64,000 bases of DNA from Mycoavidus cysteinexigens. Its GTDB lineage: Bacteria > Pseudomonadota > Gammaproteobacteria > Burkholderiales > Burkholderiaceae. Below the pieces are notes generated by a model, which worked only from the letters and a program-made list of their open reading frames with translations, ran no database searches and had not been told where the DNA came from. Within the stretch, counting starts at the first letter, position 1. Every line of letters starts with the position of its first letter. Both the position numbers and the translations under genes were made by a program. The stretch is taken from contig JASSUB010000007.1 of assembly GCA_031963205.1 (NCBI GenBank), positions 808 to 64,807 of the forward strand, written 5' to 3'. This document shows positions 1 through 64,000 of the stretch, in pieces.

Positions 1-1955
1 ATGCGTTGCGCCAGATGAAGAAAACTTGCACATTGAGCACGATGAATCGAGATGCCCCTAGCCCGCGTCACAAAACCGGTAATTGCATCGGGCGGAGCGG
101 GCCGGCAACAACGAGCAAATTGCGTCATCAATGCGCTCACTCCGACCACTAACACACCGCTTGAGGCGCCTTGCAAGACGCTTAAATCACTGCTTTTTCT
201 GGTCGCTAGCGGTGTGCTAGTAGTACTGTGCTCAGTATCTGGGCCAGCTAGCGCCTGCTCAATGCTGCGTGGACTCAACTCTTCTTTGCCCATTGCCAGA
301 AATAATTCTTCAGCTGACTTAAGGCCAATTTTAGCGGCTAAATCGTCTAGGTTAATCGAGGTTTTTCCTTCACGTTGTAAGGTCTTTTCAACCAGAGCGC
401 GCCCGCTCGCAATCGCTTGCTGCAAGTCAATTGCATTAAACCAAGCACGCACTTTTTGCTTAGCCCGCGCGCTGCTTAGATAGGCTAATTGCGAATTGAG
501 CCAATCACGCGATGGGCCGCCTTGTTTTACCGTGATAATCTCAACCGTCTGCCCGTTTTGCAGAGGGGTATTCAGTGGCACCATGGCGCCATCAACGCGT
601 GCACCACGACAGCGATGACCCAGTTCAGTGTGCAAATAATACGCAAAATCGACGGCGCTGGCCCCTTGCGGTAACGCCACTACATGCGCCTGCGGCGTGA
701 GTACGTAAATGTGATCATCTAGCGCTGCTTGTTTTAATTGCTGCCAGGGTTCTTGGTCAGCCAGTGAATCTAGATCGGCATTGCGATGCGTTATATCATC
801 CTTCCAAGCGAGTAATTGCCGCAACCAGGCGAGCTTTTCATCGTAGCGACTCTGGGCTGGAGCGTGGCCATGATAGTTCTCCCCAGTTTCTTTATAGCGC
901 CAGTGTGCTGCGATCCCATATTCGGCAAAGCGATGCATTTCATGCGTGCGAATTTGAATTTCCAGCGCGCGGCCGCTAGCATCTAGCACGACGGTATGCA
1001 ATGACTTATACCCATTCGGTTTGGGCCGTGCAATGTAATCATCAAACTCTTTTGGAATCGGCTGCCAAAAGTTATGCACAATACCCAATACGCTATAGCA
1101 CTCTTTGATGTCGTTGACGATCACACGTAATGCACGCACATCATAGAGCTCAGAAAAGTCGAGTTGCTTACTGCGCATTTTGCGCCAAATACTATAAATA
1201 TGCTTTGGCCGGCCAGTGACTTCAGCCTGGATGTCGGCTTTAGATAACTCACGCTCTAGCTGAGCGATGCCCTGCGTGATATCGGCATTGCGCTCAATAC
1301 GCTTTTCGTCAAGCAAGCGCGCAATGTGTTTATACGTCAGCGGGTCCTCGAAGCGAAAAGCTAGGTCTTCAAGCTCCCATTTCAGTTGCCAAATACCCAA
1401 GCGGTTCGCCAGCGGCGCGTCAAGTTCAAGTATTTCACGCGCCATTTCAAGCGCAGGCTGTGGCTGCACAGTAGCATAGTAGCGTAGCGTTTGCAGCCGG
1501 GAAGCCAGTCGGATCAGCACCACTCGCACGTCTTGGGAAAACGCTAAGACCATTTTACGCACCATCTCTATTTGCGCATGCCGAGTCGCTGCGAGATCAC
1601 GGCTAGCGCGCTGCGGCGTCGCTGCGGGTGCAATTTGCCCGCGGCTTACGCCAAGCCGCACCAGCTTGCACGCATCCAGCGCAAGCTGGGTAATCTCCAG
1701 GCCAAAGCGAGTTTCAAGGAGCGCTCCAGGCTCTTTTATATAAGCGATTGCATTAAAAATCACCGACGCAATCAAAGTTGGCCGATCGACATTAAGCGTT
1801 TCGATAATACGCACGGTACCCCGTGCATGATCAAGCACCGATTCTCCCGAGTGCAAGCTAAACGTGCCCGCGTGTTCCTGCAGGAAGGCCTGCGCATCAT
1901 CAAGCTCAGCAGCAGCTGCTGCTGCCGGCTGTAAAAAAGTCTCTTTATTCATCAT
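1..1955 (-). CDS. relA: (p)ppGpp synthetase RelA, 3' end runs off the window
   Basis: Hand translation of the minus strand from ATG 1955: MMNKETFLQ..., synthetase motif GRPKHIYSIWRKM (~1170-1220), TGS segment LHTELGHRCRGARVDGAMVPL, and SIHRAQC near position 40. It is absent from the ORF track, consistent with no stop before position 1. Confidence 0.93.
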   Translation of the reverse strand, partial: MMNKETFLQPAAAAAAELDDAQAFLQEHAGTFSLHSGESVLDHARGTVRIIETLNVDRPTLIASVIFNAIAYIKEPGALLETRFGLEITQLALDACKLVRLGVSRGQIAPAATPQRASRDLAATRHAQIEMVRKMVLAFSQDVRVVLIRLASRLQTLRYYATVQPQPALEMAREILELDAPLANRLGIWQLKWELEDLAFRFEDPLTYKHIARLLDEKRIERNADITQGIAQLERELSKADIQAEVTGRPKHIYSIWRKMRSKQLDFSELYDVRALRVIVNDIKECYSVLGIVHNFWQPIPKEFDDYIARPKPNGYKSLHTVVLDASGRALEIQIRTHEMHRFAEYGIAAHWRYKETGENYHGHAPAQSRYDEKLAWLRQLLAWKDDITHRNADLDSLADQEPWQQLKQAALDDHIYVLTPQAHVVALPQGASAVDFAYYLHTELGHRCRGARVDGAMVPLNTPLQNGQTVEIITVKQGGPSRDWLNSQLAYLSSARAKQKVRAWFNAIDLQQAIASGRALVEKTLQREGKTSINLDDLAAKIGLKSAEELFLAMGKEELSPRSIEQALAGPDTEHSTTSTPLATRKSSDLSVLQGASSGVLVVGVSALMTQFARCCRPAPPDAITGFVTRARGISIHRAQCASFLHLAQR

Positions 1956-2095
1956 GAAATAGGAGGATAAACATAACTTCCCTCACCCAAAAAGCCAGAT
2001 TAACAGAATATTACTGTGTCACGCCTTGCGGTATAGAACTACTTCCAGCACAATAATGTTCGCAAAAAACGAATCATCATTCGCCGTGGAAAGCT

Positions 2096-3769
2096 ATGTC
2101 ACCGACCCCCTTTACTGAACAATACGGCCAGCGCGAATCAATGGAATATGATGTAGTCATTGTTGGCGGCGGTCCAGCAGGACTTACGGCAGCGATTCAT
2201 CTGAAGCAACTCGCGCAGCAAAAAGGCACTGAAATTAGCGTGTGCGTACTTGAAAAAGGCTCAGAAATCGGCGCCCATATTGTGTCGGGCGCAGTGATGG
2301 ATCCGCGCGCGCTGAGCGAATTATTTGCCGATTGGAAAGAACGGGGCGCGCCACTCGAAACGCCAGTCACAGAAGACCGCTTTCTATTTTTGACCAGCCA
2401 ACGGGCTTATCAAGTCCCTAACTGGATGCTGCCGGCAACGTTTAAAAATCATGGCAACTATCTGATTAGCCTGGCCAATGTTGTACGCTGGCTCGGCCGC
2501 CAGGCTGAAGCGCTCGGCGTTGAGATTTTCCCAGGGTTCGCTGCTGCCGAAATTTTATATGGCGACGATGGCGCTGTCAAAGGCGTAGCAACCGGCAATC
2601 TGGGCATTGGTCGTGATGGCAAACCGAGTGAGCAATTCCAGCTTGGCATGGAGCTCCATGCCAAGTACACACTTTTTTGCGAAGGTGCACGTGGGCACCT
2701 TGGCCGCCAATTACAAGAAAAATACCAGCTCAATGCCCATAGTGACCCGCAAGTCTACGGGCTGGGGATTAAAGAATTATGGGAAGTCCCGGCCGCACAG
2801 CATCAACCTGGACTCGTCATCCATACAGCCGGCTGGCCGCTTGAGCACACGACTTATGGCGGCTCTTTTCTTTACCATATGGCAAATCAGCAAATTGCCA
2901 TCGGCCTAGTGGTTGGCTTAGGCTATGAAAACCCCTATCTTTCGCCCTTTGAAGAGTTTCAGCGCTATAAAACACATCCAGCGATTCGTGCCTTTCTGGC
3001 CGGTGGCAAACGTATTTCATATGGCGCCCGCGCGATCGCTGCCGGCGGGCTCATGTCTTTACCACAGTTAGCCTTTCCAGGTGGGGCGCTGGCTGGCTGC
3101 GAGGCAGGTTTTCTGAATGCAGCACGCATTAAAGGCAGCCATGCTGCGATTAAAAGTGCCATGCTGCTAGCGGTCGCGACCTTCGAGGCGATCGCCAACG
3201 GTCGGCAAGCTGATGTTTTAGAGGATTACCCGCAAGCCTTTAAACGTTCTTGGCTTTACCAAGAACTGCACCGCGCTCGCAATTTCAAGCAATGGATGAG
3301 CAAAGGACTCGCGCTAGGCACCGTCATGACCGGTCTTGAACACACCCTACTCGGCGGCAGAGTACCTTGGACCCTGCACCATCGGCACGCTGATCATACT
3401 TGCCTCAAGCCCGCGTCACACTGCAAGCCCATCGATTATCCCAAGCCAGACGGTAAGCTGACCTTTGATCGACTTTCTTCGGTTTTTATTTCTAACACCC
3501 ACCACGCAGAAAACCAGCCCGCTCACCTGACGTTGAAAGATCCGACGGTGCCAAGCAACGTGAATTTACCGCGCTATGCAGGGCCCGAAGCTCGCTATTG
3601 CCCTGCTGCTGTCTACGAATTTGTGATCGGCAGCGACGGCGAGCAGCATTTACAAATCAATGCGCAAAATTGTGTGCATTGCAAGACTTGCGATATTAAA
3701 GACCCGACGCAAAATATTGTATGGATCACGCCAGAAGGCGGTGGCGGCCCCAATTATCCCAATATGTGA
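2096..3769 (+). CDS. Electron transfer flavoprotein-ubiquinone oxidoreductase
   Basis: FAD motif YDVVIVGGGPAG; C-terminal 4Fe-4S motif RYCPA...NCVHCKTCDIKDP; ends GGGPNYPNM. Confidence 0.96.
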   Translation: MSPTPFTEQYGQRESMEYDVVIVGGGPAGLTAAIHLKQLAQQKGTEISVCVLEKGSEIGAHIVSGAVMDPRALSELFADWKERGAPLETPVTEDRFLFLTSQRAYQVPNWMLPATFKNHGNYLISLANVVRWLGRQAEALGVEIFPGFAAAEILYGDDGAVKGVATGNLGIGRDGKPSEQFQLGMELHAKYTLFCEGARGHLGRQLQEKYQLNAHSDPQVYGLGIKELWEVPAAQHQPGLVIHTAGWPLEHTTYGGSFLYHMANQQIAIGLVVGLGYENPYLSPFEEFQRYKTHPAIRAFLAGGKRISYGARAIAAGGLMSLPQLAFPGGALAGCEAGFLNAARIKGSHAAIKSAMLLAVATFEAIANGRQADVLEDYPQAFKRSWLYQELHRARNFKQWMSKGLALGTVMTGLEHTLLGGRVPWTLHHRHADHTCLKPASHCKPIDYPKPDGKLTFDRLSSVFISNTHHAENQPAHLTLKDPTVPSNVNLPRYAGPEARYCPAAVYEFVIGSDGEQHLQINAQNCVHCKTCDIKDPTQNIVWITPEGGGGPNYPNM

Positions 3770-3783
3770 TGACTCTCTAAAGG

Positions 3784-4626
3784 TTAAACGGGTACCAGCG
3801 CTTCTTGCTCAGCGTCTCGCCACAACCTAAAGGGGTGATTAAACACGCGGCTAACTAGCCTGGGTGAGAGAATGTCCTGCACTAGGCCGCTATATGCAGA
3901 TCCTTTGCCATCAAGCAAAAGTGCATGGGTGGCAAAACGACGGGCCAAATTTAAGTCATGGCATGAGAATATAATGGTGCGTGGCGCGTCCCCTACCCAA
4001 CTCCGTAAGCGTTGCAGGCAATCGATTTGGTAAGGTAGATCTAAATGCGCTAGCGGCTCATCCAACAACAGCAATGGCGCCTCCTGGCATAGCACGGCAG
4101 CTAATGCAACCCGCTGCCGTTCGCCGCCCGAGAGTGACAGCACATCACGCGTAGCCAACGGCGCTAAACCGAAGGTATCGAGTGCCGCCCACGTGGCCAA
4201 GTGATCTTGAGCCGTCTCCCACCCCCAGCCCACCAGGTGAGGATAACGACCCAGTAAGACAATTTCTAATACACTGGCGTTAAATATATCTTGCTGGGTT
4301 TGCGGCAACCATGCCCGCCGCCGCGCAAGTGCCGCTGCTGGCCATAAAGAGAGTGCACGACCGTCGAGTTCAATCGTACCCTGCCAGGTTTGATGCACAC
4401 CCGCTAAACTTTCGATTAAAGTCGTTTTGCCCGCGCCATTAGGTCCAGCAATGCACCATATTTGCTCGGGCAAAAAACCTTGCTCTAAGCTGGCAACCAG
4501 CGTGCGAGAACCTCGTGCCAGCGTAAGATCACGCACAGTCAAGACACTCTTCACTAGAGAGCTAACCTGTGCAGCGGGCGCAGTCGCAGCACTCACAGCC
4601 GCACCGTCTTGCCGTTGATGATTCAT
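3784..4626 (-). CDS. btuD: Cobalamin/iron-siderophore ABC transporter ATPase (BtuD-like)
   Basis: Walker A GPNGAGKT, signature LSGGERQR, Walker B LLLLDEP. ATG 4626 overlaps the btuC stop (ATGA). Confidence 0.85.
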   Translation of the reverse strand: MNHQRQDGAAVSAATAPAAQVSSLVKSVLTVRDLTLARGSRTLVASLEQGFLPEQIWCIAGPNGAGKTTLIESLAGVHQTWQGTIELDGRALSLWPAAALARRRAWLPQTQQDIFNASVLEIVLLGRYPHLVGWGWETAQDHLATWAALDTFGLAPLATRDVLSLSGGERQRVALAAVLCQEAPLLLLDEPLAHLDLPYQIDCLQRLRSWVGDAPRTIIFSCHDLNLARRFATHALLLDGKGSAYSGLVQDILSPRLVSRVFNHPFRLWRDAEQEALVPV

Positions 4627-5627
4627 CGCCGCTCGCTGGCTAACAACCATAAAAAGACCGGTACCCCAATCAGTGCCGTGATCGCGCCCAACGGCAATTG
4701 AACCGGAGCCACTACGGTACGAGCAACGAGATCTGCCATCATGGTTAATGCCCCACCCGCTAGGGCCGCAGCCGGCAGCAACATGCGCTGATCATTGCCC
4801 AATAAGAGCCGCACTCCATGCGGTACCACCAGGCCAATAAAGCCAACGCTCCCCGCCGTACTGACTGCCGCCGCGGTAGCCAGCGACGCCAGCCAATAAA
4901 TGCGCCGCCGCAAGGGCACAACGGCAACCCCTAGCGCATACGCCGTAGCTTCACCACGCAACAAAACATTCAGTTGGGTGGCGCTACTTAAACTCACGAC
5001 TAGCACCCCTGCTAGCACAATGAATGCAAATCCGCCATGACCGGCACCACTCAAATCCCCGACCAGCCAGAACACCATGCCACGCAAGGCACGCTCCGGC
5101 GCCAACGTGATTAATAGGATAATCAATGCGCCCCAACCCGTGGCTAGCACAACACCCGTTAACAGTAAGCGCGATGAGGCAACCTGCGATGCTCCCTGCA
5201 ACCACGTACGCCGCGTAGCAAACAGTAGAACCATGATCGCGGCAAGCGCTCCAGCAAACGCACAAAGATTGATATAAAGAGTCGGCAACGACAGCATCAT
5301 CGCGCCCAAAGCAAAACTCGCTGCGCCACCCGATACGCCTAACACGTAAGGATCAGCCAGGGGATTACGCAACAAGATTTGCAACAACGCGCCCGCCAGC
5401 GACAATAATGCACCACAAGCAAAACCTGCTACGGTACGAGGCATACGCAAAGTACGCACAATTTGTGCCGCGACACTCTCTTCATCGCCGCAGCAAACGC
5501 GCAATAATTGCGCCGCAGACAAACTGACACTGCCGGTGGCCAGCGAAACCAAAAATACAGTCACGGCAAGCAATAAGAGTACAGACCAGATGATGACTGC
5601 ACGTCGTAATGTCATAGTTTTGATCAT
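4623..5627 (-). CDS. btuC: Cobalamin ABC transporter permease (BtuC/FecCD family)
   Basis: LRMPR, LLRNPLADPYVLGVSGGA, GFIGLVVPH and LPLGAITALIGVP motifs; downstream of the TonB-dependent receptor. Confidence 0.88.
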   Translation of the reverse strand: MIKTMTLRRAVIIWSVLLLLAVTVFLVSLATGSVSLSAAQLLRVCCGDEESVAAQIVRTLRMPRTVAGFACGALLSLAGALLQILLRNPLADPYVLGVSGGAASFALGAMMLSLPTLYINLCAFAGALAAIMVLLFATRRTWLQGASQVASSRLLLTGVVLATGWGALIILLITLAPERALRGMVFWLVGDLSGAGHGGFAFIVLAGVLVVSLSSATQLNVLLRGEATAYALGVAVVPLRRRIYWLASLATAAAVSTAGSVGFIGLVVPHGVRLLLGNDQRMLLPAAALAGGALTMMADLVARTVVAPVQLPLGAITALIGVPVFLWLLASERR

Positions 5628-5684
5628 TTTTTAATGCATATTTTTACAATTTATGTAAGAAAGTGGGTGCACGGCCTGCGTCAA

Positions 5685-7619
5685 TTAACGTTGCTGCCAA
5701 CCCAACGTAAAATATATCCCACGAGGCACTGCTCGATACGCGTAAGCCAGTTCATGGTGTTTATTGAATACATTCTCAATCCGAGTTGCCGCATACCATG
5801 AGCGAGATACATCATAACGCGCGTTTAAATTCACCACCCCATAACCGCCCAGCACAGTGCCATTGTCATCACGCCGACTGCTGGTCAACCACATGCCGCC
5901 CACGCGCCAATCACCCAGTTGACGAGTTGCGAGAAGGCTCGCAAAATGCCGCGCCCGGCGTGGTAGATCCTGTTTATGCACTTCATCAATGGCGCGTTGC
6001 GTGGTCAGTGAGGCGCGTAGGCGCGTGCCGCGCACACGTCCGGACCACGATGCTGCAAGTCCTTGCACCCGCGCGCGGCCAATATTTTGAGCTTGGTACA
6101 GGTTGGCCAACTTAGGCAACTGTAGCGTAGCGGGTTTGATTGGCGCCGCTTCAATCAAGTCATCATACCGTGTCTGAAATACGTTCACACGTGCCATGCC
6201 CCATTGATCCGAACTATGTTCAATGCCCGCCTCCACCGAATGACTAGATTCAGGTTGAAGTCTGAGATTGCCATAGTGCGGGTAATATAAATCATTAAAA
6301 GAGGGGACGCGAAAGGCACTGGAATAACTGCTGGTGAATTTCCAATGTGGATTAAAGTAATAGCCGTAACCGGCATAATAACTATCTGCGCGGCCAAAAT
6401 TTGTATAGTGATCACGTCGCGCATTCAATTGGAGTTGATGTGCGCCAAAGCCAGCTTGATAACCCGCAAAAGTGGCGTGCACCTGCCGGCTAGCTGCTGC
6501 ATAAATACTGGCGTCCAGGTTTTGCTGCAGGTATTCATAGCCAAACTGTAGCCGCTGCCTTGGCCGCAGACTCAGTTCATTTTGCCAGATAAGCTGGCGA
6601 TTGGTGGTGCTAAAGCGATTATCGAATATGCCATTTAGCCAATTCAGGTTTTGCTCGTGACCGTTGGCCATCATCAGCGAAGTGCGCCAAGATTCGCTCA
6701 ACTGGCCGGCGACATGGAGCGATAAAGCCCGCACCCGGTTATTGGCCAAATTGAGATCTGTGGGATAGCCATAGGCCTGGTCAGACCCCACCGTCCCGTG
6801 TGATTGATAAAATCGTACCCCGGCCAGCCAAGCTGGGTTAAAGCGATGCTTAAGCGCTGCCGTGATACTTTCAGCAAAAAAATCATAGGCATTCGGCTGA
6901 GTCGGCTGCAGTCGTTTGGTGTTGGGCGATGCCAAGCCTTCGGTTTTCAAGCGCGAGCCATGAAGACTAAAGGTCGTAGCACCTGCCGTATCCAATGCGC
7001 CACTGATGCCTGCTTGCTGATGCTGGGTATGATGACTCCCCATTTCCGCCAAAACATTTAATTTGGGTGGCTGCTGACCGCCTGCTTTAGTGAAAATGTG
7101 TACCACGCCGCCAATTGCATTCGAGCCATAAAGCGCTGAGACATTGCCACTCACCACTTCGACCCGCTCAAACTGAGCCAACATCAATTGCGCTAGCTGC
7201 GTGCTACCCAGGCTAGCTGAATCAACCCGCACCCCATCGATCAGGAGCAGGGTTTGGGTTGCAGCGGCGCCACGCAAAAACAGGCTACTGGTCGCACCAG
7301 GCCCACCATTTCTCACCACCTGAGCCCCCGCGACAGCAGGCAATAATGCCGGCAAATCAAGCGCGCCACTATCGACTAGATCCTGCTGACTGAATGACGT
7401 CGTCGGTGCCTGCGTATGCGTCAACGGTGATGCAACACGCGCGGCCGTCACGACCACTTGTGGGGCCAACCGAGGGCGCTTGACCGGCTGTGGTTGGGCG
7501 GCAATCACCGTAACGGCGCCCATTTTCTCAACCTTCGATTGAGTTGAATTGGCGCCCACCCGCTGTGGCCACGCCATGAAGATGACACAAATCAGCGATA
7601 CTGCTATCGCTGCTAGCAT
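5685..7619 (-). CDS. btuB: TonB-dependent vitamin B12 receptor (BtuB-like)
   Basis: Signal-like N-terminus from ATG 7619, TonB box VVVTAAR, plug motif SALYGSNAIGGVVHIFT, C-terminal beta strand YFTLGWQQR. The B12 specificity is inferred from Burkholderia synteny with zapA. Confidence 0.82.
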   Translation of the reverse strand: MLAAIAVSLICVIFMAWPQRVGANSTQSKVEKMGAVTVIAAQPQPVKRPRLAPQVVVTAARVASPLTHTQAPTTSFSQQDLVDSGALDLPALLPAVAGAQVVRNGGPGATSSLFLRGAAATQTLLLIDGVRVDSASLGSTQLAQLMLAQFERVEVVSGNVSALYGSNAIGGVVHIFTKAGGQQPPKLNVLAEMGSHHTQHQQAGISGALDTAGATTFSLHGSRLKTEGLASPNTKRLQPTQPNAYDFFAESITAALKHRFNPAWLAGVRFYQSHGTVGSDQAYGYPTDLNLANNRVRALSLHVAGQLSESWRTSLMMANGHEQNLNWLNGIFDNRFSTTNRQLIWQNELSLRPRQRLQFGYEYLQQNLDASIYAAASRQVHATFAGYQAGFGAHQLQLNARRDHYTNFGRADSYYAGYGYYFNPHWKFTSSYSSAFRVPSFNDLYYPHYGNLRLQPESSHSVEAGIEHSSDQWGMARVNVFQTRYDDLIEAAPIKPATLQLPKLANLYQAQNIGRARVQGLAASWSGRVRGTRLRASLTTQRAIDEVHKQDLPRRARHFASLLATRQLGDWRVGGMWLTSSRRDDNGTVLGGYGVVNLNARYDVSRSWYAATRIENVFNKHHELAYAYRAVPRGIYFTLGWQQR

Positions 7620-7725
7620 AGAATGAGCATGCGCTATTTTATAGCTAACGCTGTTTCTCTTCGCGCAAATTGCCTCAATACGATTTGATGCGGTTAAAAT
7701 ATTCCGACTTCCAAGGATGCAGCTC

Positions 7726-7977
7726 ATGCTTAACGAATTAGACTCTTTACGACAAAATATTGGTCGGCTGATCATGTTGATCGACCGCTACCGCCAACAA
7801 TGGCAAGATTTAACACAACAATTGGAACAAAGCCAAGCGGCACTCGCCGCCATGCGCTCAACACTTGAACAAACCTGCAGTGAACGCGATGCACTCACCA
7901 GCAAAATCGAGGAGGCTCAGTTGCAACTCAATGCTATCCTTACAAAGTTACCGCCGGCCCTAACCTCTGAGATTTAA
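7726..7977 (+). CDS. ZapB-like coiled-coil cell-division protein
   Basis: Short all-coiled-coil ORF (MLNELDSLRQNIGRLI...) directly upstream of zapA, as in Burkholderia. Confidence 0.7.
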   Translation: MLNELDSLRQNIGRLIMLIDRYRQQWQDLTQQLEQSQAALAAMRSTLEQTCSERDALTSKIEEAQLQLNAILTKLPPALTSEI

Positions 7978-8011
7978 TCTCAGCTTTCTAGCTAAACACC
8001 AGTACGTGCTC

Positions 8012-8353
8012 ATGACAAACAAGCAAATCGAAGTCCAAATATTAGGTCAGCCATACCGACTCGCCTGTTCAGCAGAGAACGAAGCGGCCTTATTGGAAGC
8101 CGCTACACGGGTTGATGCAGAAATGACAAAAGTGCGCACTCATAGTGCCGCGCGCGGCACTGACCGCATTGCCGTCATGGCCGCGATCTCGCTCGCATCC
8201 GAGCTCTTATTACTACAACGTAACGTACGCCAAAGTGAGGCATTCCCTACAGAGGAAATTCGACGTACAATGCAACGTATGAATCAACGGATTACGACCA
8301 CGCTTGAGCAGCATGAGCAAAGCACGCCACTGCTCAAGCCTAACCCAACGTGA
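8012..8353 (+). CDS. zapA: Cell division protein ZapA
   Basis: QIEVQILGQPYRLAC...RIAVMAAISLA; followed by 6S RNA. Confidence 0.92.
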   Translation: MTNKQIEVQILGQPYRLACSAENEAALLEAATRVDAEMTKVRTHSAARGTDRIAVMAAISLASELLLLQRNVRQSEAFPTEEIRRTMQRMNQRITTTLEQHEQSTPLLKPNPT

Positions 8354-8438
8354 TCGGAACCCCGCAGTAGAGGTAGGCAGCTTATACGAGAGAGCCGCTT
8401 TTTAATGTACTTAAAGGTTAAATGCCATAATTTAAAGT

Positions 8439-8613
8439 TTTCCCTGCCTGGTTCGCGAAGATCCTATACTCTTTGAACCAATGCGATATGCAACGGTTGC
8501 GGAAATTTGTGATATGGGCGTGCGCATCACTCGTTTGATGCGCTCAAAGTGTCACTAACTGCGACCATCTTGAACCCAGGTTCAGGATGCCGGTCTAGCG
8601 GCTAAGGCGGGGA
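8439..8613 (+). ncRNA. ssrS: 6S RNA
   Basis: The 5' TCCCTGCCTGGTTCGC and 3' GCGGCTAAGGCGGGGA ends pair imperfectly; contains TTGAACC and CTTGAACCCAGGTTCAGG; canonical position after zapA; CATAAT -10 at 8426-8431. Confidence 0.9.
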
Positions 8614-8622
8614 TCTTATAGC

Positions 8623-8652
8623 ACGGCACCGAAGCTTCGGTGCCGTTTTTTT
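8623..8652 (+). terminator. Intrinsic terminator of 6S RNA
   Basis: Perfect palindrome ACGGCACCGAAG/CTTCGGTGCCGT followed by a T run. Confidence 0.88.
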
Positions 8653-8664
8653 ATCCTCTCAGTT

Positions 8665-9564
8665 TCACTGCCTAGCAGCAGGTGGGGGGCGTTGCCCGCC
8701 CCGATACACATAAGCCAAGACACCCACGCCAACGACGATCATCGGTACGGATAGCCACTGCCCTAATGACCAACCAAAGGTTAATAAACCTAGAAAGTCA
8801 TCTGGCTCACGCATAAACTCAACCAGAAAGCGCGCGCAACCATAACCGATCAAAAATACTGCCGAGATCGCCCCAACCGGCCTGATTTTGCGTGCAAACA
8901 GCCAAACCATCACAAACAACGCAAGCCCTTCAAGCGCCACCTCATACAACTGGGAGGGGTGACGCGGTAAGGCCTGGTAGTGGTCAAAGATGACCTGTAA
9001 CCCGCCGGCCACGGCTTGCTGCGGATGACTCAACAACCAGCTACGATCTGCGTGCGCTGCCTGTGGGAAGAGCATGGACCAAGGCGCATCAGGAGCGCTG
9101 ACCCGGCCCCACAATTCACCATTAATAAAATTACCGAAACGACCCGCCGCCAGCCCAGCAGGTACCAGCGGCGCCATAAAATCAGCCACCTCCAACCAGC
9201 GGCGCTGAGATTGACGCGCAAAAAGAAACAGGGCGAAGCTAACGCCAATAAAACCACCATGAAATGACATCCCGCCTTCCCACACTTTAAAAATATCCAG
9301 TGGGTGGGCTAGATAAAAGCTAGCCTTATAAAACAAAACGTAGCCAAGTCGCCCCCCCACAATCGTGCCTAGCACGGCGTAAAACATCAGGTCATCTAGC
9401 GCCTTCGCAGTCCAGCCCTGGGCGACAACCTGCGGCAAGCGTAAACGCCAGCGGCCAAGCCCAATCGCGGCCAGAAAAGCCAGCAAATACATCAAGCCAT
9501 ACCAACGTACAGCAAGTGGCCCCAATTGCAGCGCAATCGGGTCGAATTGTGGATGGATCAGCAT
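8665..9564 (-). CDS. lgt: Prolipoprotein diacylglyceryl transferase
   Basis: [50 protein letters not shown]. Confidence 0.97.
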
Positions 9565-9742
9565 AACTTGACCTCTAAACCATTAAAAAAGTGCATTATA
9601 GTATTTGACATCGATAAAAAGAGTCTTCATTCTTATGCTGACCCTATTGATTACAAAGTAATCGCCAGTTCATCACGGCGCGCCTACCGTTCAGCGCCGT
9701 TGGCTTTGTTTTTTATCTATTCTTTTTCTGAAAGGAAAATCC

Positions 9743-11416
9743 ATGCCTCACAATCCACGCTCACGGCATATCACGCAAGGTATCGAGCGCGCGCCAAACC
9801 GGTCGATGTATTACGCGCTTGGCTATCAAAAAGAAGATTTCGATAAACCGATGATTGGTGTAGCCAACGGCCATTCTACGATCACGCCTTGTAATGCCGG
9901 CTTGCAACCTCTAGCAGATGCGGCCGTTAAGGCGATTCAAGCGGCCAGCGCCAATGCGCAAATTTTTGGCACACCGACTATTTCCGATGGCATGTCGATG
10001 GGCACCGAAGGCATGAAATATTCGTTGGTCTCGCGCGAAGTGATTGCCGACTGTATTGAAACGGCGGTGCAAGGCCAATGGATGGATGGCGTGGTGGTGA
10101 TTGGCGGCTGTGATAAAAATATGCCAGGCGGGATGATTGCACTGGCGCGGATCAATGTTCCCGGGATTTATGTCTATGGCGGCACGATCAAGCCGGGCCA
10201 TTGGCATGGTCAAGATTTAACTATCGTTTCGTCGTTTGAAGCGGTGGGTGAATTTATGGCTGGCCGCATCAACCAAGAAGATTTTGAGGGGATTGAGCGT
10301 CATGCTTGTCCCAGCACCGGCTCATGTGGCGGGATGTTTACCGCCAATACCATGAGTTCATCCTTTGAGGCCTTAGGCATGTCACTGCTGTACTCCTCAA
10401 CCATGGCTAACCCAGATCGAGAAAAAGCAGAGTCCGCCGCGGCCTCGGCACGCGTCTTGGTTGAAGCCGTCAAACGCGATTTAAAGCCGCGCGACATTAT
10501 CACCAAAAAATCGATCGAAAATGCCGTCTCTGTGGTCATGGCAACGGGTGGCTCAAGCAACGCTGTCCTGCATTACTTGGCGATTGCCGATGCCGCCGAA
10601 ATTGACTGGAGCATAGATGATTTTGAGCGTATCCGTCAGCGCGTGCCGGTGATTTGTAATCTCAAACCGTCTGGCCAGTATGTGGCAACCGATTTGCATC
10701 AAGCCGGCGGCATTCCGCAAGTCATGAAGATTTTATTAAACGCGGGCTTATTGCATGGCGATTGCATCACCATTACCGGCGCGACACTCGCTGAAGAATT
10801 GGCCGCTGTACCGGATACGCCTCGCGCCGACCAAAAGGTGATCTTCCCGCTTGAACAAGCCTTATATCAGAAAGGTCATCTGGCGATCTTAAAAGGCAAT
10901 TTAGCGCCAGATGGCGCTGTCGCGAAAATCAGCGGCCTCAAAAATCCTGTGATCACGGGCCCGGCTCGGGTGTTTGATGACGAACAAAGCGCGTTGGCGG
11001 CAATCCTGGCCGACCGTATTCAAGCGGGCGATATCCTGGTGTTACGCTATCTTGGTCCGCAAGGAGGTCCCGGTATGCCGGAAATGCTCAGCCCCACTTC
11101 TGCCCTCATCGGCAAAGGCTTAGGTGAGTCAGTCGGCTTAATCACTGATGGCCGTTTTTCTGGGGCGACCTGGGGCCTGGTGGTTGGACATGTGGCGCCT
11201 GAAGCATTTGTGGGCGGTGTGATCGGCCTCGTCCAAGAAGGCGACTCAATTACCATCGATGCCCATCAGTTACTGTTGCAACTCAATCTTGATGAGGCTG
11301 AACTGCAGCGCCGGCGGGCTGAGTGGCAACCACCCGCACCGCGCTATACGCGCGGCGTACTGGCAAAATACGCGGCCCTCGCACTCCCCGCCAATCGAGG
11401 CGCTGCCACGGGCTAA
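9743..11416 (+). CDS. ilvD: Dihydroxy-acid dehydratase
   Basis: [41 protein letters not shown]. Confidence 0.96.
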
Positions 11417-11433
11417 ATGTCAGCTGATGCCCC

Positions 11434-11850
11434 TTACTCTGCTCGCTTGTAATTGTTAGGCTGATAGCCGTGCTCACGATAAAAGCGATACCGTTGACGC
11501 GCAGCGGCGAGTTCTTCAGCGCCGCTGCCGACGACCTCAAGCACGCGCGTAAAATGCGCAAAATCAGGCGGCACAACGGTCCCAAGATTGAGCAGTAGCC
11601 GGCCATATAATGCTGGCTTCACCTCGCTTGCCAACACAATCGGGGTGGTTAGGCTGCGGCCATCATCCTCCATACAATGTGGGATGAACTCAAGCGCGGC
11701 GAAGGTCCACAAGCGCGTGTCAAAAGTACGCAAAAGCGCTGGCTCAGCAAGCACCAATAATTGCTGTCCGGCCGCATAGACTTTGCGCGCCAGCCGACAC
11801 GCATAGTCCAGTTGGTCGCCCACGTGCGTATGGAAATCAATTTGTATCAT
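11434..11850 (-). CDS. holC: DNA polymerase III chi subunit
   Basis: IDFHT...ACRLARK, DTRLWTF..FIPH, ARQRYRFYREHGY; immediately downstream of pepA. Confidence 0.92.
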   Translation of the reverse strand: MIQIDFHTHVGDQLDYACRLARKVYAAGQQLLVLAEPALLRTFDTRLWTFAALEFIPHCMEDDGRSLTTPIVLASEVKPALYGRLLLNLGTVVPPDFAHFTRVLEVVGSGAEELAAARQRYRFYREHGYQPNNYKRAE

Positions 11851-11863
11851 AGTGGCTAAACCA

Positions 11864-13387
11864 TTAGCGGCTTGCGCGCTCAATCAAAAACTGCGTCAAG
11901 AGCGGCACAGGTCGCCCAGTTGCGCCTTTAGCTGCGCCACTTTTCCAGGCCGTGCCAGCAATATCCAAGTGCGCCCAAGAGTACGCTTGCGTAAAGCGAG
12001 CTAAAAAGCAGGCAGCCGTCACACTACCGGCAGGACGCCCGCCAATGTTTGCCATATCGGCAAAATTTGATTTCAGTTGTTCTTGATATTCTTCATCAAG
12101 CGGCATGCGCCAGATCGGGTCGACAGAAGCGGCCGCGGCCGCCAACAATTCATTGGCGAGCGCATCTTCTTTGGCAAATAAGCCACTATGATGATGGCCC
12201 AGCGCAATCACGCAAGCCCCGGTTAAGGTCGCAATGTCGATCACCAGCGCCGGTTTAAAGCGTTCAACATAAGTCAGCGCATCACACAAAATCAGGCGCC
12301 CTTCAGCGTCCGTATTCAAGACTTCAATGGTCTGTCCTGACATACTGGTTACGATATCGCCGGGTTTATAGGCATTGCCTGCCGGCATGTTTTCGCAGCT
12401 CGGAATCACCACGATCAGATTTAACTTCAAAGCCATTTCGGCGACGGCACGCAACGTACCCAGGGCGGCGGCTGCACCACACATATCGTACTTCATTTCA
12501 TCCATGCCTTCGCCTGGTTTCAGCGAAATCCCACCCGCATCGAAAGTAATGCCTTTGCCCACCAGCACGATCGGCTTGGTTTTTGCGGCAGCGCCTTGAT
12601 AATGCAGCACAATCAATTTCGGCGGTTCAACTGAACCTTTGGCAACCGATAGGAAAGCGCCCATTTTCAGGGTTTCCAACTGTTTTTGCCCCAGCACCTC
12701 GGCTTTTAATGCGAACTCATGGGCGAGCTCTTTGGCCGTCTGCGCCAAGTAAGTGGGGGTGCAGATATTACCCGGCAAGTTGGCTAAATCACGCGCAAAA
12801 TCCATACCACTGGCAAGCGCAACACCTTGTTTAGCCGAAGCCTTTGCGCTTTTTTCATCGGCCGCGTTCACCGTGATGATGATTTTCTGGGGCCTAGGCT
12901 GACTTATTTCCGCTTGGCTTTTTAGCTGAGTAAATTGGTAGGCTATTTCACGCGTTAAGCAAATAGACAAACGTACCCCCCTAGCCACATCCACTTCGCT
13001 GTTACATTCTTGGACCAGCGTCCAAAGTAGGGTTTTTACTTGTGGCACAAACAGGGGGCTGGTCAAAAGTACGCGCGCAGCGGCCCGCACTGCTTGCGCA
13101 AAAATTTTGGCGTTAAAATTCTCACGTTGACCCAAGCCTACGACTAATACGCGGGCCGCGACACCAACTGTCTCGTGCAACATCCACGCCTTGCCGCACT
13201 GACCATTGATCTCTCCGGCCTTCACCAGCCGGCCAATTGAGCCCGCCATCGCTTGATCGATTTGTTGCGCTACACCGAGCAAAGGACTGCCCTCAAAGAG
13301 TCCAATTACAATACAGCTAGACTGCGCGCGCAGCATTTCAGTCTGCGCAACACTATTCCAGTTGCAGGCTTTTATGCTAAAGTCCAT
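11864..13387 (-). CDS. pepA: Leucyl aminopeptidase PepA
   Basis: [28 protein letters not shown]; pepA-holC divergent from lptF. Confidence 0.97.
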
Positions 13388-13483
13388 CGCGCTCCCCTTG
13401 GATAAATTTCGGTTTGGTTTGAATTAAACCGTAATTATCCGCTATTTTCCTTAGTCGCTGCCGGCAGAGCAACTGCAATAGAC

Positions 13484-14581
13484 ATGATTTTCGAACGTTC
13501 CCTACAACGCGAGCTTGCATATACGGCTCTTGCTGTATTTATGGTGCTACTAACGATTATGTTAGCCACCATGATGATTCGCATTGTCGGCTTTGCCGCT
13601 TCAGGCCAAGTCGATCCGCGCGACGTACTGTCGCTGATTGGTCTTACCGTGATTGGCTACCTCGCGGTCATACTGATTGTGACGCTGTTTGTCTCAATCT
13701 TGTTCGTACTTACCCGTTGGTACCGAGATTCGGAAATGGTTGTCTGGATGTCATCGGGGATTAGCCTGACGCATTTGGTCAAGCCGATTGCGGTTTTTTC
13801 CGCGCCGCTGATTGCCGCCATTGCGTTTTTCGCTTTTGTCGGCTGGCCCTGGTCAAACGAACAAAGCAAGCTCTTGCGCGAGCATTTTGCGCAGCGCGAC
13901 GAGGTATCATTACTCGCCCCAGGCCAGTTTCGGGAATCTCCGTCCAACCAACGCGTTTTTTTTATTGAAAGCATCTCGCCTGATGCCACCCATGTACGCA
14001 ATGTTTTTGTCAGCAGTACCGAAAATGGCAAAGTCAGTATTGTCGTTTCAAGCCAGGGACATATTCTGACCCAAGCCGACGGCGAACGCTTTGTTGTCCT
14101 TGAAAACGGCCGGCGCTACGATGGTCAACCTGGCCAGCCTGATTACCGCATTATGTCGTTTGAACGCTATGGCGTACGGATTGGCGAACAACGCTTTGTC
14201 AACAAGCCAACCTCGACCAGTACTTCAACCCCGCAACTCATCCGCCAACCCAGTTTAGTGAATCTAGCAGAACTCGCATGGCGCGCGGGGTTGCCTTTGA
14301 TTGCCATTAATTTGATGCTACTCGCGATTCCGTTGGCGTATCAAAATCCCCGCCGCAGCCGCACCATTAACCTCGTGATGGCGGTGTTAATTTACCTGAC
14401 CTATTCTAATTTGCTGAATTTAATGCAATCATGGATTGAACAAGGAAAGATCTCATTCAGCGTGGGTCTATGCATTTTGCACCTCATCGCCGCCGCCGTA
14501 GTCGTGCTGCTTTTTTGGTTACGCACACGCCACCGGCCATTGCTGAGCTATCTGCCCATGACTAGGTCTAAAGAGAAATAA
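13484..14581 (+). CDS. lptF: LPS export permease LptF
   Basis: MIFERSLQREL, RWYRDSEMVVW, GRRYDG; six-TM layout with a periplasmic domain. Confidence 0.94.
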   Translation: MIFERSLQRELAYTALAVFMVLLTIMLATMMIRIVGFAASGQVDPRDVLSLIGLTVIGYLAVILIVTLFVSILFVLTRWYRDSEMVVWMSSGISLTHLVKPIAVFSAPLIAAIAFFAFVGWPWSNEQSKLLREHFAQRDEVSLLAPGQFRESPSNQRVFFIESISPDATHVRNVFVSSTENGKVSIVVSSQGHILTQADGERFVVLENGRRYDGQPGQPDYRIMSFERYGVRIGEQRFVNKPTSTSTSTPQLIRQPSLVNLAELAWRAGLPLIAINLMLLAIPLAYQNPRRSRTINLVMAVLIYLTYSNLLNLMQSWIEQGKISFSVGLCILHLIAAAVVVLLFWLRTRHRPLLSYLPMTRSKEK

Positions 14582-14584
14582 ATC

Positions 14585-15778
14585 ATGTCTGCTCCGTCAA
14601 TGCCCACTGCTCTGTTGGTGTATGAAAGTTATTTCGCGCGCCAGATATATTTGGCGTTCGGCTTTGTGCTATTTGCGTTTTCTGGGCTCTTCTTCTTTTT
14701 TGATCTGATTAGCGAATTAAACTCGATTGGGCAGCACAATTACAAGTTTGGTTATGCTGTGATACGCGTAGCCTTACTCACCCCATCTCGCTTGTACGAG
14801 ATTATTCCCGTAGCGGCACTGATTAGCGCGATTTTTGTCTTTGCCACCATGGCCGCCAATTCGGAATTCACGATCTTTCGCATTTGCGGCCTCTCAACCC
14901 GGCGCGCACTCGGCTCCCTCATGAAAATCGGCCTGCCACTGGTCACCGCCACATTTTTATTTGGTGAAGTGATCAGCCCTTATGCAGACCAATTATCCGA
15001 GCGTGTACGGCTCGAGGCATTGGGCGCCTCCGTCTCATCGAATTTTAAGTCTGGAGTCTGGGTCAAAGATACGCTCAACAATGACGGTGAAGGTCGTCCA
15101 GTCATGCGCTTTGTGAATGTTGGCAAATTGATGCCAGATACCACGATTCGCGATGTACGGATTTATGAATTCGACCATCAATTCCAGTTAACCGATGTGC
15201 GCGTTGCCGAGCGTGGGCAGTTTATCGCGCCAGATCATTGGCAACTCACCGAGGTAACAGCAACTCACTTATTTAAAGCTGCAACGTTGCCGCCCCCAAG
15301 CACTGCTCCCAATGAAACAGTAGACCTGCTACAACCACTGTACCACGCTCAGCAAGCGGCTCTGCCGGAATATTTAATGCGCTCGCAGTTGACCCCACAA
15401 ATTCTGTCTGTGCTGCTGGTGTCCCCCGACCGGATGTCAATGCTGGATTTATTTTCATATATTCGCCACCTACAAGAAAATCACCAAGATACGCAGCGTT
15501 ATGAAATTGCCTTATGGCGCAAATTTTTCTACCCATTCACCGTCTGGGTCATGCTTGCGCTCTCCTTACCCTTTGCTTATTTGCATACCCGTGCTGGCGT
15601 GGTCGGCATTAAAGTATTTGGCGGCATCATGCTAGGCATGAGTTTTCAACTCATCAATACACTGTTCTCGCATATTGGCATCCTGAATACCTGGCCAGCG
15701 GCGCTGACCGCGGCCACGCCTAGCCTGATTTATATTGCGTTTGGCTTAATCGCATTACGTTGGGTTGACCGGCACTAA
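14585..15778 (+). CDS. lptG: LPS export permease LptG
   Basis: ANSEFTIFR, YEIALWRK, GGIMLG; follows lptF. Confidence 0.94.
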   Translation: MSAPSMPTALLVYESYFARQIYLAFGFVLFAFSGLFFFFDLISELNSIGQHNYKFGYAVIRVALLTPSRLYEIIPVAALISAIFVFATMAANSEFTIFRICGLSTRRALGSLMKIGLPLVTATFLFGEVISPYADQLSERVRLEALGASVSSNFKSGVWVKDTLNNDGEGRPVMRFVNVGKLMPDTTIRDVRIYEFDHQFQLTDVRVAERGQFIAPDHWQLTEVTATHLFKAATLPPPSTAPNETVDLLQPLYHAQQAALPEYLMRSQLTPQILSVLLVSPDRMSMLDLFSYIRHLQENHQDTQRYEIALWRKFFYPFTVWVMLALSLPFAYLHTRAGVVGIKVFGGIMLGMSFQLINTLFSHIGILNTWPAALTAATPSLIYIAFGLIALRWVDRH

Positions 15779-15852
15779 ACACCCCCCGTACTCTGTAACT
15801 TTGAGCGCTAAATGACACGAATTACTAGCGTTATGCGGCACCAATCACGAGG

Positions 15853-15978
15853 ATGGAACAAGCGGCGTCTACCACATCGTCGGTGACAAATCTCACAGAA
15901 CTGTTTTCAATCTCCAGGACGACTGTCTACCAGACCTTCAACCAACAGGCGGGCGAAGCTTTAGAGAAGGTGACATGA
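15853..15978 (+). pseudogene. Relic C-terminal HTH of a serine resolvase/invertase
   Basis: Hand translation MEQAASTTSSVTNLTELFSISRTTVYQTF... resembles the resolvase recognition helix 'ISDLAELFSVSRPTVYRT'; no catalytic domain upstream. Confidence 0.45.
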
Positions 15979-16140
15979 GTATTTGGGGAATTCCTCTGCT
16001 GTTTTCTTTCTGGACGTTCTACACATCACGCGGCGTGACCCAGGGTGTCAAATAGCGCTGATAATTCGTGCCATTTAGCGATCGTTACACCATACGCAAA
16101 AAAGCTCAACTTTAAAGAGCGCCTCAGAGCACTCGCCATT

Positions 16141-16178
16141 TATGCCAAAATTGCGTACACTATATCCATAATGGCATA
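16141..16178 (+). promoter_or_regulatory. Candidate TA promoter/operator inverted repeat
   Basis: TATGCCA (16141-16147) and TGGCATA (16172-16178) bracket TACACT and CATAAT -10-like hexamers; AAGGAG RBS before ATG 16192. Confidence 0.5.
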
Positions 16179-16191
16179 GAAGGAGTGCATC

Positions 16192-16635
16192 ATGAAACCT
16201 GTGGCAGCGAATATTTCGACTGGGACTTTACTAGGCGGCGTCGCGGTGCTGAGCCAATTGCCTGGTTCAGCGCTAGAATGGGTGCAGATAATTCGGCGGG
16301 GGATTTCATCCGGTGCGGTCGATTCAATGCTGAAATCCATCGGTCTGTCACAAGCAGAACTTGCCTCCGCCCTGGCTATTCCAGAGCGTACCCTGGCTCG
16401 ACGCAAACGAGAAGGCATCCTGAGCAGCGAAGAGTCAGCCAAACTCCTGAGACTCGCGCGCATCGTCGTGCGCGCCACCCAGGTTTTTGAAGATCTAAAG
16501 ATTGCGACCCATTGGCTCAAATCTCCGGCCCCCGCTTTGGGCGGTATGACTCCGCTGAGTCTGGTCGACACCGATATCGGTGCTGACAGTGTATTAGACA
16601 CCTTAGGCCGGATTGAGCAAGGGGTATTTTTCTAA
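16192..16635 (+). CDS. Xre/MbcA/ParS-family antitoxin (DUF2384)
   Basis: HTH segment LAIPERTLARRK, LSSEESAKLLRLARI, C-terminal WLKSPAPALGGMTPLSL...LGRIEQGVF. Confidence 0.92.
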   Translation: MKPVAANISTGTLLGGVAVLSQLPGSALEWVQIIRRGISSGAVDSMLKSIGLSQAELASALAIPERTLARRKREGILSSEESAKLLRLARIVVRATQVFEDLKIATHWLKSPAPALGGMTPLSLVDTDIGADSVLDTLGRIEQGVFF

Positions 16636-16658
16636 CCGCCTATGGCCATTATCTAGAT

Positions 16659-17600
16659 ATGAACCTTCATCAGCTTCGCTTTGTGCGCGAAGCAGTTCGG
16701 CAGAATTATAATTTAACCGAAGCGGCTAAGGCGCTGGCGACATCGCAACCCGGCGTGTCAAAAGCAATCATCGAACTTGAAGATGAGTTGGGGGTCGATA
16801 TCTTCAGGCGGCACGGCAAGCGAGTACGCTCACTCACCGAGCCTGGGCGCGCCATTTTAATTTCGGTCGAAACCATCCTACAAGAAATCGATAATATTAA
16901 ACGTATCGGCAAAGAATATACTGAGCAAGACCAAGGCAAGCTCGTGATTGCAGCGGTGCAAGCACACCTCCGCTACACGCTGCCCCCGATTGTTACAGAA
17001 TTCAAGAAAAAATTTCCCAGAGTTCTTTTGTCCATTTTGCCAGGCACTCCCAGTCAAGTGGCAGAGATGGTAGAGAGTGAACAAGCCGATCTTGGACTGA
17101 TCGCTGAAGCCGTGACCGGCCACCAAGAACTCAATTTATTGCCCTCTTTGCCATGGCATTATGTCGCGCTCATGCCTAGCCATCATCCGCTGACGGCGCA
17201 TGAGCGCTTAACGCTCGCAGAACTGGCCAACTATCCGTTAATCATCTACGACACGGCCGGCGCGGGTCACGCTAAGCTTATGCAGACATTTGCCTTACAG
17301 TCATTAACGCCAGAAATTTTGCTCAGAGCCATCGACGCAGACACCATTAAAACCTACGTCGAACTGGGTTTAGGCGTAGGCATCATGCCCAATATAACCT
17401 TGGACACTCCGCCCAGCGGTAGCTTGCGCGCACTCCCCTTAGAGCATGTATTTGGCACCCATCTGACGCAGATCGTTCTCAAACAAGGCACGTATCTACG
17501 CCGCTATATGAATGCTTTGATTGAGCTGCTGTCCCCTAGTTTGAACCGCAAAGAAATTGAGCAAACGCTGCATGAGGGGTATGCCATTGACTCACCTTGA
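16659..17600 (+). CDS. cysB: CysB-family LysR regulator with divergent effector domain
   Basis: MNLHQLRFVREAVRQNYNLTEAAKALATSQPGVSKAIIELEDELGVDIF is typical of Burkholderia CysB; DADVIKTYV-like DADTIKTYVELGLGVGI; position downstream of lptG. Confidence 0.85.
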   Translation: MNLHQLRFVREAVRQNYNLTEAAKALATSQPGVSKAIIELEDELGVDIFRRHGKRVRSLTEPGRAILISVETILQEIDNIKRIGKEYTEQDQGKLVIAAVQAHLRYTLPPIVTEFKKKFPRVLLSILPGTPSQVAEMVESEQADLGLIAEAVTGHQELNLLPSLPWHYVALMPSHHPLTAHERLTLAELANYPLIIYDTAGAGHAKLMQTFALQSLTPEILLRAIDADTIKTYVELGLGVGIMPNITLDTPPSGSLRALPLEHVFGTHLTQIVLKQGTYLRRYMNALIELLSPSLNRKEIEQTLHEGYAIDSP

Positions 17601-17640
17601 GTCGGTCTGCACCTCACCCTGGGCATGGAGGGCTTAATTT

Positions 17641-18105
17641 ATGCCCACAGTTTGGCGGATTGTGACTGAACCACACACCGCTACGGCTTTTTCCGGTGAA
17701 GGCGCGCGTTTATACGGCGGACGCTGGAATCCCAAAGGCCTGGCCGTGATTTACACCGCGCAGAGTCAGTCACTCGCGGCGCTAGAAATGCTGGCTCAAG
17801 ATATACCGCTACGCGCTCGCTATGTGATCATTCCAGCCAAAGTCCCCAAACAGCTCATTGAACACTACAATTTACAACAGCTCCCCCCTAACTGGCGAGA
17901 CCCCGCTGTGCGCAGTACGCTGCAAATGATTGGCGCCACCTGGGTTAAAATAGGACGCAGTGCAGTACTTGCCGTTCCCAGTGTGATTATCCCAACCGAA
18001 TTGAATTACGTACTCAACCCACACCATCCTGATTTTGTTAAGATCGAGTTTGGTCAAGCGGCCCCATTTACACTCGATACGCGACTTTTACGCCACCTTG
18101 GGTAA
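17641..18105 (+). CDS. RES-domain toxin (ParT/MbcT family)
   Basis: FSGEGARLYGGRWNPKG (R), SLAALE (E), LAVPSVIIPTELNYVLNP (S): all three RES residues are present. Confidence 0.92.
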   Translation: MPTVWRIVTEPHTATAFSGEGARLYGGRWNPKGLAVIYTAQSQSLAALEMLAQDIPLRARYVIIPAKVPKQLIEHYNLQQLPPNWRDPAVRSTLQMIGATWVKIGRSAVLAVPSVIIPTELNYVLNPHHPDFVKIEFGQAAPFTLDTRLLRHLG

Positions 18106-18126
18106 TCAAAACGATATCGTTTGATT
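18104..18126. terminator. Hairpin between convergent RES and DUF4400 genes
   Basis: Near-palindrome AATCAAAACGAT/ATCGTTTGATT; AT-rich, so a weak stem. Confidence 0.35.
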
Positions 18127-18128
18127 GC

Positions 18129-18794
18129 TTAACAATATTTCTTATAATACTTAGCCATGGTCCATACCAGCAAGGCGCAAAAGCTCACGACAGGTAAAAA
18201 CAAAATCTCAAACGGGAGTTTGACTGGCGCCACCAACCACCCAATTGCCGCCAGTGGCAACAAGCCAAATTTTAGCCAACGCTTCGCCCGATGATAACGA
18301 GTGGCTGACTCATGGCCGCCGTTTTCTCGGCGAATCACTCGCGCGACCAAGCCATCGATCAGAGCCACGCCGATAATCAGGCCAAACTTAGGCGCCACCA
18401 GGATCAGCAACGCAAGCCGTACACCGAATAACTGCAGAGCATACATGGCAATCAAAATAGGCTCGCGCAAATTGCTCAAGGATAAATTTCGATACTCTGC
18501 CACCGGCGACTGTATCGCAAGTTCAATCCTATTCCAGCCAAACCAACACCAATAAGCCCAGCCAGCAGCGTGTTGAGCTAACTCTAAATTGGTACACTGC
18601 GCTAAATAATAGTGCAGCAAAGCCTGCATCGCCGCAATCGAGTCCGCGCGCCAACTGTAGTACCCTGCAAGCCAACAAGCCAACACCGCGAGCACTGAAA
18701 TAACGACGATCCACAGCAGCAGATTAAGGGTTGCTCGCAGCACCCAAAAAAACTCTCGTAGGCTCTCGTCATCCGCTTGAGATTTAGAGCGCAT
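18129..18794 (-). CDS. ICE membrane protein, DUF4400/PFL_4697-like
   Basis: N-terminal TM, LFGVRLALLIL, ALIDGLVARVIRRENGGHESATRYHRAK (cf. DGLVRRDLRRFGAGRES); sits downstream of traD as in PFGI-1 ICEs. Confidence 0.85.
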   Translation of the reverse strand: MRSKSQADDESLREFFWVLRATLNLLLWIVVISVLAVLACWLAGYYSWRADSIAAMQALLHYYLAQCTNLELAQHAAGWAYWCWFGWNRIELAIQSPVAEYRNLSLSNLREPILIAMYALQLFGVRLALLILVAPKFGLIIGVALIDGLVARVIRRENGGHESATRYHRAKRWLKFGLLPLAAIGWLVAPVKLPFEILFLPVVSFCALLVWTMAKYYKKYC

Positions 18795-20757
18795 CACGTG
18801 GTCCTGAGGTGCGCTCACGCAGCGCCTCAAACACTGCTTCTAAAACCCACTGCTGGCTCGCCTGGTCATGTTCTTCCGTGACCAAAGGTAAACGCAATTT
18901 AACCAATTGCCCGCCATCGATTAAAGCAAATGCCTGCCCTTTGGGCAATTGCGTTAAATCTGCTGGCTGCAGCATCGGGACCTCGCGGGCAGTCCAGGTG
19001 TCTTGGGTGGCGGCGGAGAAATCTGCAAATTCTCCCGGCTCATCCATGTCACGCGTACTCGAGCCGGTACTGCGCGACCAGATTTCAACGGTAGGCAACT
19101 GCTCAATCAAAATAGCTGCTGTGCTAGGATTTTTTACCCGCAGCATGATTAACGTGTTGAAGTTGCCAAACATCTGTTGGGCTTTTGCTCTAGAACCGAT
19201 TTTTGCTTCAAGATCTGCATCCGTTTGAGTTAATGCGGTGACACGTAGGCCAGTCCCTCCCGCCTTGTTAAGCAGCGGAATAAATTCATCGCCGCACAGT
19301 TCATTAAATTCATCGGCATATAGACTCACATCACGCCGCCTACCAGAGCGGGTTTGGCCAAAGCCCGTGCCGTATTTATACATACGCCCGGCGGTGGAGG
19401 TAAGATCCGCAAACATGGCATTGCCCACTGCTGCTGCGACTTCAAAGTCAGACAGCGCATCTAAACCAATATACACAATCTCGCCTTGGTCAATCACCTG
19501 CGGCCAATCAAAAATGGCGCGCGGATCATGCGGGTTATCGTATTGGGGAGAAAGAAGCTCAGAAATTTTACCTGTGGTGAGTTTTTCTAGAAGCGGATAT
19601 AACGACGAAACCAATTTTTCAAAGTAACTGCGATCATTGGCTAATATGGATGAGAGCGCATCGGCAATTGGATCATGCCAGCCCTGCTCTTTAATCAGCG
19701 CAAGCATTTGCAATGCAGATAATGCACGGCCCGTTTTACGAGCCTGTTCTTGTAGCGATTTACCCGGCTCTTTGATTTTTTCTCGCCAAACCGGGTGCGC
19801 CTGATTCAGCCAAAATTCAAAATACTGAATACATAAATCGTCGATATTAACCGCGTGCTGATAGACTAACTCATAGGTCGGTTTCATGCCCAATGCGGAT
19901 AGTGCGCGCGCCATAACATTCACAAAACGCCAGACAAATTCCTTGAACACCGCACTTTGGCCTGCGCTTGGCAGTTGGTTGCTCACCCGCGTGGCAACCT
20001 CGGTAACCCTTGAAAAAGTGCTGATCGGGCTATAGCGTGCAGAAGACTCTGGATACCCTAAATGAAACACGTAAAATAGATCTTCGCGCTGGGCTCGTTT
20101 AGCTTCAGTGTACATCCGCAACAGTAAATCCACGTCACCTTTAGGATCGAAGACAATCACCACATCGCCACGTCGAATATCCTGGCTGACCTGAATCTCC
20201 ACATAGCGAGTTTTACCCACTCTGGTGGTACCGAGCACTAAGGTATGGCCGACCCGCTCACGCAGATCCGTATAAATGTCGCGCTCATGCACTTCGACAC
20301 CATGTAGCGCTGGTTCACCACCGGCTGGCGGCAAACGCGAAACGACAGGTCGCAGGCCCCCTATGCGTATGAACTTGCTCAACCAAGCACTAAAATACTG
20401 ACGCTCATCACCCGCACATAAATGCCGGTTTTGGGGCAATCTAGCCCAATACAGCCGCTGTGTATGCTCTGCTGTCCAGCGAAAACCTCGTCCAAGAAAT
20501 TGTTCTTGAGTGGAAACTGGAATATCTCGTGCCTCTATTTCATAACTTGGCAAGCGTCTTAAGTTGCGTTGAAAGCGAATAATACAGCTTGCCTGATAAG
20601 CTCTAATGAATGCTAACAACAGCATGCTCAGCGTAAAAATTAAACCTAATCTCGGCGTCACTAGAAATGTTTTATGCCAAAACCACATGCTGCCGCAAGC
20701 AATCAGTGCTGAGATAGAGGAAACCAACTCGACCGGTTTACGGAACAGATTGTTCAT
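18784..20757 (-). CDS. traD: Type IV coupling protein TraD (PFGI-1/SXT class)
   Basis: FLGRGFRWTAEHTQRL, Walker A GHTLVLGTTRVGKT, VFDPKGD, YYDRITSSL-like YFEKLVSSL, Walker B ADEFNEL..DEFIPLLNKAGG. Confidence 0.93.
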   Translation of the reverse strand: MNNLFRKPVELVSSISALIACGSMWFWHKTFLVTPRLGLIFTLSMLLLAFIRAYQASCIIRFQRNLRRLPSYEIEARDIPVSTQEQFLGRGFRWTAEHTQRLYWARLPQNRHLCAGDERQYFSAWLSKFIRIGGLRPVVSRLPPAGGEPALHGVEVHERDIYTDLRERVGHTLVLGTTRVGKTRYVEIQVSQDIRRGDVVIVFDPKGDVDLLLRMYTEAKRAQREDLFYVFHLGYPESSARYSPISTFSRVTEVATRVSNQLPSAGQSAVFKEFVWRFVNVMARALSALGMKPTYELVYQHAVNIDDLCIQYFEFWLNQAHPVWREKIKEPGKSLQEQARKTGRALSALQMLALIKEQGWHDPIADALSSILANDRSYFEKLVSSLYPLLEKLTTGKISELLSPQYDNPHDPRAIFDWPQVIDQGEIVYIGLDALSDFEVAAAVGNAMFADLTSTAGRMYKYGTGFGQTRSGRRRDVSLYADEFNELCGDEFIPLLNKAGGTGLRVTALTQTDADLEAKIGSRAKAQQMFGNFNTLIMLRVKNPSTAAILIEQLPTVEIWSRSTGSSTRDMDEPGEFADFSAATQDTWTAREVPMLQPADLTQLPKGQAFALIDGGQLVKLRLPLVTEEHDQASQQWVLEAVFEALRERTSGPRDAL

Positions 20758-20788
20758 ACAGGGCTTCGTGCAAACGCTACGTTAAGGC

Positions 20789-21814
20789 CTAGTCCGCCTG
20801 CGGGCGGCTAGGCCATAAGCTCAGAGCACTATCCTGCGCCTCAAGGTAGGCAGGAAAAGCCAGCTGCGTTTCGGTTGAGGCTTCGGTTGAGGCTTCGGTT
20901 GAGGCTTCGGTTGAGGCTTCGGTTAAGGCTTCGGTTGCAGATGAATTGGATACTCCCTCAGACACAGGCGTCACTAATCCAGTCTTGGCCCTAGCTGCTT
21001 GGCCAGCACGCGCCGCGATGCGGGCCATGGGGTTACTTTGAGATTCACGACTCAACGCGTCGAACAACTCATTCAGCACCGGCGGATGTTCACCTAACCA
21101 AGCTAACACTGGCCGCGGAATGAACCATTGTAGAAAAATCAAGGCTAACTGGCCCGTTTGACGATAATCTAAGCACTGCGATGACGGATCAGGCTGAACC
21201 GGCTCGAAGGTATACCACGCACCGCCTTGCTCGCGCATCGTGCCGCCGAGCACGATCCAGGGCCTGCGTTGGCCCCCTTGGGCATCGCAGATCTCCACCC
21301 CCAAAGCCGCCAAGCCTTGCGCCACTCCTTGTAGCACAGCCATCGCCAGCACCGCATAGCTGTAACGGGCAGCTAAGCGCGCTTGCTCTTCAGCACCGCC
21401 ACCCACTGGCAGGGCATAGGCATTTCGATAATGCAACGCATCTCGAGCAAGCGACATGATATGCATAAACAAACTACGGTTCTGGCTCGGCTGGGCGGTT
21501 AGCGTAGTGGGCAATAATTGCACAAATTCACCGCAGCACTGTAACAACGGCTCAACGTCGCGGCTGAAATTTTCTGGCGTAAAAGCCAGGTGCTGACGAA
21601 GCCTATCCAATACGTGGCGTGCGCCGGTACGCTCGATTAATTCCTCATATGGCAGTATCGGCAGATGACGTGTGCTTGGTGCTTGGGTGGTTGCGCTAGC
21701 CATCACCGGTAAGCGGCGCCTTAAAGGCTCACCATAACGCACCCCACAAACAGCCAGCCCGCACCCCACGGCCAGCCCGTATAACCAATCATGTTCAAAC
21801 CAAGCGAGCAGCAT
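20789..21814 (-). CDS. TraI_2/MOBH relaxase-like protein, catalytically degenerate and C-terminally truncated
   Basis: Fold landmarks FVQLLP, ALHYRNAYALPVGGGAEEQARLAARYSYAVL and WIVLGG...Y match MOBH. PASExHHH is replaced by PTTLTAQP and HDxGK by QGVAQ. N-terminal hydrophobic segment; upstream of traD. Confidence 0.75.
   Translation of the reverse strand: MLLAWFEHDWLYGLAVGCGLAVCGVRYGEPLRRRLPVMASATTQAPSTRHLPILPYEELIERTGARHVLDRLRQHLAFTPENFSRDVEPLLQCCGEFVQLLPTTLTAQPSQNRSLFMHIMSLARDALHYRNAYALPVGGGAEEQARLAARYSYAVLAMAVLQGVAQGLAALGVEICDAQGGQRRPWIVLGGTMREQGGAWYTFEPVQPDPSSQCLDYRQTGQLALIFLQWFIPRPVLAWLGEHPPVLNELFDALSRESQSNPMARIAARAGQAARAKTGLVTPVSEGVSNSSATEALTEASTEASTEASTEASTETQLAFPAYLEAQDSALSLWPSRPQAD
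20870..20937. repeat. 12-bp tandem repeat TTCGGTTGAGGC (4 perfect, 1 with one mismatch, 1 partial) encoding EAST repeats
   Basis: Read directly; translates on the minus strand as TEALTEASTEASTEASTEASTE in the relaxase-like tail. Confidence 0.95.
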
Positions 21815-22245
21815 AGCCAGTCCGTATCGATTGCAGCGCAGTGAAAAATATCACTTTAAGCAAAAAGCCGGCTCGGCCGAAAATTTGAGTGCACGCACTG
21901 CCATCACGTCGTGCACCCAACTACATGACAAAGCTACTTTATGCTATTAAACTGTAAAGTTTTATTGCTTTCTCTTAATCATTTTTGCTTTATTAAAAAA
22001 ACCTTTATTCTTATTCAATCGAATTCAAAAAAATATCTAACTTATTGTTTTATATTAATTTTTAAACAAGTAAAAATTATATTTTTCCATTCAATTTATT
22101 ACTGTTAATTATTAAAATAAAAATAAACCTCATAAAATGACTGCGCAGTGTACCCACACATCGTGCAAGCAAATTACAGACAGCCGCCAATACATTTTCT
22201 AAAGTATGTCTTGTCGGTCGCTTCCTCTTGCGCCGACAGGTCTTT

Positions 22246-22281
22246 CCCGCCAGGTGTGATCCCCCCCTGGCGGGGTTTTTT
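22246..22281 (+). terminator. Intrinsic terminator-like hairpin in the virB11 leader
   Basis: Stem CCCGCCAGG/CCTGGCGGG followed by GTTTTTT, ending 15 nt before ATG 22297. Confidence 0.7.
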
Positions 22282-22296
22282 CTCAACCTCAAAAAA

Positions 22297-23385
22297 ATGC
22301 AAGACATGGATAAGTCCACCGCCACCATGGCCAAGCAGGTTCTAGATGAGCATTTACGGCCCATTCGCCCGCTGCTAGATGATCTCGAGGTGCAAGAAGT
22401 GATGATCAATCGCCATGACAATATTTGGTTTGAACGCAACGGCAAGATGATGTATTTGGCCGACATACAACTGGCTCAAGCGAGTCTTGAAGCATCGATT
22501 ACCTTACTCGCCAATTTAAATGGTAAGCCCGATGCATTGATTATGGATTGTCAGTTACCTGGTTTGCGCATCGCCAGCGCACGCCGGCCAGTGACCATCC
22601 ACGGTCCAATGCTCTGTGTCCGAAAGCATATGGCACACCACCTTAGCTTGCCAAATTATGTGGCGAGTGGCGCGTTTAATACCTTGCCGCACCCCCCCCA
22701 GAACTCGCCTCAAGATGCTCCCCTGACGACCTCCCCCAGTGCGTCTCTATGCCAGGCCATGCAAACCGGCGGCCAAGCCTTGCAACAGTTTTTTGAGTGG
22801 GCCATTCATTCCCGCCAAAATCTGATTGTCTGCGGTTCGACTTCATCAGGTAAAACAACGCTGCTGAATGCATTAATTGAAGTGATTCCTAACGACGACC
22901 GACTGATCACTATCGAGGACACTCGCGAACTCCAAGTACGCGCCCCTAATTACGTATCGTTTGAAGCCCACCCGGCCCGAGGCGTCAATCTGCGCGAGCT
23001 GGTCCGACTGTCCCTACGTTGCCGGCCGACACGCATCATCGTAGGTGAAATCCGCGGCGCGGAGGCCTTTGACCTGATGGATGCACTCAATACGGGCCAC
23101 CCTGGCTCAGTCGTTTCATTTCATGCTAACTCTGCCGAATTAGCCCTCACGCGCCTTGAATCATTAATCCGCATGGCGCCTGAAGCCCAAAACTGGCCTT
23201 TGGCCGATCTGCGTCAGCAGATCGCCGCCACTTTCCGCTATGTGGTGCAAGCACAGCGTATCGGTTCTCTACGAGGTCCTTGGGAGATTCGAGAAATCCT
23301 CGGCGTTGCTGGCAAGCGCTATCAAACCCGTTTGCTATTTTCCAAAATCCGACAAGCAGCAACGGCTTATGACACTGTTCAATAA
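22297..23385 (+). CDS. virB11: VirB11/TrbB-family traffic ATPase
   Basis: QEVMINRHDNIWFER, Walker A GSTSSGKTT, TIEDTREL, Walker B IIVGEIRGAEA, His box TGHPG..SFHA. Start chosen after the leader hairpin and is uncertain. Confidence 0.9.
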   Translation: MQDMDKSTATMAKQVLDEHLRPIRPLLDDLEVQEVMINRHDNIWFERNGKMMYLADIQLAQASLEASITLLANLNGKPDALIMDCQLPGLRIASARRPVTIHGPMLCVRKHMAHHLSLPNYVASGAFNTLPHPPQNSPQDAPLTTSPSASLCQAMQTGGQALQQFFEWAIHSRQNLIVCGSTSSGKTTLLNALIEVIPNDDRLITIEDTRELQVRAPNYVSFEAHPARGVNLRELVRLSLRCRPTRIIVGEIRGAEAFDLMDALNTGHPGSVVSFHANSAELALTRLESLIRMAPEAQNWPLADLRQQIAATFRYVVQAQRIGSLRGPWEIREILGVAGKRYQTRLLFSKIRQAATAYDTVQ

Positions 23386-23686
23386 GCTCAAATTTGGAGT
23401 ACACATGACAATATTTATCTGGCTGTTATGCACCTGGTCATCTTATGCTTATGCAGGCATCTGGGGCGGCGGTTTGTGCCGATTTTATAAACAGGTCGTC
23501 GATGACGAATTGATCGCCTTTGTGAGCATCGGTTCATGCGCGCTCGCCATTATTTTATGGATGCTAGATGACAAATCGTCCGCCATTAAATTATGGATTC
23601 TGCGGATCGTGGCGGCAACGCTCATGATCTTCAATCTCCCCATTTTCTGGACGACCATCTTTGGTCGCTCGCCAGTCTGTGGTTAA
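23369..23686 (+). CDS. virB2: VirB2/TrbC-family pilin
   Basis: Signal-like segment ending SYAYA followed by two hydrophobic helices; between virB11 and virB3. Confidence 0.75.
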   Translation: MTLFNKLKFGVHMTIFIWLLCTWSSYAYAGIWGGGLCRFYKQVVDDELIAFVSIGSCALAIILWMLDDKSSAIKLWILRIVAATLMIFNLPIFWTTIFGRSPVCG

Positions 23687-23711
23687 ACCAAAAAATAGCG
23701 CAAGAGCATGT

Positions 23712-24035
23712 ATGTCTAGCCCACCTCCTCCCCTTCATGCCCCAGTCAAAAAAGTGCTGATTGAGCGTAAGCGCTTACTGGCGGTGGACCAGCGCATACT
23801 AGTGGTGCTGCTGGTGAGCGTATTTGTGGTGGCGGCCACTTTGCACAATTATTGGGTTTTGCTCGCTGCCCTGCCAGGTTACGGCGGCATGTGGCTCGCC
23901 AGCCGACGAGACCCTGATCTACTTGATATCTACCTCAAATACCGACACCAAGCAGGCCATTACGAGCCCCGTCAACAACTCCGGCAAACACGCCATCAGC
24001 GTCCATTAGGCTTTGCTCGCAAACACCTATGTTAA
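23712..24035 (+). CDS. virB3: VirB3/TrbD-family membrane protein
   Basis: LIERKRLLAVDQR, two TM segments, RRDPDLLDIYLKY; overlaps the virB4 start. Confidence 0.82.
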   Translation: MSSPPPPLHAPVKKVLIERKRLLAVDQRILVVLLVSVFVVAATLHNYWVLLAALPGYGGMWLASRRDPDLLDIYLKYRHQAGHYEPRQQLRQTRHQRPLGFARKHLC

Positions 24036-26662
24036 ACCTTAAACACCCCGGCACCAGCCCTTTTGAGCATGAATCACTGACCGCCATCGGCCAGCGCCAT
24101 AACGCAGGGGTACGCACGTGCGCCGAACTCGTGCCGTGGCTTTTTGCTTGCAATCAGCAGACTCTAGTCTGTAAAGATTCTTCCTTGCTCGCGGCCTTCG
24201 AGTATAGCGGTCCAGATACTGACAGCATCACGGCTGGCAGTATGCTCAAATTAATTGAAGATTTAACGCAATCTCTAGTGAGTCTATGCCATCAACCGAT
24301 CACTCTCTGGTGGACTGTCTATCGCCGGCAAATCAGCGGCTATGACACGCTACCGCTACCAGACCTGTACGCTCAGATAGTTGACGACGAACGGCGGCGC
24401 GCCTTTGAACAAAGCGGTAGTTACCTAAACCACCACTATCTGACCATCACCCAGCCACCTGAGGTAGGCCTAGACCGCTTCTCCGGCAAACTCTCCCATG
24501 CTTTATCGCACGATGGCCTACCGCTTTACAAAGCGCTCTGGCAAGCGGTGCGCGGCACCTTCTCCGACCAGTACGCATTTGCCTATACTGCTGATGAGTT
24601 AGACCATCAAGTAGAGGACTTTGAAGCATTATTAAGCGCCTTGCTGGCTGGCCTGCCCAACCTCAAGTGTACGCGCTTAAGCGGCGATCGACTTGGCGCT
24701 TTCTTGCACGCCGCTTGTTCACCCTGTGCCGAAGATAAAACCACCGCGGGCATCTCCGATCACCCCTTTCTGGATGTCGCACTACCCGATACGGAAGTGA
24801 TCCCCGGCCACGATTTTTTGTCTTTTGAGGGCAATGGCTGCAAACGTTACGCGTTGGCGCTCAGCGTCCCGGTCGCTCGCGAGAACTGGCCCGACCAGGT
24901 CGCACCCACGACCCTTGACGACTTACTCAAGATTAATGGGGAACTCACCCTCAGCCATGTTTTCCGCCTCGCCAGCCGAGCTCGGGCAGAACGTTTTATC
25001 GATAGTATGCGCAAATATCACGATAACCGACGGCTAGATATACGTGGACTGCTCAGTGCGGCCTTAAAAAAAGGCGACACCGAAAAAGTCGGGCAGAACC
25101 GAGCGCGGGCCCAAGCCGCAAATGAGGCAGAGACCCTGCGCGGCGAGGTGTCAATGAGCCAAGAAGCATACGGCTGGTACAACCTCACGATTCTTGCCTG
25201 GTCACCGGTATTTGCAGCCGGTGGGCCTGATGTTGCGCAGGCCACAAGCGCCGCGCACTCTGCTTACACGCAAGCAAGCGCCACCTGTAAAGCCGCCGAA
25301 GAAATCATGCGCGCCGCCCATTTTATGCCGGTGCGCGAAAAACTTCATGCCCTGTCAGCTTTTACCGTGACCATTCCCGGCATGTGGAGTGAGTGCGCCC
25401 GCTGGGCCTTTATTGATGCCCAGGTACTCGCGCGGCTTGCGCCCCTATGCACGGTCGCCCAAGGCGAACGCTATAACCCACACCTGAGCCAGGAAATGGG
25501 CATTGATTGCCCTGCCTTAGCGACCTTTCCAACCGAATACGGCACCCCTTTTCATTTCACCGGCTACTTTCATGATGTCGGACATGTGCTGCTATGTGGC
25601 GACTCCGGCTCCGGCAAAACTGCGTTTCTCAATCTGAGTTGGACGCTTTTTCGCAAATATCCAGGGGCCATGATTTACTTATTCGACAAAGATTATTCCT
25701 CCCGCATTCCGGTGCTGATGCAAGGGGGGACTTATCTAGATATCCAGCCCGAAAACGAGCATAGTGCCCGCTTCAATCCAGTCGCCTTGCTAGCGCATGA
25801 ACGTCACTTTGAATGGCTCAAAGACTGGATTCTATTTTTAGGCAGCTTACGCGGCTATACCCCTAATGCTCAAGATGACGCGCAACTCGTCAACGCCCTC
25901 CGTGCAACGCACCATATCGATCGCAAACTTTGGCAACTGCACGCGATTTATAGTCAGCTGCCCGATGGGTCCTTCAAACAACAACTGGCGGCGTGGGTAG
26001 GGAGTGGCGTTTACGCTCATTATTTCGACAATCTGGAAGACAGCTTTGCCAGCACCAGCATTATGGGTATTGAGTTAGGCAAGATTATCCACAATTCACT
26101 GGTGGCCCCAGCGCTGCTCGATTTATGCTTTTATCAGATTGACGATACGCTCACCAGAAACCGGCTAAATGGCAAAATCGCCCCGACCTTTATCGGCTTG
26201 CCAGAAGTATGGCACCTGCTTGATAACCCGCGCTTTGCCAACAAAATCGTAGATTGGGTCAGCACCTTGCGCAAAAAGCTCGGCTGCGTCTGGATGGATA
26301 CGCAGTCTCCCGAAAGCTACCTTAATTCACCGGTTTATCCAAGCCTGCGTGACAATGTGCCGACCTGCATTTTCTTGCCGCCTAGCGGCAACCTCGCCCC
26401 TTCGCAACGCGAGGCACTAGAAACTGGCTTCGGTTTACATGCGGGTCAAATCCACGGCATCGAAAAAGGCACGCGCAAACGCGATTATTTCATTACTCAA
26501 AAAAACGGCTTTGCGCGGCGCCTCTCGCTTACCTTGGATCGCAGGACACTTGCCATACTACGCAGCGAACTGAGTGCACAAGCGATTTTCGAGCGCCACT
26601 ACCGCTCCGGCCACGCCGCTTGGCAAGCGCGTTACTTTGAAGAAATGACCCATGTTAGCTAA
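24029..26662 (+). CDS. virB4: VirB4/TrbE ATPase
   Basis: KDSSLLAAFEYSGPD, DVGHVLLCGDSGSGKT (Walker A), FDKDYSS, TLRKK. Walker B reads FIGLPEVW. Confidence 0.9.
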   Translation: MLNLKHPGTSPFEHESLTAIGQRHNAGVRTCAELVPWLFACNQQTLVCKDSSLLAAFEYSGPDTDSITAGSMLKLIEDLTQSLVSLCHQPITLWWTVYRRQISGYDTLPLPDLYAQIVDDERRRAFEQSGSYLNHHYLTITQPPEVGLDRFSGKLSHALSHDGLPLYKALWQAVRGTFSDQYAFAYTADELDHQVEDFEALLSALLAGLPNLKCTRLSGDRLGAFLHAACSPCAEDKTTAGISDHPFLDVALPDTEVIPGHDFLSFEGNGCKRYALALSVPVARENWPDQVAPTTLDDLLKINGELTLSHVFRLASRARAERFIDSMRKYHDNRRLDIRGLLSAALKKGDTEKVGQNRARAQAANEAETLRGEVSMSQEAYGWYNLTILAWSPVFAAGGPDVAQATSAAHSAYTQASATCKAAEEIMRAAHFMPVREKLHALSAFTVTIPGMWSECARWAFIDAQVLARLAPLCTVAQGERYNPHLSQEMGIDCPALATFPTEYGTPFHFTGYFHDVGHVLLCGDSGSGKTAFLNLSWTLFRKYPGAMIYLFDKDYSSRIPVLMQGGTYLDIQPENEHSARFNPVALLAHERHFEWLKDWILFLGSLRGYTPNAQDDAQLVNALRATHHIDRKLWQLHAIYSQLPDGSFKQQLAAWVGSGVYAHYFDNLEDSFASTSIMGIELGKIIHNSLVAPALLDLCFYQIDDTLTRNRLNGKIAPTFIGLPEVWHLLDNPRFANKIVDWVSTLRKKLGCVWMDTQSPESYLNSPVYPSLRDNVPTCIFLPPSGNLAPSQREALETGFGLHAGQIHGIEKGTRKRDYFITQKNGFARRLSLTLDRRTLAILRSELSAQAIFERHYRSGHAAWQARYFEEMTHVS

Positions 26663-27467
26663 GCTGCATAAGCATTCTTGGCACACGCTTTGGTGCCTCA
26701 TCGGACTCTGCTTGGTTACGCCTACCCTAGCAGGCGGTGGCGTAGGAACGCCCATCGGCGGCGCCACCGAATTAACGCAGATCATGAATCACGCCGAGTT
26801 GCTAACCAGCGTCAGCCAACAAAGCACCATGGTCGCCCAAAATATCACCGCACACATTACGCGCGCACAGCAATATATGGCGATGCTGCAAAATCTTGCG
26901 CAACTGCCGGCCCATGTTTTAGAACAAATTATGGCGCCCTGGCAACATCAGTTGCAAGCGTTTATGCAACTTGCCCATTCAGTTGACGCACTATTAGACG
27001 CCACCCAGCAAACAGGCGCTTTATTTAAGCGCAGCCTAAGCGAAATCACGCAGCTTAACCTAGCCCCCCAACAATGGCTATCAGCCTATAGCAATTTAGC
27101 TAAAAACCGAGACAGCCTGTATCAGCAACAATGGCAACAGGATCTAGTCGCCCTCGATACGCTCGCGAATCGCGCACGCAGTGTCCACAGTCTATCGAGT
27201 CAAATTCCAGGTATCGGGAGCACCATCCAAGGCCTGCAGCTTCTCAACCAGCAAGCCTCGATCCTAGCTGCTGAAATGCTCGAATTACGTGCTTTGATGC
27301 AGCGCCAGATGGCTCTGCAAACGCAAGATCGGTTGGAACAAGAATGGGCGAACAGCGCCCTCTTCGATCTGCTCCGGGCACGTCAAGCGCACGCACAGCA
27401 ACTCGATACGCACGAGCGCCAACTGATCAACCACGGCCCATTCAATGTCTTACAAGATCAACCATAG
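26652..27467 (+). CDS. trbJ: TrbJ/VirB5-like protein
   Basis: Signal peptide, IGGATELTQIMNHAEL (TrbJ 'GGATEWTQLANN'-like), Q-rich helical body, GTIQGLQLLNQ. Confidence 0.8.
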   Translation: MLAKLHKHSWHTLWCLIGLCLVTPTLAGGGVGTPIGGATELTQIMNHAELLTSVSQQSTMVAQNITAHITRAQQYMAMLQNLAQLPAHVLEQIMAPWQHQLQAFMQLAHSVDALLDATQQTGALFKRSLSEITQLNLAPQQWLSAYSNLAKNRDSLYQQQWQQDLVALDTLANRARSVHSLSSQIPGIGSTIQGLQLLNQQASILAAEMLELRALMQRQMALQTQDRLEQEWANSALFDLLRARQAHAQQLDTHERQLINHGPFNVLQDQP

Positions 27468-27486
27468 GTCATTGAGGAGACGCACC

Positions 27487-27765
27487 ATGCCCTTATTTTT
27501 GCGCTGCTTAGCCCATCGACTCTGCCACAACCGACATGAAATTTTTCAGTTGCAGCGCGCTTATCAGCGCTATGCGAGGGCTCCGCAGCAGGCAACTCCA
27601 GATCATTTGCGTACCCCACAGGAGTTCGCTAAACCGCGTTTGTCGCTGGCTTGGGCTTGCTGCCGCTTAACTCTAGAACAGCCCACAGTATTGCCTGCTG
27701 GCATGTTAGCGCTCGCTGGCCTGCTTTTTTTCATCGTCTTGCATCTCATTGCGAACATAGGATAG
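27487..27765 (+). CDS. Small hypothetical protein with C-terminal TM helix
   Basis: GAGGAG RBS before ATG 27487; fills the trbJ-virB6 gap; C-terminus MLALAGLLFFIVLHLIANIG. Confidence 0.5.
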   Translation: MPLFLRCLAHRLCHNRHEIFQLQRAYQRYARAPQQATPDHLRTPQEFAKPRLSLAWACCRLTLEQPTVLPAGMLALAGLLFFIVLHLIANIG

Positions 27766-27769
27766 CTCG

Positions 27770-28789
27770 ATGAATGCGAACGATCCAGTGGCCATTGTTA
27801 ACGAACTCTTTCTGCTTATGCAGAAAATTGGACTTGGGCTATACGGAAAATTCATCGGTGAAGGGATTGAATTGCTATTCGTGCTGGGCCTGATCATGGC
27901 GACTTGGCATACCTTGATGTGGATGCTAGCCGACTCTACGGTCGACTATTTCATTAACCAATTGAGTTTGCTGGTTAAAGTTGCCATCATTTTATTGATG
28001 CTCACTGGCTGGACCGACACCGTGCGCGATTTCTTGGTCGGCAATATGGAGCGAACCATCCAGCAGATTAGTGCACATAGTACGGATCCAGTCGAGACGG
28101 TGCGCACCCTATGGAGTGCCGCCCAGACGATTTTCTCGCTCACCCGCGCCAACGCGGCGAGTGTCTGCGAGGAATTACCCAAGCTCGCCGACGATGGCGC
28201 ACCGTTGCCTGGCACCCAAACAACCTGCCACCTCAGCCACGGCAAGAACCATCAAAGCGGCTGGATCGATACCTTACGCAATTTATCGTTTGTATTACTG
28301 TCATTTGTCTTTAAAGTCATTGCGGTGCTAGCGATTGCCCAAATGGCGATTGCCTTCATGCTCGTCGCTCAAATGTCTTCTTTCTTGCTCGCCATTGGCT
28401 TTTGCCTGGGGCCCATTCTACTGCCCTGGTACCTCTTGCCAGCCACTGAGTTTCTATTTAACGGCTGGCTACGATTCATCATTGTCGCCGGTTTATACAA
28501 AGTAGTCGCTTGGCTGATGCTCACCATGGTCCAAGCTGGGATCACGCCAGCCACGCAGAAATTAGTTCTGCAATTGAGTGGTAGCGTGAATAGTCATATC
28601 AGTTCAACACTAGATTTTAATTGCCTCACCCTGCTTGGACTTGCTTTCACCTGTAGCGTAGGGGCTTGCATGATGTGGCAAGTCCCCCACATTGCCCAAG
28701 GAATTGTTTCAGGCCATAGCGCTCTTACTCTGCGCGGCTTTGGCAACAGCACGATTGCTGGGCATTTGCGTAGCAACAGCAAGCGCTAA
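27770..28789 (+). CDS. virB6: VirB6/TrbL inner-membrane protein
   Basis: Polytopic; LLAIGFCLGPILLPWYLLPATEFLFNGWLRF; MWQVPHIAQGI. Confidence 0.88.
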   Translation: MNANDPVAIVNELFLLMQKIGLGLYGKFIGEGIELLFVLGLIMATWHTLMWMLADSTVDYFINQLSLLVKVAIILLMLTGWTDTVRDFLVGNMERTIQQISAHSTDPVETVRTLWSAAQTIFSLTRANAASVCEELPKLADDGAPLPGTQTTCHLSHGKNHQSGWIDTLRNLSFVLLSFVFKVIAVLAIAQMAIAFMLVAQMSSFLLAIGFCLGPILLPWYLLPATEFLFNGWLRFIIVAGLYKVVAWLMLTMVQAGITPATQKLVLQLSGSVNSHISSTLDFNCLTLLGLAFTCSVGACMMWQVPHIAQGIVSGHSALTLRGFGNSTIAGHLRSNSKR

Positions 28790-28809
28790 ATAGCCAGAGA
28801 CTGACCACC

Positions 28810-29541
28810 ATGTCATTTTTAAAACGCCCGCCGCCAACAGAAAATTCACCGCCTCCTGGCACAACGCTAGAAGCCATCAATACCTGGTTTGCTTATTTTC
28901 AGAAGCCACTCCTGAATGCCCGATGGGCGCGCCTGGCAGCAGCCGGATTTTTCACGCTCGCCATGATTGAAGCGATAGCGCTGATCCAACTCCTCAAAAG
29001 CGCGGGTCCGCAGCCTTATTTTATCGAGCATGATGAACACTCTGGAGCGGTCTATTTATCCTCTCGGGTGGCGCAGCAATTTACGCCAAGCACCGCCAAC
29101 ATCACCTATTTTTTGCGTATTTGGGCAACCCATATGCTCTCGATCAAACCAGATCCAAGGCAAACCCAAGAACATGACATCCCAGCGGCAGCAGCTTGGA
29201 CTATCGGCGCAGCAGCTCAGGCATTTACCGAATATTTCGAACAGACTGACCGGATTGCCGAACGCATCGCCAAGCACCCCGGCCTAACGCGTGAAGTCGT
29301 CGAAAATTCAACCTCCTATGCGGCTGACGGTAAAGTGGCCTATATGGTCTTCACCCTGATTGAGCGCCTCAATGGCATCGAGACACAGCGTACACAAAAA
29401 ATATTAACCGCCAATTTCATTCTGGCTCCCGAACGCTTTGACGAACAGCAGCGTCGAACTAACCCGATTGGCCTAGGCGTGACTCACTTTACGCTCAGCC
29501 CCTATTACGGCCCCACTTCTCCAACCCATGCTGCATCATGA
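28810..29541 (+). CDS. virB8: VirB8/TrbF
   Basis: Single TM then PQPYFIEHD, C-terminal RTNPIGLGVTHF. Confidence 0.85.
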   Translation: MSFLKRPPPTENSPPPGTTLEAINTWFAYFQKPLLNARWARLAAAGFFTLAMIEAIALIQLLKSAGPQPYFIEHDEHSGAVYLSSRVAQQFTPSTANITYFLRIWATHMLSIKPDPRQTQEHDIPAAAAWTIGAAAQAFTEYFEQTDRIAERIAKHPGLTREVVENSTSYAADGKVAYMVFTLIERLNGIETQRTQKILTANFILAPERFDEQQRRTNPIGLGVTHFTLSPYYGPTSPTHAAS

Positions 29542-30461
29542 AATTGCTCCGTCGTGACTGGCTACAGCTAAATCAGCTTGGTACCGCGTTCTTCACGGTT
29601 CTGCTCCTCGGCACAGCGCAAGCCGCAAAGCTCAACCCGCCTGCCCCTAAGCCAGCGCCTGCGATGATGCACGCTGAACCCACCGCGCTTGACCCCAAGT
29701 TGGTCGTGTATACCTATGATCCAGATTACACTTATCCGATTTTGACGCAAATCGGGCGGCTGACGCATCTTGAATTTGAAGAAGACGAATTAATCATCGG
29801 CATTTATTTGGCTGACCCCAAAAGCTGGTATCGTAAAACCGCCGTCACGCGACGTGATTTTTTTATTCAACCAAAACTAGCGGGGCTTACCAATACAGCG
29901 ACCATCATCACCAACAAACGCCGTTATGAATTGATGCTAACACCCGCCGCCAATCAATACTACCAGCGGGTATCTTGGCAACATAACGACAGCGATCACC
30001 TAGATGGATTTATTCCTGAGGTCACGGGTAACTCAGAGAGCACCCCTACGCCACCAACCAAATCCTCGCCCACCCCGTCGTCTCAGCAGAGCAAAAGCCG
30101 CAAGCCTGATCAAGCAAGCGCTCATCTACCGATAGACCTCGCCCACGCCAACTTTGACTATACCGTCAAAGGCAAAACGCCATTCAAGCCCATCGCGGTC
30201 TTTGACGATAGCCGCTTCACTTGGCTAAAAATGCCCCCGATTCAGGAAATCCCAGCCATCTTAATCCTCGCCCAAGATGGCACAACTGAACTGGCTAACT
30301 TCATGGTCCAAGGCGATTATTTTGTCATCCGGCAAATACTTGACCATGGCGCTTTGCTCAAACTCGGCAAGGACGAAGTCCGAATCTATAATAACCAAAG
30401 CCAGAACTGCGGTTTTTGGGGTTGCTCGAAGCAAGCATTCACTAATCTGTGGGAACACTAA
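29538..30461 (+). CDS. virB9: VirB9/TrbG outer-membrane core protein
   Basis: Signal peptide, YTYDPDYTYPI, TNTATIITNKRRY, NFDYTVKG...PIAVFDDSRFTWLKM. Confidence 0.9.
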   Translation: MKLLRRDWLQLNQLGTAFFTVLLLGTAQAAKLNPPAPKPAPAMMHAEPTALDPKLVVYTYDPDYTYPILTQIGRLTHLEFEEDELIIGIYLADPKSWYRKTAVTRRDFFIQPKLAGLTNTATIITNKRRYELMLTPAANQYYQRVSWQHNDSDHLDGFIPEVTGNSESTPTPPTKSSPTPSSQQSKSRKPDQASAHLPIDLAHANFDYTVKGKTPFKPIAVFDDSRFTWLKMPPIQEIPAILILAQDGTTELANFMVQGDYFVIRQILDHGALLKLGKDEVRIYNNQSQNCGFWGCSKQAFTNLWEH

Positions 30462-31760
30462 ATGGCACCTACTCCCCGGTCAAGGCCAACTGCACCGCGC
30501 ACCAAACGTAATATGGTCCAAGTCTTACTCACGGTATTCTTGGTTTCTATGTTGGCGATCGTGCTCGCACGCCGCTTCAGCGGTGCGGCTCAAACACCGA
30601 CACCACGAGAGGCGATCGAGCGTAACACTGAATATAGGGAGCAAGCAGCTGGGCACGCCGCGGATATCCGCTTAGCCCTACGGCAACAAGCCGCACACGC
30701 CCAGCAATTGACCCAGCAAGAAAAGGCCAAAACGCCAAGCGAGCCAGCCACGCCTCTCACCATAGCACCGCCTCTACCGCCTGAATACAGCAAATTGTTG
30801 ACTACCAGCCGTCCTTTGGGACAATTAAGCGATGAACAAAAGCTCTCGCTCGAGCGCGCCAAAGCAACGCTCAATGATGACACTGAGATGGCGGTCTATG
30901 AGATCGAAGATCGTCGTGCGTTAGAAAACCATCTAGGCACTCACACCGGTGACAAGCTATATCTGCCTAATCTCACACCATTACCGATCGCCACGGCAAC
31001 AGCGCCTACCGATCCGCACCCTCACACCACTCTACAGCACCTGATAAGCCAACCCAACACCTCTTTCCCAGCGGTCAGTCATGATCAACGTTGGTTGCAA
31101 CGCCAAAGTGAGTACACCAGTAGCCAACCTCTTTTCCCTACGGTCAGCAGCTCACCCTATCTATTAATGATGGGCGAACCCATCCCCGCCGTCACCCTCC
31201 AAAAAATCAACAGCGACTTGCCAGGGACCGTACGCGCAATGGTCACGCGCGATATGTATGACAGCATTCGCGGCCACTTCAAAGTGATTCCCCGCGGGAC
31301 AATTTTAATCGGCCTGAGTAACGCCGATGTCTCAGTCGGTCAAAACCGCCTGCTGATTGCCTTTAACCGCATCAACTTCCCAAGCGGAGCGTATCTAGAT
31401 ATTAGCGGCGTCCCCGCCACCGAACGGAGCGGGGACGCCGGCTTAGACGCCCATGTGAATAACCATTTCTTGCGCCAATTCGGCCAGGCGTTTTTAGTGG
31501 CAGGGATTGCCAGTTGGGCCGGCCGCCAGCAATCTGCACCGCCTAATATGACCATCAACCTCACGGGTACAACCTTGCCTTCAACATTTTCACAAGCCGC
31601 CGCGCAAACACTTTCAGAGGTCGTGCGGCGCATGCTAGACCGTCACCAAAACATTAAGCCTACGCTCACTTTGCCAGCTGGCGAAAAAATCACCATTATC
31701 GTTGCGCGCGATATGGTGCTGCCTCCTGCTGTGGTCTCAAATTACGAGAGTACTCTATGA
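30462..31760 (+). CDS. virB10: VirB10/TrbI
   Basis: TM plus Pro-rich linker, IPAVTLQKINSDLPG, IPRGTILIG, RLLIAFNRI, VNNHFLRQFG, NIKPTLTLPAG. Confidence 0.92.
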   Translation: MAPTPRSRPTAPRTKRNMVQVLLTVFLVSMLAIVLARRFSGAAQTPTPREAIERNTEYREQAAGHAADIRLALRQQAAHAQQLTQQEKAKTPSEPATPLTIAPPLPPEYSKLLTTSRPLGQLSDEQKLSLERAKATLNDDTEMAVYEIEDRRALENHLGTHTGDKLYLPNLTPLPIATATAPTDPHPHTTLQHLISQPNTSFPAVSHDQRWLQRQSEYTSSQPLFPTVSSSPYLLMMGEPIPAVTLQKINSDLPGTVRAMVTRDMYDSIRGHFKVIPRGTILIGLSNADVSVGQNRLLIAFNRINFPSGAYLDISGVPATERSGDAGLDAHVNNHFLRQFGQAFLVAGIASWAGRQQSAPPNMTINLTGTTLPSTFSQAAAQTLSEVVRRMLDRHQNIKPTLTLPAGEKITIIVARDMVLPPAVVSNYESTL

Positions 31761-32608
31761 AGCATGCACCCACCCGGCTCTTGATTATGCCTGCACTGCT
31801 CAGCTTATTGTGCGGTTCAAGCGAAATACTCTACGCCTCTGACTTTGTTCAAGCACCTAGGCCTAACTTTGTTCAAGCACCGAAGTCTAACTTTGTGCAA
31901 GAACTTAGGCCCCCAGCCACTGTGCCTCAAATAATCTCACCCCAAACGCACACGCCTACGACGTATCACTTTGACTGGCATATATCAGGGGCGCCAGAAG
32001 TCGCACCAATCCAAGTCTTCGATAACGGTCATAAGTTGTATGTACAGTTTCGCGCCGGCTCACCTACACCGGCGATTTTGGCCGAAAAGTCTGACGGACA
32101 GGTTCTGCTTAACTGGCAAGCAGAACCGCCCTATATTGTGCTCAACCAAGTTGCATCACGCTTGCATTTTCGTCTCGGTAAGCAACTCGCGCAGGCCTGG
32201 CGCAAACCTTCCAAACAGCAAAGCGCCACCGCTTGGCCTGCAAAAATAGTAAAAACGGTCTCGCCGAATGTACTATTTCTGCCCGCAGCCCCGCAAAAAA
32301 TACCCCCAACAATACAACCGGCGCAGAAAAAACCAGCCCCCACCCAGTGGCAAGTCAAACGCGCTGATGAGAATTTACGGCAACTGCTGACACGCTGGGC
32401 ACAGATTGATAATTGGCATTTAGTCTGGGATGTAGACCATGACATCCCAATTCAAGCCGAGGATCAAAGCCAAGGCAATTTCAAAGAAGCCGTACGCCGC
32501 GTGTTGGGCGCCACAGCCTTAACCGAATACCAGGTTAAGCCATGCTTCTATACGAACCGTGTCGTGCGCGTGGTGCGTCAAACGACCGTCTGCAACCCGC
32601 ACCAATAA
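31757..32608 (+). CDS. pilL: PilL-like protein: VirB9/TrbG C-terminal domain fused to a TcpQ domain
   Basis: HFDWHISG..APIQVFDNGHKLYVQF parallels the VirB9 CTD of 29538-30461; C-terminal WQVK...LRQLLTRWAQ..WHLVWD...FKEAVRRV..CFYTNRVVRV is TcpQ/PilL-like. Confidence 0.75.
   Translation: MKHAPTRLLIMPALLSLLCGSSEILYASDFVQAPRPNFVQAPKSNFVQELRPPATVPQIISPQTHTPTTYHFDWHISGAPEVAPIQVFDNGHKLYVQFRAGSPTPAILAEKSDGQVLLNWQAEPPYIVLNQVASRLHFRLGKQLAQAWRKPSKQQSATAWPAKIVKTVSPNVLFLPAAPQKIPPTIQPAQKKPAPTQWQVKRADENLRQLLTRWAQIDNWHLVWDVDHDIPIQAEDQSQGNFKEAVRRVLGATALTEYQVKPCFYTNRVVRVVRQTTVCNPHQ
31838..31912 (+). repeat. Three imperfect 24-bp repeats (DFVQAPRP/NFVQAPKS/NFVQELRP)
   Basis: ACTTTGT(T/G)CAAG recurs at 31842, 31866 and 31890. 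Confidence 0.85.
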
Positions 32609-32624
32609 GCTTGCCAAAGCCGCT

Positions 32625-34370
32625 ATGCACACTCTCTGCCAGCCATTTTTTGCGGTGATCACAGCGCTGGCGTTAAGCAGCTGTATCTCACCTCAGTTGC
32701 TACAACAAACCCGCACAAATATCGACCGCGCCCAAGCCGATGCTCAGCGACTGCGTACCAGACTGCTCACACAGATGGAGGGCAGCAAACCACATCAAAC
32801 CATCAACGACGAAGTCGATCTGCCCTATTTAGCCGGTAAGCCGGTACCCCTCGCGCGTGAAGTCACCCTACCCTATGCCCTACGCAAGGGGGTCAAAACG
32901 GCGGTGATGTTCCCAGAAAAAACCGTGCCCCTGAATTTGGCCGCCGAACGCATCACCTTAGCCACAGGCATTCCGGTTAAGATCGACCCAGATGTCTATT
33001 TATCCGCCTCAGCACTATTGCCCCGCGCACAGCAAAGCAATGACGCCGCACTGAATGCGAGCGAGGTCACCGGTGGCAAAGTAGGCGCACTGCTGGCCTC
33101 GGCCGCACCCAATCCATTGCTACAGCATACCCCGCCAGGATTCGCCAGCCTGCATGCAGCCACCCCGTTCAATGCGCTGGCCCAGGTTGAATTTCAGCCT
33201 GGTGAAATACCGCTCAATCAAATGCTCGATCTGATCGCCACGCGCTTATCCATTAACTGGCTATATGATGAGGTTAGGGGCGCCATTCGCTTTTATCGGA
33301 TGCTCACCAAAATTTGGCAACTGCCTGGTGCCGCAGGTGAAATGTCTTTTACGACGACCTTTCAAGGCAGTACGGTTCAATCCAGTAACGCCAACGCTAC
33401 GCTCCTGCCACAAAATACTTACACCAACTCTGCCGCTAAGCGTGAAGCCACGCATGTCAATGAATTGGACTCAATTCGTCAGAGCCTCGAAACCCTGATG
33501 ACCCGAGCGGGCTCGATTGCAACCAATGCCGCTACCGGCACGATCACGCTCACTGACACTAAAGAGGCAGTAGAGCGCGCAGACGAAATCATCACCCGCG
33601 AAATTCATATCCTCTCGCGGCGCGTGCTGCTTAAATTACAAAAAATACAGGTGCTCACCCAGGACACAGGCCAAGCTGGTATCGATTGGAATATGGCGCT
33701 CACCACAGCGCTGTCTAAGCTGCCCGATTTCAGGCTGACAGCACGCTCACCTACGCCGTTGGCCGGCTCTCATACTGCTGGGTTTAACCTCAATCTCTTG
33801 GCTGGCACACTGAATAACTCAAGCGCGCTGATCACTGCTTTAAGCGAGATCGGGCGTGTGCAATCCTCCACCGAGCTACCGATGACGATTCGCAACCGCC
33901 AACCCATGAGTTATGACATTGGCAATGCCTTTTCCTATGTCTCAGCAGCCCTGCCCGCCCCCTCTACGGTGGGTGGCACCGGCAGCGTGCCGGGTCTTAA
34001 AACCAGTCAAATTTCAACCGGCTTAAAGCTCCTGATCTATCCCAATGCAACCAGCAAAGATACGGTCGATCTGACTTTCTCGATTGAAGATTCGATGCTT
34101 AAAAGCCTGGATCGATTCGATGCCGGCACAGGCCAGCAAGCCCAATCCGTGCAGCTACCAAGTATCGATCGCCAGAGTACTACCTTACAAACCACTGTAC
34201 GCAGTGGCTCGACCATTGTACTGACTGGCTTTGAACGATTCGATGATCAATTTCGCCGCAGAACATTAGGGGAGCGCATACCGTTACTCGGCGGAGGTTC
34301 AATCGCAGCAAGTCGCCAGCGCACCACAACCCTGATTGTGATTTCTGCGGTGATTCAGGACGATATCTAA
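32625..34370 (+). CDS. pilN: Type IVb pilus secretin, R64 PilN family (lipoprotein)
   Basis: Lipobox ALSSC, ATRLSINWLYD, GTITLTDTKEAV, QLP and SGSTIVLTGFE secretin motifs. Confidence 0.9.
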   Translation: MHTLCQPFFAVITALALSSCISPQLLQQTRTNIDRAQADAQRLRTRLLTQMEGSKPHQTINDEVDLPYLAGKPVPLAREVTLPYALRKGVKTAVMFPEKTVPLNLAAERITLATGIPVKIDPDVYLSASALLPRAQQSNDAALNASEVTGGKVGALLASAAPNPLLQHTPPGFASLHAATPFNALAQVEFQPGEIPLNQMLDLIATRLSINWLYDEVRGAIRFYRMLTKIWQLPGAAGEMSFTTTFQGSTVQSSNANATLLPQNTYTNSAAKREATHVNELDSIRQSLETLMTRAGSIATNAATGTITLTDTKEAVERADEIITREIHILSRRVLLKLQKIQVLTQDTGQAGIDWNMALTTALSKLPDFRLTARSPTPLAGSHTAGFNLNLLAGTLNNSSALITALSEIGRVQSSTELPMTIRNRQPMSYDIGNAFSYVSAALPAPSTVGGTGSVPGLKTSQISTGLKLLIYPNATSKDTVDLTFSIEDSMLKSLDRFDAGTGQQAQSVQLPSIDRQSTTLQTTVRSGSTIVLTGFERFDDQFRRRTLGERIPLLGGGSIAASRQRTTTLIVISAVIQDDI

Positions 34371-35677
34371 TGCGCATTATTGAGATCGACGGCAAACACC
34401 TGGCTTTTGGCTTGCGCTGGAAGCCCCTGATCAGCGCTCAAGAATCTTACGAGTCGCTGGCTCGAACCGAAGCGGATAAGCTCAATGCAAGCCTGATCTG
34501 GCAAGATGGGAAAACACCGCTGCTCGGCGCTTATCACGGCATACTGGCCACTCAGCTTAACCATCAACCCATTTATGCGGCCGCGCATATGCTAGCGGCC
34601 ATACCCGGTTGCGGGCCAAACGTATTATTAGCCCTCAGCGACCCAACAGGGATGCATTCACTATGCGGGATTTTCCAAGGCCGACCGTGGGGAAGTGCCA
34701 GTGCAAGCGGCAAAAATTTCGATCAAGTCGGGCTATCTAACGAAGAGTTAATGCACCTTATCGGACAGTTTGCCGAATTATGCGGCAACGATGACTATAC
34801 GCTACTCGGAAATATAACGCTCGCCGAGTGCAATCCATTTACATTAACTGAGCTAGCGCACTTTGCCAGCCCGGCTTCCCGCATGTATCAGCCGCGTCGC
34901 AGAGTATGGCGCAGCTTTATAGTATGGCTGCTGATGGGGATTTGCGTCGCCACTGTCTGCTATGCACTTTACGCATACTGGGGGAACAAACGTAGCGCCA
35001 CTGCAGCCCCCAAATTATCCTTTGAACAGCAATATGAACAGTCAATCAATGCCCGCAACCAGCCACTGCTGAATGCCCCTGCAGTGGTCACCGCCTGGTT
35101 CAAATGGGCGACAGCACTGCCGCTGACAATTGGCGGCTGGCACCTAAAAAGTATCGACTGTACGGTACAATCGTCTCCCTCAAGATGCTTGCTGAATTAT
35201 GAGCGCACACTGCCGCAAGCCACGCAACAGACTTTTGTGGCAGCGACAGTGCATGACTGGGCCGAGCACATCGAGGCGGTTGACGACAAATGCCTACAGG
35301 TCAATTTGGCTATGCCCAGCGTTGCGACAATGAGCCTCCGGCACGCTCTGCCTAACTTGCCAAACGAGCGTGAAATCCGCTTAAATTTCATTTCACAGTT
35401 ACAGCGCATGCAACAAATCGCCCATACCAAGCTTGAGGATTTTCAGGTGTATGGCAGACCCGCGGGCGTACCCGCCATGGCGATTCCCCATCCAATTAAA
35501 CACGCAGCGTGGGAAGTCAACGGACCATTGCACATGATGGCTTTGTTTGAAGCATTTCCAGCCATCAGCAGTGTCACTCGGCTCGCCCTCACCATTAAAG
35601 ACCCTCAGCCAGTGACTTCACTCAAAGCATCGAGCTTGATGTTACACGTTAAAGGAGAGATTTATGCCCGCGATTAA
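34370..35677 (+). CDS. pilO: Type IVb pilus accessory protein PilO2
   Basis: LAFGLRWKPL N-terminus, central TM, GGWHLKSIDC; position between pilN and pilP. Confidence 0.8.
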   Translation: MRIIEIDGKHLAFGLRWKPLISAQESYESLARTEADKLNASLIWQDGKTPLLGAYHGILATQLNHQPIYAAAHMLAAIPGCGPNVLLALSDPTGMHSLCGIFQGRPWGSASASGKNFDQVGLSNEELMHLIGQFAELCGNDDYTLLGNITLAECNPFTLTELAHFASPASRMYQPRRRVWRSFIVWLLMGICVATVCYALYAYWGNKRSATAAPKLSFEQQYEQSINARNQPLLNAPAVVTAWFKWATALPLTIGGWHLKSIDCTVQSSPSRCLLNYERTLPQATQQTFVAATVHDWAEHIEAVDDKCLQVNLAMPSVATMSLRHALPNLPNEREIRLNFISQLQRMQQIAHTKLEDFQVYGRPAGVPAMAIPHPIKHAAWEVNGPLHMMALFEAFPAISSVTRLALTIKDPQPVTSLKASSLMLHVKGEIYARD

Positions 35678-36221
35678 TCGCTTTCCCCCTCACCCTATGA
35701 GGCTGGGAGTCATACCCATCGTGCTGTATTTACTGAGCATTTTCAGCCTCGCTAGCGCTCAAACAGTGCCTACAGTAGGCGAGCTCATGCAACTAGAAAG
35801 CCAACTCAAACTACAAAAACTGAAAAACGAGCTGACTCAGACTAACCCCATGCCTCCAGGGCAGCTTAACAGTAGGCTGATGATGACAAACATGCCACCG
35901 CTTGACTCGGCGCTTGCTAAATCCGCAGAGCACCCTCGTTACATTGCCGCTTTTGGCATTGCCCCCGAGTATCGCGGCTATCTCACTTGGGGGGAACAAA
36001 TCTATCCTCTCTATCCCGGGGCAATAGTCCGTCGCGCTACAGTGATCGAGCTCACCCCCCAAAACGTGAAATTGCGCTATCCAAACGGCCGGATTCGCTC
36101 AATTCCATTCGCTTTCGATACTCGCATTGCATGGCCTATCACCGCGGCGCCCTCAACGCCACCGGATCTGCCGCCATTGCCAGCCGCCACCAAACCATTG
36201 CGCCCTTCGGTCGAGCCTTAA
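35664..36221 (+). CDS. pilP: Type IVb pilus protein PilP
   Basis: Signal peptide, TVGELMQLESQ, C-terminal beta domain, Pro-rich tail; position in the pil operon. Confidence 0.75.
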   Translation: MPAINRFPPHPMRLGVIPIVLYLLSIFSLASAQTVPTVGELMQLESQLKLQKLKNELTQTNPMPPGQLNSRLMMTNMPPLDSALAKSAEHPRYIAAFGIAPEYRGYLTWGEQIYPLYPGAIVRRATVIELTPQNVKLRYPNGRIRSIPFAFDTRIAWPITAAPSTPPDLPPLPAATKPLRPSVEP

Positions 36222-36260
36222 ACCACGCCGCCACGAGGCCTTCAGCAAAAGTAGCTGCCC

Positions 36261-38165
36261 ATGCTCTCCAAATTGATCCCCAAACCGAATCGCTCCAACC
36301 CGCACAGCACCCGTGAAGCGCTGCATTTTCGTCGCGCCAGCCGGACGGCCACAGCCCCTCAAGCGAACTCGACTATCCCGCGGCTCACGCAAGCCAATAC
36401 GGTGATCAACTTACCCAATGAGTTGCCCTATTTCGTGCGCACCCTGTATGAAGAAATCTCTCTACAAGCCTCGCTACGAAACCAAATTTGCCCAATCCTG
36501 ATGGCACCTGCAACAGAAAAAATGCAGCGTGGCCGTTTCGCTCTGATTGTGCTGGATACCATGCTGCGCTCAGATATCACCGAGGAGATTGTACGGCAAT
36601 TAAGCACCCGCTACGTCCCGGCCGAGCCCTTCTATTATGTTGCAGCGCCGACCTTAATGATTGAATTATGCCGCGCTCGCAGCGAGCCGCACGGCAACCT
36701 TCAGCTAGCGGACAGCGCCGCAAAAAAGCCGGATGATAGTGCCTTGTGGGCCCATTTTTTAACCGCAGCACGCTTTGCAATCGCTCACAGCGCTTCCGAT
36801 ATCCATCTGGAAATTCGGCGCACGCAAGAACGCTCGCCAATCGGTTTTCGGGTGGCTGGGCGCTTGGTTCGCCCCTCAGCCTTCCATATGTTCACAGCGC
36901 ATTTGACCGATATGGCCGCGATTATCTATTCTCGCGGCAACTCAGTGTCCGAATCAATTTTTAACGAAAATTATGCCCAGCAATGCCAAGTGCCAGCCAC
37001 CATCGATAACCAGAAGATTCTGTTCCGCTTAGCCACCTTTCCACTGGTCAGCGGTACCGATGTGGTATTGCGTTTACTGTTTCAAGACGACGCCCAAACC
37101 ATTCGCTCGCTGGCAGACTTAGGCTATCTACCTGACCAAGTCGCACTGTGGCAACGCGCCATAGCCCGCTTAAGCGGCGCGACGATTGTCGCCGGCGTGG
37201 TCAATTCTGGCAAATCGACCACGATGCAAACCGTGCTAGCCCGTATGCCAGTTTGGCATAAAAAATTCTCCATTGAAGATCCGGTTGAATATCTAATCCC
37301 AGGGGTTTCTCAAATCTCGATCGCCCGCTCGCTCAGCGAGCAAGACCATCACATCGACCCGTTTCTGACCATCAAACGGCAGCTCAAACGCGGCGACTTA
37401 GACGTTTGTTTTATCGGTGAGGTTCGAGACCGGCAGAGCGCTGCTTTGTTGCGCGACATTGCCGAGTCCGGCCATCGTGCTTTCACCACACTACATACCC
37501 CTTCTGCCATTGGCATTGTAGATCGTCTCTCCGATCACGAACTCGGTATCCCACGCGAAATACTTGCGACCCCTGGCTTTCTCAATCTACTGATCTACCA
37601 AACCCTGCTGCCGACACTCTGCCAGCATTGCAAAATACCTGTGGCTGAACTGATGCGTCCCGCAAACGCTCGAACGCATCACTTGGCCCAACTCGCCGAA
37701 CTGTTTCCAGACTCAGATCTATTTACCCTAGCCGAAGGGCTGACCGGCTATCTTGCACGTATTGTCCGCTGCTTTAAAATCGAACCCTTCAATGACCCGC
37801 AAAGGCTTGGCTTTTTTTGCCGTAACCCAAATGGCTGTGGGCACTGCCAGCGCGCAGGATTACCTGAGTTGAATGGCTTACAGCATCGCACGGTGGTCGC
37901 TGAAATGTTCGAGTTAGACCGATCCATGCTCCAATTAATCCGTGCCCATAAAAATCTAGAACTGCACCAATATCTTTACAACTTGCATAAAGCCCCGCTC
38001 GACGCCGCGCCGACCAGCGGTAAATCTGTCCTGGAAATTGCGCTTTATAAAGCCTTGCAAGGTGAGATCGATTTGCTTGATATTGAAGCCAAATTCGGCT
38101 CATTTCTACACTATGAACAACAGTTAAAACTGCATAGGAGCACGCGATGCATTCGCCACCCCTGA
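36261..38165 (+). CDS. pilQ: Type IVb pilus assembly ATPase PilQ (GspE/PulE family)
   Basis: ASDIHLE, Walker A GVVNSGKST, SIEDPVEY, FIGEVRD, TTLH, CxxC pairs LCQHC and GCGHC. Confidence 0.92.
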   Translation: MLSKLIPKPNRSNPHSTREALHFRRASRTATAPQANSTIPRLTQANTVINLPNELPYFVRTLYEEISLQASLRNQICPILMAPATEKMQRGRFALIVLDTMLRSDITEEIVRQLSTRYVPAEPFYYVAAPTLMIELCRARSEPHGNLQLADSAAKKPDDSALWAHFLTAARFAIAHSASDIHLEIRRTQERSPIGFRVAGRLVRPSAFHMFTAHLTDMAAIIYSRGNSVSESIFNENYAQQCQVPATIDNQKILFRLATFPLVSGTDVVLRLLFQDDAQTIRSLADLGYLPDQVALWQRAIARLSGATIVAGVVNSGKSTTMQTVLARMPVWHKKFSIEDPVEYLIPGVSQISIARSLSEQDHHIDPFLTIKRQLKRGDLDVCFIGEVRDRQSAALLRDIAESGHRAFTTLHTPSAIGIVDRLSDHELGIPREILATPGFLNLLIYQTLLPTLCQHCKIPVAELMRPANARTHHLAQLAELFPDSDLFTLAEGLTGYLARIVRCFKIEPFNDPQRLGFFCRNPNGCGHCQRAGLPELNGLQHRTVVAEMFELDRSMLQLIRAHKNLELHQYLYNLHKAPLDAAPTSGKSVLEIALYKALQGEIDLLDIEAKFGSFLHYEQQLKLHRSTRCIRHP

Positions 38166-39301
38166 CCAAACTGCAGCAACTATGGCAAGTCATGAGTAGC
38201 AGATACAAGCCCAATTTCAAGCGGCGCTTGCGCTGGGCCCAGCGGCGCTTCCACCAAAAACGTGCTGAATTCTATCTTGATCTGGCGAGCCAAATCGAAG
38301 TACAGCCAGGGCAAACACTGGCCCTATTTTTACAAAAATATGCCCTACGCTACCCAGGCGAACCGATCGGCATTGTGTGCGCTCACTGGCTCGTGCGCTT
38401 CGAAGAAACGGCCCGCTTCTCGCGAGCCGTCACCCAAACGCTTCCTCCCGAAGAGGTTACCGTGCTTGCCGTTGCTGAAGAATCAGGTGATCTTAAAATA
38501 GGGCTACGCACCTTAGCAACCAATATCAATGCCCTTGAAGCCACTAAGCATTTATTCCTTTTAATCAATGCCAGCGCGCTCGTCGGCCTGGCCATTTTGC
38601 ATATTTTTTTAGGCCTAATTGGCTATTGGATCGTGCCGAAAATCGAATCTGCGATGAACCTCGATAGCAACCTGTATGGACCGATTGCGCAAACCTATCA
38701 TCTATTTGCCACCGCAATCCGCATGCTTGGCCCAGCTTGGCTGGCCCTACTCGTGGCCGCCTTGATATGGGGCTCTTGGTCAATCAAAAACTATACTGGG
38801 CATTGGCGAGCATGGCTTGATCAACACGTCATCTTTTACAGCGTGCACCGAGATTTTGCCGGTGCGCTGTTCCTCGCGACCATCGCTTCCATCACCCAGA
38901 AAATTGGCGCACGTGCAATCAGCATCCACGAAGCCTTGTTACGCATTAAACCCTACGCGTCCCCTTGGCTTGCTACGCACATTGAGCGGATTTTGCGCAA
39001 TCTTGAAGAAATTCCCAATGCCGGCGGAGAAGCATTTGCCACCGGCATTCTTCAGCGGGAATTCCAGTATCGCCTGCAAGATATTAGCGAATACCAAAAA
39101 CTGGATCTCGCGCTCCTCACCGTCGCCCAATATATTCTGCGCGAAACGCCAAAGCGTATTCAACGAACCGCTACGCTAATCCGCTATAGCCTCTCATGCG
39201 CCACCGTAGTGATCATGATGGGCCTGTATTTTGGGCTACTTGGGATGATTCATGAATTCCAAGCCTCTGCCGCCATGCAAAATATCATCCTGAGCCCCTA
39301 G
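38147..39301 (+). CDS. pilR: Type IVb pilus platform protein PilR (GspF family)
   Basis: RAEFYLDLA, LAVAEESGDL, three TM segments; follows pilQ. Confidence 0.85.
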   Translation: MHSPPLTKLQQLWQVMSSRYKPNFKRRLRWAQRRFHQKRAEFYLDLASQIEVQPGQTLALFLQKYALRYPGEPIGIVCAHWLVRFEETARFSRAVTQTLPPEEVTVLAVAEESGDLKIGLRTLATNINALEATKHLFLLINASALVGLAILHIFLGLIGYWIVPKIESAMNLDSNLYGPIAQTYHLFATAIRMLGPAWLALLVAALIWGSWSIKNYTGHWRAWLDQHVIFYSVHRDFAGALFLATIASITQKIGARAISIHEALLRIKPYASPWLATHIERILRNLEEIPNAGGEAFATGILQREFQYRLQDISEYQKLDLALLTVAQYILRETPKRIQRTATLIRYSLSCATVVIMMGLYFGLLGMIHEFQASAAMQNIILSP

Positions 39302-39375
39302 TCGGCCGCGGCTTGGCTTCTGGTTAGCAGCACAAGCCCCCTCCTTTATTTCATTCACCCGATTTGGAGACCACG

Positions 39376-39957
39376 ATGAAGAAACATTCACGACCACAAC
39401 CCAGCACATTGGTCAGCACTGGGCACCATGCTCAGCCACCTAAAGATCGCCGTCAGCGCGGCTCGGCCATGGCTGAATATGGCTTAATGCTCTTGCTGGT
39501 CTCCTTTGGGCTAGTCGGCACACTGGTTTATTTTTCCACCAATAGCCATATCACACACGCCAACACGCTGGCGATGGATCTCAACACTCTGATTGGTACA
39601 GTGCGTACCGCGTATGCTGGCAATTACGGAGCAATTAACAATACCGCGCTACATCAAGGCGGTTTTTTCCGCTCTATGCCGTCACTCAAAGATAATCACG
39701 GCACAGTAACCGTCTCACCCGGCAATGGCGTACTGATTGTGACCCCTGGCCAAATCAACACAGCCAGCGACGCGGTTCAATACCAAATCACCAACCTACC
39801 CGATATAGCCTGTTTACTGCTTGCTACGGCCCTGGCGCGCAGCGCGGCACGACTCACGCTCAATGCCAGCGAAGTTAAAGCGCCTGGCAGCCAACCCGAC
39901 CCCTCTCAGATCCGCTGTTCAGGCGACGCGAACACACTCACCCTGGTGTTTGGCTAA
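39376..39957 (+). CDS. pilS: Type IVb major prepilin PilS
   Basis: 29-aa leader ending RQRG|SAMAE (G-1, E+5), hydrophobic helix, YAGNYG, D-region Cys pair (IAC...IRC). Confidence 0.9.
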   Translation: MKKHSRPQPSTLVSTGHHAQPPKDRRQRGSAMAEYGLMLLLVSFGLVGTLVYFSTNSHITHANTLAMDLNTLIGTVRTAYAGNYGAINNTALHQGGFFRSMPSLKDNHGTVTVSPGNGVLIVTPGQINTASDAVQYQITNLPDIACLLLATALARSAARLTLNASEVKAPGSQPDPSQIRCSGDANTLTLVFG

Positions 39958-39980
39958 CCGTACTCACGCCGAGAAGCCCC

Positions 39981-41201
39981 ATGAAAACCTTCACTGACAT
40001 CAACTATTTAACCCCTCTGCGCTGGCCCCCTGATCATCGGCACGCTGAGCGACCGCCAAGGCGCGTTGGACGCTCACCCAATCTCGGCTGGCGCAAAAAA
40101 TGCCAACGTGGTTTTATCACCATCGATATAGCATTAGCCATGACACTTTCGACCATTAGCATGGTGGCTGCGGTCTACAAAGTACACACTGAGATTGCGC
40201 AGATTTTTGCAAAATCGACCGGACAGTATCTCTACATCCTACAAACTGGCGTCAATAACTATGTGCAAACTCACTATGACACACTCGCCAATGGCGAGAC
40301 GATTACGCGTATAGAAAATTCGCTTGAGCCAACCGTCGCCGAATTGCGCGCACTCAAATTCCTGCTTCCCACCTTTGCCGATACCAGCCCACTTGGACTC
40401 TCTTTTGCCACCCAACTCAAGCCAGAAAACTGTCCAGGCCTAGCCTGTTCAATCACCGGACTGATTTATTCTAAACACCCTTATCGTGATCAAGAAGGCA
40501 CGCTGCGGATCGATTTGTTAGCTCAGGCCAGATTGGCGGCTGGTGCAGATGCCGCCCTCTCCACCGCGGCCAATGGCGGCCGACTGGTTGGCTTGGATAA
40601 TAAGTGGTGGCAAGCTAACCCGCTAGGCAACGTAGCCGGCACGCTAGCCGCACGAGTAGGCGCTGTGACAGGTAATTTAACTTGGCAACTGAAACAGCTG
40701 TACAAACTAGATGGCTCACGCCCATTAACCGGCTCAATGAATGCCGGTGGGCAAGCTATCCTCCACGCTAAAACCATGGCAACAGAATGGCTGGCAGCAA
40801 ATGACGCCATGGTGCAAAAAAAACTCACCGCGCACAATTTACAATTAACCCGCTTGGCGCCAGCAGGTGCGAGTTGCGATGAAGGATATGGCGCGATTGC
40901 CATCGATCGCTCTGGTTTTCTATTGACCTGTCAAGCCGGTATTTGGCGCTCAGGCAGCGCACAAAGTTTCACTGGCTGGCAGTCTCTGCCAGCGTCCGGA
41001 TGCGTGCAGCAAAACGGCTTGCTACTGGCCACCTCACACTACAATACGCATATGGTGGGCCGCACCTCTGGCATGGTGCGCTTTGAAGACTATAAACGCG
41101 ACAAATATGGGCAGGGCAAAAACAGTGCATTGATGCCAATCATGCAAGGGGAATGCTTCGAAATCCAGGGCGCAGAAAGAGTCTGGTTTATGGGCATGTA
41201 A
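39981..41201 (+). CDS. pilV: Type IVb minor pilin/tip adhesin PilV (shufflon-type)
   Basis: CQRG|FITID prepilin site, PTVAELRALKFL, LYKLDGSRPLTGSMNAGG, LLTCQAGIW constant/variable junction. Confidence 0.87.
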   Translation: MKTFTDINYLTPLRWPPDHRHAERPPRRVGRSPNLGWRKKCQRGFITIDIALAMTLSTISMVAAVYKVHTEIAQIFAKSTGQYLYILQTGVNNYVQTHYDTLANGETITRIENSLEPTVAELRALKFLLPTFADTSPLGLSFATQLKPENCPGLACSITGLIYSKHPYRDQEGTLRIDLLAQARLAAGADAALSTAANGGRLVGLDNKWWQANPLGNVAGTLAARVGAVTGNLTWQLKQLYKLDGSRPLTGSMNAGGQAILHAKTMATEWLAANDAMVQKKLTAHNLQLTRLAPAGASCDEGYGAIAIDRSGFLLTCQAGIWRSGSAQSFTGWQSLPASGCVQQNGLLLATSHYNTHMVGRTSGMVRFEDYKRDKYGQGKNSALMPIMQGECFEIQGAERVWFMGM

Positions 41202-41230
41202 AGCGTTCACACCTGCTCAGTTGCCTGCTG

Positions 41231-42475
41231 ATGAGCCCTCTTTCAAAGCCAAGCCATGCGCCAAACCGCATGCAGTTGCCTAGCTTAATTTATTACAGCC
41301 TTGCCGGCACAGCCATTGCCCTTATTGCCTGGTTTCCTGGCCACTGGCTAGTCAGTTTAGCGCTGCTACCCTGGCTCTGGCGCAAAGCGCATACACACTG
41401 GCAAGTGACGGCACTTTGGCTGGGCTATTACCTGACTGGGGCACGCGATATTCCGCTGATATGCGCACGCTTTTTCAGCGGCCACGAAGAGCTGTCTGCC
41501 AGCTTGGGCTATATGCTAGGCATCGGTTTTTGGTTAGCGCAAGCGGTCTTGCTTGCACTCCCCTGGTCGCTATTCCACCCCGCGTCCAAAACATCTGTAG
41601 CCAAAATCATGATCCGGGTATTTATCGCCCTCTTCTGCACCAATCTACCGCCGCTTGGCATCATTGGCTGGCTATCTCCGCTGCATATCAGCAGCGCACT
41701 CTTTCCAGCTTGGGGAGGGTTAGGTTTACTCCTTGGCCTCGGGACACTTTGCCTTGCCGCTGTGCGTCCCGGCAATCGTCAAACAATATGGCTTATCTTA
41801 TGTTTAGCTAGCCTGGCTCTAAGCGCACATAAAAATGAAACTCGCCCGACCATACCTGCCGGCTGGCTAGCACTTGATTTACAACTTGGCCGACTTGATC
41901 AAAGCACGCTACCTGCATTATTTAAGCGCACCGAGCAAGTGCAAAGCGCGCTCTCACAAGCACTCTCCCAACCTACCACCACAGTGGTTGTCTTACCAGA
42001 AGAAATTATCGGACTCTGGCGGCCAGCTTTGGCTTTTTGGTGGCAAGAACAGATACGCCAAGCGGCGCGTCAGGGTCAAACCTTTTTACTTGGCGCCGAT
42101 CTCCTTAAGCAAGAAATTCCGCTACGCTACACCAATAGTGTCTTGGCATTCGGCCACTACCCAGCTCGCTTAGATAGCCGTATGCCGATGCCAGCCGGCC
42201 TCTGGCGCCCAGGCAGCGCAATCAGCGCAATAGCCGGAAAACTCGGACAACCTTACCTCAAACTTGGCGACCTTCAAACCGCGCTTTCGATCTGCTATGA
42301 AGACTTTTTATGGTGGCCGCATTGGCGCCTATTCTTCGCACCACCGGAGGTCCTCATTAGCGTGGCAAACCAATGGTTTAGCAGCGATTTGCCTCTAGCC
42401 GAAATGCAACAACAAAGCATCCATTCCCTGGCTCGACTGGTTAGAGTTCCAATCGTGCGCTCGACTAATCGCTGA
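41231..42475 (+). CDS. Conjugal TraB-like membrane protein with CN-hydrolase (Lnt-like) domain
   Basis: Multiple N-terminal TMs, GIIGWLSPL, VVLPEE, SRMPMPAGLWRP (Ti TraB 'ERMPVP..MWQP'-like), SICYED, SVANQW. Confidence 0.78.
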   Translation: MSPLSKPSHAPNRMQLPSLIYYSLAGTAIALIAWFPGHWLVSLALLPWLWRKAHTHWQVTALWLGYYLTGARDIPLICARFFSGHEELSASLGYMLGIGFWLAQAVLLALPWSLFHPASKTSVAKIMIRVFIALFCTNLPPLGIIGWLSPLHISSALFPAWGGLGLLLGLGTLCLAAVRPGNRQTIWLILCLASLALSAHKNETRPTIPAGWLALDLQLGRLDQSTLPALFKRTEQVQSALSQALSQPTTTVVVLPEEIIGLWRPALAFWWQEQIRQAARQGQTFLLGADLLKQEIPLRYTNSVLAFGHYPARLDSRMPMPAGLWRPGSAISAIAGKLGQPYLKLGDLQTALSICYEDFLWWPHWRLFFAPPEVLISVANQWFSSDLPLAEMQQQSIHSLARLVRVPIVRSTNR

Positions 42476-42653
42476 GTGCCCCCCGACTAATTGGCTAATT
42501 ATTCATTCTAAGGCGTGTATTAACTTGCATTGTCACTCCAATCGTATAAGATAAAACAAACCTCATAAGCACAGATCAGTGCTAATGAAATGTTCGCGGT
42601 TTGGCTCTGTTCATTTTGAATGGCCGCAGGTCTGTCTGACTTAGAGCTTTTAA

Positions 42654-42709
42654 CCCTAATGGGGAACTTATCCTTCCCCATTAGGGCACATGGTGAGTTC
42701 CTTTTTTTT
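42654..42709 (+). promoter_or_regulatory. Structured leader: 13-bp hairpin with alternative/pseudoknot pairing and U8 tract
   Basis: CCCTAATGGGGAA-CTTATCC-TTCCCCATTAGGG; GGAACTTATCC can alternatively pair with GGTGAGTTCC (42692-42701), which is followed by T8 and a GAGGAG RBS. Confidence 0.6.
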
Positions 42710-42726
42710 ATTTGAGGAGAACCATC

Positions 42727-43047
42727 ATGAATCAAATAACTCAGTTCGATGAAGCCCAAGTATCTGAATATCAAATCACCGGTATTCACTACTTAGCTTC
42801 TACAGGCAAAAAACCACCCAAAGTAAGCCAATTTAGCCAATCCACTCAGCCCTTTTTAACCTGGTTTTTTTCAGTTTTTCGTGGCAAAACCAAGGGTCTT
42901 CGTTGGTTGAGTCTGGACTGGATATCCCCAAAACGTTTACTGCAATTAAGATGGGTTAAGATTGTGAGCAGCGACGCTCAGCCACGCTTGCTTGATGAAG
43001 CATTGGTTGAAATAGATGACATCATCAACCCCTTAGATCAATATTAA
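42727..43047 (+). CDS. Shortened DUF3577-like ICE protein
   Basis: YQITGIHYL, QPFLTWFFSVFRG and RLLQLRWVKI recall DUF3577 blocks (HTTGIGYL, PFLACDIAALNG, RLLFISWIK); middle apparently deleted; strong RBS. Confidence 0.5.
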   Translation: MNQITQFDEAQVSEYQITGIHYLASTGKKPPKVSQFSQSTQPFLTWFFSVFRGKTKGLRWLSLDWISPKRLLQLRWVKIVSSDAQPRLLDEALVEIDDIINPLDQY

Positions 43048-43081
43048 CTGTATTATTTTTAAGCAAAATGCTTAAGCTTTG

Positions 43082-43112
43082 AAAATCCTGTCCTATCGAC
43101 GGGATTTTCTTT
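43082..43112 (+). terminator. Intrinsic terminator
   Basis: AAAATCCTGTC-CTATC-GACGGGATTTT followed by CTTTT. Confidence 0.7.
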
Positions 43113-43475
43113 TATGCGCTAAAGCTTTTTCACGAAAAAATTGACCCCCCTTAATATAACGCCCAAACTTTTGGGTCTGCTGTATGACTGACTCATTTTA
43201 ATGGCCCTAAAGCATAGACGCCTGCAAGAAAGCATGGCACTATACCCACTAGCTCAGGATGTTCGAGCGTTTGCGTATATCGCTTGATAAATACGCCCCA
43301 ATACCCGATTCGGCTGCCGCAAGGTCGGGTGAAAAAAGCAGTGTGCTTCACCCTCATCTCCAGGTTGCTGCAAACGTGGCGCTTCCAACCCTGGGGGCTG
43401 AGCTACTCGTCGCAGCCCGAACGGCTGCGATTATTCTTATCTTGACGTGGAAGCTGCAATTTTCCCAGCTAAAAA

Positions 43476-44900
43476 TCACCCTACTCGGGCCAATAAAATA
43501 AGCGCCAAAATCACCGTTAACGCCCCGCCAATACGCGTCGCCAATTGCGCAAACGGCATTAACTGCAGGCTGTTAGCCGCTGTCAGAATCGCCATATCGC
43601 CAATCCCCCCCATACCGCTATGACAGGCATTGATCACCGCACTTTCGACCGGCTGCAAACCAACCCAACGCCCAACCGCAAAGCCCACTGTCGTTAAGGT
43701 CAACACAGTCGCAATAATCGTGACGCAATTGGCCAGCGTAAAAGCGGCTAGCAGCCCCTCCCATGGGGTCAGCGTCAAGCCAATGCCAAACAATAACGGA
43801 TACGCCACAGCGCTACAGAAAAAATGATGCATCAGCTGCGCACCATATTCCAATTTAGGCGAGACCGTGCGCGTCAATTTAACCAGCACCGCCAGGCACA
43901 GCATCACGATCGGCGCCGGCCATGCTGTGCATTGATGCACCAACAGTCCAATCATATAGAGGCCCAAGGCGAGCATGCCGGCCCCGGCTAAAGGCTCCAT
44001 TGCCATCGGCGACAGAGTATGTTCTCTAGCTGGGGTACCCATCAATAACCCACAACCTTCTGCACGATAGCACGGATAACGCTTACCCAGCTGATGATAT
44101 AACGCGGCACAGATAACCGCCGTCAAATTACCCAGCACCACTGGCGGCACAACCTGCGCAAAGAGTTGAGGTTGCGGCAGATGTAAAATTGCCGCATAGC
44201 CAAATGTCAGCGGAATCGCTCCCTCACCGAGGCCACCGGCCATAATTGGAATCACTAAATAGAAAAAAGTATCATATGCGCTACGGCCAAACGCGAGACC
44301 CGTCAAAGTACCAACTAACGCGGCGGCAATCGAGCCTGCCGCCAGTGGGATAAAAATTTTAGCGCAACCTTGAAGCAACACCTGTCGATCCATACTCAGC
44401 AAGCTGCCAACCACAATGGCCGCGGTAAACAGATAAAGAACCTTGGTGGCATGCCAAAACTCGCCAATCGAGCGAACTAAATCAGCGGGTATCCACTGAT
44501 AATGCACTAAGCATGAGGGCAATAAGAGCGTCATAATCACTGGCCCGCCAATGCGCCGTAAGCCAGGCAGACGTGCGCCCAACTCTGAGCAGGTAAAACC
44601 AAGCACGGCAAGGGTGGCGAACATCACGGAAATTTCGCCTGGCAGTGTACCCCAAATTAAAAAAGCGCCTAAGCAAGCAAAAATGGCGCAATACAGAGGC
44701 AGTGGCACAATGCCGATACGAAACTGTAACAGTTGCCGCCACCCAACTGACCAAGCTCGTAATCGTAGCGCATAAAAATAGCTTTTAGAGACCGGCAAAC
44801 CTTGGTATAAAACTACTTTTGCCCGCCCGCGAAATAACATAGAATACATTAGATAGGCATAACAACGATGCATCCAATGCCTTTTGGCTTGAGGTTCCAT
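43476..44900 (-). CDS. 2-hydroxycarboxylate (citrate/malate) symporter, 2-HCT family, intact copy
   Basis: RIGIVPLPLY, IVVGSLLSMDR, PIMAGGLGEGAIPL, ACHSGMGGIGDMAIL, LMPFAQLATRIGGA. Confidence 0.92.
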   Translation of the reverse strand: MEPQAKRHWMHRCYAYLMYSMLFRGRAKVVLYQGLPVSKSYFYALRLRAWSVGWRQLLQFRIGIVPLPLYCAIFACLGAFLIWGTLPGEISVMFATLAVLGFTCSELGARLPGLRRIGGPVIMTLLLPSCLVHYQWIPADLVRSIGEFWHATKVLYLFTAAIVVGSLLSMDRQVLLQGCAKIFIPLAAGSIAAALVGTLTGLAFGRSAYDTFFYLVIPIMAGGLGEGAIPLTFGYAAILHLPQPQLFAQVVPPVVLGNLTAVICAALYHQLGKRYPCYRAEGCGLLMGTPAREHTLSPMAMEPLAGAGMLALGLYMIGLLVHQCTAWPAPIVMLCLAVLVKLTRTVSPKLEYGAQLMHHFFCSAVAYPLLFGIGLTLTPWEGLLAAFTLANCVTIIATVLTLTTVGFAVGRWVGLQPVESAVINACHSGMGGIGDMAILTAANSLQLMPFAQLATRIGGALTVILALILLARVG

Positions 44901-45034
44901 AAACGCTCCCTTTTACGCCGATCATTACAGTTGAAAGGAGTGTAGGTAGCTTCCTCTCTTTTTGATAACGACAGGCCGTATTATTTTATTTATATCGATG
45001 ATGGGAATAGGGGATAAGGTTTTATACCCTCCGC

Positions 45035-46105
45035 CTATGGCAACAACTGAATCATCTCCGGATTCACAGATACCGCTTCTGCCACCAGCGGCACCGCCTC
45101 AAGCAAACGGTATTCCGCTTCGCTTAAATTGAGATGACGCTTAGTATGGCGAGGTTGTTTCAGGCCCATAAAAATATCTTTAGGGACCGCACCAAATAGT
45201 TTTTTGATGGTATTCACACGTGCTTGCGCCAACGCCTGAGCGGTTGGCAAAAAATCAAGCCGCGTCAGCTGAATCAGAGCGTCCTGGGTTAAATATTTTT
45301 GCCAATACACTGCGCGCTCAAAGATGCTACGACATTTATGCTTGACTGCTTGTAAAGCTTGATGGCCTTCCTGCGATGAAATCAAATCCCGATACTGCGC
45401 AGATTTGACAATCCGAGCATAACTGTCGACTTCAACCAACAGTAACGCAATCATAAAACCGTATGGAGAAGCAAAACCAAGGCGAACCTTAGCAGGCTCC
45501 CGAGCTTGTAGAATTGAATAAGAAAGTCCTTTTTGTTTCAATTCGTCAAGTTTGCCTAGCATGCGCTTTTGTTGTGCGTTAATAAGCTTACGCACTTCGG
45601 CAATACGGTTCGAAATTTCAATCAAAGCCCAGTCAGCATAAGGATTATCATTACCGGATAACGACCAAAGGGCGCGCAACGCAGCGGCCACGCGCTTGCC
45701 TCCGGCGCTCGGCGAGCCTGATTCTCCAGGCCGAATTGCCAAACCGAGGAAAAGCCGCATCGCATGCACCGTATGCAACTCCATCGTATCTTCCACTTGA
45801 GTAGCCAGCTGCCCCAACGTTTTAATTTTGCGCGCATCGCTGATGGGTACAAGTGCGTCTGCACTTTGCCGCGCAGCATACGTTGCCTGCATGTGTTTCA
45901 GGCTTTGTTCGCGCTCACAATAAAGCTCATAACGGGCAAAAAATGGATCGGCCGGATCAGGCGCATTTGATTGCAGCAAGTGCCACACAATTTTACGCTC
46001 GGCCGCCAGATCATAATGGTCTGGAAAAGGCGAATCCGCCGAAGTCGCAAATGCATTAAGAGCCGAGTTCCACCGCCTGGGCCGTGATGGTGCTTTAGTG
46101 ACCAT
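45035..46105 (-). CDS. PFL_4669-family ICE protein (InrR/AcaB-like regulator)
   Basis: MELHTVHAMRLF, GNDNPYADWALIE, GFASPYGF, FGAVPKDIFMG..PRH. Confidence 0.82.
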   Translation of the reverse strand: MVTKAPSRPRRWNSALNAFATSADSPFPDHYDLAAERKIVWHLLQSNAPDPADPFFARYELYCEREQSLKHMQATYAARQSADALVPISDARKIKTLGQLATQVEDTMELHTVHAMRLFLGLAIRPGESGSPSAGGKRVAAALRALWSLSGNDNPYADWALIEISNRIAEVRKLINAQQKRMLGKLDELKQKGLSYSILQAREPAKVRLGFASPYGFMIALLLVEVDSYARIVKSAQYRDLISSQEGHQALQAVKHKCRSIFERAVYWQKYLTQDALIQLTRLDFLPTAQALAQARVNTIKKLFGAVPKDIFMGLKQPRHTKRHLNLSEAEYRLLEAVPLVAEAVSVNPEMIQLLP

Positions 46106-46328
46106 CACGATACTCCGTACGCGCCTGATGAACCGCTAAACAGTGCCCTCTCCATTGAAGCAACTCAACCATTAGCAGCCCATGCCACACAACACTCCTA
46201 AGATAATAGGCAAACCACACAAGATAGAAAAAATACAGTTCATCCGAACGCATCCAAAAACGATTAAATTGCCGCTCAAAGTCGCCCATTTCGCTCAGTA
46301 ATATATCTGTACGAGGTTTCCAGCTCAT
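46095..46328 (-). CDS. Small hypothetical membrane protein
   Basis: ATG overlaps the upstream TGA (TGATG) and its 3' end overlaps the PFL_4669 start; hydrophobic core YFFYLVWFAYYL..VVWHGLLMV. Confidence 0.5.
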   Translation of the reverse strand: MSWKPRTDILLSEMGDFERQFNRFWMRSDELYFFYLVWFAYYLRSVVWHGLLMVELLQWRGHCLAVHQARTEYRDGH

Positions 46329-47050
46329 CACTTTCTCATTTTCACATTCAAAGCAGCACATAACGTAGTCAACGTGAACTGCGGAAATTCGCTATGGAGC
46401 GCAATGTAACGCTCGCGATTGTCTTGACGCTCTTGGCAAATTTTTTGCCAGATGCGGTAAATTTGATGAACTTGTTGTAATGGCAGATGAACCGCTTTAG
46501 CCGGCGGCACGACTGCCAACGCTTTGCGTAATCGGCCCACCTGTGTGCGTGTCACTTGGGGGAAGGTACTTCTGAGCAACGCTAGGCTAGCTTGCGCGCG
46601 TACAAAATACTGCAGCGCCGCGTCCTCCCACTCCATCGATTCAATATGCTCACACCGAAAATTCAATGTATGAGCATGAATTAACACGCGCACAGAATTC
46701 ATTGCCAACAGTCGATTGATCAAGCCTTCAATATCCGGCTCGCGCAAGATCTGCAACGTAGCGCTGGAGAGCCCCTCCAACTTGGCATGAGCTCTAATAG
46801 AGGTGATTAATTCAAGTAACGCAGACCGGCGCAGATCATTTGAATTCAATTCAATCAACCGATCATCCAGGCGGCAACCTTGCGCCAAGCAGGACACAGT
46901 ATTTTTAGGTTGAATTTTTTTATTTTCAGTTAAATTGTCAGCGTTTACATGACCCTCTGGCAATTGACTGACAGGATTTTGGGCATTCACGCATGAGGCA
47001 AGCTTGGCTTTAATGTCCTCCACACTAAATTTACGCACGAACTGGCTCAT
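46328..47050 (-). CDS. DUF2857/STY4526-like protein (BisC-like ICE activator subunit)
   Basis: C-terminal half ALQYFVRAQASLALLRSTF..QVGRLRKAL..IYRIWQKI..LTTLCAAL resembles DUF2857; upstream of the PFL_4669 gene as in ICEclc-type elements. Confidence 0.6.
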   Translation of the reverse strand: MSQFVRKFSVEDIKAKLASCVNAQNPVSQLPEGHVNADNLTENKKIQPKNTVSCLAQGCRLDDRLIELNSNDLRRSALLELITSIRAHAKLEGLSSATLQILREPDIEGLINRLLAMNSVRVLIHAHTLNFRCEHIESMEWEDAALQYFVRAQASLALLRSTFPQVTRTQVGRLRKALAVVPPAKAVHLPLQQVHQIYRIWQKICQERQDNRERYIALHSEFPQFTLTTLCAALNVKMRK

Positions 47051-47178
47051 ACGCATTCCTGCTCGCAAAGAGCCTGCAGCACTGCGATTATTGGGTGATA
47101 AAATAAACGATAAGGCAAGAGGTCACATAAACTCCCTAGCCCGTTCCTGGTCAAAACCAGTGAGCTAATCGTCGACAT
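47047..47178 (-). CDS. 43-aa hydrophobic small ORF
   Basis: MSTISSLVLTRNGLGSYVTSCLIVYFITPIIAVLQALCEQECV*; stop overlaps the next ATG (ATGA); AAGGGA upstream. Confidence 0.3.
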   Translation of the reverse strand: MSTISSLVLTRNGLGSLCDLLPYRLFYHPIIAVLQALCEQECV

Positions 47179-47413
47179 CGGCGCTTCCCTTGATTCGCTA
47201 AAAATGGTTTAACATACTGATCTCCCTCACTATCGCCCCTCTTGGGAAATCCAACTTTTTCCTTTTTCACTTTATTTTCAGTGACTTAGATTAAAAGACG
47301 GATAAAGCAATCACTCTAAAACCCTCTTTATGTATCAATATATGCCAGTTATTTTTGTTTAACAAGAAAAATTTGCAGTGACGCTATTTTTTCTGGCAGG
47401 TACATTGTATGAC

Positions 47414-47872
47414 ATGGACATACATGCACGAATCAAACAAAAACGCCTAGAAAAAAAGTTTTCGCTAGAAGAGCTTGCCCAGAAAGTGGGAGTTAAAAGT
47501 TGGCAGGCCGTTCAGCATTGGGAACGGGCAGAAGATAAAGGCGGTACAGCGCCGCATAGAACCCGGCTGCCTGCTGTCGCTGAAGCGCTAGGGGTATCGC
47601 CAGAATGGCTGCAATTTGGGGACGAAGCGATTTCTGCCCGAAAACGGGCCAAGAAAGACAAATCACTTTTAGCGTTTGAACAAAAATTAATTAGTCATCA
47701 TGAAAATCTAACGCTGGCCGTTCGTCAGTTGATCCAAAAATTGATCGATGCGGATAAAGTGGGAGCCTTGCCAAATAACGTAGTTACAGCGCTTGATAGC
47801 GTTTTAGGCGTATATCTGGAACTGCGTCAAGCATTTCAGAATAAAAAGTCACAAAAAACCAGCGTGCCCTAA
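47414..47872 (+). CDS. XRE/CI-like HTH repressor without S24 peptidase domain
   Basis: RIKQKRLEKKFSLEELAQKVGVKSWQAVQHWE...AEALGVSPEWLQFG; divergent from the DUF2857 operon. Confidence 0.85.
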   Translation: MDIHARIKQKRLEKKFSLEELAQKVGVKSWQAVQHWERAEDKGGTAPHRTRLPAVAEALGVSPEWLQFGDEAISARKRAKKDKSLLAFEQKLISHHENLTLAVRQLIQKLIDADKVGALPNNVVTALDSVLGVYLELRQAFQNKKSQKTSVP

Positions 47873-47889
47873 CCAGCCTGTGCTTTACC

Positions 47890-48534
47890 ATGAAAACTAA
47901 AATCATCCCTGTCACACCTTTTAAGCAAAACTGCACTCTACTCATCTGTGAGGCGAGCAATCGCGCAGCAGCCGTAGACCCTGGTGGAGATTTAGAGCGT
48001 ATCGAGGAACACATCGATAAAGAAGGCGCCACTTTAGAGAAAATATTTCTAACGCATGGCCACCTTGATCATTGCGGCGGCGCACAAGCACTGGCGCGCA
48101 AATATCGCGTCCCCATTGAGGGGCCTCAGAAAGAAGAGCGTTTTTGGCTAGATTTATTGCCAGAGCAAAGCGTACGCTTTGGTTTTCCAGCCGCCAGCGC
48201 ATTTGAACCTGACCGCTGGCTAGAAAACGAAGATCGTGTGTATTTCGGGGAAGAAATGCTAGAGGTCTATCATTGCCCAGGCCACACACCGGGGCATATT
48301 ATCTTTTTTAGCCGAGCGCATCGCTTGGCCATGGTAGGCGATGTATTGTTTGCTCACTCCATCGGCCGCACCGATTTTCCCCGCGGCAATCATGCGGAGT
48401 TGATTCATTCCATTCGGAGCCGATTATGGCCTCTTGGAGATGATGTCACTTTTATTCCTGGACATGGCCGCACCTCTACTTTTGGGCAAGAACGCAAAAC
48501 CAATCCACATGTTGCCGATAGCTTCATTTCATAA
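47890..48534 (+). CDS. MBL-fold metallo-hydrolase (YcbL/GloC-like)
   Basis: PVTPFKQNC, THGHLDH, PGHTPGH, GDVLF..SIGRTDF, PGHG. Confidence 0.93.
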   Translation: MKTKIIPVTPFKQNCTLLICEASNRAAAVDPGGDLERIEEHIDKEGATLEKIFLTHGHLDHCGGAQALARKYRVPIEGPQKEERFWLDLLPEQSVRFGFPAASAFEPDRWLENEDRVYFGEEMLEVYHCPGHTPGHIIFFSRAHRLAMVGDVLFAHSIGRTDFPRGNHAELIHSIRSRLWPLGDDVTFIPGHGRTSTFGQERKTNPHVADSFIS

Positions 48535-48572
48535 GCCTAGCGCTTGAATTAAGACATTAGGCAAGTGCTAGT

Positions 48573-49682
48573 CTATACGAATGATATAGATCTAGCGGAC
48601 GCGAGCTTGAAGGTCTTAAGCCAGCCCTTCAAATTCTTAATGTCTTCGAACGCAACAAGATCACGCTCAAGAACTCGGATGTTTTGCCGGAAATTTTTGA
48701 TTTCAAGAGCCAGATTTCGTAAAACAATCTCTGGGGACAGTTCCTCGAAAGGCGGAACTCCATAAGTACACCGAAAGGTGTTTTCGACATGCCGAATTTC
48801 TTGATCCAGTTCGCGCACTTGCTCTTTCAAAACCTTGTTGTAGTGTTTCAGCCGGTTTTCGCTGAGGCCATTGATCGAATGCTGATCGATATGTTCCAGT
48901 TCCAGTTGCAACTCCAACAACTGTAATAGGTTGTTCTTGGTATAAGCAGCATTGACGCGTTGCATCAGCTTGGTTTTCCGGTCACGTTCTCGCGGATCAG
49001 CTTCGCGATCAGGGTGCAGGACACTGGCTAGTTTGCGATAAACCTCACGGATCGAAAGACTAATCTGCGCCTGCTCTTCATGTGCGCGAGCTTCTGCCGC
49101 AAGTTGTTTGGGCGATTTTTTTCTTGCCGCCCGGCGTGCTTGCCGCGCTGTAGTCTCGGCTTCCGCTTGCACTTGTTGTTGCTCCATGTGCGCTTGAGCA
49201 TGTTGCAATAAATCTTCAGGGGAGCTGATGTCCTCATCGCCTAGTTCAACACCGAACATCGCCTCAAACATCGATTTCATATCGTCAACTTCGCTAGCAG
49301 TTTCGCTGTCGTAGTCGATCGGGTTGTATTTGTTGTAAATGGTTTTCAAACTCTCCTCTTCGTCGATCAGATCACGCGCCCAATCGACGATGATGGCTGC
49401 AGTCTTGCGACGTTCTGCTTGGGTGAGTCCCTTTTGGCCATAAGCCCGATCGAGGCAATGCACCATCTGGATTTGCAAAGAGGCCGAGGTCTGTTCAAGC
49501 GGCAACAGATCGTTGACGTACTGTTTTTGGAACGCGGATGCCGCAGTTTCCCAGGCGCCAAGCCGCTTGCGTCGCTTATCAATCTGTTTGATCAGAGAAT
49601 TGAACGCTTTTTGTTCTTTCGACAATGCGGGGTTGTTTTGATCAGATGTAATACTGACAGACCAATTGTTTGTCCTGGTCAT
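48573..49682 (-). CDS. Coiled-coil protein with internal J-domain (HPD)
   Basis: VYRKLASVLHPDREADPRERDRKTKLMQRVNAAY; long helical flanks; no DnaJ G/F or Zn-finger regions. Confidence 0.8.
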   Translation of the reverse strand: MTRTNNWSVSITSDQNNPALSKEQKAFNSLIKQIDKRRKRLGAWETAASAFQKQYVNDLLPLEQTSASLQIQMVHCLDRAYGQKGLTQAERRKTAAIIVDWARDLIDEEESLKTIYNKYNPIDYDSETASEVDDMKSMFEAMFGVELGDEDISSPEDLLQHAQAHMEQQQVQAEAETTARQARRAARKKSPKQLAAEARAHEEQAQISLSIREVYRKLASVLHPDREADPRERDRKTKLMQRVNAAYTKNNLLQLLELQLELEHIDQHSINGLSENRLKHYNKVLKEQVRELDQEIRHVENTFRCTYGVPPFEELSPEIVLRNLALEIKNFRQNIRVLERDLVAFEDIKNLKGWLKTFKLASARSISFV

Positions 49683-49897
49683 AGGGTGATTTTTTACTGA
49701 AAGCAGGAGAAAAATGATAATTGTACGTATTTTAACTTGAGATACAAGTGCTACCGTTTACAAGCTACAAGCAAAATTCGTTACGTCGCGCGAGCACGCT
49801 GCTCCGCCAAGCTTGACGAAGCCAACCGACCAAACGGCGCAGTGTTGTGCAAAACCACACAATATTTGTTGATATTCTAATCTATCAAAAAACAGAG

Positions 49898-50219
49898 TGG
49901 TGCCGGGGACCGGACTCGAACCGGCAAGCCTTTAGGCGGCGGATTTTCTTCACACTACGTCTTTAAACGCCAGCGTTGCCGCTGTTTGTGCGCTGGACTA
50001 TGCCTTCACCCTAGCGCTAATGCGCAGTAGGTGCCCTCCGTCTAGTCTCTACACCTTCTTTTTGCACCAGTACTGCCTGGCTACAAAAAGCTTGGCTCGG
50101 CGTTGCCTCGGCGCGTGCGCCAGGGGGTTCACCGAATTTGAAGGGTTCTACGCTGGCCGTTTCCAGCCAGGCACTCAAATTTTAAGTCCGCTATGTTTAC
50201 CAAATTTCATCACCCCGGC
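49898..50219 (-). tRNA. trnL: tRNA-Leu(UAA), intron-containing (exons 50184-50219 and 49898-49947; 86 nt mature)
   Basis: Acceptor stem GCCGGGG/CCCCGGC+ACCA, anticodon arm GCGGA-CT|T^AA|AA-TCCGC after splicing, long variable arm, GGTTCGAGTCC T-arm. Confidence 0.95.
49948..50183 (-). ncRNA. Group I self-splicing intron (IC3-like, 236 nt)
   Basis: Inserted after U34; ends in G; P1 pairing of exon ACUU with intron GAGU (U.G at the splice site); core elements CAAATTCGGTGAA, GCAACGCCGAGCCAAGC, GGTGTAGAGACTAGACGG and GAAGGCATAGTCC closely resemble the Azoarcus tRNA intron. Confidence 0.93.
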
Positions 50220-50298
50220 AAGGAGTGAGTCGCGGATTTTACCATTGCTGCAGTCGCTGTGTTCTAATAATTAGAAAAAATAATCCGCTTGACACGCT

Positions 50299-51755
<1,457 letters not shown>

Positions 51756-52260
51756 TTAGCAAACGGCCCCTCTCTGTACGCCGTAGAAAGCAGTAATGAT
51801 AATAGAAAACCTAAAACGCTTGCGGCAAATACGCGCCGTTGCTAAAACTTAGTCAATCTAAAAATAGCCTTATCCCACCTGCCTTTGAGAAAGATATCAA
51901 ATACTTTTCAACGTAGTTATGCACAATATCTGTGGATATCTTTGGGCTACTTTGCCTTTTATAATGACAACTTTTATGTTCCCCAAGGGAGTATTGAACG
52001 CTTTAATGAATGGATGCTAGATCAACCCAATGTGTAACTACTTTGATTTTAATTTCGATCGATGTGGATCACTGCCAAACTACTGGCGCAGTTCAGCGAT
52101 TGATGCTAACTTACTCGTCTATTCGTTTAATTTAGGCGTTTCCTTGCCACACCTTCGATCTGTAGCCAGAATCGATCAACTAGCAACGCGCTAGTCATCT
52201 TTTGGCGCGGGCGTTGCGTAGGCCGCCTACTCTTGTTGACTTAAAGTTCAGTGAATTTTT

Positions 52261-53037
52261 ATGCAAGAAAAAAAGCTTAGCACCACCACGAGATTCAGTA
52301 ACACTGTCGAGCATTACGCGAAATATCGCCCTACTTACCCGGTGGCGGTGATTGAGCTTCTCAAAAAAGAAGGACAGCTTAAAGCTAGCGCGGTAGTCGC
52401 AGATATTGGCTCAGGCACCGGTATATTCGCAAAATTGCTGCTTGATCATCAATATAAAGTATTAGGTATTGAACCTAATGCACAGATGAGAGAAAAAGCA
52501 GAGCAGCAATTGGCTGATTATACAAACTTTATGAGCGTCAATGCCACTGCTGAAGCGACCGGTTTGAGTAACCATAGCGTGGATAGCATTACCGTCGCGA
52601 CAGCATTTCATTGGTTCGACAAAGAGAACGTCAAGCAGGAATTTAACCGCATTCTTAAGCCAGGCGGCTTGTGCATGCTGATATGGAATGTACGGCTGCT
52701 TGAAGCATCGCCGTTGATGGCGCAATATGAAGAGCTCTTAAATCAGTATGGCGCTGACTATAAAGAGGTCAATGCTAACAAAGTAGATGAAGAGAAAATT
52801 CAACAATTTTTTACACCGATAAGCGTTAATCTTGCTGCATTTCCTCATCAACAAAGATTGGATAAGAATGGTTTTTTAGGACGCATATTGTCTACCTCTT
52901 ACACACCAAAATCAGGGCAACCCAATTATGAAGCCATGATGCAAGCGGCGAGCCATCTTTTTGAGGCACATCAAAAAGATGGTTGGGTTGAATTTATTTA
53001 CAGCACGAAATGCTATTACGGACATTGCGGAAAATAA
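52261..53037 (+). CDS. Class I SAM-dependent methyltransferase
   Basis: YAKYRPTYP, VADIGSGTG, ATAFHWFD, LKPGG. Confidence 0.9.
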   Translation: MQEKKLSTTTRFSNTVEHYAKYRPTYPVAVIELLKKEGQLKASAVVADIGSGTGIFAKLLLDHQYKVLGIEPNAQMREKAEQQLADYTNFMSVNATAEATGLSNHSVDSITVATAFHWFDKENVKQEFNRILKPGGLCMLIWNVRLLEASPLMAQYEELLNQYGADYKEVNANKVDEEKIQQFFTPISVNLAAFPHQQRLDKNGFLGRILSTSYTPKSGQPNYEAMMQAASHLFEAHQKDGWVEFIYSTKCYYGHCGK

Positions 53038-53255
53038 GACTGATGAAAAGTAGCGCCGCCACCTTGATGGTCTGTATGGCAGCCAAACATCCCATGCTAA
53101 AGCATGACACTCGTGCCTACGCACCATACAATCTCAATCTTCGCTGCGACTCGCCAATTTCGGTAAATCACAAAGGAGCGTAAAACAGCAGAATCCCTTC
53201 TCCCGTAGCTAGTGAGGAAAGAAAAATAGGCTGCATCGCCATTTAAATAAAAATG

Positions 53256-53619
53256 TCACGAAATTATGCCTAATAAAAGAATGGCAACAGTAATAATCAG
53301 TGCTCCCCCCAGGCGAGTTGCTATTTGCGCAAACGGCATCAGTTGCAAGCGGCGCGCAGAAGTGAGTATCGCAACATCGCCAATGCCGCCCATCCCACTG
53401 TGGCAGGCATTAATGATTGCACTTTCGATCGGATATAAACTTACCCATTTGCCCACAAAAAAACCTACCCTAGTCAGGGTAAAAACCGTGACCGCAATAG
53501 TCACGATATTAGCCAAGGTAAAAGCAGCCATTAGGTCGCTCCACGAAGTGGTAGTGATACCAATAGCAAAAAGCAAGGGATAGGTCACTGCTGTCGAGAA
53601 AAAATGATAAACCGTACGA
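53256..53619 (-). pseudogene. 3' fragment of a second 2-HCT symporter, decapitated at the MITE
   Basis: RTVYHFFSTAVTYPLLFAIG...HSGMGGIGDVAIL...ATRLGG; similarity to the other copies begins exactly at the MITE terminus (53619). Confidence 0.9.
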
Positions 53620-53831
53620 GGGGTTCTAATCCCAAACCGGCCGAATTTATCCAACGCTCCAAATGAGTTATTTATTACCAATTATTTACAATCAATCGTC
53701 CAATTGATTGTTGACGATTACATCAAGATCAATGCACCCGGTTAATTCTTGATGGCGTGCTAAGTCACAGCGGATAAAAATTGCTAAAATAGTAATTTAG
53801 ATAAATTCCGCCGGTTTGGGATTAGAACCCC
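53620..53831. mobile_element. Tn3-family-type miniature inverted-repeat element (212 bp)
   Basis: Terminal IRs GGGGTTCTAATCCCAAACCGG(C/G)..GAATTTATC, 32 bp with one mismatch, starting with GGGG; internal palindromes ACAATCAA..TTGATTGT and CATCAAGA..TCTTGATG; flanks TACGA/TTAGT do not form a TSD. Confidence 0.88.
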
Positions 53832-53934
53832 TTAGTATAGGAGAACCAAATCGATAACCGATTATGGCCTGCTACAATTAAGTTTCTGTTGATATGGTTG
53901 AATAACCTGTAGCCCATCATGTTAGGAGAATTTT

Positions 53935-54636
53935 ATGAATATAGGTGCCATTAGTCAGTATAGGCCTGTGAGAGCAGCTAGCTTACCTTTATTTAAGAAT
54001 AGGTATGAGGCAGGCAGACAGTTAGCCAATGTATTACTTCGGTTACGCTTGCAACAACCGATTGTGTTAGCACTGCCGCGGGGTGGGGTGCCACTCGGCT
54101 TTGAAGTCGCACAGTCTCTTCATGCACCACTCGATATTCTGTTGGTTAGAAAGATTGGGGTGCCTGAAATGCCTGAGGTAGCACTCGGCGCTGTCGTCGA
54201 TGGCAGCGCTCATCAAACGATATGGGATACAAGCTTAGTTAACGATCTAAGGCTTAAAACGACTGAGTTGGAAACGCTAAAGCAGCAGCAATTAGAAGAG
54301 ATCGAACGCCGCCGTCACCTATACCGAGGCAGCAAACCGCTGCCCACGTTGAACGGGAAAACCGCAATTGTGGTTGACGATGGCATAGCCACTGGCAGTA
54401 CGATGAAAGCGGCTTTGCTTGCCTTAGCTAAGACTGAAATAGCAGCGCTTGTCGTAGCCACGCCGGTAGCACCGCCAGACGTATGGGAGAGTATTATGCC
54501 TCTTGTCGATCAGGGTGTTTGTCTCTACTGTCCCGAGCCGTTTGGCTCGGTTGGTCAGTGTTACGACCATTTTGAGCAATTGGAAGATCAAGAAGTGATC
54601 GACTTGTTGAGACGCGCCGATTTATCTACAAGTTAG
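53935..54636 (+). CDS. Putative phosphoribosyltransferase (type I PRT)
   Basis: FKNRYEAGRQLA, LALPRGGVP, PRPP motif IVVDDGIATGST, F.SVGQ.YDHFEQ. Confidence 0.88.
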   Translation: MNIGAISQYRPVRAASLPLFKNRYEAGRQLANVLLRLRLQQPIVLALPRGGVPLGFEVAQSLHAPLDILLVRKIGVPEMPEVALGAVVDGSAHQTIWDTSLVNDLRLKTTELETLKQQQLEEIERRRHLYRGSKPLPTLNGKTAIVVDDGIATGSTMKAALLALAKTEIAALVVATPVAPPDVWESIMPLVDQGVCLYCPEPFGSVGQCYDHFEQLEDQEVIDLLRRADLSTS

Positions 54637-54745
54637 TCGAAAAACGTAGCCTTTAGTTAGGCCTTTCTCAACGTCTTTCTGCCAATGCGTGGCAACTAGT
54701 TTTTGCAAAGCGTCCTTAACAAGGGGCTTGGTAAAAGTTGTTAGG

Positions 54746-54885
54746 TGTAGCGACCCGATTACATCCTAACTCTCGCCCGATAACATAGGTTGTTTTGGAG
54801 TCGAATTAATTGAGAATATCCGCTTGCTCTAGCTCGTATTAAATGATAATGGGCCCGCATTTTTTGCAAACAGCCCGATTACATC
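54746..54885 (+). mobile_element. Tn552/Tn5053/Tn7-superfamily transposon end
   Basis: Starts 5'-TGT; repeated sites CCCGATTACATC (54754), CCCGATAACATA (54776, 22-bp period) and CCCGATTACATC (54874); adjacent to a transposon ATPase relic. Confidence 0.7.
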
Positions 54886-55453
54886 GGCCAGGAATCACAT
54901 TCGTTAAGAGCACGCCGGCGGCCAGCAGGCGATTGTGCAATTCTTGGGTACGCTCGGGCGGCAATTTTGACAGTCTCCCCTTTCCATCACGAACAATTTC
55001 CATCAAGCGCTTCAAACTGATCAGTGTCTTCGAATGCAGTTGATGCGCATCGTCGATGAACAGGGCAACTGGCTTTTTGCGCTTACGGATCAGCATACGT
55101 AGCGCGCGTTCGCGCTTCTCGGTTTGGGTCGGCATTGGATCATCTTTTGCGGCCACTAGGTCGCAAAAGAGCGCGAGGATGAGCGTGCCGAGCGAAATCT
55201 CCCCACCGTCGACCGACAATGCCTTGGCAATCAAGATCTCTTTACCCTCTTCCAAAGCTTCCTGAATTTTCCGCAGCGTAGTGGTTTTTCCGGTGCCAAC
55301 GATCCCAGAGAGGACAATCAGCTTACCGTCTTTGATCGCGAGCTTCAGTTCCTTAACAATATGCTGGGACTGGGCCGTCTCGAAATATGTCGATTGGCCA
55401 GTTAGTGCAATTTCGCGCGTCAACCCGAAGAAGCCTCGAATATCACTCAGCAT
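54839..55453 (-). pseudogene. Transposon AAA+ ATPase (ExeA/TniB-like) with in-frame internal deletion
   Basis: Walker A GIVGTGKTT and Walker B LFIDDAH intact; after DGKGRLS the sequence jumps to a family-like C-terminus (PERTQELHNRLLAAGV); the last ~20 codons of an upstream transposase-like ORF (QVRAYVESALEDPSDAE*) overlap its ATG. Confidence 0.72.
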
Positions 55454-55669
55454 CAGATGGATCCTCCAATGCAGACTCGACGTATGCGCGAACCTGTGCC
55501 ACACTGCGTTAACCCAGAAAGTGACTTTGTTAGAAACCACGCTTACAGGTGTGAATGCAAAGGCTGACGAAACCATTAAACTATTGAATAAACTTCTTGA
55601 AATGAAAGCCTTAGTTTAATATTTTTTATTGCCTATTAATACATACCTATCGCGACTCCATAAGAGAAT

Positions 55670-55697
55670 GCCCTTTTTATCAGAGAGGGCTTTTTTT
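55670..55697 (+). terminator. Terminator-like hairpin
   Basis: GCCCTTTTT-ATC-AGAGAGGGC (with G.U pairs) followed by T7. Confidence 0.5.
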
Positions 55698-55908
55698 ATG
55701 GAATTAGGATTTATAGTACCCAAACCAGCATTATTTGCAACTCATGTTCAAGTTTTATGCTGCCTCATCGTGCAAAAAGTAGCAGATTATTTTATAAATA
55801 ACCTATCCGAGAACATCATCTGTAACAAAAGTTCGGCTCTAAGATTGCTCTATTTTTAGGACTATTCTTATAAAAAAGACTACCTAGGGTACGGTGGCGG
55901 GGGCCACA

Positions 55909-56511
55909 CTATTCTTCTAGACGTTCCTTCAATAGCCTCGTACCGCTCGCCACCTCCCACTTAAGCTGAAGTTCTTTATTACGTTGAGCAATCTCTTTCC
56001 TACGATCAATAAGAGGCTCATCCTCATCCTCTTCATCCCTATTTACTGTAAATGGAATGTTAATCTTTTTAGCTTGATCCTGAATTTCTTCAGTTGATTT
56101 ACTAAGTCCATTGAGATGTTTTAAGTAAACTATCTCATTTTCAGGATTTACCCATATGGATTCATCTATTTCATTCTTTAACTGATCTGCATCATTTAAA
56201 GTTTGATTTATAATATTTCTCCTATTTTCTCTATCCATGTCACGATGAAGTAGGATTATCAATCTTTTTTGCAAAAGTATAATTCTACTTGCAAAGTCAC
56301 CTATAGGTTCTGGAAGTGATCTTTTCAAGTCCATTGCAATTTTTCCTAACGAGTCCTGCTCACCTACCACCGCATCCCAGGAATCAATCGTTACTTTTTC
56401 CATGTCAGTAGCTATCTCTGAGAAGGATTTTGCAGGCGTACCGACATTATCACCACCACAGCCCATCAAAGTAGACATTAAAAAAATCATTGAAAATAAA
56501 ATGAGGCGCAT
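55909..56511 (-). CDS. Orphan AT-rich helical lipoprotein
   Basis: MRLILFSMIFLMSTLMG|C lipobox; charged helical body; no family recognised. Confidence 0.75.
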   Translation of the reverse strand: MRLILFSMIFLMSTLMGCGGDNVGTPAKSFSEIATDMEKVTIDSWDAVVGEQDSLGKIAMDLKRSLPEPIGDFASRIILLQKRLIILLHRDMDRENRRNIINQTLNDADQLKNEIDESIWVNPENEIVYLKHLNGLSKSTEEIQDQAKKINIPFTVNRDEEDEDEPLIDRRKEIAQRNKELQLKWEVASGTRLLKERLEE

Positions 56512-56679
56512 AGCTATTTAAATAAAAATTATAAAGTGTTTATTTCTATATCGTTTAAAATGAATCATAGCCAATATGAAGTGATTATTTCATTTTCCAA
56601 GATGACCATAAATTTATGCTAGGAGATGGGGGTAGAAAAATCAAGGAATTGGAGCATAGACAAGCAGGCCTCTCAGGCT

Positions 56680-57980
56680 CTACGAAAGCAGCTCAAGCAA
56701 GAGAATAGCGGCAGTAATAGTGATTGCTCCCCCTAGGCGAGTGGCTATTTGCGCAAACGGCATCAGTTCTAGGCGGTGGGCGGAAGTCAGAATCGCAATA
56801 TCACCAACACCGCCCATGCCACTGTGACAAGTATTAATAAGTGCGCTTTCAATTGGATATAAACCTATCCATTTCCCCACAAAAAAGCCAACTGTAGTAA
56901 GCGTAATGACCGTTACCACGATTGTAACGATGTTGGCTAAGTTGAAAGCGGCCATTAAATCAGCCCAAGAAGTGGTCGTTATCCCAATGGCAAATAACAA
57001 AGGATACGTCATCGCTTTAGAGAACAAATTATAAATAGTGCGAGCGCCATTTTCTAATGTGGGTGAGATCGTATAAATAAGTTTGACGAGCACAACAAGA
57101 AATAGCATGGCGACAGGCGCGGGTAAGCCAATCAGCTTATGGGCGATGATGCCTACGATATAGAAAGCAATCGCCGCCATCCCCGCGGCTGCAATATGCT
57201 CGACTTTGGCCGATGAGGTATTGATAAGATCTGCTGGCACACTCTTTTCAGCGTCGTATAAACGCCCTTGTCCATTATATCGCGCATAACGCTTACCCAA
57301 TTGATTAAGCAGGCTTGCACAGATAATCGCCACCAAATTCCCCAGCACGATAGCCGGTACGACTTGGGCGAATATTTGGTCTTGCGGAATATTCAAAATC
57401 TCGCCATAAGCAAGAGTGAGAGGAATAGCACCTTCACCAATGCCGCCCGCCATAATAGGGATAACGATATAAAAAAATGTGTAGTGCGCACTTAGCCCAA
57501 AAGCCATACCCGTAAGTGTTCCAGCTATCGCCGCGATAATAGAACCCGCGCCAACGGGGATAAAATCTTAACAATGCCAGCAATAAGGGCGTGGCGGTCC
57601 ATACTCAGGATGCTGCCAACGATCACACAGGCCGTAAACAAATAGACAAACTTGGTTGAGTGCCAAAAATCGCTAACTGACCCGACTAATTCGGCTGGTA
57701 ACAGTTTGTAATGCACTAGATAGGCTGGAAGGAAGATGCTCACGATAACCGGCCCGCCTATTTGCCTTAATCCTGGAATCCGCGCTCCTATTTCGGCACA
57801 GGTACAGCCACATGCGGCAAGTAGCGCAATCATGATTGAGATGTCGCCGGAAACCTTTTCTAAAGCTACAAGGGTTCCTAGGCAAGCAAGGATAACGAAA
57901 TATGCTGGCAGCGGAATAATGCCGATGCGCCTGTGCATCAAATTTTGCAATCGATTACAAATAAATGCGAGATAAAACAT
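56680..57980 (-). pseudogene. Third 2-HCT symporter split by a single-base frameshift
   Basis: ORFs 57525-57980 and 56680-57507 together cover the full protein; AAGATTTTATCC has one T fewer than the ATT TTT ATC (IFI) of the intact copy. Confidence 0.9.
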
Positions 57981-58580
57981 ACCTATTTTATGTTTCCGTC
58001 GAAAATCTCGCCATTTTTATACGTAAAGACACTGCTATTCACTGATGGGTTATTCATCTTTCTGCATCTCCTAGATATATACTGTTTATCTCGCATTCAC
58101 CATAAAAAATGAGCACTCATAGTTTTTAAATCACTATTGACTATAAGGGAACACCCCAAAATAGCAACAATATTTTTCTGACGTTTTTTAGGCGAAGCGA
58201 GAACTGTTCAAATCATGTTTTATGGGCAATAAATTTTATTCCCAATAAATTGATCGAGGTACTATTATGAGTAGCAGAGAACATCTATAACAATAACAAT
58301 AACCATCTTTATTACTGATGATTTTGTAAAGAGTGAGGGCTATGTTTATCCGTGCGTTATGGATAATTTAAGTTCGTGAAATGTTCTAGGAATGTGCTAG
58401 GAATGTGCTATCGAGTGGTTACCGCTACACTACTGTATATTTAACCAGTTATTGATTACCGTTTCTTCACCAGTAAGCTATCTATTGCTAATAAAGCACC
58501 AATAAAATAACGAATAAGCAACGCAGCCTGCTGAAGTTGACCCTATACTTTCCTTAAGTGTGCTTTAAGGATTGGAAACG

Positions 58581-59534
58581 ATGTTTATCAACCAGAAGCG
58601 ATTAAATTATTTTCACACGGTCTATACTCATGGAAAAATCCAAAGAGCTGCAGATTATTTGAATACACACTCCTCTGTTATTACACGACATATTCAGCTC
58701 CTAGAACAGGAAATGGGCGCAAAACTGTTTGAGCGCCGCCCTAGAGGAATGGTGCCGACTGAGGCAGGCGAATTATTAATGGAATATTATCGTGGTCAAT
58801 ATAAATTAGAAGAAACTTTGAAAACAGGATTACAAGAACTTGAGCAACGAGGCAGGATTCGTCTTGCTATGCCTACTACCTTTGTTGCTCCATTAATGAG
58901 TACATTTAATAATTTTCGCCTTCAATATCCTAATGTCCATCTTCAGATTGAAGAAATTTTTGAGTCTAATAAGATTGCGAATTTAATTGCTGAAGACATT
59001 GTGCATATAGGAATAGTTCATTGTTGCCCTAATTTTCCTGACGTTCTTTATTATGCAAGCGAGCGTTTGCCTGTAAGGCTATTAGTCAATAAGAGTCATC
59101 CACTATCTGGCAAACACAAGGTTACCTTTTCAGAAGCGGTAAGTTATCCATTTTCATTAGCTGCTGCCCCAGATATTTTTTCAGCAGCAATAAGGGCTGC
59201 AGCTCTTTCAGAAAAAATTGAATTGCCTTCTCCCATATTCGTCAGTAATTCAACAGTAGCCCGGAAAAATTTTGCTTGCACGGGTTCAGCCGCGGTATTT
59301 ATGTCTGAATTTTCTGCGTATGAGGAAATTAAAACGGAAAAACTGGTGGCGTTGGAAATTGAGCACCCCGTTTTTAACTCTGCCGAGTTGAATATCATTG
59401 TCAGGCGAGGCAAACGGTTGTCATCAGCAATTAATCAATTACTTAGATTGCTTGCTTCAAGATTACCTATATTTGGGCAAAATAAATTATACGCTAGCGA
59501 TAGTCAGATACCATTAGGAGCCTCACATGAATAA
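58581..59534 (+). CDS. LysR-family transcriptional regulator
   Basis: GKIQRAADYLNTHSSVITRHIQLLEQEMGAKLFERRPRGMVPTEAG; divergent from the third 2-HCT copy. Confidence 0.92.
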   Translation: MFINQKRLNYFHTVYTHGKIQRAADYLNTHSSVITRHIQLLEQEMGAKLFERRPRGMVPTEAGELLMEYYRGQYKLEETLKTGLQELEQRGRIRLAMPTTFVAPLMSTFNNFRLQYPNVHLQIEEIFESNKIANLIAEDIVHIGIVHCCPNFPDVLYYASERLPVRLLVNKSHPLSGKHKVTFSEAVSYPFSLAAAPDIFSAAIRAAALSEKIELPSPIFVSNSTVARKNFACTGSAAVFMSEFSAYEEIKTEKLVALEIEHPVFNSAELNIIVRRGKRLSSAINQLLRLLASRLPIFGQNKLYASDSQIPLGASHE

Positions 59535-60636
59535 CCAGAAACAGCCTAACGAGAAACGTCGAGCAATGATTAAAAATATGGCTGTTTTAAGTACAGCAAT
59601 TATATCCTCACCTTTCATTATTACCCCTTCTAGAGGAGCTACTAGAAAAACTGAAAAAGAGGGTTCTAATCAAAAAATAGTTATTCGCACTGCGGGTGGT
59701 AATATTCAGCAATATTACACAGAACATCTATTCAAACCATTTTATAAAGAATCTGGTATTGAAGTAATCGGTGTTTCATCCAAAGTAGAGCCAACCACAG
59801 AAATTAAAACCATGGTTGAAAATAAAAATTACCTGTGGAATATGTCATGCCTTAGTCATCGGGCCGTTCATTTTTTGGGCAAGGATTATCTCGAACCTCA
59901 TAAACTGGAGAATGATCCGATCATATCAACCATTATGCCGCCCTTCGTAACGCCTTACGGCATTGGCATGGACGTATATGCTTTGGTGCTTGCGTATCGG
60001 ACGGATGCTTTTGAAAAGAAAGGACTCAAAGCGCCGAAAATATGGAAGGATTTTTGGGATGTAGAGAATTTTCCAGGCCGCCGTGCTTTGCGTAAAGTTC
60101 CATTTGATACGATAGAAGAAGCGTTGTTAGCGGATGGTGCACTCCCAAGCGAGGTCTACCCCTGCGATCTTAATCGGGCGTTTCACAGCCTTGACAGAAT
60201 TAAATCGCATGTTCCTGTTTGGTGGCAGAATGCGCCCGATGCAGGAAATTTATTGACAACAGGCGAGGTAGACTTAATGCCTGCTTTTGTGGTCAATGTA
60301 CTCTTTGCCCTTGATGCCAAGGCACCTGTTGCGTTTTCTTGGGATCAGCATATCCGCGGATGTGATAACTGGGTAATTTTAAAGGGTGCGCCTAACGCAG
60401 ATGCATGCCGAGAATTTATTAAATTTGCTACCCATCCAGAGCGGCAGGCGCAGCTTGCAAAGTACGGAGTCGCGCCAAGCCAGCCTAAAGCCTTTGACTA
60501 TATCGATCCAGAATATTTCAAATTTCTTTCCACTTATCCAGACAATTTCAAGAAAGGCTTATTTAGCAATGCCTTGTATTGGACGAAAAATCAACATTTT
60601 GTTACCGAACGCTTTAATCAGTGGATGCTAAGTTGA
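59527..60636 (+). CDS. Polyamine-type (PotD/PotF-like) ABC substrate-binding protein with Tat-like signal
   Basis: KRRAMIK..LSTAIISSPFII signal; APKIWKDFWDVENFPGRRALR, LLADG, DRAF..LDRIK, WVILKGAPN; overlaps the LysR stop. Confidence 0.85.
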   Translation: MNNQKQPNEKRRAMIKNMAVLSTAIISSPFIITPSRGATRKTEKEGSNQKIVIRTAGGNIQQYYTEHLFKPFYKESGIEVIGVSSKVEPTTEIKTMVENKNYLWNMSCLSHRAVHFLGKDYLEPHKLENDPIISTIMPPFVTPYGIGMDVYALVLAYRTDAFEKKGLKAPKIWKDFWDVENFPGRRALRKVPFDTIEEALLADGALPSEVYPCDLNRAFHSLDRIKSHVPVWWQNAPDAGNLLTTGEVDLMPAFVVNVLFALDAKAPVAFSWDQHIRGCDNWVILKGAPNADACREFIKFATHPERQAQLAKYGVAPSQPKAFDYIDPEYFKFLSTYPDNFKKGLFSNALYWTKNQHFVTERFNQWMLS

Positions 60637-60766
60637 CTCAACGCTTAACTTATTTGGGCTGTATTCATGGCCTCTGATGTTCCGCCACGAGCATTGCTCG
60701 TATTTGGTTAAATTACTGACTCAGAACAGCATTCAAACGAATTTGCCAGTTCTGAATGGGGTATTA

Positions 60767-63700
60767 ATGATGTTGAAAATAGTTAATGCATCAGCTCAAC
60801 AGGTTCCAACAGCCTCCACCTCATCCAATGAGCAGAGGCAAACCACAACGGATGCTCATACGGTGGCGCATCCCCCTACTGTCGATATTGCCCCACCCAA
60901 TTCAGCGGGCATCTCGTATAACTCGTATCAAGAGTTCGATGTTACTTCCTCAGGCACAGTCATAGAGAATGGCCCTGCTGCGCGGATGATCTTGTATAAA
61001 ACCATAGGGGACAAACCCTCCAAATTTAATGGCATCGTAAAAATCGCAGGACAACCAGCCCAACTGGCCTTTTCCAATACCAATGGCATGCATGTATGGG
61101 GATGCAATTTCCTCAATACCCGCCGCATTATATTTGCGGCAGGTGAGCCGATTATCGGCAGCGATGCCAATCTTGACGCCTTTCTCGTAAGCGAAAAAGG
61201 CCAAATTACCATCAAAAGTGTCGCAAAGCTCAAGCAGTTTGATCAAATTGATCTCATCGCGTATTCCATAAAAATAGATGGAGAGTTGCAGGCCAATACC
61301 ATCAACATTAGCACTGGAAAGCATCAAGTCAATTACACAAAGTTGGGCGTTCCGGTAATGGCCACTCAGCCCGTGGCGAGCCTCCAGAGTGGGCAAAATC
61401 TGTCCACATTAGACCAGGTCAGCGCGGGGTGGCTAAAATTCACAAAGAAAGCCAAAGTACATGCTGATGAACACTTAAGAATTAAAGCGACCCTCTTATA
61501 TAACTCGAGTCATCAGATTCAATCAAACGGTGATATCACACTTGAAGTTGATCGCTTAGACAATACCGGCACACTCTATGCTCATCGTGATATTTCGCTG
61601 GAGGCGAACACCCTGGAGAATCAAGCAGGCGCTTTGATCGACGGGCGAGTTTTGACACTGAATACCCAAGAGCAACTCAAAAACCAAGGCATGATTCAAG
61701 GCAGCGCTGTCGCCATCAGTGCGCGTAGCTTAATCAATGATGGTGTAAAAGATACAAAGGAACATCAAGCTGGGGTGATCATGGCGCGAGGTCAACTGTC
61801 GATTGCCGTACAGACCCTGCATAACAAGGAGCATGGCTTAGTGCATAGCGAGGGCGAATTGGGAATCGGCGGTACGATCAATGCCGATGGAAAAGCAACA
61901 GGCGCAGCACTGGAACTAAACAATATTACGTCTTCCATTATCGAATCAAAAGATAAATTATGGATCCAGGCCGACGAGTTGGACAACGAAAATGGGCAAA
62001 TTACAACGAGTGCACATCTTACTCTGAAGAGTAAAAATTTTGATAATACGCGGGGTTATATAGAAGCTACTGGCTTAGTGATGCAAGCCGACGTGATTTA
62101 CAATAACGCAGGCCGGCTGCTCCATACTGGCACAGGACAGGCTCAGATTGAGGGCCGCCGCGCGATAATAAATGGCCATTTTAGAGATGAAAAAGAAGCC
62201 GGTTTTATCTTTAGCCAAGGCCCTCTTTCTGTCACCGCACCTAAAATAACTAATAATGATGGCGGGAAAATCCTTTCAAATCAATCGCTCAAAATAAAAG
62301 CCCTCGCTTTTTTAAATTATAAAGCTTGTCCCTCATTTAACATGGCAAATGAAGCGCGTACATCAATATATGAATTTTTTGTGAATAATAGATCTGGCAC
62401 GATATCAGCCCGCCAAAAAATCGAGATTGACACCATCCTCTTAAATAACCCTGCAGGAAAAATCATTGTAGGGTCGGATGAGGACCCCCCATCGCAACCT
62501 GCCCATAACGCTCACTCGCTTGAAGTGCATGCGAAGGTAGTGTTCAACCAGAATGAAGGTCAGATCATCAACACTGGCATAGGTGACATAAAGATTTTTG
62601 CAGATGAAATCGCTAATCGTATGTTTAAAGTAATAAAAGGCGGCCGGATCAGTACTCAAGGCGGAGTTATCATGGAAGCGCGGCTTATCTACAATGGGAG
62701 CTACGGTCAGATTTCAGGCAAAAGTGTAAATCTGAGAGCAGAAGAAGCCTTCGAAAATCTCGACGGTACAGTGTCTGCAAGCGATAAATTATCGCTGAAA
62801 AGTACATCTTTTGTAAATTGTATGGAGGGAGTCCTGCAAAGTGATGGAGATCTCTATGTTTCAGCATATCGTTTAATCAACGCTAGTATTTTGCACGGCA
62901 AGGGACAAGTCTTCCTCGAGGGTGAAGAGATAGAGAATAATAAAGAGGGATGGAATGAGAAGTATAAAATTTTTAAACTTGCTCAAAATGATGTGTTGAA
63001 ACAAGGCTCGGTTTTAATTGTTGGCGATACGGTTTCAATCGGCGCACATAGTCGACCTGATGCTTTTCTGAAGAACAGTGACGGCACAATTTTTGCACAC
63101 AACCACCTCGAGATCGGCACCAAAACAGTTGAAAACCTCAAACATGGTGTGTTTTATAGCGGCGGTACCCTGACCATCGGCGGTGAACTTGATGCCCAGT
63201 TCAAAGTACAGGGCGTCAGTGAGCATGTTTTCAATCATGGATCAACAATCGATGCGCTAGGCGATCTTGTGATCAATGCAAAAACGCTGCTCAATGCTAA
63301 CGGGGAGTTCAAGATCAAAGAGCAGGTCATCGAAGAACGGGAGATACACGAATGTCAAGATCACCATACCAACCAACGCTACGATGGATCTCAAATCGGC
63401 TGGCATGGTGACGTAGGGGGGCTTTACCGTGTGCACTCCTCCGGTGTAGAATTTTTTTGTTTTACTAACTATAACTTTACCCGTCGTGTGTCAACGACCG
63501 TGGTCACGCACAGCGAACCCGGTAAGATTCAAGCAGGGGGGGCGATCCGCTTATCAGGAGTGGTCACTAATGATAAAAGCCGGATGATTGCAGGGGGAAC
63601 GCTCAGTGACCTCGAAGGTGGAGCGGCTCAGATTAATAATGTTGATGCCAACGGTCAGCGTATCACCACCGATCAGGGTACATCCCAATGGTCAGACAGA

Positions 63701-64000
63701 GAATGGCGGGGTGGATTCAAGCGGTATTTTCAGCGCCATAGGAGTCAACACGTGCCCTACGAGCCAGCTCCGGTGGTAGAACACGACAATCTGAATGTAG
63801 CCGTCTATCAACAACACACCGCGGTCGACCATCAAGCACCCTCTACGGCGCTAGTGCACACCTCTGCCCTAACCAGCAGCAGCCCTTTCTTAAATAGCAG
63901 CTTGCAGCACTTTCAGCTCGATCCTGCTCAACCCTATCTGATTCAAACCGATCCCCGTTTTACGCGCAACAGCGACACCATTTCTAGCAATTTCTTGCTG
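60767..64000 (+). CDS. CdiA/filamentous-haemagglutinin-like TpsA exoprotein, 5' part (runs off window; alternative start ATG 60677)
   Basis: Hand translation: VDIAPPNSAGISYNSYQEFDV (TPS domain), FHA repeats (NQGMIQG, LHNKEHGLVHSEGELGIGG), NDKSRMIAGG, PYLIQTDPRF. The same frame is open in all segments checked and at the window end. Confidence 0.88.
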   Translation, partial: MMLKIVNASAQQVPTASTSSNEQRQTTTDAHTVAHPPTVDIAPPNSAGISYNSYQEFDVTSSGTVIENGPAARMILYKTIGDKPSKFNGIVKIAGQPAQLAFSNTNGMHVWGCNFLNTRRIIFAAGEPIIGSDANLDAFLVSEKGQITIKSVAKLKQFDQIDLIAYSIKIDGELQANTINISTGKHQVNYTKLGVPVMATQPVASLQSGQNLSTLDQVSAGWLKFTKKAKVHADEHLRIKATLLYNSSHQIQSNGDITLEVDRLDNTGTLYAHRDISLEANTLENQAGALIDGRVLTLNTQEQLKNQGMIQGSAVAISARSLINDGVKDTKEHQAGVIMARGQLSIAVQTLHNKEHGLVHSEGELGIGGTINADGKATGAALELNNITSSIIESKDKLWIQADELDNENGQITTSAHLTLKSKNFDNTRGYIEATGLVMQADVIYNNAGRLLHTGTGQAQIEGRRAIINGHFRDEKEAGFIFSQGPLSVTAPKITNNDGGKILSNQSLKIKALAFLNYKACPSFNMANEARTSIYEFFVNNRSGTISARQKIEIDTILLNNPAGKIIVGSDEDPPSQPAHNAHSLEVHAKVVFNQNEGQIINTGIGDIKIFADEIANRMFKVIKGGRISTQGGVIMEARLIYNGSYGQISGKSVNLRAEEAFENLDGTVSASDKLSLKSTSFVNCMEGVLQSDGDLYVSAYRLINASILHGKGQVFLEGEEIENNKEGWNEKYKIFKLAQNDVLKQGSVLIVGDTVSIGAHSRPDAFLKNSDGTIFAHNHLEIGTKTVENLKHGVFYSGGTLTIGGELDAQFKVQGVSEHVFNHGSTIDALGDLVINAKTLLNANGEFKIKEQVIEEREIHECQDHHTNQRYDGSQIGWHGDVGGLYRVHSSGVEFFCFTNYNFTRRVSTTVVTHSEPGKIQAGGAIRLSGVVTNDKSRMIAGGTLSDLEGGAAQINNVDANGQRITTDQGTSQWSDREWRGGFKRYFQRHRSQHVPYEPAPVVEHDNLNVAVYQQHTAVDHQAPSTALVHTSALTSSSPFLNSSLQHFQLDPAQPYLIQTDPRFTRNSDTISSNFLL

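Follow-up and report, generated by a model that had tools for sequence, protein, structure and literature searches.

How did a cysB gene come to split an Xre-RES toxin–antitoxin (TA) pair, with the antitoxin gene on one side and the toxin gene on the other, and does the regulator belong to the TA system or is it only enclosed by it? The question arises from a 64-kb stretch of DNA (the window) from Mycoavidus cysteinexigens, which lives as an endosymbiont of fungi, in which the three genes follow one another on the + strand.

Layout, identity and distribution of the locus

The xre antitoxin gene (16192–16635) encodes a protein of 147 aa that combines an Xre-like HTH with a C-terminal toxin-binding domain of the MbcA/ParS type. 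It is followed by a 23-nt spacer (16636–16658), by cysB (16659–17600), which encodes a CysB-family LysR regulator of 313 aa, orthologous to Burkholderia CysB, by a 40-nt spacer (17601–17640) that holds the RES Shine-Dalgarno sequence GGAGGG (17627–17632), and by the gene for a RES-domain toxin of the ParT-like subfamily (17641–18105, 154 aa). The earlier note had described intact xre and RES genes split by cysB on the same strand, with short gaps and no terminator, and the open reading frames match this description exactly. A consensus scan found no terminator-like site on the + strand inside the triplet, including the first spacer, and the intrinsic terminator that trails cysB in Burkholderia is missing from 17601–17640. 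An Rfam scan of 15000–19000 (E up to 0.1) gave no match. An assembly error at the junctions is ruled out, as the triplet recurs in five other independent assemblies and RNA contigs span both junctions. These are assemblies of L001, L002, L169 and B1-EB (two from NCBI and one from Logan). Across the triplet region, the window is also collinear with a 66.6-kb contig of run X2.

The antitoxin passes the Xre_ParS_antitoxin model NF049845 (119 bits, cut-off 90), contains the PF20432 and PF09722 domains (residues 29–90 and 95–144) and matches PDB 8GUG_B with E = 5e-15. The toxin passes the Res_ParT_toxin model NF049844 (156.4 bits, cut-off 110) and PF08808 (100.5 bits, cut-off 23.2), and its best match among solved structures is ParT 6D0H (E = 6e-24). 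Residues R28, Y38, E49 and S113 align with R47, Y58, E69 and S126 of MbcT, which form the Arg-Glu-Ser motif plus the essential Tyr, and with the ParT motifs GGRWN...Y...LE...VPS, the catalytic residues of ParT being deduced from the alignment and the MbcT data. The same residues are conserved in B1-EB. In these alignments, the catalytic residues of RES and both domains of Xre are intact. The toxin had been described as NAD+-consuming, which is not established; its closest solved relative, ParT, ADP-ribosylates Prs (PMC7758455), and this RES may act either on Prs in the same way or by NAD+ breakdown. Xre and RES share their nearest relatives, which are Caballeronia/Paraburkholderia pairs, and their identities to these relatives co-vary (Spearman 0.69, 71 loci), which argues that they form a cognate pair.

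The arrangement of this pair is unusual. We surveyed RES loci of GTDB species representatives. Of the 80 best, 78 are from outside Mycoavidus, and in every one of these xre immediately precedes RES, without an intervening gene. The two genes share a 1-nt TGATG overlap in 62 of the 78, as expected from the earlier statement that such pairs are normally adjacent or overlapping, and no gap exceeds 272 nt. In the window, the antitoxin gene is not directly upstream of the toxin gene as in other RES-Xre systems, and the distance between them is 1,005 nt, 942 of which are cysB. Conversely, neither Xre nor RES was found in the flanks of any of 83 CysB-family loci from other organisms. The proposed synteny survey for xre-LysR-RES triplets thus returned none outside the genus and, among these 78 RES and 83 CysB loci, the sandwich is restricted to Mycoavidus.

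Promoter, operator and transcription

The region upstream of xre (16136–16183, + strand) was assigned as its promoter/operator from an inverted repeat, from homology to the canonical xre-RES promoter and from the 5' boundary of the RNA. The repeat has 12-nt arms (16136–16147 and 16172–16183) that are 83% complementary and include the outer half-sites ATGCCA (16142–16147) and TGGCAT (16172–16177). Candidate −10 hexamers are TACACT (16156–16161), homologous to TAAAAT of the family, and CATAAT (16167–16172), and the xre Shine-Dalgarno sequence is AAGGAG (16180–16185). The family-wide xre-RES promoter is TGCCATTTTGGTgTAAAATaGATGCCAAATGGCAGGAGG, and its GCCA-N2-4-TGGC palindrome occurs in 69 of 79 loci, compared with 2.7% of random windows. 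Two palindromic boxes lie in it at a spacing of about 22 bp. This is consistent with two-site binding of a 4:2 complex, and in P. putida the Xre4RES2 complex occupies two sites roughly 20 bp from each other (PMC12204516). The Mycoavidus operator is homologous to this two-box promoter but eroded, keeping the outer half-sites only. Of the palindromic operator first noticed upstream of xre the inverted repeat stands, but the strict family palindromes are lost, and autoregulation may be weak or lost.

Transcription was followed in assembled contigs of five RNA runs from related strains (about 96–97% identical). Contigs from three runs (16178–17025, 16179–16775 and 16178–17005) cross the xre-cysB junction, while only one contig, of low depth (17519–17687, run X23), spans the cysB-RES junction; RES RNA was found in one of the five runs. 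The RNA begins about 14 nt upstream of xre and apparently declines from 5' to 3'. Over 15400–16177 we found no RNA except one 40-nt chimeric piece. The three genes are transcribed as one operon, the second junction resting on one low-depth contig, and since contigs starting at about 16178 span both junctions, cysB is expressed from the TA promoter. Internal promoters may also serve cysB or RES. The idea that cysB has come under control of the TA promoter is plausible on these grounds, with the reservation that the operator is eroded.

The operon bears directly on the reading that the genes merely abut, each with its own promoter and without regulatory consequence. RES does have its own Shine-Dalgarno sequence, a weak match to the promoter consensus lies within cysB (16867–16895), and contig depth falls past about 17025. 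Against this, the RNA is unbroken from 16178 through the 23-nt spacer in three runs, and the 40-nt spacer is spanned in one. Neither spacer has room for a full promoter and untranslated leader, and there is no terminator, which makes simple abutment unlikely.

Age and origin of the gene order

The chromosomal anchor of the locus is lptG (14585–15778, + strand). In Burkholderia, the order is lptG-cbiX-cobA-cysNDH-DUF934-cysI followed by the divergent cysB, so that cysB does lie downstream of lptG, as previously stated, at a distance of about 6.9 kb and past the sulfate-assimilation cluster. In B2-EB the order is lptG-cysB, and in B1-EB and the window it is lptG-xre-cysB-RES. The ilvD-holC-pepA-lptF-lptG neighbourhood is conserved beside cysB, and the sulfate-assimilation cluster (the cysI operon) is absent from all Mycoavidus loci examined. 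This synteny places cysB at its ancestral address after lptG, with the intervening cluster of about 7 kb, including its divergent promoter region, deleted.

The window lineage is an outgroup to B1-EB and B2-EB (LptG identity 87, 87 and 97%). Synonymous divergence (dS) of the triplet is 0.9–1.4, compared with 0.8–1.0 for the flanking core genes. These values indicate an old arrangement, which predates the split between the window lineage and B1-EB plus B2-EB, at a dS of about 1. Measured against B1-EB, the dN/dS values of xre, cysB and RES are 0.08, 0.17 and 0.14, so all three genes are under purifying selection. B2-EB, the sister of B1-EB, has lost xre and RES and kept cysB, with a dN/dS (0.165) that is the same as for cysB inside the TA pair. 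A tblastn search for RES or xre remnants in B2-EB, including a 54-aa ORF after cysB, gave no match below E = 0.19. The suggestion that addiction protects cysB from deletion is not supported by this genome, in which cysB outlived the pair under unchanged constraint.

On both sides, the triplet borders other sequences. Upstream, an insertion remnant of about 304 nt (15786–16089), delimited by alignment, lies outside the original module. It is found only in the sublineage of the window and L001, is partly deleted in L001, and is absent from L169 and B1-EB, both of which carry the triplet. Within it, an HTH_7-like resolvase stretch (about 15880–15945, frame +3) scores E = 0.0027 and 18.2 bits, below the gathering score of 23.8. 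We rejected this resolvase relic as the arrival vehicle of the module, which it had been thought to hint at, because the match is sub-threshold and the insertion that hosts it is later, sublineage-specific and missing from the L169 and B1-EB triplets. Downstream, a perfect 14-nt palindrome, AAACGATATCGTTT (18109–18122), lies between the convergent RES and DUF4400 genes and may act as a bidirectional transcription stop. It is followed by the start of a conjugative element (18129–21814, − strand) encoding a DUF4400/TIGR03747 protein, a TraD coupling protein and a MobH-family relaxase. A VirB-like type IV secretion system and AcaB come next in this element, which reaches at least 46108.

These borders could suggest that xre and RES are non-cognate orphans of two pairs or element copies that once flanked cysB, with no working pair today: RES adjoins the conjugative element and xre adjoins lptG, RES and the element are jointly missing in B2-EB, and several events are needed for the gene order under any model. 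We consider this quite unlikely, given the shared relatives and co-varying identities of the two proteins, and the purifying selection and similar dS of both genes. Within the 64-kb window we found neither another Xre or RES homologue nor any att-like repeat, which also leaves unsupported a model of tandem or second element copies with xre and RES at opposite element ends. The spacers cannot be aligned between the window and B1-EB, and local alignment against shuffled sequences found no significant remnant of the RES 5' end or the xre 3' end in them (best uncorrected p = 0.02, 32 tests), so we rejected the idea that they are deletion remnants of these ends.

The reading that best accounts for the locus, to which we give a probability of roughly 0.7, is a vertically inherited type II TA operon of the ParST type, with the chromosomal cysB embedded in it and driven by the antitoxin promoter. 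Deletion of the sulfate-assimilation cluster would have removed the divergent promoter region of cysB, whose expression would now depend on the xre promoter and, through this, be subject to any Xre-RES autorepression that survives at the eroded operator. The exchange of the 1-nt translational coupling for an intervening gene of about 1 kb would lower the output of RES relative to Xre, which would give a 'safe', attenuated TA module. One possible route to the gene order itself, of which we found no sequence trace, is that a local duplication and then reciprocal loss took place as the genome was reduced.

CysB and comparison with known systems

The CysB protein passes the CysB-family subfamily model NF009327 (415.5 bits, cut-off 402), and fails the strict CysB equivalog NF009326 (299.6 bits, cut-off 436). 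Its closest relatives outside Mycoavidus are Burkholderiaceae CysB proteins with 62–64% identity. An exact-sequence look-up of the window protein matched no record, and a metagenome scan with it, of use as a negative control, revealed no Mycoavidus-like locus, the best match being 64% identical. We compared the N-acetylserine/sulfate pocket, defined as T100, T102, Q103, T149, E150 and W166 (PMC11329422). In the window these positions are V, A, H, A, E and W, that is T100V, T102A, Q103H and T149A, with E150 and W166 kept. None of the three Mycoavidus orthologues keeps T100, T102 or Q103, and each also has either T149 or E150 replaced, whereas these five residues are invariant in 118 of 118 relatives. 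The loss of the pocket speaks against a role in sensing sulfur. The HTH is conserved, with about 90% identity to the consensus of the family, so CysB probably still binds DNA.

These results weigh against the proposal that CysB links sulfur status to the toxin, as do the deletion of the adjacent sulfate-assimilation cluster, the reported lack of cysteine biosynthesis in B1-EB (PMC5877345) and the confinement of the triplet to one genus. A genuine three-component system, in which CysB is a third partner of Xre-RES that co-regulates the operon or tunes the toxin by sulfur or cysteine status, could explain why a compact, co-transcribed operon has been conserved over a dS of about 1, why each of its genes is constrained and why the DNA-binding domain has probably been kept, but it is very unlikely with the canonical inducer pocket destroyed (PMC11329422), the organism without cysteine biosynthesis (PMC5877345), cysB simply at its ancestral position and equally constrained without the TA genes in B2-EB, and no triplet at the 78 RES and 83 CysB loci elsewhere. 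Nothing shows participation of CysB in the toxin system. Within the embedded-operon reading, CysB would be a DNA-binding regulator without affinity for its canonical ligand, and a passenger of the operon rather than a TA component.

A further idea, which we hold to be quite improbable, is that Xre-RES was domesticated to control the expression of an orphan CysB that has lost its canonical ligand or, conversely, that CysB feeds back on the xre promoter. If the former were true, an obligate fungal endosymbiont would adjust how much of a global regulator it makes to its toxin:antitoxin ratio, with Xre4RES2 as the repressor in between; the latter would be a new kind of three-gene circuit.

Taken as an embedded operon, the locus offers a natural case of a resident chromosomal regulator captured in a TA operon and retained across a deep split (dS of about 1). 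It would imply that a type II pair tolerates a 1-kb spacer and can lose its translational coupling, and that reductive genome evolution can re-wire promoters: when the sulfate-assimilation genes went, so did the control region of cysB, which now uses a TA promoter. It also calls for caution, as adjacency-based TA finders would call such pairs 'orphan' toxins and antitoxins. The culturable B1-EB and its natural TA-less comparator B2-EB provide a system for studying gene spacing against the toxin:antitoxin ratio, and for studying the function of an orphan CysB in a cysteine auxotroph.

Among known TA systems, the nearest is ParST of Sphingobium sp. YBL2 (PDB 6D0H/6D0I), whose ParT and ParS models are passed by RES and Xre, and whose antitoxin likewise has a C-terminal toxin-binding domain, its C-terminus plugging the toxin active site (PMC7758455). 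However, ParS and ParT are adjacent, while the Mycoavidus pair is parted by a 942-nt regulator gene. P. putida Xre-RES (PDB 6GW6, 9R35) and M. tuberculosis MbcTA (6FKG) share the domain pair, with the RES-motif residues and the Tyr conserved, but their sequence similarity is lower than for ParST (E = 3e-10 and 2e-4), and in Mycoavidus the operator lacks strict palindromes and translational coupling is gone. The regulator aligns over its full length with CysB of Klebsiella/Salmonella (PDB 1AL3, 4GWO; E = 2e-63) and has the lptG synteny in common with the Burkholderia CysB-family regulator divergent from cysI. It differs from canonical CysB in its equivalog score and its replaced pocket residues, and its gene differs in having no neighbouring regulon genes and in being expressed from a TA promoter instead of its own.

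Three-gene TA operons are known, including omega-epsilon-zeta, paaR2-paaA2-parE2, the HigBA-SecB 'TAC' and HipBST, whose third gene accompanies the pair from taxon to taxon and has a role that has been demonstrated. The Mycoavidus locus resembles them in having three cistrons in one operon, one of them for a DNA-binding protein, but its third gene is a resident chromosomal one, which survives loss of the pair and forms a triplet confined to one genus. Co-occurrence of the third gene with the pair across lineages is not found here (0/78 RES and 0/83 CysB loci outside Mycoavidus, and cysB alone in B2-EB). The xre-cysB-RES locus is a rare, long-lived arrangement and an unusual variant of the known Xre-RES system.

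Genes and distribution of the xre-cysB-RES triplet

The three genes lie on the forward strand, xre at 16192-16635 (147 aa), a LysR-type gene (cysB) at 16659-17600 (313 aa) and RES at 17641-18105 (154 aa), with gaps of 23 nt (xre-cysB) and 40 nt (cysB-RES), exactly as the earlier note had placed them. The antitoxin, with an HTH and a C-terminal toxin-binding domain, matches the Xre_ParS antitoxin model (119 bits vs a cut-off of 90; PF20432 and PF09722), and the toxin matches the Res_ParT model (156 bits vs 110; PF08808). Among solved structures, RES matches ParT best (6D0H, E=6e-24), with P. putida RES and MbcT ranking lower, and the RES residues R28, Y38, E49 and S113 are the counterparts of MbcT R47, Y58, E69 and S126, of which R47 and Y58 are required for toxicity (PMC6436930). 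As candidate activities, RES may degrade NAD+ or ADP-ribosylate Prs (PMC7758455). The product of the middle gene clears the cut-off of the 'CysB family' subfamily model (415.5 bits vs 402) but not that of the strict CysB equivalog model (299.6 bits vs 436). Across 71 loci, the identity of Xre to its relatives tracks that of RES (Spearman 0.69), and the nearest relatives are common to both, as would be expected if the two descend from one cognate pair.

We searched 185,579 species-representative genomes for RES loci and mapped the best 80 by tblastn. The nearest are two MAGs labelled Mycoavidus cysteinexigens (94% identity), Mycoavidus being a Burkholderiaceae endosymbiont of Mortierellaceae fungi. 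In all 78 non-Mycoavidus loci xre is immediately 5' of RES, with one base common to the xre stop and RES start (TGATG or TAATG) in 62 of them and a widest gap of 272 nt; among these best 80 loci, an intervening gene is found in Mycoavidus only. Conversely, no Xre or RES homologue flanks the CysB-family genes of 80 metagenomic and three Burkholderia loci. The sandwich recurs in three other Mycoavidus assemblies (L001, L002 and L169), in strain B1-EB (two NCBI assemblies and a Logan assembly) and on a 66.6-kb contig of the DNA run X2, which rules out an assembly artefact. Taken together, these surveys establish that the sandwich is real and confined to one genus, and the triplet is a genuine, unusual architecture of a known toxin-antitoxin (TA) family. 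Many small 'plant/fungus metagenome' runs contain 23-29% of the locus 31-mers, so window-like Mycoavidus strains appear to occur widely in publicly available samples associated with fungi or plants.

History of the cysB locus

The window CysB-like protein is 71-73% identical to its counterparts in the sister Mycoavidus strains B1-EB and B2-EB, and 62-64% to CysB-family regulators of Trinickia, Caballeronia, Paraburkholderia and Burkholderia. Burkholderia cysB lies ~6.9 kb downstream of lptG and is divergent from cysI, the separating genes being cbiX, cobA, cysN, cysD, cysH, DUF934 and cysI. This sulfate-assimilation cluster is absent after lptG in every Mycoavidus genome compared, which agrees with a report that B1-EB lacks cysteine biosynthesis (PMC5877345). 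B1-EB has the order lptG-xre-cysB-RES, as in the window. In the more reduced genome of B2-EB, cysB (L084 10001-10939) begins 33 nt past the lptG stop codon, and neither xre, RES nor a remnant of either is detectable at the lptG-cysB locus. Since this gap leaves no space for a promoter of its own, B2-EB cysB is probably co-transcribed with lptFG, which, if true, would mean that the orphan cysB had captured a promoter independently for a second time.

Judged by flanking core proteins such as LptG (87% identity between the window and either strain, 97% between B1-EB and B2-EB), the window lineage branches outside the two strains, so that the sandwich is ancestral to all three and B2-EB has lost both TA genes while keeping cysB. 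At synonymous sites, the window and B1-EB have diverged by ~1, with values of 0.88-1.44 for the triplet and 0.82-1.00 for flanking core genes, and this match indicates inheritance with the chromosome, not recent transfer. The corresponding dN/dS values are 0.08 for xre, 0.17 for cysB and 0.14 for RES. For cysB of B1-EB and B2-EB the ratio is 0.165, the same as in the TA-carrying comparison, so the constraint on cysB is independent of the TA genes; this, and the persistence of cysB in B2-EB after TA loss, argue against the earlier suggestion that cysB is retained through addiction.

Residues T100, T102, Q103, T149, E150 and W166, among others, line the pocket in which CysB binds N-acetylserine/sulfate (PMC11329422). 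The first five are invariant in the 118 closest non-Mycoavidus relatives, whereas residues 100/102/103/149/150 are V/A/H/A/E in the window, A/A/C/T/A in B1-EB and A/A/C/I/E in B2-EB; some T149 substitutions (T149M/P) lead to constitutive activity of CysB from E. coli or Salmonella (PMC11329422). In relatives, 219 columns are conserved to 97% or more, and 59-74 of these are altered in Mycoavidus CysB. Its HTH (residues 1-65) is ~90% identical to the family consensus, and its effector-binding domain 46-57%, compared with 90-95% in free-living members. With the HTH kept and the effector domain altered, the protein probably still binds DNA and no longer senses N-acetylserine or sulfate, and the replaced pocket residues undercut the idea that CysB links sulfur status to the toxin.

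The triplet is best explained by genome-reduction re-wiring in an endosymbiont, whereby the orphaned cysB would now be expressed from the TA promoter and the toxin gene would have been displaced 1 kb downstream of the antitoxin gene. We infer that local duplication, then reciprocal loss of redundant copies, could have converted xre-RES-cysB or cysB-xre-RES to xre-cysB-RES, a path that would leave every intermediate viable. There are no recognisable gene remnants in the 23-nt and 40-nt spacers, and no second TA copy or att-like repeat within the 64-kb window. A role of CysB as third TA component and retention of cysB through addiction are both disfavoured, given a B2-EB cysB without TA genes, a triplet limited to one genus and a degraded CysB pocket.

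Mobile elements beside the triplet

A resolvase relic upstream of xre had been read as a hint of how the module arrived. It is a sub-threshold HTH_7 match (E=0.0027, 18.2 bits vs 23.8) in a ~304-nt insertion (15786-16089) between lptG and the xre promoter, which is found in the window/L001 sublineage only, has lost 102 nt internally in L001 and is probably a decaying mobile-element fragment. L169 and B1-EB carry the same triplet without the insertion, with just 84-109 nt between lptG and xre, so the relic is younger than the sandwich and uninformative on module arrival. The 35 nt at 16049-16083 also match a 2,389-nt contig in X2 (depth 5000 vs 27 for the chromosome), and may be a piece of some element or replicon present at very high copy number in the X2 sample.

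Directly 3' of RES, on the opposite strand, starts a large conjugative element (18129-46108). It encodes a DUF4400/TIGR03747 (DtrJ-like) protein, TraD (TIGR03754, 755 bits), a MobH relaxase and a VirB-like type IV secretion system, which includes two T2SSE ATPases; the gene for an AcaB-type regulator lies at 45035-46108 (reverse strand). B1-EB lacks the DUF4400-TraD-MobH block beside RES, and B2-EB the entire element at that site. RES and the DUF4400 gene are convergent, and the 23 nt separating their stop codons contain a perfect 14-nt palindrome, AAACGATATCGTTT (18109-18122), which may be a bidirectional terminator. The relaxase gene contains a 12-nt tandem repeat (20870-20937, 5.7 copies) encoding (TEAS)n repeats close to the C-terminus. 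Further downstream, G+C falls to 36-47% at 52000-63000, vs ~52% in the rest of the window; this may be another acquired region, and includes a second LysR gene (58572-59534), unrelated to cysB.

Transcription and the xre operator

A scan found no terminator-like sites on the forward strand within the triplet, and the intrinsic terminator found 3' of Burkholderia cysB is missing from the window. RNA was followed in contigs of five fungal or soil metatranscriptomes, which share ~96-97% identity with the window where a run allowed this to be judged. Contigs of three runs start at 16178, 16179 and 16178 and end at 17025, 16775 and 17005, respectively, traversing xre and the 23-nt gap and reaching into cysB. 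Apart from 40 nt of a chimeric contig, no RNA of the five metatranscriptomes covers 15400-16177, so contaminating DNA does not account for the signal from 16178 onward. RES RNA occurs in one of the five runs (X23), where one contig (17519-17687) spans the 40-nt gap into RES and a second covers 17685-17842. Contig depth drops from ~11 to ~4 and then to 0-5 across RES. The most economical reading is a single mRNA with its 5' end at or slightly upstream of 16178, the cysB-RES junction being represented by one low-depth contig; RNA abundance appears to drop from 5' to 3', and the triplet may contain internal promoters. The 5' boundary at 16178 is 6 nt 3' of CATAAT (16167-16172), and the short leader of the proposed mRNA holds the Shine-Dalgarno sequence AAGGAG.

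The palindrome noticed earlier upstream of the antitoxin gene does exist, as an inverted repeat with arms at 16136-16147 and 16172-16183 (83% complementarity). Canonical xre-RES relatives have a strongly conserved promoter, TGCCATTTTGGTgTAAAATaGATGCCAAATGGCAGGAGG, with two palindromic boxes ~22 bp apart on either side of the -10 hexamer, and 69 of 79 loci carry a GCCA-N2-4-TGGC palindrome 5' of xre, a motif present in 2.7% of random 140-nt windows. Homology of the Mycoavidus sequence, ATGCCAAAATTGCGTACACTATATCCATAATGGCAT, to this promoter is clear, but the strict palindromes are lost and only the outer half-sites remain, so that autoregulation is possible but probably weakened. The two-box layout of the canonical promoters fits the binding mode of the P. 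putida Xre4RES2 complex, the transcription-repressing form, which binds two sites ~20 bp apart (PMC12204516).

Follow-up and report, generated by a model that had tools for sequence, protein, structure and literature searches.

The divergent arrangement of a traI-traD-DUF4400 operon and a virB operon is common in free-living Burkholderiaceae, where many genomes of Paraburkholderia, Pandoraea, Trinickia and Burkholderia have it, and full-length TraI occurs among the loci of these genera. The locus of one close relative (L086) encodes SLT, a 153-aa protein, a 702-aa TraI, TraD, DUF4400 and a tyrosine integrase. Two plasmids share the layout: pTY921B, with a full-length MobH and virB genes accompanied by a TcpQ-PilN...PilV cluster, and pMOL28, which has this cluster too but whose TraI-domain protein is only 413 aa long and has neither the 3H nor the HD motif. 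MOB-suite types pMOL28 as conjugative (MOBH, MPF_T); therefore, motif loss beside TraD alone is no proof of lost transfer.

We analyzed a 64-kb stretch of DNA (the window) from Mycoavidus, an endofungal member of the Burkholderiaceae, which agrees with the fungal host proposed in an earlier note on this DNA. Positions 18129-42475 hold two operons that are divergent by ORF coordinates and order, traI*-traD-DUF4400 and a virB/pil train (Table 1), with gene families assigned by Pfam and NCBIfam profile matches. The note had put this forward as the best candidate for an undescribed system, a view that does not stand given that the layout is widespread in Burkholderiaceae, with pil genes on both plasmids. 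With moderate confidence, we favor the reading that the locus is an immobilized MOBH/VirB conjugative remnant with a type IVb thin pilus, inherited vertically, whose channel and pilus are reused for a host-related purpose.

Table 1. Features of the locus and its borders, by position in the window.
Feature	Position	Strand	Evidence or content
Island left border	16192-18105	+	Xre antitoxin, LysR regulator, RES toxin (Pfam)
DUF4400/TIGR03747-like ICE membrane protein	18129-18830	-	Pfam PF14348 E=8e-21; NCBIfam TIGR03747
TraD coupling protein, TOL/PFGI-1 class	18784-20757	-	TIGR03754 755 bits (cut-off 647)
traI*	20789-21814	-	TraI_2 (MOBH) N-terminal domain remnant, 341 aa; Pfam PF07514
Divergent AT-rich intergenic control region	21815-22300		between traI* and virB11
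VirB11/TrbB-type ATPase	22228-23385	+	TIGR02788 E=2e-62
VirB2/TrbC-like pilin	23240-23686	+	position, 93-aa orthologous ORFs, tblastn to relatives
VirB3	23661-24035	+	Pfam PF05101
VirB4/TrbE ATPase	24029-26662	+	TIGR00929 E=6e-87
TrbJ/VirB5-like	26652-27467	+	NCBIfam TrbJ
Small membrane ORF	27445-27765	+	between trbJ and virB6
VirB6/TrbL	27770-28789	+	Pfam TrbL
VirB8	28810-29541	+	Pfam VirB8
VirB9	29538-30461	+	Pfam CagX
VirB10	30462-31760	+	Pfam TrbI
PilL-like putative lipoprotein	31757-32608	+	Pfam TcpQ E=3e-24; CagX at 107-197
PilN secretin	32559-34370	+	TIGR02520; Pfam Secretin
PilO	34370-35677	+	only position and similarity to pil-cluster genes in L006/L007
PilP	35664-36221	+	only position and similarity to pil-cluster genes in L006/L007
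PilQ ATPase	36261-38165	+	Pfam T2SSE; Walker A GVVNSGKS
PilR platform protein	38147-39301	+	Pfam T2SSF
PilS major prepilin	39364-39957	+	Pfam PilS
PilV-like minor pilin/adhesin	39981-41201	+	32-41% identity to PilV-position genes, L006/L007
Ti-plasmid-type TraB (carbon-nitrogen hydrolase/Lnt-like membrane protein)	41153-42475	+	NF010399 E=3e-104, below curated cut-off
ICE-backbone leftovers	45035-47068	-	PFL_4669/AcaB-family regulator, 88-aa ORF, weak DUF2857-like protein

The VirB and type IVb pilus genes

The train is unbroken and co-oriented, running virB11-B2-B3-B4-trbJ-(small ORF)-B6-B8-B9-B10-pilL-N-O-P-Q-R-S-V-traB, with reading frames that touch or overlap (30461/30462, 31757-31760 and 34370). 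ORF coordinates bear out the gene order, co-orientation and junctions previously described for it, to which the small ORF between trbJ and virB6 has to be added. The gene called pilL does encode a TcpQ/PilL domain but actually joins a VirB9 C-terminal domain to TcpQ. This fusion is found in every Mycoavidus lineage examined, whereas pMOL28 and pTY921B have three distinct genes for a second VirB9-like protein, a transglycosylase and TcpQ. The pilL product has a signal peptide with LLSLLC. The fusion sits at the boundary of the T4SS and pilus modules.

Walker A motifs are present in VirB11 (GSTSSGKT) and VirB4 (GDSGSGKT), and the LPEVW that replaces the DE box of VirB4 is not decay, because Pandoraea and Paraburkholderia relatives have it in common. 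The true start of VirB11 is probably downstream of the TTG, since annotated orthologues are 359-362 aa long. Prepilin sites read off the translations are RG↓SAMAE for PilS (E at +5) and RG↓FITID for PilV. No shufflon, Rci or prepilin peptidase lies within the pil cluster, so that pilin maturation would rely on a gene elsewhere; a prepilin peptidase is reported in strain B1-EB (PMC5877345). The train closes with traB, whose true start is probably ~40-80 codons downstream and which is kept in the SF9855, B2-EB and AG77-like loci.

The control region contains a two-hairpin leader of ~110 nt (~22175-22290, + strand) ending in a T-run that directly precedes the virB11 start codon. This leader is ~90% identical across lineages with a coding dS of about 1, and its consensus fold has two hairpins, the second terminator-like. 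It matched no Rfam family and was undetected in free-living relatives. Metatranscriptome contigs reach virB11, B2/B3, B4, trbJ, B8 and pilO at a depth of 2-4, at which DNA carry-over is possible.

Erosion of the DNA-transfer functions

The product of traI* scores 97.9 bits against the NF041494 MobH profile, under the cut-off of 200, and full-length relatives have a TraI of 688-776 aa. Aligned with full-length homologues, its 3H motif has changed from LLPASESHHH to LLPTTLTAQ and its HD motif from LLHDIGKP to VLQGVAQG; the middle region and the TraI_2_C domain are absent, with ~400 C-terminal residues gone. Cleavage of oriT in vitro by the prototype MOBH relaxase requires both motifs, and 3H and HD mutants of N. 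gonorrhoeae, in a study cited in the same paper, reportedly still secrete DNA in vivo (PMC6736028). With both metal-binding motifs substituted, the relaxase is, judged from its sequence, catalytically dead, in line with the earlier claim, and the motif loss is derived because the closest TraI relatives, of ~700 aa, keep both. The core of TraI* is predicted to be well folded (AlphaFold, residues 45-278, pLDDT ~90; top PDB fold match 3KQ5), with disorder in the loop where the 3H motif used to be and in the tail (residues 279-341), which carries an (STEA)n repeat. Within the clade of the window, traI* has a dN/dS of 0.26-0.48, below 1 with p=9e-9.

TraD shares 62-72% identity with its counterparts in Pandoraea, Paraburkholderia and Achromobacter. 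The description of this protein as intact applies to its NTPase core (Walker A GTTRVGKT and the conserved FDPKGD block) but not to its C-terminus, where 40-70 residues are missing, including the terminal motif LTxEGKGxGF found in all relatives. Selection on traD is purifying within the clade of the window (dN/dS 0.12-0.17, p down to 4e-20), and DUF4400, the last gene of the operon, has a dN/dS of 0.17 vs SF9855. A likely true start would give a DUF4400 protein of ~221 aa. In the AG77-like sister clade the operon is reduced to ~400 bp of debris, with virB/pil kept under the same constraint; in its locus L089 traD is deleted outright and DUF4400 is cut to its last 35 codons. Because this lineage keeps virB/pil without traD, a genus-wide function would be independent of the coupling protein. 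The argument that a retained coupling protein implies an effector T4SS is weakened accordingly, and also by the lost TraD tail.

These observations bear on whether the machine still exchanges DNA between co-resident Mycoavidus cells, via a relaxase elsewhere or non-canonical nicking. The complete mating-pair-formation set and thin pilus are conjugation hardware, TraD and DUF4400 are under purifying selection in this clade, and pMOL28 is typed as conjugative with a motif-less protein beside TraD; if true, this would provide a recombination route for an asexual endosymbiont. We nevertheless consider it unlikely, given that the TraI loss is derived, that the TraD tail is gone, that the AG77-like clade keeps virB/pil without traD and that the 64-kb window holds no second relaxase. 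The Helicobacter ComB uptake system works without a coupling protein, and the conserved part of the locus resembles it in this respect in one clade. DNA uptake or release, in which the secretin and pilus, both present, would capture DNA and a coupling-protein-independent VirB channel would move it, is a still less probable use: the locus lacks competence-specific genes, the intracellular niche offers little foreign DNA and the data hold nothing specific to DNA.

When every ORF of intact relatives was compared with the window by tblastn, no remnant of an integrase, SLT (VirB1-type transglycosylase), ParB, Ssb or the TraI C-terminus came up. No relaxase-associated small protein is left in the window, no tRNA was found, and the repeat search gave no convincing flanking direct repeats or att sites there. 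The absence of integrase, Ssb, ParB and att repeats reported before is thus upheld. Among the ICE-backbone leftovers, the PFL_4669/AcaB protein matches PF08900 (E=5e-44) and TIGR03761 (135 bits, cut-off 110.7) and shares 35% identity with its PFL_4669 counterpart on pTY921B; the DUF2857-like match is weak (27.9 bits, below the cut-off of 36.8).

At the left border, xre-lysR-RES sit between lptG and DUF4400 (dN/dS 0.07-0.17 vs L089). Antagonism by the RP4 conjugative T4SS is described in PMC11045733 as independent of molecular cargo, and a similar activity would, on that description, not obviously require a coupling protein. It is nonetheless very improbable that the machine acts on contact as a weapon against, or a means of excluding, other bacteria in the same hypha, as the locus shows neither toxin-immunity pairs nor XVIPCD-type effectors and RES/Xre is a classical cytoplasmic toxin-antitoxin pair.

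Vertical inheritance and purifying selection

The island adjoins lptG in every Mycoavidus lineage with a readable flank, and SF9855, BRE-AD045, BRE-AD073 and the AG77-like L089 all have the same flank, lgt-ilvD-holC-pepA-lptF-lptG-xre-lysR-RES. Synonymous divergence is 0.83-1.14 for housekeeping genes vs 0.68-1.27 for the T4SS. Since the chromosomal site is the same and dS equals that of the flanking housekeeping genes, the island is inherited vertically and immobile, the latter as the note had proposed.

At a dS of about 1, dN/dS across lineages is 0.09-0.30 for the virB, pil and traB genes, not near 1, so the relaxed selection that would have spoken against the note's reading is absent. More specifically, it is 0.13-0.14 for virB11 (dS about 1.2), 0.17-0.21 for virB2/virB3, 0.09-0.11 for virB4, 0.11-0.17 for trbJ, the small ORF and virB6 (all kept in five other Mycoavidus loci), 0.11-0.20 for the core complex genes virB8, virB9 and virB10 (dS about 1), 0.12-0.30 for pilN-pilR, 0.17-0.21 for pilS/pilV and 0.17-0.31 for traB. 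Six independent loci spanning this divergence each retain the full set of 19 virB, pil and traB genes in intact form. Nearby, 2HCT transporter genes are fragmented and the 61-64 kb stretch is ORF-free.

A functionless relic whose decay is merely not yet complete is strongly disfavored on these grounds, because neutral decay over a dS of about 1 would break genes, as with the nearby transporters. What such a relic would explain is the weak expression evidence and the stepwise decay of the DNA-transfer module, with a dead relaxase of 341 aa here, remnants of 122 and 102 aa in AG77-like strains and, in B2-EB, no ORF at all. The loss of traD in one clade does show that the system can do without part of its genes, and slow ongoing decay is therefore possible.

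Taken together, the data support domestication of a conjugation machine. The ancestor would have been a conjugative element of the MOBH/VirB type that carried a type IVb thin pilus as an accessory, a backbone common in Burkholderiaceae on pMOL28-type plasmids and in integrase-bearing chromosomal copies; it would have entered the chromosome beside lptG in the Mycoavidus ancestor and descended vertically ever since. Its DNA-transfer side has been dismantled: the relaxase motifs and C-terminal half and the TraD tail are lost, and the window retains neither an integrase nor a VirB1-type transglycosylase. Strong purifying selection keeps the 19-gene mating-pair-formation and pilus operon intact in every lineage, in otherwise eroding genomes. 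The VirB channel, which spans the envelope, and the PilN-PilV pilus may be assembled and used at the surface of or within fungal cells, most likely for pilus adhesion or contact or, across the genus, for secretion that does without the coupling protein. In the clade of the window, TraD, DUF4400 and the folded, dead TraI domain are under selection and may add coupling-protein-dependent protein transfer. We infer that the machine now probably serves life inside the fungus, where its role may be effector delivery or adhesion.

Gene content and conjugative backbone

An ORF map combined with profile searches places on the plus strand of the island (window positions 18129-42475) an uninterrupted train of about 20 ORFs, divergent from an operon of a TraI_2-domain ORF (hereafter the TraI remnant), TraD and a DUF4400 protein. 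The train runs VirB11, a VirB2-like pilin, VirB3, VirB4, TrbJ, a small membrane ORF, VirB6, VirB8, VirB9 and VirB10, continues with a PilL-like protein carrying a TcpQ domain, the PilN secretin, PilO, PilP, the PilQ ATPase, PilR and the PilS prepilin, and ends with a PilV-like minor pilin and a Ti-type, carbon-nitrogen-hydrolase-like TraB. This reproduces the gene list of the earlier note, and the gene junctions it gave (30461/30462, 31757-31760 and 34370) are correct. VirB3, VirB6, VirB8, VirB9, VirB10 and VirB11 are all matched by Pfam/NCBIfam profiles; VirB2 is assigned by position and orthology only. The T4SS is of the VirB/Trb (MPF_T) type, with a VirB4-family ATPase (TIGR00929, E=6e-87) whose Walker A motif, GDSGSGKT, is conserved. 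Walker A is also intact in VirB11, PilQ and TraD. Decay of VirB4, suspected from a Walker B-like box reading LPEVW, was dismissed because Pandoraea and Paraburkholderia relatives carry LPEVW too.

Features of the window by position, with the basis of each assignment or a remark
Feature	Position	Strand	Basis or remark
6S RNA	8438-8617	+	RF00013, 72 bits; just 3' of zapA
Xre antitoxin, LysR regulator, RES toxin	16192-18105		LysR between toxin and antitoxin
DUF4400 protein	18129-18830	-	profile searches
TraD	18784-20757	-	TIGR03754, 755 bits, above cut-off
3' end of traD	18784-18870		early end of TraD
TraI_2-domain ORF (TraI remnant)	20789-21814	-	profile searches
12-nt tandem repeat	20858-20949		(STEA)n in translation, within the TraI remnant's disordered tail
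Leader, about 110 nt	22175-22290	+	non-coding, directly upstream of virB11; also at L003:458-564 and L005:415-516, two further loci
Three 24-nt tandem repeats	31839-31910		encode (D/N)FVQ(A/E)(P/L)(R/K)(P/S), near the N-terminus of the PilL-like fusion
2-hydroxycarboxylate transporter (2HCT) genes	43476-44900, 53256-53681, 56680-57980		one intact, two degraded
J-domain protein	48573-49682	-	369 aa, coiled-coil, HPD motif
ORF-poor stretch	61000-64000		about 3 kb; on neither strand does an ORF exceed about 70 aa

The markers of a type IVb pilus are present: PilN (TIGR02520), PilQ (T2SSE), PilR (T2SSF) and PilS (Pfam), the last with a cleavage site that reads RG/SAMAE in translation (slash, cleavage) and fits G/xxxxE. 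No peptidase_A24 (PilU-type) or recombinase (Rci) ORF was found in 39-43 kb; a prepilin peptidase is reported elsewhere in the genome of Mycoavidus B1-EB (PMC5877345). The second VirB9-like gene and TcpQ, separate on plasmids, are fused in Mycoavidus into one putative lipoprotein, and the BRE-AD045 assembly annotates PilL together with PilN as a single 761-aa protein. The thin pilus of R64/IncI1 likewise comprises a PilL-type lipoprotein, PilN, PilO, PilP, the PilQ ATPase, PilR, PilS and PilV, but it is paired with an I-type (Dot/Icm-like) T4SS, whereas the Mycoavidus pilus is paired with a VirB-type one. The PilT transglycosylase, PilU prepilin peptidase, PilM and shufflon/Rci of R64 were not found in the Mycoavidus cluster.

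Outside Mycoavidus, the TraD proteins of Pandoraea, Achromobacter, Paraburkholderia, Trinickia, Robbsia and Burkholderia share 62-72% identity with that of the window, and VirB4 (about 50%) and VirB11 (about 52-57%) are closest to Paraburkholderia, Pandoraea, Trinickia and Burkholderia elements. In 20-odd genomes of these genera, traI (about 700 aa), traD and DUF4400 face virB11-B2-B3-B4-trbJ-B6, and the chromosomal and plasmid elements of Burkholderiaceae compared here (among them L011-L032, L086 and the B. cenocepacia plasmid pTY921B) share this divergent layout with Mycoavidus. Those of Paraburkholderia, Pandoraea, Trinickia and Burkholderia differ in having a full-length MobH relaxase (about 700 aa, both motifs) and a TraD tail, and in two genes that Mycoavidus lacks, one for a VirB1-type transglycosylase and a small one upstream of traI. 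In L086, the closest relative (TraD 72%), virB11 is preceded by a transglycosylase gene and the 702-aa TraI by a 153-aa gene, and a tyrosine integrase follows DUF4400 immediately.

On pTY921B the pil cluster follows virB10 as in Mycoavidus, which has kept only a PFL_4669 homologue of that plasmid's ParB/PFL_4669/DUF3158/Ssb backbone. Both pTY921B and the Cupriavidus metallidurans CH34 plasmid pMOL28 have the layout in full, with TcpQ-PilN-PilO-PilP-PilQ-PilR-PilS-PilV following virB10, and the virB-then-pil order is repeated on two metagenomic contigs (L006 and L007). pMOL28, typed MOBH/MPF_T and conjugative by MOB-suite, shares with Mycoavidus VirB11-B2-B3-B4-TrbJ-B6, a TraI_2-domain protein, TraD, DUF4400, VirB8-B9-B10, TcpQ and PilN-O-P-Q-R-S-V. 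Its pil and trb/tra backbone is reported to be syntenic with the megaplasmids pHG1 and pRALTA (PMC2864759). It differs from the Mycoavidus island in being a replicating plasmid, equipped with genes for replication, partition, Ssb and primase, in the splitting of its operons (virB8-10 and pil diverge from virB11-B6-traI-traD), in keeping two transglycosylases and a separate second VirB9-like gene, and in its low sequence identity. Megablast of the 24-kb region against plasmids gave no match, relatives being detectable at the protein level only. Since the same combination of T4SS and type IVb pilus occurs in relatives and plasmids (pMOL28, pTY921B, L006/L007), it is a known conjugative backbone and not the undescribed system that the earlier note had proposed.

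Vertical inheritance, constraint and expression

The nearest relatives of the TraI-like, PilL-like and TraD proteins are 85-100% identical and lie in Mycoavidus genomes, or in Mycoavidus contigs within Mortierellaceae assemblies, in agreement with the fungal host guessed from the sequence. A 428-aa hypothetical protein annotated in the fungus Podila verticillata (P0186), 94% identical to part of the window's TraD, most probably comes from endosymbiont DNA that was given a fungal annotation in an assembly of the host. The complete virB11-traB train, with matching gene lengths, is found in the Mycoavidus genomes SF9855 and B2-EB and in one AG77-like genome, and its virB part also in BRE-AD045, BRE-AD073 and a further AG77-like contig.

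The island is bordered on the left by chromosomal genes (lgt, ilvD, holC, pepA, lptF, lptG) and followed on the right, past about 50 kb, by ldcA and tadA. The flank ilvD-holC-pepA-lptF-lptG-xre-lysR-RES is identical in SF9855, BRE-AD045 and the AG77-like L089, where it reaches lgt; the BRE-AD073 contig stops at xre. The xre-lysR-RES trio stands at the island's left border in every Mycoavidus lineage seen, with low dN/dS. Between the window and L089, dS is 0.83-1.14 in flanking housekeeping genes and 0.68-1.27 in virB genes. The shared site and equal dS mean that the common ancestor already had the island in this position and that inheritance has been vertical.

Over this divergence, dN/dS lies at 0.09-0.30 for each of the virB, pil and traB genes, against 0.05-0.13 for housekeeping genes (here and below, pairwise Nei-Gojobori estimates as opposed to tree-based models). 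The virB and pil values are far from the ratio near 1 by which the earlier note would have recognized relaxed selection. A relic without function, last in weight among the explanations that rival ours, is strongly disfavoured, as both these values and the integrity of the ORFs stand against it. Decay of neighbouring genes had also been read from the sequence, and is evident in the 2HCT paralogues, of which one is intact, one a C-terminal fragment and one split in two by a frameshift, and in the ORF-poor stretch at 61-64 kb, which is probably heavily degraded. The 2HCT paralogues illustrate continuing gene erosion around the island.

Mycoavidus clades that stand at a coding dS of about 1, with synonymous sites saturated, are still about 90% identical in the leader upstream of virB11, which was not detected in free-living relatives. 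It folds into two hairpins with a T-run after the second, and a comparison with Rfam gave nothing near gathering scores. It may be a lineage-specific leader, an attenuator or a small RNA, and argues that expression is regulated. In three metatranscriptome runs from fungi, short contigs at a depth of 2-4 fall on virB11, virB2/B3, virB4, trbJ, virB8, pilO and DUF4400; coverage this thin hints, short of proof, that the island may be expressed.

Stepwise loss of the DNA-transfer module

In an exhaustive HMMER search, full-length relatives of the 341-aa TraI remnant measured 688-776 aa, with 30-43% identity. All of those in the alignment carry LLPASESHHHAQPGGL and LLHDIGKP at the 3H and HD metal-binding motifs; at those sites the window protein, like its Mycoavidus orthologues, has LLPTTLTAQPSQNRSL and VLQGVAQG, and all of these Mycoavidus proteins end after the TraI_2 core without the middle region or the TraI_2_C domain. 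No C-terminal remnant was found elsewhere in the window by tblastn, and the score against the MobH profile NF041494 is 97.9 bits for a cut-off of 200. Of the hallmarks of the MOBH1/2 families, the TraI_2 fold is thus present, and both motifs and TraI_2_C are absent. Both 3H and HD are essential for in vitro oriT cleavage by the prototype MOBH relaxase (PMC6736028). Because the motifs have been lost relative to its closest homologues, and not because it is short, the protein is by its motifs a catalytically dead relaxase; the claim to that effect in the earlier note is confirmed by an alignment in which 3H and HD are substituted and the C-terminal half is gone. The motifs are lost in all members of the window's clade.

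Short length was discarded as proof of relaxase death, since the TraI-domain protein of pMOL28 has only 413 aa. That protein, encoded beside traD (L088:6662-7903), likewise lacks 3H and HD, on a plasmid typed as conjugative.

An AlphaFold model of the TraI remnant has a confident core (pLDDT about 90, residues 45-278), with disorder in the tail (279-341) and in the loop where 3H used to be; the copy number of the (STEA)n repeat in the tail varies by strain, one public contig skipping 48 nt and orthologues being 14 aa shorter. Among PDB structures, 3KQ5 alone, a TraI_2 protein from Coxiella that lacks the motifs, gave a significant fold match. Proteins of its MOBH3 clade (e.g., Coxiella burnetii 3KQ5) resemble the remnant in having a TraI_2 fold without 3H and HD, and an alternative, non-relaxase function has been proposed for them (PMC6736028). 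The remnant, however, is most similar (43-48%) to motif-bearing full-length relaxases, and is therefore a case of independent, recent loss and not a MOBH3 member by descent. Within its clade, its gene is under constraint (dN/dS 0.26-0.48; p=9e-9 vs SF9855).

The absence of integrase, Rep, Ssb, ParAB and att repeats, as first read from the sequence, held in domain, tblastn and repeat searches of the window. No ORF of at least 80 aa has an integrase, Rep, ParA/B or Ssb domain; tblastn with the ORFs of seven related loci found no integrase, SLT, ParB or Ssb remnants in the window and recovered only PFL_4669. No tRNA was found in the window and no att or flanking direct repeats at the island's borders. 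Of the maintenance-type genes, a homologue of PFL_4669/AcaB and an ORF weakly resembling DUF2857 survive at 45-47 kb. In L086, pTY921B and pMOL28, virB11 and virB10 have SLT genes beside them, and tblastn with these relatives' genes found no match in the window for the VirB1-type lytic transglycosylase, which in other systems is accessory and not essential. Among the components of a self-transmissible element, the 64-kb window holds a coupling protein, and would appear to lack a competent relaxase; an integrase with att sites, or a replication/partition module, is likewise absent from it. Set against its relatives, Mycoavidus no longer has the motifs and C-terminus of the relaxase or the last 40-70 residues of TraD. 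Also lost are the integrase, the small gene upstream of traI, both transglycosylases and, bar PFL_4669 and the DUF2857-like ORF, the genes for plasmid/ICE maintenance.

The coupling protein had been called intact. Its family score and Walker A uphold this; its C-terminus does not, as Mycoavidus TraD ends early and lacks the terminal LTxEGKGxGF motif found in all Pandoraea, Paraburkholderia and Burkholderia relatives. The lost tail may be the former relaxosome-docking part. In L089, traD is gone, and all that remains from virB11 to RES is a stub of 102 aa pieced together from two parts of traI, the final 35 codons of DUF4400 and an ORF of 215 aa that is unrelated. The traI stub of a second AG77-like genome is 122 aa long, and upstream of virB11 in B2-EB the start of traI has ceased to be an ORF; neither a protein search nor a genome scan found TraD in B2-EB or AG77. 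In the window's clade, traD (dN/dS 0.12-0.17, p=4e-20) and DUF4400 (0.17) are still constrained.

The deletion of traD in L089, where virB and pil are kept, argues that the genus-wide function keeping these genes is coupling-protein-independent. Since TraD has been maintained after the death of the relaxase in the window's clade, it must there, on this evidence, do something besides classical relaxosome docking. DNA exchange using a relaxase encoded elsewhere is the rival explanation to which we give most weight; the persistence of TraD in the window's clade speaks for it, and that of channel and pilus in L089 after the deletion of traD against it. At the level of sequence, we conclude that the system derives from a MOBH/MPF_T conjugative element, that it is immobilised and vertically inherited, and that its DNA-transfer module was lost stepwise while channel and pilus stayed under strong constraint.

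Possible roles in the fungal association

We infer that the apparatus is assembled and used in the association with the fungus. Its most plausible uses would be pilus-mediated contact or adhesion and coupling-protein-independent secretion, and an extra TraD-dependent activity is possible in the window's clade. The conserved channel and pilus might instead serve DNA uptake or release, second in weight among the rivals, or interbacterial antagonism, which comes third. The J-domain protein was considered as a possible effector and set aside as giving no specific support, being a common plasmid-borne Burkholderiaceae protein (homologues of 60-72% identity in Cupriavidus, Pandoraea, Robbsia, Burkholderia and Paraburkholderia).

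Host-associated bacteria are well known to exapt conjugative T4SSs, and use in the fungal association would add to this pattern. In Rickettsiales (rvh), Bartonella (VirB/VirD4), Brucella (VirB) and Bordetella (Ptl), as in Mycoavidus, selection keeps a chromosomal, non-mobile VirB-type system in a bacterium restricted to its host; the Brucella and Bordetella systems operate without a coupling protein. These four systems have demonstrated or strongly supported substrates, whereas the Mycoavidus role is argued from conservation and weak transcript evidence, and none of the four has a co-transcribed type IVb pilus module. Mycoavidus differs further in its fungal host and in relaxase, coupling-protein and DUF4400 remnants that are still visible at differing stages of loss. 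A reduced T4SS conserved in Rickettsia is the subject of one report (PMC2653234); the T4SSs of Mycoavidus and Glomeribacter are noted only in passing in genome papers, and passing mentions are all we found in the literature on Mycoavidus and T4SS.

A more specific reading, which we regard as rather unlikely, would have the VirB9-domain/TcpQ fusion lipoprotein link VirB channel and type IVb pilus into one symbiosis organelle of endofungal Burkholderiaceae that contacts or injects into fungal cells. In the window's clade, tail-less TraD, DUF4400 and the dead but still folded TraI domain would have been repurposed as protein-substrate receptor, adaptor or substrate, with the operon gated by the lineage-specific leader RNA. 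If so, the locus would represent an early stage of a relaxase-to-effector route.

What sets Mycoavidus apart is that its lineages preserve different stages of dismantling: a dead relaxase with a tail-less TraD, a relaxase stub without TraD, and, in B2-EB, no traI frame upstream of virB11. These form a natural series for how a conjugation system converts to another use and whether a coupling protein is needed. Since the sampled Mycoavidus lineages diverged, the machine has stayed fixed in the chromosome, constrained much as housekeeping genes are, even as the functions for DNA transfer decay. Endofungal bacteria are emerging as a model for the formation of intracellular symbioses, and their molecular contact points with the fungus are largely unknown. 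B1-EB and B2-EB are culturable, which makes genetics feasible, and the locus is a concrete, testable candidate for the contact between bacterium and fungus.

Follow-up and report, generated by a model that had tools for sequence, protein, structure and literature searches.

The 341-codon open reading frame at 20789..21814 on the minus strand, here designated traI-short, encodes a TraI_2-domain protein of 341 aa that is best, if tentatively, explained as a selectively maintained pseudo-relaxase serving as a non-catalytic partner of the TraD-DtrJ complex in a repurposed type IV secretion system (T4SS); we rate this reading a little below an even chance. The protein starts with a helix, which is followed by an HD-like core that is catalytically dead and by a disordered tail. 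Its host is Mycoavidus, an obligate fungal endosymbiont, and the window, i.e. the whole stretch of 64,000 nucleotides that was analyzed, is chromosomal DNA. Near-identity searches with the locus in plasmid and E. coli collections gave no match. Along with a VirB-like T4SS, the locus encodes TraD, DtrJ and the short TraI; it is derived from an integrative conjugative element (ICE) and is passed on vertically at a constant position in the chromosome. The open 341-codon frame described in the initial annotation was found again at this position.

Descent from MOBH relaxases

The Pfam domain TraI_2 (PF07514) matched aa 59-277 of traI-short with 57.2 bits, which is above the gathering score of 23.9; this is the HMM alignment that had been proposed in the initial annotation. 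The NCBIfam MobH model NF041494 scored 97.9 bits, under its equivalog cutoff of 200, and was matched at positions 2-221 of 340, leaving positions 222-340 unmatched. The score for TIGR03760 (PFGI-1 class) was also below the cutoff (74.3 vs. 161.4). No Pfam match to TraI_2_C (PF07515) was obtained for traI-short, and no remnant of this domain could be detected by tblastn in the whole window. TraI_2_C is common, but not universal, in the catalytic relaxases of the MOBH1 and MOBH2 groups.

The closest relatives are MobH relaxases of Burkholderiales ICEs with 38-47% identity and a length of 650-800 aa (about 700). The best matches outside Mycoavidus belong to Trinickia, Paraburkholderia, Burkholderia, Achromobacter and Pandoraea, all with SESHHH and HDIGK. 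For the Trinickia symbiotica protein WP_107153572.1 (P0020) and the metagenomic proteins P0205 and P0202, the identity over the TraI_2 core was 40-47% (47% for residues 42-275 of P0205). These Burkholderiales proteins share with traI-short the N-terminal hydrophobic helix, the linker motif and the VirB-like T4SS, and their loci show the same gene order as in Mycoavidus, with the genes starting at virB11 divergent from traI-traD-dtrJ. They differ in their length of ~700 aa, in the intact SESHHH and HDIGK motifs and in the presence of TraI_2_C; the MobH model scored 330-342 bits over positions 3-340 in the full-length relatives compared to 97.9 bits in traI-short. Compared to these loci, Mycoavidus has lost the upstream accessory ORF (153-160 aa), the SLT gene, the integrase (present in L008) and the longer C-terminal tail of TraD. 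Within the window, no remnants of the C-terminal half of TraI, the SLT gene, the upstream ORF or the integrase were found.

In a neighbour-joining tree, which was built without the catalytic columns and without the 3KQ5 sequence, Mycoavidus forms a long branch nested within the motif-intact clade, separate from the large clade that lacks the motifs. The synteny matches that of the Trinickia locus L006 as well as that of L008 and L009, whose TraI is full length. Since the nearest kin are motif-intact and have the same synteny, the motifs were lost independently, and a placement of traI-short within the known motif-less MOBH3 group was rejected. The origin from a MOBH relaxase, as initially proposed, is supported by the Pfam and NCBIfam matches, the relatives and the fold match. 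A single-sequence phmmer search of traI-short against the PDB returned no chain at E <= 10, and 3KQ5 was reached only by profile or fold search.

The TraI_2 domain is 1.92-fold more diverged than expected, compared to 1.01- to 1.25-fold for eight neighbouring proteins. This relative-rate comparison excludes a general rate acceleration in the endosymbiont as the cause of the long branch; traI-short underwent a gene-specific change of regime.

Catalytic residues and protein architecture

The motifs were called from an alignment with 160+ relatives. The sequence PAS-ESHHHAxPGGLxxH of the relatives corresponds to PTT-LTAQPSQNRSLFMH in traI-short, and LLHDIGKP corresponds to VLQGVAQG. The degenerate alternative-3H block is located at 21461..21508 (minus strand; aa 103-118, TTLTAQPSQNRSLFMH) and the degenerate HD motif at 21317..21334 (minus strand; aa 161-166, LQGVAQ vs. 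LHDIGK). Thus the alignment confirms the earlier claim that the HHH...GG..H block and HDxGK are replaced, with the refinement that S, E, HHH and GG of the first block are replaced and its final His, H118, is retained. The alternative 3H (S-E-x-H-H-H) is missing in all four Mycoavidus orthologues, which read TTLTAQP, and HHH is conserved in 100% of the 105 motif-intact relatives.

The metal ligands of the HD domain are replaced as well (H162Q, D163G/E, K166Q, H220T/A and D271G/S), leaving the first His, H118, as the sole survivor of the ligand series H...HD..K...H...D. The loss of the conserved downstream His and Asp (T220 and G271 in traI-short) had not been listed before. Altogether, 10 of the 12 published motif and metal residues (set of PMC6736028) are replaced, namely the equivalents of S103, E104, H106-108, H161, D162, K165, H215 and D267. 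Judged by conserved columns and spacing, the retained H118 and Y217 are the counterparts of H117 and Y212 in gonococcal TraI, and the other residue equivalences have the same basis.

In the motif-intact relatives, 41 columns reach a conservation of at least 85%. Mycoavidus deviates in 18 of them, and 15 of these 18 fall within or next to the published catalytic motifs. A total of 22 structural columns are unchanged. This substitution pattern is far from chance. The stretches FVQLLP, ALHYRNAYALP.GG.AEEQ and YSYAV, which had been recognized as kept fold residues, all consist of conserved columns.

To our knowledge, only one MOBH relaxase has been characterized biochemically. [quoted passage not shown] It differs in its length of 850 aa and in cleaving oriT ssDNA with Mn2+ or Co2+ via the 3H and HD motifs; metal binding depends on D162 and D267, and cleavage on both motifs (PMC6736028). 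Gonococci with mutated 3H and HD motifs reportedly still secrete DNA in vivo (cited in PMC6736028), and the loss of the motifs is therefore no absolute proof of lost DNA processing. The previous statement that MOBH relaxases require HHH and HD accordingly holds for cleavage in vitro, but extends neither to gonococcal secretion nor to the MOBH3 clade, which lacks both motifs (PMC6736028).

Judged by its residues, traI-short most likely no longer cuts DNA. A relaxase or nuclease that is still active through non-canonical residues would be in line with the retained H118 and Y217, with the retained oriT-like inverted repeat and with the in vivo secretion of gonococcal motif mutants (PMC6736028). 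Such an enzyme is nevertheless extremely improbable, as both Mn2+-binding Asp, the HD His, the HHH triad and H215 are all lost, one third of the relaxase domain is gone, the integrase and the accessory ORF are missing and the locus is inherited vertically at a fixed site.

The N-terminal hydrophobic helix (21737..21790, minus strand; aa 9-26, DWLYGLAVGCGLAVCGVR, followed by RRR) was predicted by AlphaFold and has a 17-residue Kyte-Doolittle mean of 1.49. The same segment is present in the full-length proteins P0205, P0196, P0199 and P0020, and the equivalent helix of gonococcal TraI is membrane-associated (PMC6736028). It is probably a membrane tether inherited from the full-length relaxases. 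The N-terminal anchor pointed out in the initial annotation is therefore real, but it is an ancestral feature shared with full-length catalytic relatives and was not acquired.

The TraI_2/HD-like core (20963..21682, minus strand; aa 45-284) was modelled with high confidence, the pLDDT being mostly >90. The structure prediction of the protein alone, which had been suggested before, gave the TraI_2 protein 3KQ5 as the sole significant fold match in the PDB (Foldseek, E 9.9e-8, 222 aligned columns, 17% identity). Matches to the HD enzymes PDE4B, SAMHD1 and BT4208 were non-significant (E >2), and the residues of the HD-phosphohydrolase signature H..HD..D are absent from traI-short.

The N-terminal two-fifths of the ancestral TraI are kept. 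A first deletion comprises the second relaxase subdomain and most of the linker, a second one TraI_2_C, and about one third of the relaxase domain has been deleted. The linker motif retained in traI-short (YLEAQDSAL; 20813..20854, minus strand, PAYLEAQDSALSLW) is homologous to (F/Y)LD(D/E)x(D/E)SA, a motif of full-length relaxases that precedes TraI_2_C by ~50 aa. With a PSSM trained on 75 full-length relatives only, it scored 13.5 bits compared to 6.5 bits for the best null among 71,406 14-mers. The motif is identical in all Mycoavidus orthologues. The disordered tail contains a (TEAS)n tandem repeat (20870..20937, minus strand) with a 12-nt unit and 5.7 copies (TRF), whose copy number differs between strains, always in frame, the orthologues having lengths of 327, 337 and 341 aa. 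The earlier description of a C-terminal domain exchanged for an EAST-repeat tail is correct with respect to the repeat, whereas the C-terminal change itself consists of the two deletions around the retained linker motif.

Selection across Mycoavidus strains

Four Mycoavidus assemblies carry an intact copy of the gene. Four further strains differ only by in-frame changes of the repeat, and none of them shows an indel that disrupts the frame. Wherever the length differs among the eight strains, it does so within the repeat and by a multiple of three nucleotides (48, 48 and 42 nt for runs X1, X3, X6 and X22); the orthologues are thus not variably frameshifted, which the initial annotation had named as evidence against its interpretation. 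The pairwise dN/dS of traI-short ranged between 0.26 and 0.48 (p = 9e-9 and 0.006 against neutrality) and was significantly <1 in every whole-gene comparison, the deepest one giving 0.26 (95% CI 0.17-0.39, p = 9e-9). New stop codons were not seen in traI-short, while 7-17 would be expected under neutrality. The comparison of sister strains that had been called for revealed the loss of the catalytic residues in four of four orthologues together with purifying selection on the gene. The dN/dS values, the lack of stops and the exclusively in-frame changes speak for purifying selection and against neutral decay, in line with the retention suggested initially.

Selection on traI-short is about twofold more relaxed than on its neighbours. 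In the W-AD073 comparison, omega was 0.48 for traI-short and 0.19 for the neighbours (Fisher p = 0.005), and for the core alone this shallow comparison gave an omega of 0.86 with a confidence interval spanning 1. No other protein of the locus is as poorly conserved (identity of 85-90%), and no other T4SS gene reaches such a high omega. Together with the long branch, the loss of large domains and the tendency of endosymbionts to gather slightly deleterious changes, these values would suit a functionless, slowly decaying relic of a dead ICE, whose frame has not yet been hit and whose apparent constraint stems from linkage or polar effects on traD expression. Such a relic is clearly unlikely. It is at odds with the significant whole-gene omega, the zero stops, the confinement of length changes to multiples of three in the repeat and the avoidance of structural columns by the substitutions; moreover, a polar requirement for traD would leave the amino-acid sequence unprotected.

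Elsewhere in the window, the 2HCT transporter at 56680-57980 is genuinely broken and illustrates the appearance of a decaying gene in Mycoavidus.

Within traI-short, the lowest dN/dS was found for the tail (0.06-0.30). The relaxases TrwC, MobA and VirD2 are translocated, and the secretion domain of the Bartonella Bep proteins is derived from relaxases. Since relaxases are themselves T4SS substrates, a dead short relaxase may be kept as a cargo or effector that TraD recruits and the T4SS delivers to targets such as the fungal host or adjacent cells, with the linker motif as recruitment signal and the variable TEAS repeat as spacer. Besides these precedents and the low dN/dS of the tail, the invariant linker motif, the disorder and polymorphic repeat number of the tail, and a coupling protein and channel that are intact though DNA processing is gone would fit this role. 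However, the N-terminal membrane helix followed by RRR favours a resident inner-membrane protein over a soluble cargo, and traI-short has no positively charged C-terminus of the VirB/D4-signal type. A translocated substrate is considered unlikely.

Genomic neighbourhood and comparison with known systems

Because nearly all catalytic residues are lost and selection persists, a non-enzymatic role is probable. The type IV coupling protein gene traD (18784..20757, minus strand; 657 aa, TIGR03754, 755 bits) is located 31 nt downstream of traI-short. TraD has the Walker A motif GTTRVGKT and a dN/dS of 0.12, and in the alignment it lacks the C-terminal tail of its free-living relatives. A DtrJ/TraJ-like membrane partner of the coupling protein is encoded at 18132..18794 (minus strand; PF14348). 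In the promoter and terminator scan, which was otherwise at shuffle level, no terminator was found between traI-short and traD, and the sole run labelled 'rna?' in the search for RNA runs was a genomic assembly. The VirB-like T4SS at 22306..31760 (plus strand) comprises VirB11, B3, B4, TrbL/B6, B8, B9, B10 and small ORFs, and its genes are all intact and under purifying selection. A type IVb-pilus-like cluster is found at 31757..42475 (plus strand; TcpQ/CagX, secretin, PilQ-like ATPase, T2SSF, PilS-type pilin and unassigned ORFs).

Thus traI-short adjoins a TraD/TraG-type coupling protein and a TraJ/DtrJ partner, as in MOBH1 and MOBH2 loci. TraG-J pairs are required, and coupling proteins of the TraG-J type act as membrane complexes (PMC7434980). 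TraI, TraD and DtrJ follow one another in this order without exception in Mycoavidus, and likewise in an independent clade of short TraI_2 proteins that lack the motifs (L007, L010 and L012); such a gene order alone would be expected in any recently domesticated operon. From the synteny, a role of traI-short as a T4CP adaptor or chaperone is plausible. A link to the coupling protein is also favoured by the missing terminator between the two genes and by the retained membrane helix and linker motif.

For the preferred role as a partner of TraD-DtrJ, the ancestor would have been a full-length, motif-intact MobH (MOBH2-like) relaxase on a Burkholderiales ICE that became fixed in the chromosome of a Mycoavidus ancestor. 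In the Mycoavidus lineage, the DNA-processing equipment was removed, and the channel genes, the TraD ATPase, DtrJ and the N-terminal part of TraI were kept intact under purifying selection. The remnant may be described as a tethering helix and a folded HD-like core without metal site, joined by a flexible spacer of repeats and an acidic linker motif that has been conserved. The protein probably acts as a structural or docking partner of TraD-DtrJ at the inner membrane, which would explain its persistence, in a T4SS that may now serve a purpose other than self-transfer of the element.

The divergent intergenic region (21815..22305) contains a conserved oriT-like inverted repeat beside traI-short, with arms at 21885-21895 and 21910-21920, and a second, decayed copy at about 22143-22166. 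The traI-proximal repeat is conserved in all four Mycoavidus genomes. Compared to L008 and L009, four of the five outer arm pairs are changed on both strands with pairing kept, and the loop of 14 nt and the 5' flank are unchanged. A DNA-pattern scan for the repeat architecture gave mostly chance matches, one in Caballeronia being without a TraI nearby, so the covariation rests on L008 and L009 only. The intergenic divergence (0.036-0.073) is lower than that of synonymous sites in the flanking genes (0.09-0.22). Relaxosome proteins regulate many oriT-promoter regions. The dead relaxase could accordingly be a DNA-binding regulator that recognizes its own upstream inverted repeat and represses or organizes the divergent traI/traD and virB promoters, for which the presence of the repeat in all four genomes, its compensatory arm changes and the low intergenic divergence speak. 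We regard this as quite improbable, given that the deletions include the second relaxase subdomain and the accessory ORF upstream, both likely to have had a part in DNA recognition, that the second repeat copy has decayed, that two relatives carry the repeat comparison and that a membrane-tethered repressor would be unusual.

Motif-less TraI_2 proteins of the MOBH3 type have been recognized since the MOB classification. MOBH3 proteins such as 3KQ5 of Coxiella burnetii and STY4665 (2IPQ) of Salmonella resemble traI-short in having the TraI_2 fold without the 3H and HD motifs, and 'an alternative function' was suspected for this clade (PMC6736028). They differ in that the profile match of 3KQ5 runs into a TraI_2_C-like region that is absent from traI-short. 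As the whole MOBH3 clade is without the motifs, motif-less TraI_2 proteins are not new, and the Mycoavidus case is useful rather than startling. Its inactivation is independent and comparatively recent, with close motif-intact relatives of identical synteny. It shows which parts selection keeps once MOBH catalysis is dispensable (membrane helix, HD-like scaffold and short acidic linker motif) and which are discarded together (second relaxase subdomain, TraI_2_C, accessory ORF, integrase and TraD tail). The kept parts are testable candidates for the contact surfaces between MOBH relaxases and coupling proteins, and the locus offers a view of the domestication of an ICE-borne T4SS in an obligate fungal endosymbiont.

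A conceptual parallel is the BID secretion domain of the Bartonella Bep proteins (PMC6509941), where a relaxase part was kept after the T4SS had been repurposed. It is derived from another relaxase family, the part retained being a C-terminal signal domain instead of a dead catalytic core, and has no sequence relationship to traI-short.

A large clade of short (276-340 aa), TraI_2-only, motif-less metagenome proteins (P0004-P0012 and P0179) is apparently undescribed. Like traI-short, these proteins match the MobH model up to ~220, have a disordered tail ending after an aromatic-Leu-acidic motif and show the gene order TraI_2-TraD-DtrJ. It is conceivable, but on balance unlikely, that membrane-associated pseudo-relaxases with a dead TraI_2 core and an acidic linker have evolved repeatedly from MOBH as subunits or adaptors of TraD-DtrJ, marking and perhaps enabling the conversion of a conjugative T4SS into a secretion machine without conjugative function, with Mycoavidus as a young, datable instance. 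Unlike traI-short, the metagenome proteins form a separate lineage (25-33% identity) with F-like T4SS neighbours (TraL, TraE and TraK), are without the N-terminal hydrophobic helix, keep a His at the HD position (HE/HH) and end in the basic C-terminus PAPRRRKAR.

Descent from MobH relaxases and loss of catalytic residues

The traI-short gene (20789-21814, minus strand) is an open reading frame of 341 codons. Its product passed the Pfam TraI_2 threshold (57 bits; gathering score 23.9); the cutoffs of the NCBIfam equivalogs MobH (97.9 vs. 200 bits; model positions 2-221 of 340 matched) and TIGR03760 (74 vs. 161) were not reached. The best relatives, at 38-47% identity, are MobH relaxases of 650-800 aa from Trinickia, Paraburkholderia, Burkholderia, Achromobacter and Pandoraea; each of them carries TraI_2_C and has its motifs intact. 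In a neighbour-joining tree computed with the catalytic columns removed, Mycoavidus was located on a long branch inside the motif-intact relaxases, far from a separate large motif-less clade. The Mycoavidus gene order was found, with a full-length TraI, in a Trinickia locus (L006) and two metagenomic loci (L008, L009). Relatives, tree and synteny show descent from a catalytic MobH relaxase, as proposed in the initial annotation.

A MOBH3 clade without either motif has already been recognised, "suggesting ... an alternative function"; its members include the two solved structures, 3KQ5 and 2IPQ (PMC6736028). The Mycoavidus protein shares with this clade a TraI_2 domain without both motifs but groups with the motif-intact relaxases, and MOBH3 membership was ruled out by its best relatives and tree placement. 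As judged from the sequence comparison, traI-short is an independent motif loss from a catalytic MobH relaxase. The finding is real, but motif-less TraI_2 proteins are known as a category.

For the analysis of the motif sites, 165 relatives obtained by an exhaustive phmmer search and two profile searches were aligned. The motifs PAS-ESHHHAxPGGLxxH and LLHDIGKP were present in 105 motif-intact relatives, and all four Mycoavidus proteins carry (T/A)T(L/Q)TAQ(P/L)... and VLQ(G/E)VAQ at these sites, which corresponds to the annotated replacement of the HHH block and the HD motif. Every column conserved in at least 85% of the motif-intact class was then compared with Mycoavidus. Changes were found at S104, E105, H107-109, G113-114, H162, D163, G165, K166, H220, D271 and S274, whereas 22 structural columns are retained, including Q99, P102, L115, A126, R130, P136, E142, W186, G191, Y201, P233, L250 and L254. 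The 55 remaining degenerate relatives have lost the same columns and still conserve the structural ones.

The counterparts of the changed residues in gonococcal TraI, matched by spacing and conservation, are S103, E104, H106-108, H161, D162, K165, H215 and D267; only those of H117 and Y212 are left in traI-short. In gonococcal TraI, Mn2+ binding needs D162 and D267, and cleavage needs both motifs (PMC6736028). With nearly all published catalytic residues lost, traI-short would have ceased nicking DNA; a residual non-canonical nuclease activity, for which two of the gonococcal counterparts are left, is highly improbable.

An AlphaFold model built with a 116-sequence alignment reached a mean pLDDT of 80.5 and a pTM of 0.74. 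Residues ~45-280 mostly exceed a pLDDT of 90, residues 9-26 form a helix of low confidence, and a disordered tail begins at residue 285. Foldseek matched a single PDB entry significantly, the TraI_2 domain of Coxiella (3KQ5; E 1e-7, 222 columns, 17% identity). Conserved columns, predicted core and this match bear out the annotated retention of fold residues and the structural likeness to MOBH of the protein alone.

Deleted and retained parts

Compared with L006, L008 and L009, Mycoavidus TraI lacks two domains, the second relaxase subdomain (MobH model positions 222-340) and TraI_2_C, the latter together with most of the linker. Also missing are the 153-160-aa ORF overlapping the traI start in these loci (21815-22305 compared), the SLT lytic transglycosylase gene of the relatives and the integrase found next to dtrJ in L008. 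A tblastn search of the window detected no remnant of any of these, and the window contains neither a tRNA gene nor an integrase or second relaxase. Mycoavidus TraD (3' end at 18784-18830) has 657 aa compared to 696-726 aa in free-living relatives, and lacks their C-terminal 35-70 residues (ending ...EGKGAGF) and a 9-aa insertion in the N-terminal region.

TraI-short shares its N-terminal hydrophobic helix with catalytic relatives, e.g. the metagenomic full-length relaxase P0205 (MTLFSSDWPFLAVAAGAAGALWFLRR). The hydrophobic segment described initially exists, but is not a new acquisition. For the C-terminus, a PSSM was derived only from 75 full-length relatives, in which a linker motif lies ~50 aa upstream of TraI_2_C. 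The window's motif PAYLEAQDSALSLW scored 13.5 bits, compared to 6.5 for the best of 71,406 null 14-mers (corrected p <1e-3). Core and motif are separated by a 12-nt (TEAS)n repeat (20870-20937) of polymorphic copy number, always in frame, which results in proteins of 341, 337 and 327 aa; other runs differ by 48 and 42 nt. The annotated replacement of the C-terminus by a repeat tail holds for the repeat and the two domain losses; the tail is not merely repeat, the ancestral linker motif being kept.

A separate clade of motif-less TraI_2-only proteins of 276-340 aa (P0004-P0012 and P0179; loci L007, L010, L011 and L012) is sizeable and apparently not described before. It shares with traI-short the domain boundary (MobH model matched to ~position 220) and the triad TraI_2-TraD-DtrJ, in which TraD and DtrJ always follow, but adjoins F-like T4SS genes (TraL, TraE, TraK). 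The C-terminal end of TraD is short in L007 and L010, too. The proteins end in a conserved FLDPVDDP motif followed by PAPRRRKAR (FLDPVDDPxPAPRRRKAR). This tail motif scores weakly with the Burkholderiales PSSM, so the parallel is suggestive rather than proven.

Genomic context and selection

The next gene downstream of traI-short, at a distance of 31 nt, is traD, itself followed by a DtrJ-like gene; the VirB-like T4SS operon is divergent. The adjacent TraD is a coupling protein with a full-scoring TIGR03754 match (755 bits). TraI-short has been kept alongside the channel genes, an intact coupling ATPase and the DtrJ partner of this ATPase. Coupling proteins of the TraG-J type require an adjacent membrane partner (PMC7434980). 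It is hypothesised that traI-short acts as an adaptor: it would persist close to the membrane in a non-catalytic role, as a partner of the TraD-DtrJ complex, and the T4SS would no longer transfer its own element. The same neighbourhood of coupling protein and channel could also serve a translocated substrate or effector, a role regarded as rather unlikely for traI-short.

Orthologues with 85-94% identity were found in Mycoavidus sp. SF9855 (complete chromosome CP102085) and two Mycoavidus cysteinexigens MAGs; in the searched plasmid and E. coli collections, no sequence resembled the locus. The Mycoavidus loci are syntenic throughout (T4SS genes, short TraI, TraD, DtrJ, RES/Xre toxin-antitoxin pair, LysR regulator, lptFG, pepA, holC, ilvD). 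Since this shared order extends into housekeeping genes, the locus is chromosomal and has been inherited vertically in the genus. The RES-domain toxin, Xre-like antitoxin and LysR genes (16192-18105, between dtrJ and lptFG) occur in all Mycoavidus loci and may be an addiction-module remnant at the island edge. A type IVb-pilus-like cluster (31757-42475) is appended to the T4SS, with a TcpQ/CagX fusion, secretin, PilQ-like ATPase, T2SSF protein, PilS-type pilin and four ORFs without Pfam match. Downstream of it are AcaB-like (PF08900) and DUF2857 genes (45035-47068), typical ICE regulatory/core genes. The G+C content falls to 0.38-0.43 at 52000-60000, compared to ~0.52 in the rest of the window.

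For traI-short, the three original pairwise comparisons gave a dN/dS (Nei-Gojobori) of 0.26-0.30, and the one with AD073, another Mycoavidus assembly, gave 0.48. Neutrality was rejected for the deepest (p = 9e-9) and the shallow pair (p = 0.006), and no new stop codon was seen where 7-17 are expected from the synonymous tree length. Contigs of four further strains showed only repeat changes (48, 48 and 42 nt) and the loss of 1 nt from the stop codon, which lengthens the protein by two residues, as in the related protein P0001. The core frame is intact, orthologues are not variably frameshifted, and the gene, with its motif substitutions common to all four proteins, is under purifying selection. 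These data support the non-neutral retention proposed initially. Selection is relaxed, the pooled omega of neighbouring genes being 0.19 (Fisher p = 0.005); a relic without function, to which looser constraint would be suited, is unlikely given the rejected neutrality.

Divergence between the TraI_2 domain and its free-living relatives is 1.92 times that among the relatives themselves. For TraD, DtrJ, VirB11, VirB4, VirB3, VirB6, VirB8 and a 271-aa ORF this ratio is 1.01-1.25; therefore, the change of evolutionary regime is specific to traI-short. In the same window, a 2HCT (2-hydroxycarboxylate transporter) gene (56680-57980) is split into ORFs of 151 aa (model positions 1-127) and 275 aa (142-414) and is likely a pseudogene, so disrupted ORFs do accumulate in this genome. 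Its 474-aa paralogue within the island (43476-44900) is intact.

Intergenic inverted repeats

TraI-short and virB11 are separated by 491 nt (21815-22305), whose divergence of 0.036-0.073 is below that of synonymous sites in the flanking genes. A perfect 13-bp inverted repeat, AACTTCCTGCACG-N14-CGTGCAGGAAGTT, occurs twice in L008 (9132-9173 and 9457-9496) and in L009 (equivalent positions). Mycoavidus retains the traI-proximal copy (21885-21920) as TTGGGTGCACG-N14-CGTGCACTCAA, in which loop length and 5' flank (CTTTGTCAYGTA) are unchanged, and the virB11-proximal copy has decayed (~22143-22166). Compared to these two outgroup loci, four of the five outer arm pairs are altered on both strands with pairing preserved.

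In gonococci, oriT function requires an inverted repeat on the 3' side of nic (PMC6736028). By this likeness, the Mycoavidus repeat, as compared with two outgroup loci, is probably the ancestral oriT or a relaxosome binding site. The preserved pairing would also fit traI-short as a DNA-binding regulator acting at this repeat, which is considered quite unlikely.

Just upstream of virB11, a perfect 9-bp hairpin (CCCGCCAGG...CCTGGCGGG) was found at 22246-22274, and its L008 counterpart occupies the same place with other letters (CCCACCGGGTG...CACCCGGTGGG).
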